A stretch of 64,000 nt of DNA from Mobula hypostoma. Lineage: Eukaryota. Shown in pieces: positions 1 to 64,000 of the stretch. How positions within the stretch are numbered: the stretch's first letter is position 1; every line of letters begins with the position of its first letter. Under the pieces are notes generated by a model that searched no databases, was not told the origin of the DNA, and was given only the letters and a program-made list of their open reading frames with translations. Where the stretch lies: positions 12,028,001-12,092,000 of the forward strand of contig NC_086126.1 in the NCBI RefSeq assembly GCF_963921235.1. Direction: 5' to 3'. A program made the position numbers and the translations under genes.

Positions 1-11779: not shown

Positions 11780-13620
11780 TGGGTGTAATCCCGTGCTGAA
11801 CTTTACCCTTGATTACACTCTGTAACAGAAGAGACCAGCCATCATCTTTTGGCCACTGTAGGCTCTGAGCACCCTTCTCAAAACGATGAAAGTATTTGTC
11901 TTCTTCAAATGGAGATCTTCATCAAATTGATGTCTTCATCAATTTAACTTCCCGACTGGCAATAAACTTATTCCTAGAGCCGGAAATTTTTCTCTCTCGA
12001 ACCTTAACTTCTCCACCTCAAACCGCCTCTGTTTTTCTGCTGCTTCCCTCCGACTGTTTTTTTTTCGCAGCTTCTAATCTAAGTCTGTCTCGCTCGAACC
12101 TTAGTTGTTGCAGCCGTAACTGAACCTCTGGGTTCTCCGGTTTAATTTCAGGAAACAATTCTAACACCCCCTCTTTAAAGACCCTCCGAGATACATAGTG
12201 CTCAGCTGTTCTCCTCTGAATCACTGCCGTTCTCATAGCCGGCTTTGCCGCAGTAAGTTCCAGCTTTCTGGCAATGGCCAACAAGTCATCCTTTCATCCC
12301 CTAATGCCTCAGGGTCTGGCGATGCCAGAAATTCATCGATATCCATTGCTGCTGGTTTCCACACACAAGTCAATCAAAAGGGAAGTAACCGATCAGTTCG
12401 ATAATCAATCAATCAATCAATAAGCTCCAATTTTGTTCATGTCGCAGACGAGCTCCCAAATTTGTTACGCACCAGCAGCAATAGATCACAAACTAAGTCA
12501 GGTTTTTATGTTAAAACCACTATCTTTATTAGTATCTACTCAATATATAAAAGATGAAATGAAATAAATAGAAGTTAACAATATTATGCTTGTGTGTGTG
12601 GCTCCCAAACTATCAAGTTTGGGAACAATTCTTAAACTCTTAGGATTCAGAATGCAAAGTAGGAATGTCCTGTAATCCACGGAATAAATGAGTGAGGGGA
12701 GAGATCTGTAAATCTACTTTAGAGAAAACGCAATGACGAAAGATTCCACAAGTTCCACGCTGGGTAAATGAATAACCGTAGTCGGAGATCTTGTCTGTCG
12801 AGACGTTCGGAAATCCACGTCGAAATATCACCAGGTGGCAGTCACGAAATATCCCTTTCTTCCAAAAGGGGTGTAAGGGGTTTCTTCTTTTTACTGCGTA
12901 GGCTAATGAAAATGGCTTCTTTGTTATGTTATAATTAAAATGGCTTCCCTGTGATGTTCGCTGCGGAGAGAGTGGTTCTTTTTCTGGCAGCTTGTTTGGG
13001 TTATATTATTGATACGGGGAAGTACGAACCAATGAGTGTCCATGTTATTCTTTTTGTGGGTGACATTCTGTCTCGTATGGCTGGGAACCGGGTGGTTTGA
13101 GGGACTTTTCAGGAGGAGACCCGGAGAGGAAGGACGTGCCGGAAGCGCTCTGGTCGACCACCGTGGATGATCCCGAGCGGCGAGTCGAGGGGGTCGTAGG
13201 GGATCGCAGGGTGAAGAGAAGACCCCGTTATTTGAGCTACAACTTGCGTGCACGAAGAAGTTGGACTTTGGTAAGTCTGGGCGCCTTCTTCTTTCTCTCG
13301 TATATTGTATCCCTATTAATCTCATAGTCCCAGTAAGATTTATAGAGTGTAATCTGTAAAGTGTACATTGTGTGCTGTCTGATAATTGATGTGTGAGGTT
13401 GTATCAGGTGTCATTACACAGCAACCGACGCAACCGTGAGACACGGGTTGGCGGGCGGACTGTGTTTCCCCGAGATAATCACAAGCGATAGAGCTGAGCG
13501 TTACAGGGGTTGGCACATAACACACCCAAATCCAGGTAAGGGTTAACAACAGTGATCCCACAGGATGCTCCAACAAACATCCACATACGGATTTTACTAA
13601 GTGACAGTCACACATTCAAT
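11780..13620 (-). mobile_element. Gypsy-type LTR retrotransposon 5' part (LTR, PBS, decayed gag N-terminus)
   Basis: Minus strand ...GTAACA then AATTTGGGAGCTCGTC (tRNA-Pro-like PBS) at about 12445-12468; gag-like peptide LAIARKLELTAAKPAMRTAVIQRRTAEHY...coiled coil. Confidence 0.65.
12872..13505 (+). mobile_element. Solo LTR nested inside another LTR
   Basis: TGTAA...TTACA termini with 4-bp GGGG direct flanks. Confidence 0.7.
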
Positions 13621-14045
13621 AGACGGTGTGCCGTTGACCATCCCAATCTTCTGGGCATGGAAAAGTATCAGACTTTACCCATTTTAAACAAGCTCCCACT
13701 GGCAGCTTGTAGTCCACAGCCTCTCTCTCTCTCTCTCTCTCCTTTCTTACTGAAAGTCTCAGTGGTCCGTCGCAGCTTGTAATACTGATATCATAGTCCC
13801 GCCTATCCAGGCGTCTCGTAAGTGACAGTCCACAGTTACATGTTAGAACCCCAAAGTCCCCCCCCCCCACAGCTCCCCCTCCCACGCACAAGCAGCAGCA
13901 AGGAAACAACCACCACTCACCAGCAAAAAAAGTATCGGCACCCTCAGCACCCCCCCACCACCAACCGAGCACTGAAGCGTGCAGCAAAGCACCAGTAAAG
14001 GCTCAGACTTGCACTACCTCAAAGACTACTCGTTCACCCGGTATT

Positions 14046-14317
14046 NNNNNNNNNNNNNNNNNNNNNNNNNNNNNNNNNNNNNNNNNNNNNNNNNNNNNNN
14101 NNNNNNNNNNNNNNNNNNNNNNNNNNNNNNNNNNNNNNNNNNNNNNNNNNNNNNNNNNNNNNNNNNNNNNNNNNNNNNNNNNNNNNNNNNNNNNNNNNNN
14201 NNNNNNNNNNNNNNNNNNNNNNNNNNNNNNNNNNNNNNNNNNNNNNNNNNNNNNNNNNNNNNNNNNNNNNNNNNNNNNNNNNNNNNNNNNNNNNNNNNNN
14301 NNNNNNNNNNNNNNNNN
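14046..14317. other. Assembly gap (N run)
   Basis: Run of n characters. Confidence 0.99.
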
Positions 14318-14339
14318 NGGGGAGACCCTGATTTACGTG

Positions 14340-14680
14340 ATCTTCTGCTGCTGTGGCCCATCCACTTCAAGGTTCGATGTGCTGTGCATTCAGAGATGCT
14401 CTTCTGCACACCACTGTTGTAATGCGTAGTTACTTGAGTTACTGTCACCTTCCTGTCAGCTTGAACCAGTCTGGTCACTCTTCCCTGACCTCTCCCATTA
14501 ACAAGGCATTTTTGCCCACAGAACTGACACTCACTGAATTTTTTTTTGTTTTATTGTTTACTGCACCATTTCTCTATGAACTCGAGAGACTGTTGAATGT
14601 AAAAATCCAGGAAGATCAGCAGTTTATGAGATACTCAAACCACCCCATCTGGCACCAACTATCATTCCACAGTTAAAGTC
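14340..14680 (-). mobile_element. Tc1-like transposase N-terminal fragment
   Basis: RLVQADRKVTVTQVTTHYNSGVQKSISECTAHRTLKWMG; inverted copy at about 63240-63580. Confidence 0.7.
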
Positions 14681-14879
14681 GCCATGACTACATTTCTCCT
14701 CCCCCCCCCACCCCCCGCATTCTCAACAGCACACACTGAATGCTGGAAGAACTCAGCAGATCAGGCCGCATCTATGGAAAGGATAAAACTTTTAGCCTTA
14801 GCCTCTTCACCAGGACTGGATAGGAAGGAGGGGGGAGGCACTAGAATAAAAAAAAACTGAGGGGAGGGAAAAGAGTACA

Positions 14880-15905
14880 AGACGGAAGGGGATAGGTGTG
14901 GCCAGTTGGTGGGGGAGGGACGATGAAGTAAGAAGTTGGGAGGTGATAGGTGGAAAAGGTAAAGGGCTGGAGAGGAAGGAATCTGATAGGAAAGTGGAGC
15001 ATGGGAGAAAGGGGAGGAGGAGGGGCACCAGGGGAAGGTGGTAGGCATGTGAGAAGAAACGTTCAGAGGCCAGAGTGGGGAATAGAAGGAGAGGGAAGGC
15101 GGGCGGGGAGGAAAACTACCAGAAAAAGAAATTGATATTTATGCCATCAGGCTGGGGCCTACCCCGACGGAATATGAGGTGTTCTTCCTCCACCCCGAGA
15201 GTGGCCTCTTCGTGGCAGACCTCTGAAGGGGAACGGGGAGAGGAATTAAAATGGTTGGCCACTGGGAAATTCTGCTCTTTGTGGATAGAGCGGCGGTGCT
15301 TGACATTCATGTCGGGTCTAAGCACTGTAGAGGAGGCCATATCAGGAGCATCCGATACAATAGACGACTCCAATAGATAGGTAGATGAGGTGTTGCCTCC
15401 CCTGGAAGAACTGTTTGGGACCCTGAATGGAGGGGAATGGGGGGGGGGCGGAGGTGAATGTGCAGGTGTAGCATTTCTGTCGCTTGCAGGGATTAGGAGG
15501 GACAAATGGACAAGGAATCACGGAGGGAGAGATCCCTTTGGAAAGCGGAGACTGGAGGGCCGAGGTTGGATGTATTTGGTGGTAGGATCCCACTGAAGAT
15601 AGCAGAGAAGTGTGGAGAATGGTGTGTTGGAGGCGGGCGCTCATGGGGTGGTAGATGGGGACAAGAGGAACTCTATGCCAGTTAAGGTGGCGAGAAGATG
15701 GGGCTGAGTGTGGATATCCAGGAGATGGAGGAGATGTAGATGGATGCAGGAGGAAGGGAAACCCCGTTCTTTGAAGAAGGAAGGTATCCCTGTTCTCTTG
15801 GAAAACTAAGCCTCATTCTGGAAGCAGACGGGTGGAGATGAAGGAATTGAGAAATGGGGATATCAATTTTACGAGAGTCATGGTGGGACAAGGTATAGTC
15901 AAGAT
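14880..15905 (-). mobile_element. Penelope-like element relic (GIY-YIG endonuclease C-terminus)
   Basis: FPVANHFNS...EEEHLIFR...QPDGINI motif; a similar fragment lies at about 40420-40810. Confidence 0.7.
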
Positions 15906-16529
15906 GGCCGAAGCACTAAAGTAGGATGAGTGTACATGGGCGATTGATGGGCTGAATGGCCTCGCTGTAAAGTCCTATGACCATGATTGGATCATGGGTT
16001 GAAACTTCCAAAGGACCACACGAATCCCTGACGCCAAGATTAGACAGTTCACGATCATTCGAGATGAATTCTTTGTAGTAAACTGCCCCCACCGCACCCG
16101 CCCCCCCCCCCACACACGCGCCCCTTCTCTTGGATACCTTCGATGAACTTACTAAATTAGGTGCCACGGTAGGTAGGGAAGGTAACTGTGAAGAGGGGTC
16201 TACAGAGGGATAGAGGTAGGATAGTGAGCGGGCACCGAACTGGCAAATGGGGTTTGAAGTGTCAAGACAAACTTTATTTTCCAAATGCTGAGGAATGCAG
16301 AGCCCAGAGGAGGAGAGGGATCCCAGGGTGTAATTCACACAGGACACACTGGCCCACACCTGTCCACACGACCACACATAAGCCCATACCCCTTTATCTT
16401 CTGCACTGTTTATTTATTTATTTATTTGTTAAGTAAGTCTTTGTTTTGTACTCCTCCCACAAAACAACAATTTAATGCGGTACAGTATGTCAGTGATGAC
16501 AAATCTGATTCTGGCTCTGATCTGTCCAC

Positions 16530-16965
16530 GCCTGCTTGCACCTGCCCACACCATATCACATCTGCCCACATCCGTCCAATGCTGTTACACCTGTCTGCAT
16601 CTGACTACACCTTCCCACACCTGCACACACAGCCCAAACTTTCCCATATACGTCCACATCTTCCCACACCTGCACACATCGCCCTACCTGCCCATAATCT
16701 GGCCACTCCTTCCCACATCTTCCTACGCCTGCACACACAGCCCATATCTGTCCACACCTTCCTGCAGCTTCCCACACCTGCACACATCGCCCTACCTGCC
16801 CATATCTGTCCACACCTTCCCACATCCTCCCACACCTGCACATATCGCCCTACCTGCCCGTATCTGTCAATACCTTCCCACCTCTTCCCACACATGCACA
16901 CATCGCCCACACCTGGCCGTATCTGTCTACGCCTTCCTATATCTTGCCACACCTGCCCTCACTGT
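16530..16965. repeat. Low-complexity CA/CCT-rich irregular tandem repeat
   Basis: Reiterated cccacacctgcacacatcgccctacctgccc; mirrored at 61630-62030. Confidence 0.85.
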
Positions 16966-17181
16966 ATGGAGAGAGACGTCCAGCCGACACCGAAATCTGA
17001 TGCTCAAAATGTCTCTTTTAATGAGATTATGATTAATAATGATTTATCGGCCGATTACAGAAATTGAAAGGCAGCGGAAGCCGTGACCATCGCATTTGGC
17101 TCCCCATCTCCCCTACGAGCCTTCCTTGCTGGGGTCACATTTCCGCTCATTTCCGTCTGCATCCGTGGATCCGCACTGCTT

Positions 17182-20100
17182 TTAACAACGTGTGAATGTG
17201 TCCGTCCCCGTCCTGTTTCCAACGGAGAAAGACACAGGTGAGTAGAGACACGAGTCAGTGGAACTGGGAACATTCAGTTTCGCGTTTCACAGTGTGATCC
17301 AGGCTGCAGAATTCCCGCTTCATTTCCCCTGGTCACTTCATGTAATTGTCACATCGGAGTCCGGGTAACTTCAGCGTTTCCACCCAGTAATCCCAAACAG
17401 GGCGTTGTGAGGCAGGCAGAAGGGGTTAGAGTGAAACTCCCTCTTTGCTGCCGTATCACACACTCCTGAGGTCAGACACAGAGTGAAGCTCCATTCACAT
17501 CGTCCCATCACACACTCCCGGGGTCAGACACAGAGTGAAGCTCCCTCCACATCGTCCCATCACACACTCCCGGGGTCAGACACAGAGTGAAGCTCCCTCC
17601 ACACCGTCCCATCACACACTCCCGGAGTCAGACACAGAGTGAAGCTCCCTCCACGCCGTCCCATCACACACTCCCGGGGTCAGACACAGAGTGAAGCTCC
17701 CTCCACATCGTCCCATCACACACTCCCGGAGTCAGACACAGAGTGAAGCTCCCTCCACGCCGTCCCATCACTCACTCCCGGGGTCAGACACAGAGTGAAG
17801 CTCCCTCCACACCGTCCCATCACACACCCCCGGAGTCAGACAGAGAGTGAAGCTCCCTCTACACTGTCCCATCACACACTCCCGGGATCAGACACAGAGT
17901 GAAGCTCCCATTACACACACCCAGGGCAGGAACAGCTGAGGTTACGGACAGAGTCTCGGACTAACACTTTGGTGAATTACGATGTCACCCGTCCCATGTG
18001 ACCGGGCTCCTGGAATTCTGGGCCCTCTCTCTCGGTGCGGAAAATTTCCCAGCGGTTTGCACCGGAGCTGAACCCTTGCGGAGTAGCCGCATTTCAAGTT
18101 GGAATCCCTCCACTTCTGCAGCGCCTTTCACCAGCCAAGGGTGTCCTGGAGTTCGTTGTCACTCTCGCTCCCCACCGCCCCTTCATCAGGACGGGACTCA
18201 CTGCTCATTGTCTCCCCTCTCATTCCCATCCCCGCCCCCACCCTCACCACCTCTCCCATTGTCGGCGCTTCCCTAACACCGACACTCCCTCCGCTCTCAC
18301 CACCCACTCACGCAGCTCGACCCTCCCTCCTCATCCATCCACCTCTTTACAACGCTTCATCTTCATCCGCCCCTCCCATAGGACGACGCTGCCCACCCCT
18401 CACTGACCCCTACACCCCCGCTCACTGTACGACGCTCACTCACTACCCCTTCCCTACGGTGGCGCTTCCTCTTCACAGCCCCTCCCATGGCGCGGCGCTC
18501 CCTCGCACAGTGCAGCGTCCCCTCAGTGCTCAGATCTCAGGGGTGGGATTTGACCGCACGACCCCGTGGATTGTGGCGCGGTGAACAGTCTGGCGCACGG
18601 TCCCCTGGATCTGCGCGTCTACGCAAGAGATTCAGGACTTACCGGGTCGCCCCCCAGTTGCTGTCGACGGGGGAATTTGATCGGAGTAACCACATGCTCA
18701 TCAAAGTATCGTTTCCATTTATGACAAACATCTGTCCGGTCCACACTGTGACACTCCCCCGGACCGAATCTGAGCACAGAAAGTATTTTAAAATACTGTT
18801 ACTACCGTCCCTCAGTACAGGCCCTGTCGTAGCACAGGCCCTCCCGCAGTGCAGCGGTCCCACATTGTGACACTTCCCCCGCATCACCCCTCTGATAGCG
18901 CGACAGTCTCTCAGTACCTTGTTCAAAAAAAGGTAGTAGGGATAGTCCGGGTAATTATAGACCAGTCAGCCTTACGTCTGTGGTGGGAAAGCTGCCGGAA
19001 AAGATTCTTAGAGATAGGATCTATAGGCATTTAGAGAATCATGGTCTGATCAGGGACAGCCAGCATGGCTTTCTGAAAGGCAGATCGTGTCTAAAAAGCC
19101 TGAAAGAGTTCTTTGAGGAGGTGACCAGGGATATAGATGAGGGTAGTGCAGTGGATGTGATCTATATGGATTTTAGTAAGGCATTTGACAAGGTTCCACG
19201 CGGTAGGCTTATTCAGAAAGTCAGAAGGCATGGGATCCAGGGAAGTTTGGCCAGGTGGATTCAGAATTGGCTTGCCTGCAGAAGGCAGAGGGTGGTGGTG
19301 GAGGGAGTACATTCAGATTGGAGGTTTGTGACTAGTGGTGTCCCACAAGGATCTGTTCTGGGACCTCTACTTTTCGTGATTTTTATTAACGACCTGGATG
19401 TGGGGGTAGAAGGGTGGGTTGGCAAGTTTGCAGACGACACAAAGGTTGTTGGTGTTGTAGATAGTGTAGAGGATTGTCAAAGATTGCAGAGAGACATTGA
19501 TAGGATGCAGAAGTGGGCTGAGAAGTGGCAGATGGAGTTCAACCCGGAGAAGTGTGAGGTGGTACAGTTTGGAAGGACAAACTCCAAGGCAGAGTACAAA
19601 GTAAATGGCAGGATACTTGGTAGTGTGGAGGAGCAGAGGGATCTCGGGGTACATGCCCACAGATCCCTGAAAGTTGCCTCACAGGTGGATAGGATAGTTA
19701 AGAAAGCTTATGGGGTGTTAGCTTTCATAAGTTGAGGGATAGAGTTTAAGAGTCGCGATGTAATGATGCAGCTTTATAAAAATCTCGTTAGGCCACACTT
19801 GGAGTACTGTGTCGAGTTCTGGTCGCCTCACTATAGGAAGGACGTGGAAGCATTGGAAAAGGTACAGAGGAGATTTACCAGGATGCTGCCTGGTTTAGAA
19901 AATATGCATTATGATCAGAGATTAAGGGAGCTAGGGCTTTAGTCTTTGGAGAGAAGGAGGATGAGAGGAGACATGATAGAGGTGTACACGATATTAAGAG
20001 GAATAGATAGAGTGGACAGCCAGCGCCTCTTCCCCAGGGTCCACTGCACAATACAAGAGGACATGGCTTTGAGGTAAGGGGCGGGAAGTTCAACAGGGAT

Positions 20101-21151
20101 ATTAGAGGAAGGTTTTTTACTCAGAGAGTGGTTGGTGCGTGGAATGCACTGCCTGAGTCAGTGGTGGAGGCAGATACACTAGTGAAGTTTAAGAGACTAC
20201 TAGACAGGTATATGGAGGAATTTAAGATGGGGGCTTATATGGGAGACAGAGGGAGGGAGCCGCAGTGCCCCGGGAACTCGGGCAGAGAACGCGTGGATTA
20301 GCAACGTACCTGAGGTCCACTTTACCACAAACCCAAAGGTCGGCTGCTCGATATTGACCTGGAATCCGATTAGATCTCCTTCAACCTGCTGCCTAACGCT
20401 GGACACTGCGGATTTGTAGGTGCCTGTCAGGGTCCCGTCCTCGTTCATCATGATGTTCGCCATCGAATTCAGTTCATTAATCCAGCAGCCGGCCAGAGTC
20501 GGGACCTGAAATCAAGGTCACCTCATCGAATCTCGCCGGTCACCAGCAACTCCGTAGCGCCCACCTTTCAGGAAAATCCCACAGTTTATCAGGGCCAGCG
20601 ACGCAACCTTAAGGTGCAGTCACCACTGGTGTGGAGGAAGCATGGGGGGGGGGGGGCGTCATTCTACACAGCATGATCCCAGAGACTGGGTACAGCCGCA
20701 ATCCTGCCGAAGGAGTTCCGGCTGTCTGTCCTTCGGCGCGGAGCCCCGGTCACCGAGGGCTCGCAGTCGCAACCGGACTCGATAGATCCAGGAGTAGGAG
20801 GCGGACTTAACAAATCTCCGTGATTTCCGCGTAAGGACCCTGACTGATCTCCCGTCTCTCTAACCCAGGGTTGACCGGTCAGTGACGGGGAACAGGAACC
20901 CTGTCTGATTCTCTCTCTCTCTAACCCAGGGGTCGGAGAAGGGGAGCAGGAACCCTGGCTGAATCCCCACCTCTCTCAAACCCAGGGGTCACGGGGCAAC
21001 GATGGGGAGTTAATTCCCAACGCAAATATGAATCAATTGCCCCTAATTTTCCCGCAGTAATCCTATTTCCACGACTTACCACAATGGAACAAGAGGCACC
21101 GACGTTGCCCAGCGCCAACAGGAGAAACAGGCGGGGAAGTTTGCGCAGCAT
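17182..21151 (-). CDS. avd: Avidin-like protein A (4 exons: 21151-21080, 20505-20310, 18769-18643, 17212-17182; 141 aa)
   Basis: All introns GT-AG with phases 0/1/2. Spliced protein MLRKLPRLFLLLALGNVGASCSIV-VPTLAGCWINELNS...GTYKSAV...QPTFGFVVKW...SVTVWTGQ...MWLLRS...NWGATR-TGTDTFTRC has a signal peptide and the avidin motifs WxNxLxS, GxYxSAV, QPTFGFxVxW, WLLRS. Confidence 0.9.
17455..17915 (+). repeat. 52-bp minisatellite, about 9 units, in avidin A intron 3
   Basis: Unit GTCAGACACAGAGTGAAGCTCCCTCCACACCGTCCCATCACACACTCCCGGG at 17471, 17523, 17575 ... 17887. Confidence 0.95.
18920..20240 (+). mobile_element. CR1 LINE fragment inserted in avidin A intron 2
   Basis: QHGF...DFSKAFDKV...GVPQGSVLGP...KFADD; stop at 19733; absent from paralogs B and C. 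Confidence 0.92.
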
Positions 21152-22261
21152 GATGTCACCTCCGATCTGAGATGGAGCGCGCAGGTGCCAGGTAATATAC
21201 CCTGCCCAGGTGGATTGTGGGAAAAAGAGCGCAGGGTGGGTATGATGATTGGGCGATTGCGAAACCACATATATAACTGTACAGAATTGTATATTTCTGG
21301 ATAGTATATATGGAAGGCTGTGGTCCAGGTGCCGTGCGATGGGTATAGGCAGATTAAGTGGTTTTGGCACGGACTAGATGGGCCGAAGGGCCTGTTTCTG
21401 TGGTCTACTTCTCCATGACTCTATTTCCAAATTCTGCAGAATCACTGCTGCTGTATTTTTTTTTAAATACTTCATATCTATTTCACTCATCTGCTCCCCC
21501 CTCCCCCCGCCCCACACACACACTCCTCCAATCACGAACAGGAACGGCACGGCATCTGAAGACGCCAACCTGGCGTTGATCTTGAAGTGAACCTTGACAC
21601 TGATCCTGGGGTCAATCGGGCATTCATTGCGTCTGGATTTGGGGCAGGGTGGCGGCAATGTTTCAAGATTGCCGGCGGCACTAAACGGGGCGGTGTTGTC
21701 AGCAGGATCGGGGTCACTGGGTGAGGAGTGGGGAGGTGGAGGAAGGGGGGAGCAGAAAGGTATCAACGCAACGAAGAAAGGATAAGCGGGGTTTCAATAA
21801 GATATCTCCACGATCTCCATCAGCTTAGCCCCCCTACTCACTTTACACTTAGGACTGTGAGACTAACTACAGTTCCAAACCCATATTTAAGTTTGCTCCC
21901 GACGTTGACTGTGCATTGGATGCTTGCCAGAGTTCATGCGTAGTTTTTCACTGATTCCGTTGTACTGCTTTGTTCTACTGTGAATGCCCGCAAGAAAATG
22001 AATTTCGGGATTGCCGATGGATATTTCTACATAGTTTGATGATCAGTTTACTTGGAACTTTGATAATGAAGGCGCTGCTGTTCCCACCGGCAGAAAGAGG
22101 CTGGCGGAGTTCTATATAGGCAGGAGTTCGATCAGGAAACGTGGGTCTCATGGGATCTCTGCGTCCACTCACTTGGTTTCGTTGGGGTCGATTGCAAGAG
22201 GTTTAGAGTACAGGGGCGAGGGCCTTCCCGCCCCCCCCAATCCCAGTCTCAGAACGCCCCA

Positions 22262-23120
22262 CATATAACCGTATATAACCGTATATAACCATATAACCAT
22301 ATAACCATATAACAATTACAGCACGGAAACAGGCCATCTCGGCCCTTCTAGTCTGTGCCGAACTCTTACTCTCACCTAGTCCCACCGACCTGCACTCAGC
22401 CCATAACCCTCCATTCCTTTCCTGCCCATATATCTATCCAATTTAACTTTAAACGACAACATCGAACCTGCCTTAACTACTTCTGCTGGAAGCTCGTTCC
22501 ACACAGCTACCACTCTCTGAGTAAAGAAGTTCCCCCTCATGTTACCCCTAAACTTTTGTCCTTTAACTCTCAATTCATGTCCTCTTGTTTGAATCTTCCC
22601 CACTCTCAATGGAAAAAGCCTATCCACGTCAACTCTATCTATCCCCCTCATAATTTTAACCACCTCTATCAAGTCCCCCCTCAACCTAACACGCTCCAAA
22701 GAATAAATACCTAACTTGTTCAACCTTTCTCTGTAACTTAGGAGATGAAACCCAGGCAACATTTTAGTAAACCTCCTCTGTACTCTGTCGATTTTATTGA
22801 CAACTTTCCTATAACTCGGTGACCAGAACTGTACACAATATTCCAAAGTTGGCCTTACCAATGCCTTATACAATTTCAACATTACATCCCAACTCCTATA
22901 CTCAATGCTCTGATTTATAAAGGCCAGCATTCCAAAAGCTTTCTTCACCACCCTATCCACATGAGATTCCACCTTCAGGGAACTATGCACCATTATTCCT
23001 AGATCCCTCTGTTCTACTGCATTCTTCAATGTCCTACCATTTACCATGTCTGTCCTATTTTGATTAGTCCTACCGAAATGTAGCACCTCACATTTATCAG
23101 CATTAAGCTCCATCTCCCAG
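22262..23120 (-). mobile_element. CR1 LINE 3' part with (GGTTATAT)n tail
   Basis: ORF 22376-23206 KCEVLHFG...RPTLEYCVQFWSP...TRGH; absent from the mirror arm near 53340. Confidence 0.9.
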
Positions 23121-24289
23121 CAGTGAGGTGCCGTCACACGCCGACTGCTGCTCCTGAGCTCGGCAATTTTGAGAACAGTGAGATCCCACGGACGACGACG
23201 ATGCACAAGCCCCTTCCTGGGGGTAACGCAGCGCCCCCTAGGCTTTGCCAGCCTGACCCCGCGTCACTGCCCCGGTGAACGTTCCTGCACCCCTTCACTG
23301 TGAAACATTGTTTTTTAATAACTCGGTTTCTCTCCGGATTTGGCAAGAAGCGTTTATTCAATCCTCCCCCTTAAACAGAGGAGAGATTCTGCAAGAGCCA
23401 GAAATCCGGAGTAACAGACATCAAGTGCTGGAGGAACTCAGCAGGTCAGGCAGCATCTATGGGGAGGAATAAAATGTCCGTGTTTCGGATCGAACCCCCT
23501 TCAGCGGGGGCCCCGAAAAAGGATCTCGGCTCGAAGCGTCGACTCTTTATTCCCCCCCCCACCCCACCCCCGCATAAACGCTGCCAGACCGGCTGTGAGG
23601 TTGTGGGTATTTCTTTTTCCCGCTTATCGGGGACCAGCCTCCATCGCGCTGCGTGTCACTGCGGCCCTGCTGGGACGGGGGCCTCAGGAGGTACCGCGGG
23701 CTCTGGCAGCAGCGGAAACGTACATCACCATCCCACCGCCTCCCATAGCGAGCGAATTGCACTGCCCCCCCCCCCACCAAACACATACTCGTATCTCTCA
23801 TTCTAACAAGCTGGGGATGGGCTCTCCCTCAGTGAAGCGTGCAGACTGGAATGAGATTGTACGTGGACTCTGCGGCCAAACAATTGCAATCACCGGGGGG
23901 TGGGTGGGGAGGTGTTGAAGGAAATTTGGAACGCACCCAGAGGAGCTTTTCCTGTTTTTACAGGTGCATCGCGGCTTGGCACGGCAAACTGCACGACAAA
24001 GACAGCAAGAATCTGCAGGGAATCATGGACACAGTCCAGATCGTCACGGAAATCCGCCTCCCCTCCATTGGAGTCCGCACTCTACTCAAATAAAAAAGTG
24101 CTGGGGGAGACTCGGCAGGTCAGGTCAGCATCACTGGAGGGGAATAAAAGAGTCGATGTTTCAGGCCGAGGACCCTCTTCAGGATGCTTCATCAGGGCAT
24201 GAAGAGTCCCGGCGCGAAAGGTCGCCTGCTTGTTCCGCTCCGTTGGTGCTGCCTGGCCCATGTCGAGCTCCTACGGCGTTTGTTTTTGA

Positions 24290-24945
24290 TTATGAGAACA
24301 CTCAGTTCTCTTTGATTGTCATTTAGAAATGCATACATGCATTAAGAAATGATCCAATGTTCTTCCAGAGTGATATCACCGAAAACAGGACAAACCGAAG
24401 ACTAATATTGACAGAACCACTTAATTGTAACATTTAGTTACAGCAGTGCAAACCAATACCATAATTTGATAAAGAACAGACCATGGGCACAGTAAAAAAA
24501 AATCTCAAGTCCTGATCGACTCCCGAGTCCCCGATAGCAGGCGGCAAAAGGGAGAAACTCCCCGCCATAAACCTCCAGGCACTGACAACTTGTCGATGCA
24601 TTGGAAGCAGCCGACCACAGCCAACACTGAGTCCGTCCGTCCGAAAACTTCGAGCCTCCGACCAGCCCCTCCGATACAGCCTCCCGAGCGCCTTCGACCT
24701 CGTCCCGGCCGCTGAAACAAGCAAAGCTGACGATTCGGGGCCTTCAGCTCCGGAGATTCCGGTCACCACACTGTAGCAGCGGCCGCGAAGCGGCCATTTC
24801 AGAAGTTTCTCCAGATGTTCTTCTGTACTCTCACGTCCGTCTCCATCAAATCAGGATTGTGCACGGTCCCCTACTTGACAGATTACAGATATCATTCACT
24901 GGAGAGGCCGTGCGCGCTGCCGTCGCGCCGCCATCTTCTCCTCCT
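24290..24945 (-). mobile_element. About 650-bp non-autonomous retroelement family
   Basis: Related copies at 25770-26432 (+), 28195-28800 (-) and 51870-52465 (+); shared 3' end AATGACAAT...CATAATC. Confidence 0.6.
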
Positions 24946-25315
24946 CCTCCTTGTGCGCCTTGTTCGCGATTTCCAGCAACTGCAGAATCCCTTATGTTTA
25001 TGGTCTGCAGGTCCTGCTGCCTCGGTAGAGCAGTCAGCATAATCCGTTCACCCCAGACATTTTCCCTTCATCCCACTCTCTCCCTCATCGGGCCGAAGAT
25101 ACACGGACCGCCGGGCTCAAGGAGAGCTCAAAAACAACCTATTCATTAACTTTCAGGGATGTACATATTGTGTTTGAAGTTATTTATTTTATCTATCTAT
25201 TAATCAATCAATCTATCTATCTACTTGGTTATCTACCTATCGGCATAGCTACCTACCTATCTATCAATCAATCTACCTACCTGCGTATCTATCAATCTAC
25301 CTACCAATCTATCTG

Positions 25316-25765
25316 CAGTGCCTGAGAATAAAAAGGTATTCACCCGTCCTTGGAAGTTGTCATGTTTTATTGTTTTACAACATTGAATCACTGGATTTAA
25401 TTTAGCTTTTTGACATTGATCAAACAGAAAAAGACCCTTTCGTTTCAAAGCGAAAAGCGATCTCGACAAAGTGATCTAAATTAATTTCAAATATAAAACA
25501 CAAAATAATTGATCGCATAAGTATTCGCCCCTTCAAGTCAGTATTGAGCAGATGCACCTTTGGCAGCAATTACAGCCTTGAGTCTGTGTGGATAGGTCTC
25601 TAACAGCTTTGCACATCTGGACACTGGAATTTTTCCCCATTCTTCTTTACAAAACCGCTCAAGATCTGTCAGATGGAATGGGGATGGTGAGTGAACAGCC
25701 ATTTTCAAGTTCAGCCGCAAATTCTCAAATGCATTGAGGTCTGGACTTGGCCACTCCAGGAGATT
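25316..25765 (-). mobile_element. Tc1 transposon 3' fragment
   Basis: WPSPDLNAFENL...FCKEEWGKI...AAKGASAQY; terminal CAGTG; mirror copy within 50070-51496. Confidence 0.85.
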
Positions 25766-26586
25766 CACACAGAGAGTAGTGGGAGCGCCCGGCAGAGATC
25801 AGGCGGGGGGGGCGGGGGGGGGAGAGAGCAGCGCGCCGCGCGTGCGCAGCCCCCCGGTGAAAAACGATATCGTATCAGTTAAATAGGGGCCGTGGAAAAT
25901 CCTGATTTGATGGAGACAGACGTGAAAGCACAAAGGAACATCGGGAGAAATTTCTGAAACGCCAGTTCGCTGCCGTTGTTACTGCGCGGTCGGGAATCTT
26001 CCGGAGGGAAGGCCTCAAAATCTCCGGCTTTGCCTGCTGGTGGCGAACGAGATTGAGGTCGAATCGTTCGGACAGAGATAGCGCTCAGTACTCCGTGTCG
26101 GAGAGTTGATCAGAGCTCGAAGTTTTCGGATGACTCAGAGTCAGACTGCGGTCGGGCATGGCAGGGTGAGTTTTTCTTCCTTCTCCCGTCTGCGTGAGAT
26201 GTGGGACATTTGAGAGACTTTGAATTTTTTACTGTGCTCATGGACTTCTTCATCAAGTTATGGTATTGTTGCACTGTTGTAACTATATGTTATAATAATG
26301 TGGGGTTGTTAGATTTTTCAGTCTTGGTCTGTCCCGTATTTTGTGATATCACACCGGAGGAAATGTTGTATCATTTCTTAATGCATGCATTACTAAATGA
26401 CAATAAAAGAGGACTGCGTGTCTTCATAATCTAAATGTACTCCGAAACATACAGGAGGTGCGTCGTTTCCGGCGACAAAGAGCCTGCCCCCACCTTAATA
26501 ACCTGAACCCCCGTACTTTGGGAACCAGTGGAACGCATATGGAAATGGCCCCGAGTCTCAGTACCGTGTCGCCCAAAAACGTTTGT

Positions 26587-26658
26587 TTCCCGTACCGGGA
26601 GTCGAACCTGAGCCGCCTGGATGAAAACCAGGAATCCTAACCGCTAGACCATATGGGA
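26587..26658 (-). tRNA. tRNA-Glu (TTC) variant with several stem changes, possible pseudogene
   Basis: 72-nt match with about 4 substitutions; mirror of the 46614 copy. Confidence 0.7.
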
Positions 26659-29495
26659 GACAATGAAGCATGATAACGCAAATAGAAAGAGATTTGAAAG
26701 ACAACTTTTTCACACGGAATTTCAGTACGGTTACAACGTTTAAAAAAAAATCGAAATGGATATGAAAGTTTTCTCAGTTTATTTTTGTCCGTAGTCTCTG
26801 TCTTGATTTCTCAACTTTACTCTCTTGTGGGTATACAAGTACGGGGGTTATGTGCAGTGTTAACACAAATAGACTTTTAACCAAGATTGAGGACATGGGA
26901 CCCAGTATGCGTAGATTTAAGACCATGAGCGCATAGGAGCAGGGTTAGGCCATTCGACCCATCGACTCTGCTAGCCTTCCCATCACGCCTGATTTATTAT
27001 CCCTCTCAATCCCATTCTCCTCCTGCACAGGGCCGAAAAAAGCTGCACAGGGTCGTAAATTTAGTCGGCTCCATCTTGGCTACTGGCCTACAGCGTACCC
27101 AGGACATCTTCAGGGAGCGGTGTCTCAGAAAGGCAGCGTCCATTATTAAGGACCTCCAGCACCCAGGGAATGCCCTTTTCTCACTGTTACCATCAGGGAG
27201 GAGGTACAGAAGCCTGAAGGCAAACACTCAGTGATTCAGGAACAGCTTCTTCCCCTCTGCCGCCCGATTTCTGAATGGACATCGAACCCAAGAACACTAT
27301 CTCACTTTTTAAAATATATATTATTCTGTTTTTACACGATTTTAATCTATTCAATAGACGTATACTGGAATTGATTTACTCATTTTTTCTACTATAATTT
27401 GTATTGCATTGATCTGCTGCTAAATTAACAAATTTCACGCCACTTGCCGGTGATAACAAACCAGATTCTGATTCTGATTATTAACATTTGACATTTTCCC
27501 TAAACGAGAACCTATGAAACTCGGCTTTACATACACCCACAGCGGGCTGTGGCAACGAATTCCACCGATTCACCGCCCTCTGTCAAAAGAAATTACTCCT
27601 CATCTCTGTTCTAAAAGGACGTCCTTCCATTCTGAGGCTGTGCCCTCTGGTCCTAGACCTCCCGCACCTCCCCCCCTCCCCGACAACTAAAGGAATTCCC
27701 CTCTCCACGTACACTCCACCGGTATTCGATATATTTCCACGAGATTCCTCCCCCCGCATTCTTCTAAACTCCAGTACAGGCCCAGGGCCCTCTAGGACAG
27801 CTTCTGTCCCACTGTTATCAGACCCCCGAACCGGCCTCTCATACAATGAAACCACCAGACCAGCACCAATCCCACCGCATTCACCCACCTTTACCCTTGC
27901 ACTCTATCTGTCTGCCTGCACTGCATTTTCTCTGTAACTGTAACACTTTAGTTTGCGTTCTCTTATTGCTTTGGACTTCGGGAAGGTGCAGGTAGCCCAT
28001 CCCCCTCTGCGAATTCATGCCTCCTGCGTAGAGAGACTTAAGCGCACCAACTTCCCGGGAGTTCCTAACCTGGTCCCTTAATGTCACCTGCCTTTGACTA
28101 TTGCAAAAGTTTGGCTCCAGTGTCCACGTACACCCACATTCCCGCCTGCGCGCCTCGCTGAACCAGAGCGCACCCCCAGTTTGTTTTTTTTTTAGATTTT
28201 GAGAACACCCAGTCCTCTTTTATTGTCATTTAGAAATGCATACATGCATTAGGAAATGATACAATGTTTCTTTGGAGTGATATCATAGAAAACAAGACAA
28301 ACCAAAGGCTAACACTGACAGAACCACATAATTATAACATACTGCATAGTTACAGCAGTGCAAAACAATACCATAATTTGATGAAGAACAAACCGTGGGT
28401 ACGGTAAATGAAGTCTCAAAGTCCCCGAGTCGATCGACTCCCGAGTCCCCGATAGCAGGCGGCAAAAGGGAGAAACTCCCTGTCATAAACCTCCAGGCAC
28501 CGTCAACTTGCCGATGCCTTGGAAGCAGCCGACACCGAGTCCATCCATCCAAAAACTTCGATCCTCCGACCAGCCTCCCGAGCGCCTTCGACCTTGCCCC
28601 GGCCGCTTAAACAAGCAAAGCCGAGGATTCGGGGCCTTCTGCTCCGGAGATACCGGTTACCATACAGTAGCAACGGCAGCGAAGCGGGCATTTCAGAAGT
28701 TTTCCAGATGTTTCTCGGTACTCTCACGTCCGTCTCCATCAAATCAGGATTGTGCACGGTCCCCTACTTGACAATTACAGATATAATTCACCGGAGAGTG
28801 AATCTCCCGTTAGAGTGGGAGATGCCTGCGCCTGGGGCAGAGTCGGTCAGTTGTTGGGGAGAGGGGGAGGGGGTGTACATTTCTGTTGCTTCCCACGCCC
28901 CGAATGACTCCAGATGCCCCCAATTCCATCTGTTACGTCTCCAAGGCCGCCGTGACACGCGGCGCGATGGAGGGGTGTCCACAAGGCCTTTAAACAGGGA
29001 AAAAACACGCACGAGAAATGCCAGAGCAACTCAGCTGTTCAGGGAGCATGTATAGGGAAGGATAAAAGAGTCGATGCTTCAAACCAAGGCAGTTTCATAT
29101 CCTCTCATAAACCTTGTGCCAATCAACTTTCCAGCTCTTAGCTCCATCCCTCCCCCTCCTGTCATCTCCTATCATTTCAAATCTTCCCCTCCCCCTTTCA
29201 AATCTCTTACTAGCTCTTCTTTCAGTTAGTCCTTTCGAAGGGTCTCGGCCTGAAACGTCGACTGTACCTCTTCCTAGAGATGCTGCCTGGCCTGCTGCGT
29301 TCACCAGCAATTTTTAGGTGTGTTGCTTGAAATTCCAGCATCTGCAGATTTCCTCGTGTTACCGTTTATCCGGGTTCGGCCCGAAAAGGCACACAACTTG
29401 CTAACACCCGAACCCGAGATTTTGGGAACCGAAGAAAGGGAAGAACGCACAAACTCTTTCCGGAAATCGAACCCGTTTCGTCCCAAAGCATTCGC

Positions 29496-29567
29496 TTCCC
29501 ATACCGGGAGTCGAACCCGGGCCGCCTGGGTGAAAACCAGGAATACTAACCGCTAGGCCATATGGAA
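29496..29567 (-). tRNA. tRNA-Glu (TTC) variant, probable pseudogene
   Basis: 72-nt match with D-stem and acceptor changes; mirror of the 44616 copy. Confidence 0.65.
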
Positions 29568-31726
29568 ATACAACAGCGGAGCTCAATACGAGAGAATTTG
29601 GGGGATATTACTTGGCATACAGACGTTGATAAGTGACTGTAGCAAGCTGCATAACGAAACAATGTTTTAAAAAAAATTCGAAATCCTTATGAAAGGCTGC
29701 TCAGGTTTTTTTGGCCATGTCTCTGTCTTCTTTTCTCAACTTTACTCCCGGTGATTCTTTTATGGGTCTGTAAGTACCAGACCCACACAAGTTTTATGTA
29801 CATACGCTCATAGTTTTTTTACCTCGTGTTGGGGAACTGAGAACTAGAATGCTCAGATTTAAGACCGTAAAATATACGGGCAAATAGGCCATTCGGCCCG
29901 TCGAATCTGCTAGACTTTCCTTCATAGATGATTTATTACTCCTCCCTACCCCCATTCTCCGGTCACGTTAACACGACGCTCTTCCTAATCAAGAACCAAT
30001 CGACCTCCGCTTTAAATATACCTAGTGACTTGGCCTCCACAGCTCTCTGTGGCAATAAATTCCACACATTCGCCGCCTGTCTAAAGGATTTCTCGTCATC
30101 TCTGTTCTTAAAGGACGTCTTTCTATTCCGAGGCTGAGCCCTCTTGTCCTAGACTCCCCCACTATAGGAAGCCAACTGCCCCTCCACAATTCACTGTGTA
30201 TATATTCGATAGATTTCCAAGCGACCCCCCCCCCCCACGTCCTCGTTCTTCTAAACCCCAGTGAGTACAGGCCCAGAGCTCTCTAGGACATCTTCTGTCC
30301 CACTGTTACCAGACCCCTGAACCGGCCTCTCATATACTGAAACCACCTCCAGGCCCACCTCATTCACCCGCATTCTACCCTCGCACTTCACTTGTCCGCC
30401 TGCCCTGCACTCTCTCTGTAGCTGCAACACTTTATTCTGCATTCTCTTTTTACTTTGGACTTCAGGGAGGTGCAGATAAACCATCTCCCCTCTGCGAATA
30501 CATGGCTCCTCCGTTGAGAGAATTAAGCGCACCAAGTTCCCGGGAGTTCACATCACGGATGACCTCACCTGGACCCTTAATATCACCTCCGTGAACGAGA
30601 AGGCACATCAGCGCCTCCGCTTCCTGAGAAGATCGAGGCAAACGAGATTCTACCCCACCCTCAACCCACCCCACCAACCCCGCCCCAGATCTTAACTGTG
30701 TTTCACAGGAGCAGCATTGAGAGCGTCCTGACAAACTGCATCTCCATCAGGTCTGGGAGCTGCCGAGCATCGGACCGGAAACCCCAACAAAGAACTGTGA
30801 GAACGGCTGAGATGATCACAGGGGTCTCCCTACCGTCCATCGGGGACATTTATCAGGAGCTGTGTACGCAGCACCCTTAGTATTATCAGGGATCCCACCC
30901 GTCCATCCAGCATCCTCTTTGACTTTCTACCATCAGGCAGGAGACTCCGATGCGTAAAGACAAGAACGGCCGGGATGGGAAACAGTTTCTTCCCTCAGTC
31001 CATCAGGCTTCTGAAATCCCTGCCGCGTCGCATTCGAAGTGTCACCGGGTTATCTGTCCGTACCTGGCAATATTTAATTTATGCACTTCAGTTTGTTATT
31101 TATGTGTGATTCGCTTTTAGATTTTATCCTTATCTTCATAAGTTATTGCGTGTTATGTGCTTTACACCCCGATTCGGTGAAACGTTGTCTCGTTTCTATA
31201 TCCAATATATGGTCATATACGTTATATACATGCATATAATTAAATGGCAATCAACTTGACGTGACTTCAACTCCGTCCCACCTCAATGTGTTGGTGTGAT
31301 CGGTACGGAAGGCGTGTCAGAGAAAGTTTCTCCCTGAACCTCGGCACGGGTGACAATGATAAACATTACCAATCACATTCAGGGTTCAAGATCGCTGATT
31401 GTCAGTCTTCAAAGCAGAAAGTAGATTTTGTTATCAAAGTGCGTCCTGTATCTGTCGGCTGAGATTTACTTTCTTGCGTGCGTTCTCGGCAGAACTAAGA
31501 AATACAATGGAATCAGTGTGAAGCTACACACAAAGACACACAACTAACGTACGTAAGGAGATAAATTTGACACATACAGAAAATAAACATATCATATCAA
31601 TAAATAAACAAACTGATAATAAATAATCATATAATGTACAGATAGATAGACAGATAAATAAATAGATGAATTTGTCCTGGTAGAGAGATGGATAGATAGA
31701 GAGAAAGAGATGGATAGATAGATAGA

Positions 31727-32225
31727 TGTTCTACAGAAGCGTGGTTGAGAGTGTGCTGACCTTTTGCATCACAACCTGGTACTCCAGCTGCAATGCTGTC
31801 GACAAAAAAGTCTTGCAGAGGGTGGTTTGGGGAGCAGAGAAGGTTATTGGGGTCTCCCTACCTTCTGTCCAAGACCTCTTTCAGAGTCGATGCCCCCAGA
31901 AGACACGGTACATCATTAAAGACCCCTCACACCCTCTCCATGAATTGTTTGTTCTTCTGCCATCAGGCAAACGTTACAGGAGCATCAAAACTAAAACCAC
32001 AAGGCTACTAAACAGCTTCCTCCCACAGGCAGTCAGACTGCTAAATAGCTGCTCCACCTGACTCTGCTTTTGGACACTTTTAACTTACACTGGACACTTA
32101 TAACTGATTTTAACTGACGTGTGGCTGTTGTGTTTTACTATTTATTGTGATTGCACTGTTCCTGGGAAACGCTGTCTCATTCTGCCCTGCAGAGCTGATG
32201 GACGGTTAGAATGACAATAAAGTTT
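31727..32225 (+). mobile_element. L2/Rex1-like LINE 3' fragment
   Basis: FYRSVVESVLTFCITTWY...LPSGKRYRS...NSFLPQAVRLLN; inserted in a GATA microsatellite. Confidence 0.85.
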
Positions 32226-32319
32226 TTTGGATCTTTGAATATATAGACAGTCGCAGACAATCCATAAAACGCAATGTACAAGTAACCTTGTAATAAATAA
32301 CAAGCCGCCTCCTCCTTCA

Positions 32320-32715
32320 TCTGAGACTCTCTGTCGGTGGGGACAATGCGGTAGGCACCCACCAGCCGGGTGCAGGATTTGAGAGGCAACTCCCTGGCGC
32401 CTCCGGCGGTACAGCAACAGTGGCCCACGAAGACGTTTGCTTCCCAGACTGGGTGAAAACCAGGAATCCTAACCGCTAGACCAAGTAGAAGCTGGCGGGG
32501 AAAAAAAAAGCGGAAGTATGTGGGATTTGAGGGGCAACTTGCTGCCTCTCCTCCTGCACCCCACCCCCCCCGCCACCCCCGGCAGGAAGGCGGCCTTCAG
32601 AACCTCCACCTCACACTTTATCTTCAACTCCCGCGACAACTCCATGTATCAAAAGGTGCCATCCAACACGCCGGTAACGAAACAAGCCAGAAAGAAGTAG
32701 GAGACGGGACGGCTG
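32320..32715 (-). pseudogene. Decayed K2P exon 1 copy interrupted by an internally deleted tRNA-Glu (32441-32490)
   Basis: Homologous to 47920-48165 on both sides of ttcccagact-gggtgaaaaccaggaatcctaaccgctagacca. Confidence 0.75.
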
Positions 32716-32890
32716 CAACGGGATGACCCCGCGACCGAAACGGAGAAGGAGAGGGGGGTGAGAATGTTGGAAAGAGAGGGGTGGGGTAAGTAGCTCTCCA
32801 CACCTCCCCCCACCCCACACACCCTACACCAGGGTACGGAAGTTTCCTAGAGAGGGCAGAGGATTGAAATTGAGCTTTACTTGTTTGTAA

Positions 32891-33752
32891 TGTTACGTAC
32901 CCCGTAACTGGGTTGCCAAACCAGCAGAAATGGATCACTCAGTTGGAGTCTGGAGTACTAGAACTAAGAAAGTTTTATTAAAGAAACAAGCAACACAGTA
33001 ATCGAAAGGATAATAAATGCAACAGTTCAGCGATGATAAACACACATGTGCACAGAATTAAGATAACAGCATCAATCAAACTCTATCGTTGTCTAGGGGT
33101 AAATGACCAAATTTCAAAGTGACTCAAAGTTCAGTCCAGTTTAGTAGTTCAGTTCGCAGTAATCGTTGCCATGGCGATGGACAACGTGGGGGGAGAGAGA
33201 GATAGAACAGGAACAACTGATCATTCAGACACGGCTTCACTCACAGACCGGCGAGCTGGCTCACAAGCAACTTTTGGGCGGGTCCTTGGTGATGTCACCT
33301 GAGGTCACCGACTGTGACCCCTCCTCCAGATGCGGTCAATCCTCTGCAGTGAACCCGGCACCCAGGCAAGGGCGGACACACGCCGGGTTCCCGCTGATCG
33401 TACCTTTCCACCCCGGGCGTTGTCTGATACTTCTCACCGACTCGTGAGAGGCGTACCGCTTCCAGGGTCTCGTTACCTCGGGTGTCGTGTGTGTTCTGCC
33501 TTAGCGAACCTGTCCCTTTTTATCCCCCTGCTGGGGCATCGCCTGTCCACCACTTCAAACAGTTCAGGGTTCAAAGGGGAAGCCGCTCCCGACATCTCTC
33601 TCTCCCACGTCCCTTCATTACACATCTCCAGACGCTGCTCCATTGTTCCTTATCTCTCCTTCCCCTGAGGGCAGGTGGCAGACCAACTGCTGATGCCACT
33701 GATGCTAGCCCAGGCCAGCAAACATCTTAATTTTATGTGTATTCTCGTCACA
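32891..33752 (-). mobile_element. Solo LTR
   Basis: TGT...ACA termini; its end GGGGTACGTAACA matches the end of the 48721-49557 LTR. Confidence 0.7.
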
Positions 33753-33949
33753 CAAGTCAATCGAAACGTACCGTGAAATGCGTCGTTTGCGTCAAATCAA
33801 ATCAGAGACACTGTGCTGGGCTGGGAGGGCTGCGATTGTGTAGTATTGTTCCAGTGCCGCTGGAAAAACGTTTACTTCCCATAGGATTTGAGAGGCAAGT
33901 CCATGGCGCCTCCGGCGGTACAGCAGCAGTGGCCCACGAAAACGGCTGC

Positions 33950-34021
33950 TTTCCATACCGGGAGTCGAACCCGGGTCGCGTGGGCGCAAACCAAGAATCC
34001 TAACCGCTAGACCGCATGGAA
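33950..34021 (-). tRNA. tRNA-Glu-derived gene with anticodon TGC (probable pseudogene)
   Basis: Minus strand TTCCATGCGGTCTAGCGGTTAGGATTCTTGG-TT-TGC-GC-CCACGCGACCCGGGTTCGACTCCCGGTATGGAAA. Confidence 0.7.
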
Positions 34022-34379
34022 GACAGTGGAAGATAACAGAGGAAACATGAGGGGGTTTGAGAGGCAAATTACTGCTTACCTGTGGACTTGGGTAGGAGAA
34101 AGGTTTCGGGTGATACAGGCCAAGAGCAGGCAAAAGGAATTACTTCAGGTAGACACCTTGGTAGACCGGACATATTGTACCCGTGTCCTCTGCTTTATCC
34201 TCAAATACTCTGCACTCAGAGTTACTCGGGGTTTTATTCTTTGGTCCGTAGTCTGTGTCTTGTTTTCGCATCTATACTCTTAAGTTATTCATGTGTGGGT
34301 CCATCAGTATGGAGGGATACCCAGTTTATAGTGTGAACACGCCGAGCCTTTTACGCAAGGCTGGGCAACTGGACGCGCA

Positions 34380-35205
34380 AGAGTGAGATACGCCAACTAG
34401 TGGAGAGATGTTGCAGCAACAGCCCTGCACTTAACATCAGTAAGACGAAAGAGCTGATTGTGGACTTCAAGAAGAGTGAGACGAAGGAACACATACCGAT
34501 CCGCATAGAGGGATCAGAAGTGGAGAGAGTGAGCAGCTTCAAGTTCCTGGGTGTCATGATCTCTGAGGACCTAATCTGGTCCCTACATATCGACACAGTT
34601 ATAAAGAAGGCAAGACAACGACTGTACTTCATTAGGAGTTTGAAGAGATTTGGGATGTCAACAAATATACTCAAAAACTTCTATAGATGTACCGTGGAGA
34701 GCATTCTGACAGGCTGTATCACTGTCTGGTATGGGGGGTGGGGGTTACTGCACAGGACCGAAAGAAGCTGCACAGGGTTGTAAATTTAGTTGGCTCCATC
34801 TTGGGTACTAGCCTACAAAGTACCCAGGACATCTTCAAGGAGCGGGATCTCAGAAAGGCAGAGTCTATTATTAAGGACCTCCAGCACCCTTTTCTCACTG
34901 TTACCATCAGGAAGGAAGTACAGAAGCCTGAAGGCACACACTCAGCGATTCAGGAACAGCTTCTTCCCCTCTGCCATCCGATTCCTAAATGGCAATTGAA
35001 CCCGTGAACACTACCTGATTTTTAAATATACAATTATTTCGGGTTTTGCACGATTTTAATCTATTCAATATGCACGTATTGTAAATTTATTTATTTATTA
35101 TTTTAATATTTTCTTCTTCTTCTAGATTCTGTATTGCATTGAACTGCTGCTAAGTTAACAAATTTCACGACACATGCCGGTGATAATAAACCTGATTCTG
35201 ATTCT
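34380..35205 (+). mobile_element. L2/Rex1-like LINE 3' part
   Basis: LNISKTKELIVDF...FKFLGV...QRLYF...FYRCTVESIL; tail AATAAACCTGATTCTGATTCTG; related pieces at 27025-27480 and 45780-46245. Confidence 0.85.
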
Positions 35206-35555
35206 GAAAGCCGAGGTTGGGGCGGAGAGGGGAATTGGATGGGCCATGAGGAAATGGCGAAGCAGAATCGACGAGCCAAATGGCTTAATTCTGCTCCCGC
35301 TCATTATGGTCTTGCGGTCATATGGATAAGCAGAAAAATTGCATTGAGATGGATAATAAATTCGCCAAAATGGAATGGCGAGCAGACCCGATGGGCCGAT
35401 TCGCCCGATTCTACTCCGATGTCTTGTGGTCTTACAAGAATCAATCATTCCGATTGTGAACAACAGGAATTCTGCAGATGCTGGAAATTCAAGCAACACA
35501 CATCAAAGTTGCTGGTGAACGCAGCAGGCCAAGCAGCATCTGTAGGAAGAGGCGC

Positions 35556-35591
35556 AGTCGACGTTTCAGGCCGAGACCCTTCGTCAGGACT
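35556..35591 (-). ncRNA. Minimal type I hammerhead ribozyme motif (Penelope-derived)
   Basis: Minus strand AGTC-CTGACGA-AGG-gtctcgg-CCT-GAAAC-GTC-GACT: conserved core, stems I and II, palindromic ACGT stem III, GUC site. Confidence 0.6.
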
Positions 35592-36064
35592 CTTCCAATT
35601 GTGAAACGTTTTAAGGATGCGTTTAGGCTGGAGGGGGCTCTGAAAATATTGGGCGTTTCAGAGTCTGAAAATCTGGAGAGGCCGAACTGTCTGGGGCTGT
35701 TTTCCCTCGATTGAAGGAGACTGAGGGGACACCTTATAAAGAGCGTAGTAAAATCGTTCGTGGATAAAGTAAACGGTCTAAGCCCATTTCTCCCCCAGGG
35801 CACGAGGGCATAGATTTAAAGAAAAGTTTTGTTTGTCAAAAGTTCTCGGAAACTTGCAGGAAACACGTCTTTTATGTCCAATTTTTCTGGGCGGCCAGCA
35901 GGTATCCCCACGTCTCCGGCGCCAACGCCGCCTGCCCACAATTTACCAACTCGAACCGAACAGGATACAGGTGAACGCCCACGTGGTCACGGGAGGAACG
36001 CACACACTCCAGCCGGAAATTGAACCCGGGTTTCCCTAAAACCGTGTCACCCCAAAACATTTAG

Positions 36065-36136
36065 TTCCCATACCGGGAGTCGAATCCGGGCCGCCTGGGT
36101 GAAAACCAGGAATCCTAACCGCTAGACCATATGGGA
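36065..36136 (-). tRNA. tRNA-Glu (TTC) with B-box G53>A change
   Basis: Consensus except CCGGATTCGA; direct paralog of the 3849 copy. Confidence 0.75.
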
Positions 36137-36754
36137 GACGCTGTCATACAACAGCGGACATGCAAAGGTATTCGAAAGGTAACTTCACACAGACGCTGAG
36201 GTGGGACTTCAGCAAGCTTTAAAAAACATTTCTAAATATATATGAAACCCCTGGTTCCCCTTGGCTGCGCAAGTCTCGGCAAGAAAACCTCCGGCCCCGC
36301 CGAACCGGAGATTGAAGCGCTCTCTTACCCGAAACCCCAGTTTGTGTGGTTGCTGCGTCATTTGCTGCCCTGTTACAAATTAGTGCCGCGAAATAGCAGA
36401 CGGTACACCGCAAACGATTAATAGATTATCTTTACGATTCTTAATTTGACTAAAGTGTGAGTAAAGAAAAGAACAAATAAAAATGTTAATGAAACACTCA
36501 AATGTGCGCAAGTTGGAGCTGACGGTTTCTCCACAGCCACCGATCTCACCCCTGGCTTCGTTAACTCACGGTCCCGCTCCGGGTCGAATCCTACGATATC
36601 TTCTCTCCTGCGTCTTCATCTCCTCTCGACTAACAGCCCCAAGGCAGACCTTTTTATTCCTCACCAGCGACACCTCCCCTTAATCGGACCATCCTAATTG
36701 GATGGTGCACATTTCTCCTCTTCCCTTATCTTCAACAGTAACCCAAACAAGTCA

Positions 36755-37560
36755 AGTCGCTTTTTATTGTCATTTCGACCATAAGCTGCTGGTACAGTAC
36801 ACAGTAAAAACGAAACAACGTTCCTCCAGAACTATGGTGCTACATGAAACAACACAAAACTACACTAGACTAAGTGAGATAACGCAAGGCTACACTAGAC
36901 TACGTAAGACAACACAAAAACTACACAGGACTACATAAAGTGCCCAAAACAGTGCAGGGCAGTACAATAATTAATAAACAAGACAATAGGCACAGTAGAG
37001 GACAAATTACAATATAATAATAAATGATGTAGATGTCAGTCTAGTCTCTGGGCATTAAGGAGTCTGAAGGCTTGGGGGAAGAAATTGTTACACAGTCTGG
37101 TCGTGAGAGCCCGAATGCTTCAGTACCTTTTACCAGATGGTAGGAGGGAGAAGACTTTGTATGAGGGGTGCGTGGGGTCTTTCATAATGCTGTTGGCTTT
37201 ACGGGTGCAGCGTGTGGTGTAAATGTCTGTAATGGCGGGAAGAGAGACCCCGATGATCTTCTCAGCTGAGACCTCACTATCCGCTGCAGGGCCTTGCGAC
37301 CCGAGATGGTACAATTCCCGAACCAGGCAGTGATGCAGCTGCTCAGGATGCTCTCGATACAACCTCTGTAGAAGGTGGTGAGGATGGGGGGTGGGAGATG
37401 GACTTTTCTCAGCCTTCGCAGAAAGTAGAGACGCTGCTGGGCTTTCTTTGCTACGGAGCTGGTGTTGAGGGACCAGGTGAGATTCTCCGCCAGGTGAACA
37501 CCAAGAAATTTGGAGCTCTTAACGATCTCTACGGAGGAGCCGTCAGTGTTCAGCGGAGAG
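36755..37560 (-). mobile_element. L2/Rex1-like LINE 3' part
   Basis: KFLGVHL...QRLYFLR...LPSGKRY; absent from paralogous segments near 4540 and 11010. Confidence 0.8.
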
Positions 37561-39764
37561 TTTTCAAGCTGAAAACAGAACAGACTGCTCTTACAGAACT
37601 GCCAAACTGAGATACATACAGCATAACAGTTAAAACATGAACCAGGGCATTTACATATATGAAAGGTTTCTCAGGGTTTTTCTGGCCGTAGTCTCTGCCA
37701 TCTTTTCTCAGCTTTACTCTCCTGTGGGTGTTTAAGTACGGAGGGATATGTACAAGGTGAACACACGTAGTCTTTCACCCAGGGTTGGGGGACCGAGAGT
37801 CAGAATGCATAGATTTAAGACCATAAGACATAGGAACAGATCTAGACCATTCGGCCCATGAAATCTGATAACCTTTCCATCATGGCTGAATTATTGCCCC
37901 TCTCAATCCCTTTCTCCTGCCTTCTCCCTGTAACCTTTGACGTCCTTACTAGCCAAGAATTTATCAACCCCAGCTTTAAATATACCCAATGACCCGGCAT
38001 CCAGAGCCACCTGTGGCAATGCATTCCACAGATTCACCACCCTCTGTCTAAAGAAAATCCTTGTCATCTCTGTCCTAAAAAGGCGTCCTTCTAATTCGAG
38101 GCTGTGCCTCTGGTCCTAGACACCCCCACTATAGGAAGCCAACCTCCTCCATATTCACTGTATACATATTCAGTAGATTCCCTCCCCCAACCCCATCCCA
38201 CGTTCTTCTAAACCCCAGTGAGTACAGGGGCAGCGTCCTCAGATAGCTTCTATCTTGAACGGGCCTCTCATACACTGAAACCAGCAAAGCAGCACCAATC
38301 CCACCTCATTCACCACATTCTACCCTTGCACTTCACTTGTCCGCCTGCACTGCACTCTCTCTGTAGCTGTAACGCTTTATTCTGCATTCTCGTTTTGCTT
38401 TGGACTTCACGAGGGTGCAGATGGCCCATCCCTCTCTGCGAACACCTGGCCCCTTCATTGAGGGAGTTCAGCGCACCGAGTCCCTGGGACTTCACTTCAC
38501 GGATGACCTCACCTGGTCCCTGAATATCATCTCCCTGAAGAAGAAGGTTCAGCAGCCCCTCTACTTCCTGAGAAGGTTGAGGCAAGAAAGGTTCAAGTCT
38601 CCACAAAGGACTGTGATAACAGCCGAGAGGATCATAGGGGTCTCCCTACCGTCCATCGAGAGCATTTATCAGGAGCGCTGCGTACGCAGGGCCCTCAGTA
38701 TTATCAAGGATCCCACCCATCCATCCAGCATCCTCTTTGACTTTCTACCATCAGGCAGGAGACTCTGATGCATAAGGACAAGAACGGTCAGGATGGGAAA
38801 CAATTTCTTCCCTCAGTCCATCAGGCTTCTGAACTCCCTGCCGCACCGAATTCGAAGTGTCACCGGGTAATCTGTCCAGTACCTGACAATATTTAAATTC
38901 ATTTGTTTATTTATCCATAAATCATTTGTAGATTTTATCTTTATCTTCATAAGTTTTTGTTTGTTATGTGTACCACTGAGCTTTACACCCTGTTTCGTAG
39001 AAACGTTGTCTTCTTTCTACATATATTGTATTTTTATATACCTTGTATACATGTATACAATTAAATTTCAATAAACTTGAGTTGACTTGACCTTGACTCG
39101 ACCTCCACTCTGCCCAACCTCAATGTACCTATCTGTTGGTGTGATCGGGACGGACGGCGTGTAAGAGGAAAGTTTTTTTTCCCCCCCCCGAACCTCGGCG
39201 CACCTGACAATTATAAACCGATTACCAATCTCATTCAGGGCTCAAGATTACTTCTTGTCAGTCTGCAAAGCTCAACGTCAAAGCACGAAGCAAATTTTGT
39301 TATCAACATGCGCCCTGTTTACGTCCGCCGAGATCCATTTTCTTGCGGGCATTCCCAGTAGAACAACGAACTGCAATAGAATCAGTGTGAAACTGCACGC
39401 AAAGACTGACAAGCAACTAATGTACAAGAGGAGGTAATCTTGGCACATACAGAGAATAAACCTATCATACTAATACAGATGGACAGGCTGACTGACAGAT
39501 ATAAACGAACAACAAAGAAATCAAGATATAAATAATATTGAGGAGCGTGTGTTGTAGAGTCCTTGAAGTTAATCTATAGGTTGTGTTCAGTGATCAGTTC
39601 GGGATTGCAGTGAGTGAAATTAGCCGCTCCGTATATGAGTGGATAAGGAACCGAAATGATTGTAACACCGGATCCCATTTACCAACAAAAATCACAATAA
39701 GCAGAACGAACACTATCAAAGCAAATCATTGATATACAAGCAATCCTAAAAAGCCTTGAGCTGC

Positions 39765-40135
39765 CTCATCTGAGACTCGTTGGGGGAAAATGAGCGAGGC
39801 GGTGCCGCTCGCCAGCCGGGGTACGGTAAACAGTGCCCAGACCGGGAGTCGAACCCGCGCCGCCCGGGTGAAAAGCAGGAGTCTTAACCCCTGGACCACA
39901 TGGAAGCTAGTGAAAGTAATAGCGGAAGTATAAAGGGTTTTGAGGGGCGACTTTCACCCTCTCCTCCACACACCGGTGCCTTCCCCCCGCAAGAACGTAG
40001 CCTTCAGAAACCCCACCTCCCCCCTCATCTGCATCTCCCGCGGCAGCTCCATGTCTCAGAAGGCGCCGAGCAACAGGTCGGCAAAGAAACAAGCCAGGAG
40101 TAGGAGACGGGACGGCTGCAACAGGATCACCCCGC
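39765..40135 (-). pseudogene. Decayed K2P exon 1 copy interrupted by a degenerate tRNA-Glu (39834-39905)
   Basis: ctcctccacacaccggtgcc...ctcatctgcatctcccgcggcagctccatg nearly identical to 48002-48090. Confidence 0.8.
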
Positions 40136-42056
40136 GACCGAAAGGGAGAAGGGGTGTGAGACGGGGAGGATGTGGTGAACGGAGAGAGGGATTTGGTGGA
40201 GGGGCACTCTCCCTCCTCCCCACACCGGAGTACGGAAGTTTCCCTGAGAGAGCAGAGGTTTATAAAGAAGAGAAAATCTGCGGGTGCTGGCAATCCTAGT
40301 AACAGAGACAAAATGCTGGAGGAACTCAGCAGGCCAGGCAGCATCTCTGGAAAAGAGTAAACAGTCGACGATCCGGTCCGAGACCCTTCGGCAGGACTGG
40401 AGGGAAACAAAGATGAGGAGTAGATTTAAAGGGTGGGGGAGGGGAGAGAGAAACACCAGGTGACAGGTGAAACCTGGAATGGGGGTTGGGATAAAGTAAA
40501 GAGCTGGGAAGTTGATTGGTGAAAGAGACAGAAGGCCATGGAAGAAAGAAAGCGTGGGGTGGGGGGCGGGGAGAGGATCCCCAGAGGGAGGCGAAAGCCG
40601 GGCAAGGTGAGAGTGGGAAAAGGGGATGCGAAACGGTGATGGAGGGAGGGGGACATTACCGGAAGAATGAGAAGTCGATGTTCATGCCATCAGGTTGAAG
40701 GCTACCCAGACGGAATATAAGGTGCTGCTTCTCCATCACGACAGCCGAGGAAGCCATGGACTGTCATGTCAGAATGGAAACGGGAAGTGGGAAGTGGAAT
40801 CCATGGAAAATCTGAATGGATGGCATGCAGAACAAAAGATTTTCCTTGTTTCTCCATCGTGTCGGAAACTGAACTCCGACGGACAAGGACGTTCTACTGC
40901 GGGTAGTTAAAACTACTTACGGCTTTATGGCTCGTACTCGAGGACATATGTACAGAAAGGGCCAACCACGTCATTAAGGAGCCCACCCTCCCCGCTCATG
41001 GACTGCTTGTCCCGGTCCTATCGGAGAAGAAAACCACGCGGTATCCACGCCTGGAAACCGTGCCTGGCACGGTCGCACAGCGCCTGCCAGTACCGGCGAC
41101 CCCGGTTCAGTGTGCCTTTACGGAGAGAGCGGAGTGCAGGCAGGCCAGTAACGAGACAGCGCAGTATGCGGGTGACCGAGGTGGGATTGGTGCTGGTTTG
41201 GCGGTTCCGGGGTGTGGGAGGCCCGATCAAGGGTGGGACAGAAGCTGCCCCTGTTGTCTGGTCCTGTACTCACTGGAGTTTAGCAGAACGGGGGGGGGGA
41301 GGGGGAGTAAGGGGGCGGAATTCATTGAAACCTACCGAATATGGATCGAGTGGACGTGGGGAGGGTGTTTCCTACAGTGGGGGAATCTATGACCAGATGG
41401 TGCAGACTTAAAATAGGACCTCTCTGTGGAACAGAAATGAGGAGGAATATCTTTGGCCAGTGGGCAGCGAATGCGTGGAATTTATGGCTCTGGATGTCAG
41501 ATCACTGGGTTTACTTAAAGCGGGAGTCGATAGGTTTTTATTGTTAGGAAGGGCGTTAAAGGTTACGGGGAGAAGGCAGGAGAATGGGGTTGAGAGGGGT
41601 AAATAAACAGCCGTAACGGATGGGCTAGCAGACTTGATGGACCGAACGACCTAATTCCGCTGTTATGTTTTATGGTTTTCTGGCCTTAAATCTGAGCCTT
41701 CTGCCTCTCAGTTCCACAGCCTTGGGTAAAAGGCTCGGCGTGTTCACACTATAAACTGGGTATCCCTTCATACTGATGGACCCACACATGATTAACCAAG
41801 AGTATAGATGCGAAAACAAGACACAGACTACGGCCTAAACAAAAATTCCCGAGTAACTCTGACTGCAGAGTATTTGAGAATAAAGTAGAGGACACGGGTA
41901 CAACATGTCCGGTCTACCAAGTTGTCTACCTGAAGTAATTCCTTTTGCCTGCTCTTGGCCTGTATCGCCCGAAACCTTTCTCCTATCCAAGTGCACAGGT
42001 AAGCAGTAATTTGCCTCTCAAACCCCCTCATGTTTCCTCTGTTATCTTCCACTGTC

Positions 42057-42128
42057 TTCCATGTGGTCCAGCGGTTAGGATTCCTGGTTTTCACCCAGGC
42101 GGCCGGGGTTCGACTCCCGGTATGGAAA
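42057..42128 (+). tRNA. tRNA-Glu (TTC) variant
   Basis: TTCCATGTGGTCCAGCGG...TTC...GGCCGGGGTTCGACTCCCGGTATGGAAA; acceptor stem has compensated changes. Confidence 0.7.
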
Positions 42129-44615
42129 GCAGCCGTTTTCGTGGGCCACTGCTGCTGTACCGCCGGAGGCGCCATGGACTTGCCTCTCAAATCCTGCTCC
42201 CGGCCCCTAGTGGGTGGCAGCGCCGACCGCATTTCCCCCACCGACAGCGAGTCTCAGATGAAGGAGGAGGTGACTTGCTATTTATTACAAGGTTACATGT
42301 ACATTGCGTTTTATGGATTGTCTGTGTCTCTCTATATATTTATCTATCCATCACTTTCCCTCCATGTATCCATTTCTCTACCAGTATTAATCCATCTATT
42401 TATTTATCTGTCTATCTATACATTATGTGCTTATTTATTATCAATTTGTTTATTTATTGGTATGATATGTTTATTTTCTGTATGTGTCAAGTATATCTCC
42501 TTATGTAAGTTAGTTGTGTATCTTTGTGTGTAGCTTCACACTGATTCTACTGTATTTCTTTGTTCTGCTGAGAATGCCCGCAAGAAAGTGAATCTCGGCC
42601 GACAGATACAGGGCGCACTTTGATAACAAAATCTACTTTCTGATTTGAACGTCGAGCTTTGAAGACTGACAATGAGCGATCTTGAACCCTGAATGTGATT
42701 GGTAATCGGTTTATCATTGTCACGCGTGCCGAAGCTCAGGGAGAAACTTTCTCTGACACGCCGCCCGTACCGATCACACCAACACATTGAGGTGGGACGG
42801 AGTTGAAGTCAAGTCAAGTTCATTGTCATTTAACTATATGCATGTATATACCGTATATAACCGTATATTGGATATAGAAACGAGACAACGTTTCTCCGAA
42901 CCAGGGTGTAAAGCAGAGTAGTACACGTAACACACAATAAGGATAAAATCCACAGGAGAATCACACATAAATAACAAACTGAAGTGCATAAATTAAAGCA
43001 ACACACATAAAAGTTGCTGGTGAACGCAGCAGGTCAGGCAGCATCTCTAGGAAGAGGTGCAGTCGACGTTTCGGGCCGAGACCCTGCGTCATAAATTTAA
43101 TATTGTCAGGGTACAGAACAAATTAACCAGTGACACTTCGAATGCGATGCAGCAGGGATTTCAGAAGTCTGACGGCCTGGGGGAAGAAACTGTTTCTCAT
43201 CCTGACCGTTCTTGTCTTTACGCATCGGAGTCTCCTGCCTGATGGTAGAAAGTCAAAGAGGATGCTGGATGGATGGGTGGGATCCTTGATAATACTAAGG
43301 GCCCTGCGTACGCAGTGCTCCTGATAAATGTCCCCGATGGACGGTAGGGAGACCCCTATGATCCTCTCGGCCGTTCTCACAGTCCTTTGTAGAGACTTCC
43401 GGTCCGATGCTCGGCTGCTCCCAGACCAGATGGAGATGCAGTTTGTTAGGACACTCTCCATGGTGCTCCGGTAAAACACAGTTAAGATCTGGGACGGGGT
43501 TGGGAGAGTAGGGTTGGGGTAGAATCTCGTTTGCCTCTATCTTCTTAGGAAATGGAGGCGCTGATGTGCCTTCTTGTTCACGGAGGTGATATTAAGGGAC
43601 CAGGTGAGGTCATCCGTGATGTGAACTCCCGGGAACTTGGTGCGCTTAACTCTCTCAACGGAGGAGCCATGTATTCGCAGAGGGGGGATGGTTTATCTGC
43701 ACCTTCCTGAAGTGCAAAGCAAATGGAGAATGCAGAATAAAGTGTTGCAGCTACAGCGAGAGTGCAGGGCAGGCGGACAAGTGAAGTGCAAGGGTAGAAT
43801 GTGGGTGAATGAGGTGGGACTGGAGGTGGTTTCAGTATATGAGAGGCCGGTTCAGGGGTCTGATAACAGTGGGATAGAAGATGTCCTAGAGAGCTCTGGG
43901 CCTGTACTCACTGGGGTTTAGAAGAACGAGAACGGGGGAGGGGGTGTCTATTGGAAATCTACCGAATATATACACAGTGAATGTGGAGGGGGTTGGCTTC
44001 CTATAGTGGGGGAGTCTAGGACAAGAGGGCTCAGCCTCGGAATAGAAAGACGTCCTTTAAGAATAGAGATGACGATAAATCCTTTAGACAGAAGGCGGCG
44101 AATGTGTGGAATTCATTGCCACAGAGAGCTGTGGAGGTCAAGTCATTGGATATATTTAAAGCGGAGGTCGATTGGTTCTTGATCAGGAAGAGTATCAAAT
44201 GTTAACGTGAGAAGGCCGGAGAATGGGCATGGGGAGTGGTAATAAATCATCCATGAAGGAAAATCTAGCAGATTCGATGGGCCGAATGGCCTATTTGCCC
44301 CTACATCTTATGGTCTTAAAGCTGAGTATTCTAGTTCTCAGTTCCTCAACACGGGGTATAAAAACTATGCGTGTATGTATATATTTCTTGTGTGGGTCTG
44401 GTACTTACAGACGCACGCAAGAATAACCCAGAGTAAATTGACAAAAGACAGAGACTACGGCCAAAAAAAGAATTGAGAAGCCTTTCATAAGGACTTGTAA
44501 TTTTTATTTTAAACATTGTTTTGTTACTTAGCTTGCTGCAGTCACTTATCAACGTCTGTGTGACAAAATTATCTCCCCCAAATTCCCTCGTATCGCGCTC
44601 CGCTGTTTCCGCTTC

Positions 44616-44687
44616 TCCCATATGGTCTGGCGGTTAGGCTTCCTGGTTTTCATCCAGGCGACCCAGGTTCGACTCCCGGTATGGGAA
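44616..44687 (+). tRNA. tRNA-Glu (TTC) variant, probable pseudogene
   Basis: About 5 substitutions including A14>G and a T-stem mismatch. Confidence 0.65.
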
Positions 44688-46613
44688 GCAAATTCTTGGG
44701 GCGACGCCGGCTCAGTTTGTGCGTTCTTCCCGTGACCGCGCGCGTGGTTTCTTCTCGGGTTCGGGTGTGAGTAAGTTGTGTGTCTTTTCGGGCCGAACCC
44801 GGATAAACGGTCTTGTCTTGAAGTTTCGAGTCTTTAGTCCTTCCCTATAAATGCTCCCTGAGCAGCAGCTGAGTTGCTCTGGCGTTTCTCGTGCGTGTTT
44901 TTTCCCCGTTTAGCGGTTTTGTGGACCCTCCATCGCGCCGTGTGACACGGCGGCATTGCGGATGTACCAGCTGGGACTGGGGGCATCTGGAGTCACTCGG
45001 GGCTTGGGCAGCAAGAGAAATGTACATCCCCTTTTCCCCCCTCCCCAACAACTGACCGACTCCGCCCCACGCACAGGCATCTCGCACTCCAACAAGCCAG
45101 AGATGGGCTTCGGTTCAGTAAAGCGCGCAGCGCGCAGGCAGGAATGTGGGTGTATGTGGACACTGGAGCCAAACTTTTTCAATGGCCAAAGGGAGCTGAC
45201 ATTAAGGGACCAGGTGAGGAACTCCTGGGAACTTGGTGCGCTTAACTCTCTCTACGCAGGGGCCGTGGATTCGCAAAGGGGATGGGCTACCTGCATCTTC
45301 CCGAAGTCCAAATCAATGAGAGATCGCAAGTTAAAGTGTTACAGTTACAAAGAAAGTGCAGTGCAGGCCGACAGATAAAGTGCAAGGGTACAAGGTGGGT
45401 GAATGCGGTGGGATTGGTGCTGGTTTGGTGGTTTCAGTGTATGAGAGGCCGGTTCGGGGGTCTGATAACAGTGGGACAAAAGCTGTCCGAGAGGGCCCTG
45501 GGCCTGTAATGGAGTTTAGAAGAATGAGGGGCGAGGAATCTCGTGGAAATATACCGAATACCGGTGGAGTGGACGTGGAGAGGGAAATTCCTATAGTGGG
45601 GGAGTCTAGGACCAGAGGGCACAGCCTCAGAATGGAAGGACGTCCTTTTAGAACAGAGATGAGGAGGAATTTCTTTTGACAGAGGGCAGTGAATCGGTGG
45701 AATTCGTTGCCACAGCCCGCTGCGTGTGTATTTAAAGCGGATTTTCATAGGTTCTGGTTTGGAAAAAAATGTCAAATGTCAATAATCAGAATCAAAATCA
45801 GGTTTATTATCACCAGCGAATGTCGTGAAATGTGTTACCTTAGCAGCAGCAGTTCAGTGCAATACAAATTATAGTAGGAAAAAAATAAATGAGTGAATCA
45901 ATTACATTATACGTATATTGAATAGATTAAAATCGTGTAAAAACAGAATAATATATATTTTGAAAAGTGAGATAGTGTTCTTGGGTTCGATGTCCATTCA
46001 GGAATCGCATGGCAGAGGGGAAGAAGCTGTTCCTGAATTGTTGAGTGTGTGCCTTCAGGCTTCAGTACCTCCTACCTGAAGGTGGTAACAGTGAGAACAT
46101 GTCCTGGGTGTAGGAGGTCTTTTAATGGACGCTGCCTTTCTGAGACACGGCTCCCTGAATATGTCCTGGGTACTTTGTAGGCCAGCAGCCAAGATGGAGC
46201 TGACTAAATTTACAACCCTGTGCAGCTTTTTTTCGACCCTGTGCAGGAGGAGAATGGGGTTGAGAGGGATAATAAATCAGGCGTGATGGGAAGGCTAGCA
46301 GAGTCGATGGGTCGAATGGCCTAGCCCTGCTCATATGCCCCCATGGTCTTAAATCTACGCAGACTGGGTCCCACGTCCTCAATCTTGTGTAAAAGTCTAT
46401 TTGTGTTGACACTGCACATAACCCCCGTACTTGTATACCCACAGGAGAGTAAAGTTGAGAAATCAAGACAGAGACTACGGTCAAAAATAACCTGAGAAAA
46501 CTTCCGTATCCATTTCGAAATTTTTTTTTTAAACTTTGTAATCGAAGTGAACTTCTGTGCGAAAAAGTTGTGTTTGAAATCTCTTTCTATTTGCGTTATT
46601 ACTTTCCAGCGTC

Positions 46614-46685
46614 TCCCATATGGTCTAGCGGTTAGGATTCCTGGTTTTCACCCAGGCGGCCCGGGTTCGACTCCCGGTATGGGAA
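46614..46685 (+). tRNA. TRNAE-UUC: tRNA-Glu (TTC), intact
   Basis: Identical to 1143-1214; T5 terminator at 46693-46697. Confidence 0.97.
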
Positions 46686-47862
46686 GCAAACCTTTTTGGG
46701 CGACTCTGTACTGAGACTCGGGGCCATTTCCATATACGTTCCACGGGTTCCCCAAGTACGGAGGTTGGGGTTATTAAGGTGTGGGCAGGCTCTGTTGTCG
46801 CCGGAAACTAGGTGACACTTTTGCTGCCCGCCAAGTATAATCGATACAAACGACGCACCCTCCTGAATGTTTCGGAGTACATTTGACAAATAAAACTAAT
46901 CTTTAACTCTACGCCCTCGCTGGGAAACCCTCGTGCCCTGGGGACCTGTTGCTTATCTATATGCAATTTTACTACCCTGTCGGTCAGGGCTCCTCTCAGG
47001 CTCATTCACTGGAGGCAAAGCACCCCGGTTCAATTCTGCCACTTCTCATGACTCCAAAACTTCAGACCCTGAAACGACCAATGTTTTCCGCGCCCTCCCC
47101 CACCTAACGCATTCTTAAATGGTTTCTCAGAAGGGATGACTGATTCCTTTAAGACCACAAGACACAGCAGTAGAATCGAGCCGCTCGGCCCATCGGGTCT
47201 GCTCGCCATTCCATTATGGCGGATTTACTATCCCTCTCAAAGCCATTCTCCTGCCCTTCCCCGTAACCTTTAACGGGAATGGTAAAGAAGGCGCGGGGAG
47301 AGAGAGAAAGTTTAGCAAGGGAGAACATAGAAAGACCGGAAGGAGTGAGGTGGGGGAAGAGAGGAGGGGGCGGGGGAAGTGGTCAGGGGAGAAGAAGTAG
47401 ATTGGGAACGGAGAAGATGAGATGGCGAGAGGGAATTGGGGATGGTGGGGAAGGAGCGATTGGGGGAAGGGAGCTAGGGATAAGGAGAGGGGAGGGGAAG
47501 AAGTTTCAGAAGGGAGAATATGGGAAGGGGAAAGGGAGTGGGGGACGAGTGAGGGGAAATGTAGGAGGTGGAGAGTGGGGTAGAGGGACGGGAGAGGCAG
47601 AAAGGATTTGGGGAGAGGTGGGTGCGTGCGAAAGAGGAGAGGGGTTGGGGGAGACGAGAGGTAGTGGGAGAAAAGTTCCGAGATGAAATACACGGTTGGC
47701 TGTACGGAGAGCGGGCCGTGAGCTGGCAAAGGGACGCAGACTGGAGATACGAACATGTGGGTTTGGAGGTAGGAGCAATGAGGGCAGAAGATTCGGGAGT
47801 CTCTCTGTTTGTGGAGGAGTTCGGGGGGAGGGTTTTGGCGGGGGTAGTTGGCGCCCCTTTAC

Positions 47863-48187
47863 CCGTGGTAGTGTGGACGGTGATGACGAAGAAGAAGGAG
47901 GAGGCGAGGTCCCAGTTCCGTTCCTGGGACGCGTTGCCGGTGGGGGAAATGCCGCAGGCGCTGGCGCCCAGCAGCCGCTGCAGGAGCCGCTCCAGTTCCC
48001 CCTCCTCCACACACCGGTGCCCCCGCAGGAACGTTGCCTTCAGAACCGCCATCTCCCGCCTCATCTGCATCTCCCGCGGCAGCTCCATGGCCGGGAAGAC
48101 GAGGGCGCCGAAGAACGCGCAGGCAACGAAACAAGCCACCAGCTTCCAGAAGTAAGAGACGGGACGGCGGCGGCGGAAACCTCCCAT
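47863..48187 (-). CDS. Two-pore-domain K+ channel, TWIK subfamily (KCNK1/6/7-like), first coding exon
   Basis: MGGFRRRR...FFGALVFPAMELP...FLRGHRCV...GNASQERNWDLASSFFFVITVHTTTG|gtaaag: M1 helix, cap with Cys and NAS sequon, P1 helix, phase-1 donor inside TTG-YG. Confidence 0.85.
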
Positions 48188-48720
48188 AACCGGCCTCGGA
48201 TCCTGGCCCCTCAGTCCGGCACCCAAGCTGCAGATCCGGGTAGGATGGCTTCACAAAGGTGGGCGAGATCTTGCCCCACCAGGAGGCAATAGGGATTGTT
48301 GATCTCCGCTGGCTGACATGCCCACCAGAAAGTTTCTCTCTGTGCTTTAAATATAGGTCTTCTCCCTCTCCCGCCATCTCCCCCACCCCGTGTCTGAGAG
48401 ACGTCACAAAGAAACTAAAAAGGTTAGTGTGGGTAGGAGGTGAGAGAGACATGAACACGCGGTCCCGGGTCTGATACCCACTCTGTTCTCTGCCTCTTGA
48501 GTCTTCGGAATGTTGAATGGCCGGATAGAGCGGACATGGAGCGGGTGTTTCTTATAGTGGGGGAGTCTCGGACTGGGGGCACAGCCGCAGAGTAGAGGGA
48601 CGTCCCTTTAAAACAGAGACTGCGAGGAATTTGTTTAGCCAGAAGGCGTTGAGTGGTGGAATTCGTTGCCACAGACGACTGTGGAGGCCAAATCAATGCA
48701 CAAAAATGAGTGCAGTATAT

Positions 48721-49557
48721 TGTGACGGGATCCTGAAAATCCCTATGAACTGTGTGTTTGAAAAGAGGGAGAGAGTTGTACGACACACATACCTTGTTAT
48801 TAAGAGAGAGAGAGAGACGAAGGCTGCTTGGAGATGGTGCTATGGTTTCGCTGCAACGGGTGTTCACACTTCTGCAAGGACATTGTCCGCTTCTGTGTTC
48901 TTACAGAGAGAGAAGGCAGGAGCTACTTGATGGACAGCTGGTGTTCAGCGAGGTGAGATAAACAGGTCAGCTGATAGACAGACGGACACATGGTTTCGGA
49001 CACTGGATAAGCTTTGTTGTGCCCACAGGAAAAGGTGGGTTTCGGAGGATCGATCGGGCAGTTCGATCAGTGGCTCTCGCAGTGTGAAAATGGTGCGACC
49101 GGTGGGGAGTTATTCTTGTGTTCTACCCTCGCCTGGGTTGATAATTCCACCACAGAAGAACGGTCCCCGTTGCTGTGGTCACATTCGGTGACTTTTAAAG
49201 GATTTCGGTGGACAATAGGAAGATCGACAGCGTCAGCTCACCTGAAGACTCAAATCTCTCTCTCTCGCTCTCTCCATCACTACTCAACTCCATACCACGA
49301 ACTGAACTGAACTTAAATCATCATCGTAAGACTGTATCCATTTACCCTTAGGCTTGAAGAAGCCTGGTTTTCATATATTTCCACACACATATATATATAT
49401 ATATATATATAATCTTTGCTAACCTGTTTCAGTATATCTGAATTTATATTACTGTATTGCGTAGTTACTAATAAATACCATTAGTTCATAGCAATACCAG
49501 ACTCCGAAGTGTTTTCTATTTCTGCTGGTTCTTTAACCCGTCACGGGGTACGTGACA
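48721..49557 (+). mobile_element. Solo LTR with ATAT target-site duplication
   Basis: TGTGAC...GTGACA flanked by ATAT on both sides. Confidence 0.8.
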
Positions 49558-50069
49558 ATATGGCCTGCTGAGTTCCTCCCGCATCTTGTGTGTATTTCTT
49601 TCCCGCGTATCGGCCTTGCAATTGTGCCGCAGCAGACCTACCGGCTGGGACTGGGGCATCAGGAGTTCCTGTGGACATCGGCAACAGCAGAGACCACCAC
49701 CCCTCCCCCACAACGACAGACCTGATCCTCCCCCCAAACCCCACCCCACGCACACTTATCTCTCATTCTAACAGGCTGGGGGAAGAACGCCCGTTCGGGG
49801 AGCCGTGCAGACGAGAATGCGGGGGCACACGTGGACACCGCAGCCAAGAAATTGCAACAGCCGCAGTCGGATCAGGAAATTGAAACGTCCTCAATGAGTC
49901 TTACCTATGTTCACAGACGCAGCGTAGAGGGCATTGTATCCAGGCGCATCGCGGCTTGGTACGGCAAACTGCTCTGCCAAGACAGCAAGAGATTGTTCAA
50001 GAGACTGATGAACAAACAGAGTGAAACCAGTCCTTCCCTCCATGGATTGCCTGCACTCCACACACACAC

Positions 50070-51496
50070 AAAAACTCTTTTCTGTCAAGGTGAAAATAGA
50101 TCTCTACAAAGCAATCTACATTAATTACAAATATAAACCGCAAAATAATTGATTGCCTATTCACCCCTCTTTACCATGACACACCAAATCATCACTGGTG
50201 CAGCCAATTGGTGTTAGAAGTCACATAAATTAGTTAAATGGGGATCGCCTGTGTGCAGTCAAGGTGTTTCAATTGATTGTTGTAAAAATTCACCCGTATC
50301 TGGAAGGTCCAACTGCTGGTGAGTCAGTATCCTGGCAAAAACTACACGATGAAGGCAAAAGAACACTCCAAGGAACTCTGCAAAAAGTTTATTAAAAGCA
50401 CAAGTCAGGAGATGGATGCAAGAAAATTTCCAGGTCACTGAATATCCCTTGGAGGACAGTTGAGTCAATCATCAAGAAATGGAAGGAATATGGCGCAGCT
50501 GTAAATCTGCCTGGAGCAGGCCGTCCTCAAAAACGGAGTGACTGTGCAAGAAGGGGACTAGTGAGGGAGGCCACCAAGAGACCCATGACAACTCTGGAGG
50601 GGTTACAAGCTTCAGTGGCTGAGAAGGGACAGACTGCGCACATACAACTGTTGCCCGGGTGCTCCACCAGTCGCAGTTTTATGGGAGAGTGGCAAAGAGA
50701 AATCCTGATGTAGTCTGCAAGAGAACTGTGAATTGAGAGATTTGTTTTCCATCAAGACAATGATCCCAAGCATAAAGTCAAACCTACACGGAAATGGCTT
50801 AAAAACCACAAAGTTAATAGAACGGAGAAATCTACAGCACATTACGGCCCCTTCGGCCCACGATGTTGTGCCGACCATGAAACCTACTCTAGAGACTGCC
50901 TTGAATTTCCCTCGTACATAACTCTCTGTTTTCCTGAGCTCCATGTACCTATCTGAGAGGCTGTTAAAAGACCCTATTGTATCCGCTTACACCACCATCC
51001 CCGGCAGTGTCTTCCGCGCTCCCATCTACTCTCTGTGTGAATGTCCTGGAGTGGCCAAGTCAGAGTCCAGACCTCAATCCAATTAAACATTTGCGGCTGA
51101 ACTTGAAAAGGGCTGTTCACTCACGATCCCCGTGCAATCTGACAGATCTTGAGCAGTTTTGAAAGGAAGAATGGGAAAAAATTCCAGTGTTCAGATGTGC
51201 GAAGCTGACAGAGACCTATCCACACAGAGTCAAGGCTGTAATTTCTGCCAAAGGTGCATCTACTAAATACTGACTTGAAGGGGCTAATACTTATGCGATC
51301 AATTATTTTGTGTTTCATATTTGTAATTAATTTAGATCACTTCGTCGAGATCGCTTTTCGCTTTGAAACGAAAGGGTCTTTTTCTGTTTTGATGAATGTC
51401 AAAAAGCCAAATTAAATCCAGTGATTCAATGTTGTAAAACAATAAAACATGAAAAATTCCAAGGAGGGGTGAATACCTTTTTATTCTGAGGCACTG
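50070..51496 (+). mobile_element. Internally deleted Tc1 transposon
   Basis: Transposase pieces (GCKKIS...SIIKKWK...GRP; HQDNDPKH; [11 protein letters not shown]) and terminal CACTG|TA. Confidence 0.85.
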
Positions 51497-54400
51497 TAGA
51501 TAGATTGGTAGGTAGATTGATAGATACATAGGTAGGTAGGTAGATTGATAGATAGGTAGGTAGGTATGCCGATAGGTAGATAGCCAAGTAGATAGATATA
51601 TTGATTGATTAATAGATAGATAAAATAAATAACTTCAAACACAATATGCACAATCCCTGAAAGTTAATGAATAGGTTGTTTTTGAGCTCTCCTTGAGCCC
51701 GGCGGTCCGTGTATCTTCGGCCCGATGAGGGAGAGAGTGGGATGAAGGGAAAATGTCTGGGGTGAACGGATTATGCTGACTGCTCTACCGAGGCAGCAGG
51801 ACCTGCAGACCATAAACACAAGAGATTCTGCTGATGCTGGAAATCGCGAACAAGGCGCACAAGGAGGAGGAGGAGAAGATGGCGGCGCGACGGCAGCGCG
51901 CGTGGCTTCTCCAGTGAATGATATCTGTAATCTGTCAAGTAGGGGACCGTGCACAATCCTGATTTGATGGAGACGGACGTGAGAGTACAGAAGAACATCT
52001 GGAGAAACTTCTGAAATGGCCGCTTCGCTGCCGCTGCTACTGTGTGGTAACCGGAAACTCCAGAGCAGAAGGCCCCGAATCCTCGGCTTTGCTTGTTTCG
52101 CGGCCGGGGTGAGGTCGAAGGCGCTCGGGAGGCTGTCGGCTGCTTCCAAGGCATCGGCAAGTTGTCAGTGCCTGGAGGTTTACGGCAGGGAGTTTCTCCC
52201 TTTTGCCGCCTGCGCTCGGGGACTCGGGAGTCGATCAGGACTTGAGATTTTTTTTTACTCTGCCCATGGTCTGCCCTTTATCAAATTATGGTATTGGTTT
52301 GCACTGCTGTAACTAAATGTTATAACTATGCAGTTCTGTCAGTGTTAGTCTTTGGTTTCTCCGGTTTTTCTGTGATATCACTCTGGAGGAACATTGTATC
52401 ATTTCTTAATGCATGTATGCATTTCTAAATGACAAACAAAGAGAACTGAGTGTTCTCATAATCAAAAACAAACGCCGGAGGAGCTCGACATGTCCAGGCA
52501 GCACCAACGGAGCGGAACAAGCAGGCAAAACAGTAAAAGCTCATCTGGGGGCGTTCCAAATTTCCTTCAGCACCCCTCCCGTGATTGCAATTGTTTGGCC
52601 GCAGAGTCCACGTACAATCTCATTCCAGTCTGCACGCCTCATTGAGGGAGAACCCATCCGCAGCTTGTTAGAATGAGAGATACGAGTGTATGTTGGGGGG
52701 CGGTGCAATTCGCTCGGTGTGGGAGGCGGCGGGATCGTGATGTACGTTTCCGCTGCTGCCAGAGCCCGCGGTACCTCCTGAGGCCCCCGTCCCAGCAGGG
52801 CCGCAGTGACACGCAGCGCGATGGAGGCTGGTCCCCGATAAGTGGGAAAAAGAAATACCCAGGACCTCACAGCCGGTCTGGCAGCGTTTATGCGGGGGTG
52901 GGGGGGGGGAAATAAAGAGCCGACGCTTCGAGCCGAGACCCTTTTTCGGGGCCCCGATGAACGGGGTTCGATCCGAAACACGGACATTTTATTCCTCACC
53001 ATAGATGCTGCCTGACCTGCTGAGTTCCTCCAGCACTTGGTGTCTGTTACTCCGGATTTCCGGCATTTGCAGAATCTCTCCTCTGTTTAAGGGGGAGGGG
53101 GTGAATAAACGCTTCTTGCCAAATCCTGAGAGAAACCGAGTTTTAACAAAAAACAAGGTTTCATGGTGAAGGGGTGCAGGAACTTTCACAGGAGCAGTGA
53201 CGCGGGGTCAGGCTGGCAATGCCTAGGGGGCGCTGCGTTACCCCCAGGAAGGGTCTTGCGCATCGTCGTCGTCCGTGGGATCGCACTGATCTCAAAATGG
53301 CCGAGCTCAGGTGCAACAGTCGGCGTGTGACGGGACACGGATGTGGGGCCTTATGAGATCGGGGTGAGGGTGGGGAAAGGCTCTCGCAATCGACCTCAAT
53401 GAATCGAAGTGAGTGGACGCCGAGATCCCGTGAGACCCACGTCTCCCGATCGAACTCCGGCCTGAATAGAACTCCGCCTGACTCCTTCTGCCGATGGGAT
53501 CAGCCGCCCCTTCCTTAACAAAGATCCAAGTAAACTGATCATCAGAGTATGCTGAAATCTCCATCGGCAATCCCGAAATTCATTTTTGCGGGCATTCACA
53601 GCAGAACAAGGACAGTACAATGGAATCAGTGAAAAACTACGCATGAACTCTGGCAAGCAGCCAATGCACAGTCGATGTCGGGAGCAAACTTAAATATGGT
53701 TTTGGAACTGTAGTTATCTCACAATCGTTAGTGTAAAGTGAGTAGAGCAGGGGGCTAAGCTGATGGAGATGGTGGAGATATCTTACTGAACCCCCGCTCA
53801 TCCTTTCTTCGTTGCGTTGACGCCTTTCTACTCTCCCCTCCCCCACCTCCCCACTCCTCACCCAGCCACCCCGATTCTGCTGACAACACCGCCGCGTTTA
53901 GCGCCGCCGGAAATCTTGGATCTTTGCCTCCACCCTGCCCCAATTCCAGACGCAATGAATGCCTGATTGACGTTCGGTTTACCGCCCCCAGGCTCAGTGT
54001 CCAGGTGCACTTCAAGATCAACGCCAGGTTGGCGTTTTCAGATGCCGTGCCGTTCCTGTTCGTGATTGGAGGGGTGTGTCTGTGTGGGGGCGCTGGGGCG
54101 GGATAGATGGGTGAAACAGATATGAACTATTTAAAAAATATATAGCAGCAGTGATTCTGCAGAATTTGGAAATAGAGTCATGGAGAAGTAGACCACAGAA
54201 ACAGGCCCTTCGGCCCATCTAGTCCGTGCCAAAACCTCTTAAACTGCCCACACCTATCGCACTGCACCTGGACCACAGCGCTCCATATATTCTATCCAGA
54301 AATATACAATTATATACACTTATATATCTGGTTTCGCAATCGCCCTATCATCATACTAACCCTGCGCTCAACGTTGTCGGTTACATCCTTGTGATCTCGT

Positions 54401-54552
54401 CTGCCCACCCGAACCGCCATCTGCTGATTACTTGCTTTTCCAGTTCGGAGAATTCGAATTGTAACATTGCCAGCCTTTTTTTCTCAGAATCCACCTGGGC
54501 AGGGTATATTACCTGGCACCTGCGCTCTCCATCTCCGATCAGAGGAGACACC

Positions 54553-57458
54553 GTGCTGCGGAAACTTCCCCGCCTGAGTCTCCTTTTGGCACGGGGCATC
54601 GTCGGTACCTCTTCGTCGGTGGTAAGTCGTGGAAATGGGATTACTGCAGGAAAATTAGGGGCAATTGATTCTTATTTGCGTTGGGAATTTGCCTTCGAAA
54701 CGGAGGTGAGGCCCGCCAAGTGTCCTGCAAGCGCCCAATCATCGCACCCACCCTGCGCACAACTTTGTCGGTCACATCCTTGTGATCACGCCGCCTCTGC
54801 CATCGCTGCCCCGTTACCCCTGGGTTAGAGGGGGAGGGGTATCAGGGAGGGTTTCTTCTCCCCATTACTGACCGCTCAGCCCTGGGTTAGTTTCAACCAG
54901 GGGTCCTGCATCCCATCGCCACCCGGTGACCCCTCGCTCAGAGAGAGGGGAAATCACCCAGCCTTTCTGCTCCCCATCGTTGACCGGTCACCTCTGGGAT
55001 AGAGAGGGGGGGGGGGAATCAGCCAGAATCCTTACGCGTAGGTCACAGAAAATGAGCATTGTTAATTGCGCTTCCCACTCCTGAATCTATCGAGTTCGGT
55101 TGCGACTGCAAGCCCTCAGGGGGCTCCGTGCCAAAGGACAGACAGCCGGAACTCCTTCGCCAGGATTGCGGCTGTACAGTCTCTGGGATCATGCTGTGTA
55201 GAATGCCCCCCTCACCCCCTACCCCATGCTTCCTCCAAAGCAGTGGTGACTGCACCTTAAGGTTGCGTCCCTGATGTCCCTGATAAACTGTGGGATTTTC
55301 CGGAAATATAGGAGGCGGGCGCCACAGAGATGCGGCTGACCGGCGAGATTCGATGAGGTGACCTTGCTTGCAGGCCCAGACTCTGACGGGCTGCTGGACT
55401 AATGAGCTGGGGTCGACGGCGTACATCAAGAAGGACGAGGACGGGACCCTGCGAGGCTTCTACATTTCGGCAGTGTCCAGCGCTGAGACTCCGGTTGAAG
55501 GGGAACTAATCGGATTCCAGGTCGATATCGAGCAGCCGACCTTTGGGTTTGTGGTAAAGTGGACCTCAGGTACGTTGCTATTCCGCCCGTTCCCTGCCCG
55601 AGCTCCCGGGGCTCTGCGGCTCCCTCCCTCTGTCTCCTCGTCTCCACCTGAGGTGACGCACCCCCGCGGGTGGGAGACAGCGCAGGAGCGCTGCAGTGTG
55701 TGGGGGGGGGGCAGTACTGAGTCTCTCTCAGTCCTGTAGGAGGGGGCGCCACCGAGACGGCCCAGCGCTCTGGGAAGGACGGCAAAACCGAGGGCATGCC
55801 ATGCTGTGGGATGGGGGTCTGAAGAGGGAGCGCGAGGTGGGGGCGACACACTGTGGGAGAGGAAGTCAGCGGGGAGCGCCCCGCTGTGGGAGGGGCGGTA
55901 CTGAGGGAGCGCTGCACTGCGGGAGGGGGACTGTGCTACGGGAGGGCCTGTACTGAGGGTCGGTAGTAATAGGTCAGACATTATTTTAAAATTCTTTCTG
56001 TGCCCAGAGGAGGTCCGGGGGGATGTCTCAGTGTGGACTGGACAGATGTTTGAAGACCAAACTTTGAAGACCATGTGGTTAGCCCGATCACATTCCTCCG
56101 TCGACAGCAACTGGGAGGCGACCGTGTAAGTTCTGAATCTCTTGGGCAGACGCGCAGATCCGGGGGACTGTGCGCCAATCTCTTCACCGCGCCCCAATCC
56201 CACTCCTGAGATCTGAGCTCAAGACTGCACCGTGCGAGGGAGCGCCACACTATGGGAGGGGCTATGAAGAGGAAGGGTTATTGAGTGAACGTCGTACAAT
56301 TGGGGGGGGTAGGTGTCAGTGAGGGGTGGGTAACGCCGCCCTATGGGAGGGGCTGATGAAGAGGAAACGTTGTACAGAGGTGGATGGATGAGAAGGGAGG
56401 GTCGAGCTGCGTGAGTGGGTGGTGAGAGCGGAGGGAGTGTCGGTGATAGGGAAGCGCCGACAGTGGGAGAGGTGGTGAGGGTGGGGGCGAGGAGGGGAGT
56501 GAGAGGGGAGCCAATGAGCAGTGAGTCCCGTCCTGATGAAGGGGCGGTGGGGAGGGAGACTGACAACGAACTCCAGGACATCCTTGGCTGGTGAAAGGCG
56601 CTGCAGAAATGGAGGGATTCCACCATGAAATCCGGCTACTAAGCAAGGATTCAGCTCCGGTGCAAACGGCTGGGAAATTCTGCGCACCAGAATTCCAGGC
56701 GCAAAGGGCTTTGTCCCCGGTCCCTGCGTCACATGTGACGGGTGACACCGTGATTCAGCAAAGTGTTATTCTGAGATTCTGTCCATAACCCCAACTGTTC
56801 CTGTCCTGGGTGTGTGTGATGGCACGGTGGGGAGGGAGCTTCACTCTGTGTCTGACCCTGGGAGTGAGTGATGGGATAGTGTAGAGGGAGCTTCACTCTG
56901 TGTCTGACCCCGGGAGTGTGTCATGGGACGGTGTGGAGGGAACTTCACTCTGTGTCTGGCCCCGGAAGACTGTGATGGGACGGTGTAGAGGGAGCTTCAC
57001 TTTGTGTCTGACCCCGGGAGTGTGTCATGGGACGGTGTAGAGGGAGCTTCACTTTGTGTCTGACCCCGGGAGACTGTGATAGGACGGTGTAGTGGGAGCT
57101 TCACTTTGTGTCTGACCCCGGGAGTGTGCGATGGGACGGTGTGGAGGGAGTTCCACTCTAACCCCTTCTGCCTGCTCACGACTCCCTGTTTTGTGATTAC
57201 CGGGTGGGTACTCCGATGTGACAATTACATAAAGTGACCGGGGGAAGTGAAGCGGGAATTCTCCAGACTGGGTCACTCTGTGAAAGGCGGATCTGAATGT
57301 TCCCAGTTCCACCTGAGTCGTGTCTCTAATCACCTGTCTCTTGCTCTGTTGGAAACAGGACGGGGATGGACGTGTTCACTCGTTATATCGAGAAGTGTGG
57401 ATCCACGGACGGAGACGGAAGTGAGCGGAAATATGACCCCAGCAAGGAAGGCTCGTAG
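54553..57458 (+). CDS. Avidin-like protein B (exons 54553-54621, 55374-55569, 56008-56125, 57359-57458); start codon is GTG
   Basis: GT-AG introns, frame intact: VLRKLPRLSLLLARGIVGTSSSV-AQTLTGCWTNELGS...GFYISAVSS...QPTFGFVVKWTS-EEVRGDVSVWTGQ...MWLARS...NWEATV-TGMDVFTRYIEKCGSTDGDGSERKYDPSKEGS. Confidence 0.8.
56820..57160 (-). repeat. 52-bp minisatellite, about 6 units, in avidin B intron 3
   Basis: GGGAGCTTCACTCTGTGTCTGACCCCGGGAGTGTGT... period 52. Confidence 0.93.
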
Positions 57459-58578
57459 GGGAGATGGGGCGCCAGGTGCGATGGGCACGGCTTCCGCTGC
57501 CTTTCAATGTCTGTAATCGGCCGATAAATCATTATAAATCACAATCTCATTAAAAGAAACATTTTAACCTCCAGATTTCGGTGCCGACTGGACGTGTCTC
57601 TCCATACAGTGAGGGCAGGTGTGGGGAGAGGTGGGAAGGTGCGGACAGTCACAAATAGAGAGCAAGGGCTACGCTGAGGCTAAGTGGGAGGTCGGTAGTT
57701 CGTCCGTAAGTCTTTGAGAGGTCTCCGCTGAAGGGTCAGATAACAGCGGGGTGGCAGCTGTCCCTGATCACGGTGGTGCGTGCATCTTCGGTCCGATGGG
57801 GGAGAGAGAGGGATGAAGGGGGAATGTTTGGGGTCAGTGGATGATGCTGACTGCTCCACCGGGGCAACAGGACCTGCAGACCATAAACACAAGAGACTCT
57901 GCAGATTTCGCGCCGGGACTCTTCATTCCCTGATGAAGCATCCTGACGAGGGGCCTCGGCCTAAAACATCGACCCTTTTATTCTCCTCCAGTGATGCTGA
58001 CCTGACCTGCCGAGCCTCCCCCAGCATTTTTTTATTTGAGTAGAGTGCGGACTCGAATGGAGGGGAGGCTGATTTCCGTGACGATCTGGACTGTGTCCAT
58101 GACCCCGAACAGTTTCTTGCTGTCTTTGCCGTGCAGTTTACCGTACCAAATAAAATATAAAAAATATAGCAGCAGTGATTCTGCAGAATTTGGAAAAGGA
58201 GTCATCGAGAAGTAGACCACAGAAACAGACCCTTCGGCCCATCTAGTTCGTGCCAAAACCACTTAAACTGCCCACACCCATCACACTGCACCCGGACCAC
58301 AGCCCTCCATACTCTACCGTCCAGAAATATACAATTCTGTATAGTTATATATATGACTTCGCAAGCGCCCATTCATCACACCAACCCTGCGCTCAACTTT
58401 GTCTGTCACATCCTTGCGATCACGTCTGCCCACCCCAATCGCAATCTGCCGACTACTCACTTTTTCAGTTCGGAGAATTCGAGTTGTAACATTGCCAGCC
58501 CTTTTTTTCTCAGAATCCACCTGGGCAGGGTATATTACCTGGCACCTGCGTTCTCCATCTCCGATCGGAGGTGACATC

Positions 58579-61478
58579 ATGCTGCGCAAACTTCCCCGCC
58601 TGAGTCTCCTGTTGGCGTTGGGCATCGTCGGTGCCTCTTGTTCCATTGTGGTAAATCGTGGAAATAGGATTACTGCGGGAAAATTAGGGGCAATTGATTC
58701 ATATTTGCGTTGGGAATTAACTCCCCATCGTTGCCCCGTGACCCCTGGGTTTGAGAGAGGTGGGGATTCAGCCAGGGTTCCTGCTCCCCTTCTCCGACCC
58801 CTGGGTTAGAGAGAGAGAGAATCAGACAGGGTTCCTGTTCCCCGTCACTGACCGGTCAACCCTGGGTTAGAGAGACGGGAGATCAGTCAGGGTCCTTACG
58901 CGGAAATCACGGAGATTTGTTAAGTCCGCCTCCTACTCCTGGATCTATCGAGTCCGGTTGCGACTGCGAGCCCTCGGTGACCGGGGCTCCGCGCCGAAGG
59001 ACAGACAGCCGAAACTCCTTCGGCAGGATTGCGGCTGTACCCAGTCTCTGGGATCATGCTGTGTAGAATGACCCCACCCCCACCCCCAATGCTTCCTCCA
59101 CACCAGTGGTGACTGCACCTTAAGTTTGCGACGCTGGCCCTGATAAACTGTGGAATTTTCCGGAAAGGTGGGCGCTACGGAGTTGCTGGTGACAGGCGAG
59201 ATTCGATGAGGTGACCTTGATTTCAGGTCCCGACTCTGGACGGCTGCTGGATTAATGAACTGAATTCGACGGTGACCATTACGGTGGACAAGAACAGGAC
59301 CCTGACAGGCACCTACAAATCCGCAGTGTCCACAAATGGGACATGGGCTGAAGGGGATCTAATCGGATTCCAGGTCGATATCGAGCAGCCGAACTTTGGG
59401 TTTGTGGTAAAGTGGACCTCAAGTACGTTGCTAATCCGCCCGTTCCCTGCCCGAGCTCCCGGGGCTCTGCGGCTCCCTCCCTCTGTCTCCTCGTCTCCAC
59501 CTGAGGTGACGCACCCCCGCGGGTGGGAGACAGCGAAGGAGCACGGCAGTGTGTGGGGTGGGCAGTACTGAGACTCTCTCAGTCCTGTGGGAGGGGCGCC
59601 ACCGAGACGGCCCAGCGCTCTGGAAAGGACGGCAAAACCGAGGGCATGCCATGCTGTGGGATGGGGGTCTGAAGAGGGAGCGCGAGGTGGGGGCGACACA
59701 CTGTGGGAGAGGAGGTGAACGGGGAGCGCCCCGCTGTGGGAGGGGCGGTACTGAGGGACTGTCACGCTATCAGGGGGATGATCCGGGGGAAGTGTCACAA
59801 TATGGGACTGCTGCACTGCGGGAGGGCCTGTGCCTGTACTGAGGGACGGTAGTAACAGTATTTTAAAATCTTTTCTGTGCTTAGAATCGGTCTGGGGGAG
59901 TGTCACAGTGTGGACCGGACAGATGTTTGGAAAAGATACTTTGATGACCATGTGGTTACTCCGATCAAGTGTCTCCGTCGGCAGCAACTGGGGGGCGACC
60001 CGATAAGTCCTGAGTCTCTTGCGTAGACGCGCAGATCCAGGGGACCGTGCGCCAGACTGTTCACCGCGCCACAATCCACGGGGTCGTGAGGTCAAATCCC
60101 ACCCCTGAGATCTGAGCACTGAGGGGGCGCTGCCCTGTGCGAGGGAGCGCCGCGTCATGTGAGGGGCTGTGAAGAGGAAGCGCCACGCTACGGAAGGGGT
60201 ATTGTGTGAGGGTCGGACAGTGGGCGGGGGTGTAGGGATGAGTGAGGGGCGGGTAGCGTCGCCCTATGGGAGGGGCGGTTAAGGAGGAAACGTTGTACAG
60301 AGGTGGATGGATGAGGAGGGAGGATCCCGCTGCGTGAGTGGGTGGTGAGAGCGGAGGGAGTGTCGGTGACAGGGAAGCGCCGACAATGGGAGAGGTGGTG
60401 AGGGTGGGGGCGGGGAGGGGAGTGAGAGGGGAGTCAATGAGCAGTGAGTCCCGTCCTGATGAAGGGGCGGTGGGAAGGGAGAGTTACAACGAACTCCAGG
60501 CTGGTGAAAGGCGCTGCCGAAATGGAGGGATTCCACCTTGAAATCCGGCTACTCAGCAAGTATTCAGCTCCGGTGCAAACGACGGGGAAATTCTCCGCTC
60601 CGGGAGAGAGCCCTGAGGGTCCGGAATTCCAGGCTTTGTTCCCGGTCCCTGGGTCACACCGTGATTCACCAAAGTGTTAGCCCGAGACTCTGTCCGCAAC
60701 CCCAACTGTTCCTGCCGTGGGTGTGTGTGATAGAGGGAGCTTCACTCTGTGTCTGACCCCGGGAGTGTGTGATGGGACGGTGTAGAGGGAGCTTCACTCT
60801 GTGTCTGACCCCGGGAGTGTGTGATGGGACGGTGTGGAGGGAGCTTCACTCTGTGTCTGACCCCAGAAGTGTGTGATGGGACGGTGTGGAGGGAGCTTCA
60901 CTCTGTGTCTAACTCGGGGAGTGTATAACAGGACAGTGTAGAGGGAGTTCACTCTGTGTCTGACCCCGGGAGTGTGTGATGGGACGGTGTGGAGGGAGCT
61001 TCACTCTGTGTCTGACCCCAGAAGTGTGTGATGGGACGGTAAAGAGGGAGTTTCACTCTGTGTATGACCCCGGGAGTGTGTGATGGGACAGTGCAAAGGG
61101 AGCTTCGCTCTGTGTCTGACCCTGGGAGTGTGTGATACGACAGCAAACAGGGAGTTTCACTCTAACCCCTTCTGCCTGCTCACAACTCTCTGTTTTGGGA
61201 TTACCGGGTGGAAACGCTGAAGTTACCCGGACTCCGATGTGACAATTACATAAAGTGACCGGGGGAAGTGAAGCGGGAATTCTCCGGCCTGATCACTCTG
61301 TGAAAGGCGGATCTGAATGTTCCCAGTTCCACCTGACTCGTGTCTCTGATCACCTCTCTCTTTCTCCGTTGGAAACAGGACGGGGATGGACGTGTTTCGG
61401 CGTCGTAAAGAGCAGTGTGGATCCACGGACGGAGACGGAAGTGAGCGGAAATGTGACCCCAGCAAGGAAGACTTGTAG
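58579..61478 (+). pseudogene. Avidin-like gene C (exons 58579-58650, 59227-59422, 59885-60002, 61379-61478) with mutated exon 3 donor
   Basis: Open frames in all exons, but the exon 3 donor reads CG|ATAAGT where A has CG|GTAAGT; read-through gives CGA TAA. Confidence 0.75.
60720..61165 (-). repeat. 52-bp minisatellite, about 8 units, in avidin C intron 3
   Basis: Same unit as 17455-17915, inverted. Confidence 0.93.
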
Positions 61479-64000
61479 GGGAGATGGGGAGCCAGATGCG
61501 ATATTACAGCTTCCGCAGCCTTTCAATTTCTGTAATCGGCCGATAAATCATTATAAATCATAATCTCATTAAAATAAACATTTTTAGCATCAGATTTCGG
61601 TGTCGGCTGGACGTGTCTCTCCGTACAGTGAGGGCAGGTGTGGGAAGATGTGGGAAGGTGTTGACAGATACGGGTAGGTGTGGGCGATGTATGCAGGTAT
61701 GTTAAGATGTGGGAAGGGGTGGACAGATATGGGTAGGTGTGGGCGGTGTGTGCCGTTGTAGGCAGAGGTGGGAAAATGTGGACAGATACGGGCAGGTAGG
61801 GCGATGTGTGCAGGTGTGGGAAGATGTGGAAAGGAGTGGACAGATATGGGTAGGTGTGGGCTGTGTGTGCAGGTGTAGGAAGAGGTGGAAAGGTGTGGAC
61901 AGTTACGGGCAGGTAGGGCGATGTGTGCAGGTGCGGGAAAGTGTAGACAGATGTAGACAGGTGTGAACAGCATTGGAAGGATGTGGGCAGGTGTGTTAAG
62001 GTGTGGCCAGGTGCAGGCAGGTGTGGACAGATCAGAGCCAGAATCAGATTTGTCATCACTGACATACTGTACGGCATAAAAATTCCTGTCTGGTGGCAGG
62101 AGTACAAAACAAAGACTTACTTAACAAATAACTAAATAGTGCAAAAGACAAAAGGGTATTGGCTTGTGTGTGGTTGTGTGGACAGGTGTATCCTGTCTGA
62201 ATTATACCCTGGGATCACTCTCCTCCTCAGGGCTCTACATTCCTCAGCATTTGGAAAATAAACCACCCTATCTGGCACCAACTATCTTTCCACAGTCTAG
62301 ACCACATTTCTCCCCCCAACCACCACCCCCCCCCCCCGCCTTCTCAGAAACACACGCAGAATGCTGGAAGAACTCAGCAGGTCAGGCAGCATCTTTGGAA
62401 AGGAATAAAAGTTTTAGCCTTACACCCTTCACCGGGATTGGATAGGAAGGTGGGGGGTGGAGGTACTAGAATAAAAAAAGGCGAGGGGAGGGAAAAGAGG
62501 GCTAGACGGAACGAGATAGATACAGTCGAACGTGCGCATGTTGGAGCTGACAGTTTCTCCATAGTCACGGATCTCGCCCCTGGCTTCGTTTCATCACGGT
62601 CCCGCTTCGGGTCGAATCCTACGACCTCTTCTCTCCTGCGTCTTCACTCTTCATCTCCTCCCGAACAACAGCCCCAAGGCCAACCTTCTTGTTCCTCACT
62701 AGAGAAACCTCCCCTGAATCGGACCATCCTCATTGGATGGCGCACATTTCTCCTCGTCCCTTATCTTCAACAGTAACCCAAACAAGCTGAAAACAGAACA
62801 GACTGCTCTTACAGAACTGTCAAACTGAGATACATACAGAAAACAGTAAAAATATGAACCAGGGCATTACATATATGGAGGGTTCTCAGGGTTTTTTTTT
62901 TGGCCGTAGCCTCCGCCATCTTTTCTACCAGATTCTTTCCTCTCCAGCCCTTTACCTTTTCCACCTATCACCTCCCAGTTTCTTACATCATCGCCCCTCC
63001 CCCACCAACTGGCTACACCTATCTCCTTCCGTCTTGCCCTTTTTTCCCTCCTCTAGCCTTTTTTTTTGTTCTAGTTCCTCCCCCACCCCCCCCCCCGCCC
63101 CACTTCCTATCCAGTCCTGGCGAAGGGTCTATGGCTAAAACCTTTATTTCTTTCCATAGCTGCTGCCTGGCCTGCTGTGTTCCTCCAGCATTCTGCGTGC
63201 GTTGCTGAGATTGGTGGGGGAGAAATGTGGTCTAGACGACTTTGATTGTGGAATGATAGTTGGTGCCAGATGGGGTGGTTTGAGTATCTCATAAACCGCT
63301 GATCTTCCTGGATTTTCACACACAACAGTCTCTAGAGTTTACAGAGAAATGGCGCAGTAAACAATAAAACAAAAAAAATCCAGTGAGCGTCAGCTCTGTG
63401 GGCAAAAATGCCTTGTTAATGGGAGAGATCAGAGGAGAATGACTAGACTGTTCAAGCTGACAGGAAGGTGACAGTAATTCAAGTAACTACACGTTACAAC
63501 AGCGGTGTGCAGAAGAGCATCTCTGAACTCACAAAACATCGAACCCTGAAGTGGATAGGCCACAGCAGCAGAAGATCACGCAAATTAGGGTCTCCCCTCT
63601 CGCCGTGAAATGGAGACATATCTTTCTACTTTGTTAGGGAGAGAGAGAGAGAGAGCCTGTGGTATGTCGAATACCGGGTGAACGAGTAGTCTTTGGGGTA
63701 GTGCAAGTCTGTGTCTTTATTGATGCTTTGCTGCACGCTTGAGTGCTCGGTGGGGGCGGGGGTGCCGATACTTTTTTGCTGGTGTGTGTGGGCGGGGGTG
63801 TTTGTTGCCTTCCTGCTGCTTGTGCGTGGGAAGGCAGCTGGGGGGGGGGTACTTTGGGGTCCTAACATTTAACTGTCATTCATTCTTTGGGACACTCCTC
63901 TGTTTTCGCCCATGTTCGCAAAAGAAAAAGAATTTCAGGATGTATACATTTCTCTGACATTAAATGTACCTTTGAAACCTTTGAAACATACAGGAGGTAA

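What the first reader, a model, noticed from the sequence alone, without database searches (positions are those of the whole stretch)
17182..61478. Hidden cluster of three spliced avidin-like genes
Seen: three paralogs can be assembled from four exons each, with matching intron phases, a signal peptide and the complete avidin beta-barrel motifs. The ORF track shows only fragments. Known: avidins are secreted biotin-sequestering proteins described in birds, frog, zebrafish and bacteria. Inference: this is a lineage-specific expanded avidin family in a probable cartilaginous fish, a candidate for egg, mucus or innate-defence function. I cannot tell whether it has already been described.
Basis: partly seen in the sequence, partly recalled or inferred. 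Interest (0 to 1): 0.75.

Follow-up and report, generated by a model that had tools for sequence, protein, structure and literature searches.

The report
Avidin gene trio in devil ray
The window holds three real four-exon avidin-family genes of the devil ray Mobula hypostoma. They are already in NCBI's annotation, only one looks intact, and avidins of cartilaginous fish were catalogued in a 2026 paper, so this is a solid but ordinary gene cluster.

Summary
Each has four exons with intron phases 0/1/2. Exons 2 and 3 match Pfam Avidin in every copy.

Only c1 is intact. c2 has GTG where the ATG should be. c3 has AT instead of GT at the intron-3 donor, with a stop codon directly behind it.

The cluster is not hidden. 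c1 matches NCBI XP_062892378.1 and c3 matches XP_062892272.1, both named "streptavidin-V2-like" in Mobula hypostoma. c2 is the C-terminal 160 residues of XP_062892271.1. A 2026 paper (PMC13425791) already catalogues multi-copy avidins in Chondrichthyes.

The c1 protein folds as an eight-stranded avidin barrel. It keeps most biotin-contact residues and is predicted to form a tetramer. Its mature part is 115/117 identical to the M. birostris ortholog.

The copies sit in a large inverted duplication plus a tandem duplication, with a gene-conversion tract between c1 and c3. Four RNA-like runs of the species showed no contig on any c1 exon.

Interest is low.

The parts
17182..21151 (-). c1, the intact avidin-family gene. 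Exons 21151-21080, 20505-20310, 18769-18643 and 17212-17182 (stop included); 141 aa. It equals NCBI XP_062892378.1, 'streptavidin-V2-like'.
   Evidence: Searches give the gene model, with ATG and GT..AG at every intron. One search gives the Pfam Avidin hits. One search shows 140/141 identity to P0035. One search shows a CDS span of 3970 nt, equal to 21151..17182. Searches give the fold.
54553..57458 (+). c2, an avidin-family copy without a start codon (GTG at 54553). Exons 54553-54621, 55374-55569, 56008-56125 and 57359-57458. NCBI joins it to upstream TE-like exons as the 308-aa XP_062892271.1.
   Evidence: Searches give the model and Pfam hits. Searches show that residues 149-308 of P0044 equal the c2 model.
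58579..61478 (+). c3, an avidin-family copy with a lost intron-3 donor (AT at 60003-60004) and a TAA at 60004-60006. Exons 58579-58650, 59227-59422, 59885-60002 and 61379-61478. The NCBI model XP_062892272.1 stops after exon 3.
   Evidence: Searches give the model. One search shows 129/129 identity to P0041, which ends ...GATR. One search gives a CDS span of 2543 nt, equal to 57464..60006.
16273..31727 (.). Arm A of a large inverted duplication, with c1 at its outer end.
   Evidence: blastn chains 16273-18918, 20242-21235, 21227-22200, 23128-25788, 26465-28153 and 29361-31727 match 62262..42334 in reverse at 84-94% identity.
42334..62262 (.). Arm B of the inverted duplication. It holds an extra tandem duplication, 54132-57648 (c2) and 58156-61667 (c3).
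   Evidence: 54132-54689 matches 58156-58718 at 88%, and 54892-57648 matches 58767-61667 at 80%.
20506..21235 (-). Probable gene-conversion tract between c1 and c3, covering the 5' flank, exon 1 and intron 1. Its counterpart is 58495-59226.
   Evidence: intron 1 is 98.1% identical (11/574 differences) against 91.6% in the other introns (132/1564). Fisher p = 4e-9.
18926..20242 (+). Retroelement with a reverse-transcriptase ORF, inserted in intron 2 of c1 only.
   Evidence: One search shows the insertion in the alignment. One search gives RVT_1 at E 8.5e-29 for ORF 18980-19735.
17455..17909 (.). A 52-bp tandem repeat (8.8 copies) in intron 3. Shorter arrays lie in c2 and c3.

Best explanation
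The window is a stretch of the Mobula hypostoma (lesser devil ray) genome. It carries a three-copy avidin-family cluster built by an inverted segmental duplication plus a tandem duplication.

c1 is an intact gene. It encodes a signal peptide followed by an eight-stranded beta-barrel of about 117 residues. That barrel most likely assembles as an avidin-type homotetramer and sequesters biotin outside the cell. Such a protein could starve microbes of the vitamin or carry it.

c2 (start codon lost) and c3 (intron-3 donor lost, premature stop) are most likely young pseudogenes or crippled copies in this species. In M. birostris all three counterparts are annotated as full-length.

Shown here: family membership, gene structures, the two lesions, the fold, conservation of contact residues, the duplication architecture and the existing annotation. 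Inferred: secretion, tetramer formation, biotin binding and biological role.
For: Sequence family:
- Pfam Avidin hits both large exons of every copy.
- phmmer against PDB gives xenavidin at 2e-20 and chicken avidin at about 1e-18 for the c1 protein.

Fold:
- The AlphaFold2 model of the c1 protein has mean pLDDT 87.6 and eight strands.
- Foldseek best hits are zebavidin, xenavidin and avidin, with TM by target 0.81-0.87 and rmsd 1.7-2.3 A.

Biotin contacts, chicken numbering, read from the alignment:
- Kept: N12, S16, Y33, V37, W70, S75, T77, W97 and W110.
- Conservative changes: T35S, T38S, F79W and N118D. The last two are the streptavidin states as I remember them.

Oligomer:
- The homotetramer prediction scored 0.93 against a best control of 0.01.
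- That mark was reached by 21 of 30 proteins solved as pairs of one chain and by 0 of 23 solved as single chains.
- The runs agree in at least 96% of contacts, and partner pLDDT is 89-90.
- The pass may come from the model's memory of solved avidin tetramers.

Conservation and identity:
- The mature c1 protein is 115/117 identical to M. birostris XP_072101635.1, which suggests purifying selection.
- Identity to the RefSeq models and equal CDS spans are shown.
- The lesions in c2 and c3 are read directly from the sequence. They are mirrored by NCBI's truncated model for c3 and chimeric model for c2.
Against: - No contig lies on any c1 exon in four RNA-like runs of the species at 90% likeness or more. 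Only intronic repeats are covered. The tissues are unknown to me, so this is weak evidence.
- F72 of chicken avidin is Ser here. The L3,4 loop differs and the L5,6 loop carries a 3-residue insertion, so affinity or ligand could differ.
- The avidin C4-C83 disulfide is absent (GQMF instead of GQCF).
- Both lesions are single transitions in one assembly. I could not check them against reads because the read-laying run was already used.
Confidence: 0.8

Rival explanations
1. All three copies are working genes. c2 would start at an upstream or non-AUG codon. c3 would splice by a non-canonical donor or act as a truncated protein.
For: All exons are open and in phase. NCBI gives protein models for all three. 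The c2-type exon 3 is nearly the same in a stingray protein (P0042), so this paralog type has been kept for a long time.
Against: c2 has no in-frame ATG in exon 1. NCBI's 308-aa model buries the signal peptide behind 148 residues taken from TE-like exons. The c3 model ends before the last strand, which carries the N118/D128-equivalent residue and closes the barrel. No nearby GT donor avoids the TAA. c3 also changes near-invariant positions, G47R and PTFGF to PNFGF.
Confidence: 0.08
2. The paralogs are under diversifying selection on the ligand-binding loops, so the copies bind different ligands or bind biotin with different strength. This would be neofunctionalisation rather than decay.
For: Between c1 and c3, exon 2 has 21.5 replacement against 3.5 silent differences. 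dN/dS is about 2 in exon 2 and 1.65 overall. Exon 2 is 86.7% identical while intron 1 is 98.1% identical. The changes cluster in the L1,2 and L3,4 loop regions.
Against: dN does not differ significantly from dS (Fisher p 0.09-0.35). The contrast with intron 1 is explained by a conversion tract that ends at the start of exon 2. Exon 2 dS (0.08) equals the divergence of the other introns (8.4%). The faster copy, c3, carries a disabling lesion, so relaxed constraint is enough to explain it. c1 itself is almost unchanged against M. birostris.
Confidence: 0.08
3. The whole cluster is a silent relic in this species, and c1 is not expressed either.
For: There are zero contigs on the c1 exons in four RNA-like runs. 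Two of the three copies are already broken.
Against: c1 keeps its ATG, reading frame, all splice sites and 115/117 mature residues against a sister species. Avidins are typically expressed in a tissue- and stage-restricted or inducible way (established knowledge for chicken avidin), so four runs of unknown tissue are not enough.
Confidence: 0.04

Closest known systems
NCBI RefSeq models of Mobula hypostoma: XP_062892378.1 and XP_062892272.1 ('streptavidin-V2-like') and XP_062892271.1 ('uncharacterized protein LOC134339576'), assembly GCA_963921235.1
   Same: These are the same genes. c1 is 140/141 identical, c3 is 129/129 identical, and c2 is identical to residues 149-308. CDS spans are equal.
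   Different: My c1 model keeps one more Val at the exon-1 donor (GTG|gtaagt), as the M. birostris model does. NCBI extends c3 and c2 upstream into doubtful exons. It does not flag the lost start codon or the lost donor.
Avidin-like genes of Mobula birostris: XP_072101635.1 and the tandem pair XP_072102142.1 / XP_072102143.1
   Same: The cluster is orthologous. The c1 ortholog is 95% identical overall and 115/117 identical in the mature part. A tandem pair of 160-aa genes lies on the same strand.
   Different: All three M. birostris models are full-length. Its tandem pair is 98% alike and is a mosaic of c2-like exon 2 and c3-like exons 3 and 4. In M. hypostoma c2 and c3 are 69% alike and both are damaged.
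Fish avidins catalogued in PMC13425791 (FEBS Open Bio 2026), the 'second clade' without the Cys13-Cys90 disulfide
   Same: Chondrichthyan avidins occur with several copies per species. The Tyr and Trp biotin-contact residues are conserved. The classical disulfide is absent, with GQMF here.
   Different: Mobula is not named in the paper's text or in the supplements held as text. The paper gives no locus architecture and no pseudogene calls.
Chicken avidin, the AVR family and Xenopus xenavidin (PDB 1avd, 1wbi, 2uyw)
   Same: They share the Pfam family and the eight-stranded barrel. They also share the neighbour-subunit Trp and a clustered multigene family prone to gene conversion. The last point is established knowledge for chicken AVD/AVR. 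Sequence identity is 41-44% over about 120 residues.
   Different: There is no C4-C83 disulfide, and a Cys sits directly before the first Trp with one at the C-terminus. The L5,6 loop has a 3-residue insertion. F72 is Ser, and Asp replaces Asn118. The host is a live-bearing ray, not an egg-layer.

Membership tests
Avidin/streptavidin family (Pfam PF01382) | Sequence match to the family HMM above the curated cutoff | tested here: met
   exon 2 scores 44.1, 47.8 and 45.7 bits against a cutoff of 24. Exon 3 scores 33.7, 23.4 and 26.3 bits, so c2 exon 3 alone is just under the cutoff. The full c1 protein against PDB avidins gives E 1e-18 to 2e-20.
Avidin/streptavidin family (Pfam PF01382) | Eight-stranded antiparallel up-and-down beta-barrel | tested here: met
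   For c1 only. The AF2 model has pLDDT 87.6 and eight strands. Foldseek against zebavidin, xenavidin and avidin gives TMt 0.81-0.87. c3 as encoded lacks strand 8.
Avidin/streptavidin family (Pfam PF01382) | Biotin-contact residues (chicken N12, S16, Y33, T35, V37, T38, W70, F72, S73, S75, T77, F79, W97, N118) | tested here: met
   From the alignment, N33, S37, Y53, V57, W86, S94, T96 and W115 are kept. T35S, T38S, F79W and N118D are conservative changes. F72 is Ser, and the S73 region is shifted by a 3-residue insertion. The list of contact residues comes from established structural work and is recalled, not retrieved here.
Avidin/streptavidin family (Pfam PF01382) | Tetramer with a Trp from the neighbouring subunit (chicken W110) closing the site | tested here: inconclusive
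   W127 aligns with W110. The four-copy prediction scored 0.93 against a best control of 0.01. Residues 124-128 touch residues 35 and 57 of a neighbour. The pass may come from memory of solved avidin tetramers.
Avidin/streptavidin family (Pfam PF01382) | High-affinity biotin binding, measured | not testable with these tools
   This needs the recombinant protein and a binding assay.
Vertebrate secreted avidins | N-terminal signal peptide | tested here: inconclusive
   By eye, MLRKLPRLFLLLALGNVGASCS has a basic start, a Leu-rich core and a small-residue end. Residues 1-21 have low pLDDT. No signal-peptide predictor was available. c2 has Arg in the core and no ATG.
Vertebrate secreted avidins | Intramolecular disulfide C4-C83 (chicken numbering) | tested here: not met
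   GQMF replaces GQCF, and there is no Cys at the position of C4. This matches the 'second clade' of fish avidins in PMC13425791, so it does not exclude membership.
Vertebrate secreted avidins | Four-exon gene with the signal peptide on exon 1 | tested here: met
   four exons with phases 0/1/2, and exon 1 holds the signal peptide only. The comparison with the chicken AVD gene rests on memory and was not retrieved here.

The most novel reading that the evidence does not exclude
The myliobatiform-specific growth of this avidin subfamily may be tied to live-bearing with uterine 'milk' (histotrophy). An intact copy such as c1 would be secreted into the uterine fluid or onto the embryo's surfaces as a biotin-withholding defence. 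Paralogs would be repeatedly reshuffled by gene conversion and lost species by species. This would be the first avidin role described outside egg-laying vertebrates.
Probability: 0.1. Interest if true: 0.5.

Novelty: new member of a known kind. Interest (0 to 1): 0.2.

Why it matters
The finding matters little beyond annotation quality. It shows that two of the three RefSeq avidin-like models in Mobula hypostoma rest on damaged genes, and that one model is a chimera with transposon-like exons. Only c1 is a good candidate for a working ray avidin.

A ray avidin that lacks the classical disulfide and has an altered L5,6 loop could interest groups who engineer biotin binders. The contrast between M. 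hypostoma (one intact copy) and M. birostris (three full-length models) offers a small natural experiment on how dispensable avidin copies are. That fits the zebrafish knockout result of PMC13425791.

Tried and rejected
- RNA evidence. Four RNA-like runs of the species (X18, X31, X20, X19) were laid on 17100-21200 at 90% likeness or more. No contig fell on any exon, and only the intron repeats were covered. This is no proof of silence. The tissues are unknown, and c2 and c3 exon 2 are under 90% identical to c1. Both run searches and the one read-laying run are now used, so the two lesions could not be checked against DNA reads.
- Positive selection. dN/dS is above 1 in all pairs but not significantly so. 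I rejected it as the main reading.
- A fourth copy. tblastn with 16 avidin proteins found none in arm A or anywhere else in the window.
- Loci of the Mobula genomes. DNA could not be fetched because the sample files are too large, so I could not compute orthologous dN/dS or compare locus architecture.
- Folding the models directly. The NCBI proteins P0035, P0041 and P0044 served instead.
- Literature. A search for avidin together with stingray, histotroph, trophonemata or Mobula found nothing relevant.
- Assembly artefact. I rejected this for the inverted duplication. The arms are only 84-94% alike, and c1 and the c2/c3 pair have separate orthologs in M. birostris.
Full report
**What is in the sequence.** A motif scan of all six frames found avidin-like exon pieces in three places only. 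An alignment of the three regions then gave three four-exon models.
- c1, minus strand: 21151-21080, 20505-20310, 18769-18643, 17212-17182; 141 aa.
- c2, plus strand: 54553-54621, 55374-55569, 56008-56125, 57359-57458.
- c3, plus strand: 58579-58650, 59227-59422, 59885-60002, 61379-61478.

Intron phases are 0, 1 and 2 in each copy.

Pfam Avidin (PF01382) hits exon 2 of every copy at 44-48 bits against a cutoff of 24. It hits exon 3 at 23-34 bits. tblastn with 16 avidin proteins found no further copy in the window.

**Two copies are damaged.**
- c2 has GTG where c1 and c3 have ATG. The open frame upstream holds no ATG. Its signal-peptide core reads LLLARG.
- c3 has ccg|ATaagt at the intron-3 donor, where c1 has ccg|GTaagt and c2 has cgt|GTaagt. 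Reading through gives CGA TAA, so the product ends at ...NWGATR without the last strand. No nearby GT avoids this stop.
- c1 has an ATG, open exons and GT..AG at all introns.

So 'three complete paralogs' is only partly right.

**Whose genome, and is the cluster hidden?** An exhaustive HMMER search with c1 exon 2 and two word-index searches led to ray proteins that NCBI names 'avidin-like'.
- c1 is 140/141 identical to XP_062892378.1, 'streptavidin-V2-like [Mobula hypostoma]'.
- c3 is 129/129 identical to XP_062892272.1, which ends exactly at ...GATR.
- c2 is identical to residues 149-308 of XP_062892271.1, 'uncharacterized protein LOC134339576'.

The CDS spans on the 21.85-Mb contig of GCA_963921235.1 are 3970 nt and 2543 nt. 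These equal 21151..17182 and 57464..60006 of the window. The window is therefore Mobula hypostoma, a myliobatiform ray, and all three copies are already annotated.

NCBI's models reflect the lesions. The c3 model stops at the read-through TAA. The c2 model borrows 148 residues from upstream exons, one of them at 49777-49959, in a region whose ORFs recur elsewhere in the window like transposon fragments.

**Literature.** PMC13425791 (FEBS Open Bio 2026) searched 25 chondrichthyan genomes. It reports avidins in cartilaginous fish in two clades, with several copies per species, for example Carcharodon carcharias 1, 2A and 2B. The biotin-contact residues are conserved, and the second clade lacks the Cys13-Cys90 disulfide. 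Mobula is not named in its text or in the supplements held as text.

**Fold and function of c1.** The family comparison gave these results.
- phmmer of the c1 protein against PDB gives xenavidin at 2e-20 and chicken avidin at about 1e-18.
- An AlphaFold2 model built on a 31-sequence alignment has mean pLDDT 87.6, above 90 over most of the mature part, and eight strands.
- Foldseek returns zebavidin, xenavidin, avidin and AVRs at TM by target 0.81-0.87 and rmsd 1.7-2.3 A.

In the alignment the chicken contact residues behave as follows.
- Kept: N12, S16, Y33, V37, W70, S75, T77, W97 and W110.
- Conservative changes: T35S, T38S, F79W and N118D.
- F72 is Ser, and the L5,6 loop has three extra residues.
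- GQMF replaces GQCF, so the classical disulfide is absent.

A Cys directly before the first Trp and one or two C-terminal Cys are shared by most fish sequences in the alignment. They may form a different disulfide, but that is inference.

A four-copy complex prediction scored 0.93 against a best control of 0.01.
- That mark was reached by 21 of 30 proteins solved as pairs of one chain and by 0 of 23 solved as single chains.
- Runs agree in at least 96% of contacts, and partner pLDDT is 89-90.
- The W127 region touches the neighbour's binding-site residues.
- Because avidin tetramers are solved, this pass may be memory rather than evidence.

I infer that c1 encodes a secreted, tetrameric biotin binder. 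Binding itself is untested.

**Evolution of the cluster.** A self-comparison shows a large inverted duplication. Arm A is 16273-31727 and arm B is 62262-42334, at 84-94% identity. Arm B also holds a tandem duplication, 54132-57648 and 58156-61667. c1 sits at the outer end of arm A. c2 and c3 sit at the outer end of arm B.

A maximum-likelihood tree places all three copies in a myliobatiform-specific clade (support 100/99).
- That clade lies inside a batoid clade (99/96).
- c1 and c3 are sisters (90/84).
- c2 groups with a Hemitrygon protein (81/95).

M. birostris has a c1 ortholog whose mature part is 115/117 identical. It also has a tandem pair of 160-aa genes that are 98% alike and combine a c2-like exon 2 with c3-like exons 3 and 4. 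This pattern points to repeated gene conversion among paralogs. It also shows that the three-gene layout predates the split of the two Mobula species.

Note s1-142830 said that exon 2 differs almost only at replacement sites while intron 1 is nearly identical. I tested this.
- Between c1 and c3, intron 1 is 98.1% identical and exon 2 is 86.7% identical. The other introns are 91.6% identical.
- Exon 2 has 21.5 replacement against 3.5 silent differences. dN/dS is about 2 there and 1.65 overall.
- dN against dS is not significant (p 0.09-0.35).
- Intron 1 is significantly more similar than the other introns (p 4e-9).
- Exon 2 is only mildly more diverged than the other introns (p 0.03).
- Exon 2 dS (0.08) equals the intron background.

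The simplest reading is a conversion tract over the 5' flank, exon 1 and intron 1 that ends at the start of exon 2. Relaxed constraint on the damaged c3 adds to it, since c3 also changes near-invariant positions (G47R, and PTFGF to PNFGF). Diversifying selection is not excluded, but the data do not require it.

**Expression.** Runs of the same species label that look like RNA were laid on 17100-21200 at 90% likeness or more. The four exon-bearing bins had zero or near-zero depth. Only the 52-bp tandem repeat and the retroelement in intron 2 were covered, heavily. Unique introns were also empty, which fits RNA rather than DNA libraries. This gives no support for expression in those samples. Their tissues are unknown to me, so it does not show silence.

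**Verdict.** It is not hidden and not new as a family, and only one of the three copies is intact. The new details are modest:
- the two lesions;
- the chimeric NCBI models;
- the inverted-plus-tandem architecture with a conversion tract;
- the contrast with M. birostris.

Noticed in passing
window 47856-48226 (minus strand): This looks like the first coding exon of a two-pore-domain potassium channel, with TM1, the cap helices and the first pore helix. phmmer against PDB gives KCNK10 at E 4.6e-20, then KCNK1, KCNK2 and KCNK4. Degenerate, frame-shifted copies seem to lie near 32451-32865 and 39866-40261. Pfam alone gave no hit.
   Followed up: partly
window 16273-31727 and 42334-62262: A large inverted duplication has arms of about 15-20 kb at 84-94% identity and a transposon-rich spacer of about 10 kb. 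A 489-bp inverted pair at 94% identity (33883-34371 and 41709-42195) lies inside the spacer.
   Followed up: partly
window 17455-17909, with shorter arrays in c2 and c3 intron 3: A 52-bp tandem repeat has 8.8 copies at 93% match. Contig depth in the RNA-like runs is extremely high, so it belongs to an abundant transcribed repeat family.
   Followed up: no
window 18926-20242: A retroelement with a reverse-transcriptase ORF (RVT_1, E 8.5e-29, ORF 18980-19735 on the plus strand) is inserted in intron 2 of c1. It is absent from c2 and c3. Many related copies are transcribed.
   Followed up: partly
window 48245-54552 and 57464-58578: NCBI's models add upstream exons to c2 and c3. The 308-aa XP_062892271.1 uses 49777-49959 and other pieces. 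XP_062892272.1 starts at 57464, six bases after the c2 stop. These extensions put the signal peptide inside the protein and look like annotation artefacts.
   Followed up: partly
window 16520-16958 and its mirror at about 61523-62107: Arrays of 10-, 20- and 58-bp repeats rich in C and A create long open frames rich in His, Pro and Thr on both arms. This is low-complexity DNA, not genes. Pfam finds nothing.
   Followed up: partly
window 14046-14318: A run of 273 N (an assembly gap or masked stretch) lies here.
   Followed up: no
window 21080-21088 (c1 exon-1 donor): Tandem donors lie 3 nt apart (ATT|GTG|GTAAGT). NCBI's M. hypostoma model uses the upstream one, giving 140 aa. The M. birostris and c3 models use the downstream one, giving one more Val. 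Only the end of the signal peptide is affected.
   Followed up: yes

What the first reader, a model, noticed from the sequence alone, without database searches (positions are those of the whole stretch)
59227..59422. Avidin exon 2 differs almost only at replacement sites while intron 1 is near-identical
Seen (manual codon alignment of A 20505-20310 versus C 59227-59422): 18 of 65 codons change amino acid and only 2 differ purely synonymously. Changes cluster in strand 2 and its turn (MANIMMNEDG vs TVTITVDKNR) and in the lid loop after SAVS (SVRQQV vs TNGTWA). About 350 bp of intron 1 (58656-59010 vs about 20720-21074) looks identical. Known: exons evolving faster than introns is typical of immune and toxin genes under diversifying selection. 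Inference: ligand or pathogen-driven diversification, possibly with gene conversion homogenising the intron. Copy C also gains N-glycan sequons (NST, NRT, NGT).
Basis: partly seen in the sequence, partly recalled or inferred. Interest (0 to 1): 0.75.

Follow-up and report, generated by a model that had tools for sequence, protein, structure and literature searches.

The report
Mosaic avidin gene copies in devil ray

Summary
Exon 2 of copy C (59227-59422) and copy A (20310-20505, minus strand) differ at 26 of 196 bases: 18 replaced codons and 2 purely synonymous. Intron 1 has a 356-base identical run (58656-59011).

The contrast between a fast exon and a slow intron is mostly made by gene conversion:
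- An A-C conversion tract covers the 5' two thirds of intron 1.
- A second tract, between B and C, runs from the end of exon 2 into intron 2.
- Exon 2 as a whole (13.3%) is no more diverged than ordinary non-coding DNA (11.1%).

What is unusual is the clustering. Twenty-one of the 26 differences sit in 48 bases that encode strand beta-2 with its turn and the L3,4 lid loop, mostly on the C lineage.

Pairwise dN/dS for exon 2 is about 1.7-2 and not significant (p=0.20). Three-sequence site-class tests favour omega above 1 at p about 0.01, which is suggestive only.

Copy C has lost its intron-3 splice donor (GT to AT), and a low-depth RNA-like contig reads through it to a stop. Copy B lacks its ATG. 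Copy A is nearly unchanged in Mobula birostris.

The parts
59227..59422 (+). Copy C exon 2 (the finding): 65 codons plus 1 base; encodes beta-1 to beta-5 of the avidin barrel
   Evidence: Pfam Avidin E=1e-11
59269..59298 (+). Divergent patch 1 (TVTITVDKNR in C, MANIMMNEDG in A, TAYIKKDEDG in B): strand beta-2 and the following turn. There are 10 A-C differences, one per codon, 9 of them replacements
   Evidence: strand 38-43 and turn 44-47 in the model of A
59332..59349 (+). Divergent patch 2 (TNGTWA in C, SVRQQV in A, SAETPV in B): the L3,4 lid loop, aligned to chicken avidin residues 39-44. There are 11 A-C differences in 18 bases
58651..59022 (+). A-C gene-conversion tract in the 5' part of intron 1 (2 differences in 372; identical run 58656-59011). 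Its counterpart in A is about 20709-21079
   Evidence: p=6e-15 against the non-coding background
59350..59745 (+). B-C gene-conversion tract covering the 3' end of exon 2 and the 5' part of intron 2 (14 differences in 396). Its counterpart in B is about 55497-55890
58579..58650 (+). Copy C exon 1 (ATG and signal peptide)
59885..60002 (+). Copy C exon 3. The intron-3 donor at 60003-60004 is AT, not GT, so CGA TAA is read in frame if the intron is kept
   Evidence: The NCBI model P0005 ends at ...NWGATR. An RNA-like contig runs 59885-60116 without differences
61379..61478 (+). Copy C exon 4 (beta-8 and a Cys-rich tail). The ORF is intact, but no splice into it was seen
20310..20505 (-). Copy A exon 2, the comparison partner
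17182..21151 (-). Copy A, the whole gene: exon 1 21080-21151, exon 2 20310-20505, exon 3 18643-18769, exon 4 17182-17212. All introns are GT-AG. It equals the NCBI protein P0001 except for a 3-base difference in the donor chosen for intron 1
54553..57458 (+). Copy B: exon 1 54553-54621 (GTG where A and C have ATG), exon 2 55374-55569, exon 3 56008-56125, exon 4 57359-57458. It is transcribed and spliced as modelled
   Evidence: An RNA-like contig of 531 bases has joints 55569/56008 and 56125/57359, depth 95

Best explanation
The window holds a three-copy avidin locus of Mobula hypostoma. Copy A is inverted; copies B and C are in tandem. The locus evolves by duplication plus repeated interlocus gene conversion. 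Copy C is a mosaic of three parts. From the end of exon 1 through the 5' two thirds of intron 1 it was recently homogenised with A. From just after the lid-loop codons into intron 2 it was homogenised with B. Between these, the framework of exon 2 is A-like. Two short patches between the tracts encode strand beta-2 with its turn and the L3,4 lid loop. They have either escaped homogenisation or changed since it. They carry replacement changes at about five times the local neutral rate, mainly on the C lineage. The likeliest cause is past selection for a changed surface and lid on a fold that was kept. The inward-facing residues of beta-2 stay hydrophobic (V, I, V), the outward-facing ones all became Thr, and three N-glycan sequons appear. 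Shown here: the gene models, the two tracts, the clustering, the rate excess, the dead donor in C and the transcript contigs. Inferred: that selection rather than mutation or conversion mechanics caused the excess, and its timing. In this genome C is now crippled: its intron-3 donor is lost, so the product ends before beta-8. Whatever selection acted on C is probably historical.
For: Family and fold: Pfam Avidin; PDB avidin and xenavidin sequence hits; AF2 model of A with pLDDT 90 and Foldseek match to xenavidin at TM 0.89. Species: P0001 and P0005 are M. hypostoma proteins, 100% identical to A and C over exon 2. Conversion: 356-base identical A-C run, P<0.0002; B-C tract at 3.5% against a 14% background, p=3e-10; run of about 60 consecutive informative sites with A=C, then a switch of partner. 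Clustering: 21/48 differences against an 11.1% background, p=1e-8; the rest of exon 2 has 5/148, below background, p=0.001. Lineage: C-specific changes are 12/48 in the patches against 58/1135 in gap-free non-coding DNA, p=4e-6. Replacement bias: by parsimony, 59 replacement and 8 synonymous changes over the three branches, p=0.002-0.016; fast class with omega above 1 at p=0.007, and p=0.014 with multi-nucleotide changes allowed. C defect.
Against: Only three DNA sequences were available. Pairwise omega for exon 2 and for the whole CDS is not significantly above 1. The patches coincide with the least constrained columns of the whole avidin family (entropy above 3 bits at most patch positions), so lack of constraint explains where changes fall, though not their rate. 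Adjacent double substitutions are about twice the expected number in non-coding DNA as well, so a clustered-mutation process exists here. C replaces a Gly that is 90% conserved in the family (G47R) and has lost a splice donor, which is what decay would look like. In the lid loop C shares G, T and A with a stingray protein and not with A or B. That suggests the patch is old rather than newly evolved.
Confidence: 0.6

Rival explanations
1. Neutral islands. The three copies are much older than their 10-15% non-coding divergence suggests, because conversion keeps homogenising the locus. The loop-coding patches are unconstrained. Once they had drifted apart they blocked heteroduplex formation, so they kept diverging at the neutral rate. 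No positive selection is needed.
For: There are two significant conversion tracts with different partners, and both stop short of the divergent patches. Identity along the locus is patchy, from 76% to 100%. The patch positions are the most variable in the family. C's lid loop keeps residues seen in a stingray orthologue. A fast neutral rate class alone recovers most of the M2a signal: lnL goes from -816.2 to -808.4.
Against: Letting omega vary in the fast class still improves the fit (LRT 7.2, p=0.007; 6.1, p=0.014 with multi-nucleotide changes). Third codon positions in the patches changed less (3 of 16) than first or second positions (9 of 16 each), although a neutral island should show equal rates. 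The excess is lopsided toward the C branch: 12 C-specific changes against 5 on A and 3 on B.
Confidence: 0.22
2. Decay of a dying copy. C lost function (dead donor, truncated product), and its exon 2 changes are relaxed-constraint noise, possibly inflated by clustered multi-nucleotide mutations.
For: The donor GT became AT with an in-frame TAA. The read-through contig has low depth, 4 against 95 for B. G47R hits a 90% conserved Gly, and the C-terminal Cys conserved in the other rays is lost. Adjacent substitutions are in twofold excess everywhere.
Against: Neutral decay cannot exceed the neutral rate, yet C-specific change in the patches is 25% against 5.1% in C's own introns (p=4e-6). The other 148 bases of exon 2 are more conserved than the background. 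All four exons lack frameshifts and stops. Beta-2 keeps a perfect in/out hydrophobic pattern.
Confidence: 0.1
3. Patch import. The two patches were copied into C by short conversions from a further, more distant avidin paralogue lying outside this window.
For: Conversion is demonstrably active at this locus. The differences come in dense, sharply bounded blocks.
Against: No sequence within 3 mismatches of either patch exists elsewhere in the 64 kb. A translated search finds only three exon-2 copies. Protein searches with exon 2 of C find no protein with these loops in any species. In patch 1 every codon differs from A by exactly one base, which is unlike a diverged donor.
Confidence: 0.05
4. 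Assembly artefact. The identical intron stretch is a chimera of A and C reads.
For: Short-read contigs break inside the identical tract between 58529 and 58827, as expected wherever two copies are identical.
Against: A 413-base contig (58827-59239, no differences) links the identical tract to C-specific bases downstream. Another contig (58220-58529) is C-specific upstream. A and C differ at 9 positions within 59023-59239.
Confidence: 0.03

Closest known systems
Chicken avidin / avidin-related (AVD/AVR) gene family
   Same: A clustered multi-copy avidin locus with four exons and three introns per gene. Exon 2 is the most variable exon (58% variable sites), and high recombination within the family has been proposed (PMC1082904). 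From memory only, because the paper is not held: Ahlroth et al. 2001, BBRC 285:734, reported introns more conserved than exons and an excess of replacement changes among AVRs.
   Different: This is a cartilaginous fish, not a bird. There are three copies, one of them inverted 33-41 kb away across a tRNA-Glu repeat field. The introns are much longer (0.4-1.5 kb). The divergence is concentrated in two very short patches. Two of the three copies carry start or splice lesions.
Xenavidin, zebavidin and chicken avidin (solved structures)
   Same: Same fold: TM 0.82-0.89, rmsd 1.6-2.2 A, 31-43% identity. The same ligand-contact residues are kept in copy A: N33, L35, S37, Y53, V57, W86, S94, T96, W98, W115, L117, W127, D135 in P0001 numbering.
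   Different: Biotin binding by the ray proteins is untested. B carries S94D and L117A at contact positions. C lacks beta-8 if its transcript is read as found.
[quoted passage not shown]
   Same: Homogenised flanks with sharply bounded divergent segments. The abstract listed reads such islands as candidates for selection for new function.
   Different: Here the island-bearing copy is currently defective, and there are too few sequences to separate selection from conversion mechanics.

Membership tests
Avidin family (Pfam PF01382) | Profile match above the curated cut-off | tested here: met
   Exon-2 peptides of A, B and C score 44-48 bits against a cut-off of 24
Avidin family (Pfam PF01382) | Eight-stranded antiparallel beta-barrel | tested here: met
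   AF2 model of A: pLDDT 90.4 and eight strands. Foldseek top hits are zebavidin, xenavidin, avidin and streptavidin, probability 1.00. As transcribed, C would lack strand 8
Avidin family (Pfam PF01382) | Vertebrate avidin gene structure: four exons and three introns | tested here: met
   compared with PMC1082904. The exon 2-3-4 joints of B are confirmed by an RNA-like contig
Avidin family (Pfam PF01382) | Conserved biotin-contact residues | tested here: met
   All are present in A. In C they are present through exon 3. B has D at the S94 position and A at the L117 position
Avidin family (Pfam PF01382) | High-affinity biotin binding and tetramer formation | not testable with these tools
   Needs recombinant protein
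Genes under diversifying (positive) selection | dN/dS significantly above 1 for the region | tested here: not met
   Exon 2: omega 1.68, p=0.20. Mature CDS: omega 1.69, p=0.085. NG86 Fisher p=0.2-0.46
Genes under diversifying (positive) selection | A class of sites with omega above 1 that survives controls for rate variation and multi-hit mutation | tested here: inconclusive
   p=1.4e-5 (M2a vs M1a), 0.007 and 0.014, but from three sequences only, with asymptotic p-values, at a locus picked because it looked odd
Genes under diversifying (positive) selection | Continued rapid change between orthologues | tested here: not met
   A in M. hypostoma and A in M. birostris differ at 2 mature residues, and both patches are identical. 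No C-type protein was found in another species
Interlocus gene conversion | Identical runs longer than chance, with a change of partner along the gene | tested here: met
   356-base A-C run and 101-base B-C run, each P<=0.0002; site-pattern string
Interlocus gene conversion | Donor, direction and date from orthologous loci | not testable with these tools
Unprocessed pseudogene (copy C) | Disabling lesion with transcript evidence | tested here: met
   The donor is AT at 60003-60004. A contig runs from 59885 through the donor to 60116. The NCBI model stops at the resulting TAA
Unprocessed pseudogene (copy C) | Frameshifts or stops inside exons, and neutral evolution | tested here: not met
   All four exons are open. 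Exon 2 outside the patches is more conserved than the introns

The most novel reading that the evidence does not exclude
Copy C is, or recently was, a neofunctionalised avidin. Its exposed beta-2 face and lid loop were rebuilt under positive selection and decorated with three new N-glycans next to the biotin pocket. This would give a changed ligand range or let the protein escape a microbial counter-measure. Selection would also keep these patches from being erased by conversion from A and B. The donor loss would then be a recent or still polymorphic event in M. hypostoma.
Probability: 0.15. Interest if true: 0.55.

Novelty: new member of a known kind. Interest (0 to 1): 0.33.

Why it matters
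Avidins are thought to defend eggs and inflamed tissue by withholding biotin. Outside birds, their gene families have hardly been studied, and a search found no paper linking avidin, biotin binding and elasmobranchs. This locus shows that a ray has a small, actively recombining avidin cluster whose copies differ mostly in the lid loop and one exposed strand. If real, that would point to diversification of ligand or surface properties. It is also a clean teaching case of how a conversion tract in an intron can make an exon look as if it evolves faster than neutral.

Tried and rejected
- **Orthologous DNA.** The look-up of encoding contigs returned gene tables but no DNA for M. birostris, Hypanus sabinus, Hemitrygon akajei and M. 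hypostoma, and one look-up was never sent. No multi-species codon analysis was therefore possible.
- **Chicken papers.** Ahlroth 2001 and Laitinen 2002 are not held, and searches found no paper restating their intron/exon result. That comparison rests on memory.
- **Patch donor.** No donor for the patches was found in the window or among proteins.
- **Intron 1 as an RNA element.** Rfam finds nothing in or near the genes, and B is only 76-89% like A and C there. A conserved intronic RNA element was rejected.
- **Scan statistic.** In the A-C alignment some 18- and 30-base non-coding windows (near 60634 and 61948) are as dense in differences as the exon patches. These lie in repeat or indel-rich, poorly aligned DNA. 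The patches are therefore not the unique maximum of the raw scan.
- **Read laying (one call allowed).** Most difference rows were hidden. I could not read which letters the related species (organism B) carries in exon 2. Its only contig there differs from C at 30 positions plus 2 gaps, and A differs from C at 32 over the same 327 bases. That fits an A-type copy, not a C-type one, but a hole proves nothing.
- **Expression of A.** No RNA-like run of the species holds exon 2 of A. This is not proof of silence.
- **Sequon gain.** The three sequons in C are only weakly unusual by composition shuffling (P=0.03-0.06).
Full report
**What is there**

The window carries three avidin-family genes.
- **Copy A** lies on the minus strand: exons at 21080-21151, 20310-20505, 18643-18769 and 17182-17212.
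- **Copy B** lies on the plus strand: 54553-54621, 55374-55569, 56008-56125 and 57359-57458.
- **Copy C** lies 4 kb downstream of B: 58579-58650, 59227-59422, 59885-60002 and 61379-61478.

A self-comparison of the window shows a large inverted duplication. It pairs the A region with the B/C region, and B and C form a tandem pair.

The exon-2 peptides match Pfam Avidin at 44-48 bits against a cut-off of 24. They also align to chicken avidin, AVR4 and xenavidin chains. An AlphaFold model of A has mean pLDDT 90.4 and eight strands, and it superposes on xenavidin at TM 0.89 and rmsd 1.8 A.

Protein searches return two M. hypostoma proteins named "streptavidin-V2-like" that are 100% identical to exon 2 of A and of C. 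The source is therefore this devil ray.

**Checking the observation**

- Exon 2 of A and C aligns without gaps. Eighteen codons are replaced and two differ only synonymously.
- There are 26 base differences in 196. Ten fall in 59269-59298 and eleven in 59332-59349, leaving 5 in the other 148 bases.
- The longest identical A-C run is 356 bases (58656-59011). In 5000 permutations the null mean was 63 and the maximum 138.
- C has three N-X-T sequons in exon 2, whereas seven other ray avidins have none or one in the whole protein.

**Why the intron looks slow**

Divergence between A and C varies strongly along the gene.

| Region | A-C differences |
|---|---|
| Intron 1, 5' 372 bases | 0.5% |
| Intron 1, 3' 202 bases | 4% |
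| Exon 2 | 13.3% |
| Start of intron 2 | 7% |
| Intron 3 | 10% |
| 3' flank | 15% |

The non-coding background outside the promoter-to-intron-1 block is 231/2084, or 11.1%. Against that background exon 2 is unremarkable (p=0.35), and it is intron 1 that is abnormal (p=6e-15).

Informative-site patterns show about 60 consecutive sites where A equals C and B differs. After that the patterns are mixed.

A second tract joins B and C from 59350 to 59745. It has 14 differences in 396 against 186/1323 in the other introns (p=3e-10), and its longest identical run is 101 bases (P=0.0002). In that interval A has 1.3 kb of unrelated sequence.

The 5' 123 bases of exon 2 therefore sit between one tract shared with A and another shared with B. 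There B and C differ at 29%, twice their background (p=4e-5).

B is only 76-89% like A and C in intron 1, so a conserved intronic element is not the explanation. Rfam finds nothing there.

Short-read contigs of the source genome link the identical tract to C-specific bases on both sides. This argues against an assembly chimera.

**What the divergent patches are**

Two lines of evidence place the patches: the alignment to chicken avidin and the model of A.
- **Patch 1** is strand beta-2 (P0001 residues 38-43) plus the following turn (44-47).
- **Patch 2** is the L3,4 lid loop (59-64, aligned to avidin residues 39-44).

In a 73-sequence family alignment most patch positions are among the most variable columns, with entropy above 3 bits. 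The inward-facing 39, 41 and 43 and the turn Gly 47 are conserved; Gly 47 is G in 90% of sequences. In C the inward positions stay hydrophobic (V, I, V), the outward ones are all Thr, and Gly 47 is Arg.

**Is there more change than neutrality allows?**

*Pairwise and whole-gene tests.*
- NG86 for exon 2 (A-C) gives dS 0.081 and dN 0.160, so omega is about 2. For the mature CDS omega is 1.66 (A-C), 1.72 (A-B) and 1.84 (B-C).
- A maximum-likelihood codon model on the three-taxon tree has only one unrooted topology, so recombination cannot mislead it through a wrong tree. It gives omega 1.69 for the mature CDS (LRT against 1: p=0.085) and 1.68 for exon 2 (p=0.20).
- None of these values is significantly above 1.

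*Site-class tests.*
- M2a beats M1a (LRT 22.4, p=1.4e-5; 28% of sites).
- Most of that gain is rate heterogeneity. A null model with a fast neutral class reaches lnL -808.4, against -816.2 for M1a.
- Freeing omega in the fast class still gains 7.2 (p=0.007, omega about 6).
- With double and triple nucleotide changes allowed, the gain is 6.1 (p=0.014).

*Counts.*
- Parsimony on the three branches gives 59 replacement and 8 synonymous changes (p=0.002-0.016, depending on the assumed synonymous fraction).
- In strictly gap-free non-coding DNA the three branches are similar: A 4.4%, B 6.1%, C 5.1%.
- In the patches, C-specific changes are 12/48, or 25% (p=4e-6). A has 5 and B has 3, and four sites differ in all three copies.
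- Adjacent double substitutions are about twice the expected number in both non-coding and coding DNA. A clustered-mutation process therefore exists here and tempers the codon-model results.

**State of the three genes**

- **Copy A** is intact, and NCBI models it (P0001). Its M. birostris orthologue P0007 differs at two mature residues and is identical in both patches. No RNA-like run of the species holds its exon 2, which is not proof of silence.
- **Copy B** has GTG where A and C have ATG, an Arg in the signal peptide core, and changes at two ligand-contact positions. Even so, a 531-base RNA-like contig at depth 95 splices its exons 2, 3 and 4 exactly as modelled.
- **Copy C** has AT in place of GT at the intron-3 donor, so CGA TAA follows in frame.
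  - The NCBI model P0005 ends there.
  - A 267-base contig at depth 4 starts exactly at the exon-3 acceptor and runs through the donor to 60116 without a difference.
  - As transcribed, C would lack strand 8.

M. birostris has two tandem B-type proteins that differ at three residues, and no C-type protein was found there. Contigs of a related species have M. birostris-like letters in exon 4 of B. They match C's promoter and intron 1 at 97%. Over exon 2 they match only about as well as copy A does: 30 differences plus 2 gaps, against 32 differences between A and C.

In the lid loop C shares G, T and A with the Hemitrygon protein, where A and B differ. This hints that the patch is old rather than newly made.

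**Reading**

Conversion is demonstrated, and it explains the near-identical intron. The dense, C-biased, replacement-rich change in two loop-coding patches is not explained by neutral point mutation on the time scale set by the introns.

Past selection on surface and lid is the best single explanation. Two alternatives cannot be excluded with three sequences: a neutral-island model, in which unconstrained patches became refractory to conversion, and clustered mutation.

The pattern belongs to a known kind. The chicken AVD/AVR cluster has the same four-exon genes, with exon 2 the most variable exon and recombination proposed within the family (PMC1082904). As I recall from a paper I could not open, its introns are more conserved than its exons.

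I found no paper on avidins of cartilaginous fishes. The scan's other note on this window (s1-142829) calls the locus a cluster of three spliced avidin-like genes. That agrees with the models built here.

Noticed in passing
window 1143-46685 (ten sites: 1143, 3849, 11652, 26587, 29494, 33950, 36064, 42057, 44616, 46614): Nine tRNA-Glu(TTC) genes and one tRNA-Ala(TGC)-like copy are embedded in repeated 1-2 kb segments that fill the space between avidin copy A and copies B/C. This is either a tRNA gene array or a field of tRNA-derived repeats.
   Followed up: partly
window 54553-54555: Copy B has GTG where A, C and the M. birostris B-type proteins have the start ATG, yet B gives the best-supported spliced RNA-like contig (depth 95). 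NCBI places an avidin-domain model of 308 residues over this region, so another 5' exon or start may be used.
   Followed up: partly
window 18919-20241 (minus-strand gene A, intron 2): About 1.3 kb in A replaces the 256 bases that B and C share at 59491-59746. It is probably a mobile-element insertion with an accompanying deletion.
   Followed up: no
window 56700-57300 and 60700-61300 (intron 3 of B and C; counterpart in A about 17450-17920): A tandemly repeated unit of roughly 50-105 bases has word depth of 10^4-10^5 or more in DNA and RNA-like runs of two species. It is a very high-copy repeat family.
   Followed up: no
window 17182-17184 vs 61406-61408: Copy A ends at a TAA where C has AAA. 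This removes the 21-residue Cys-rich tail that B, C and the M. birostris and Hemitrygon proteins keep. The M. birostris A orthologue ends at the same place.
   Followed up: partly
M. birostris locus of P0004 and P0006 (no DNA served): The two tandem avidin genes of M. birostris encode proteins that differ at only 3 of 160 residues, whereas the tandem pair B/C in this window differs at about 30%. Either recent homogenisation or recent duplication happened in M. birostris.
   Followed up: partly
window 58735-58900 (intron 1 of C; same in A): Three imperfect copies of a unit of about 55 bases (cctgggtt.gagaga...cagggttcct) lie inside the identical tract. Read depth there is about tenfold above the neighbouring DNA, so the unit is repeated elsewhere in the genome.
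   Followed up: no
window 14046-14318: An assembly gap of 273 N lies at the edge of the A-side duplicated segment.
   Followed up: no
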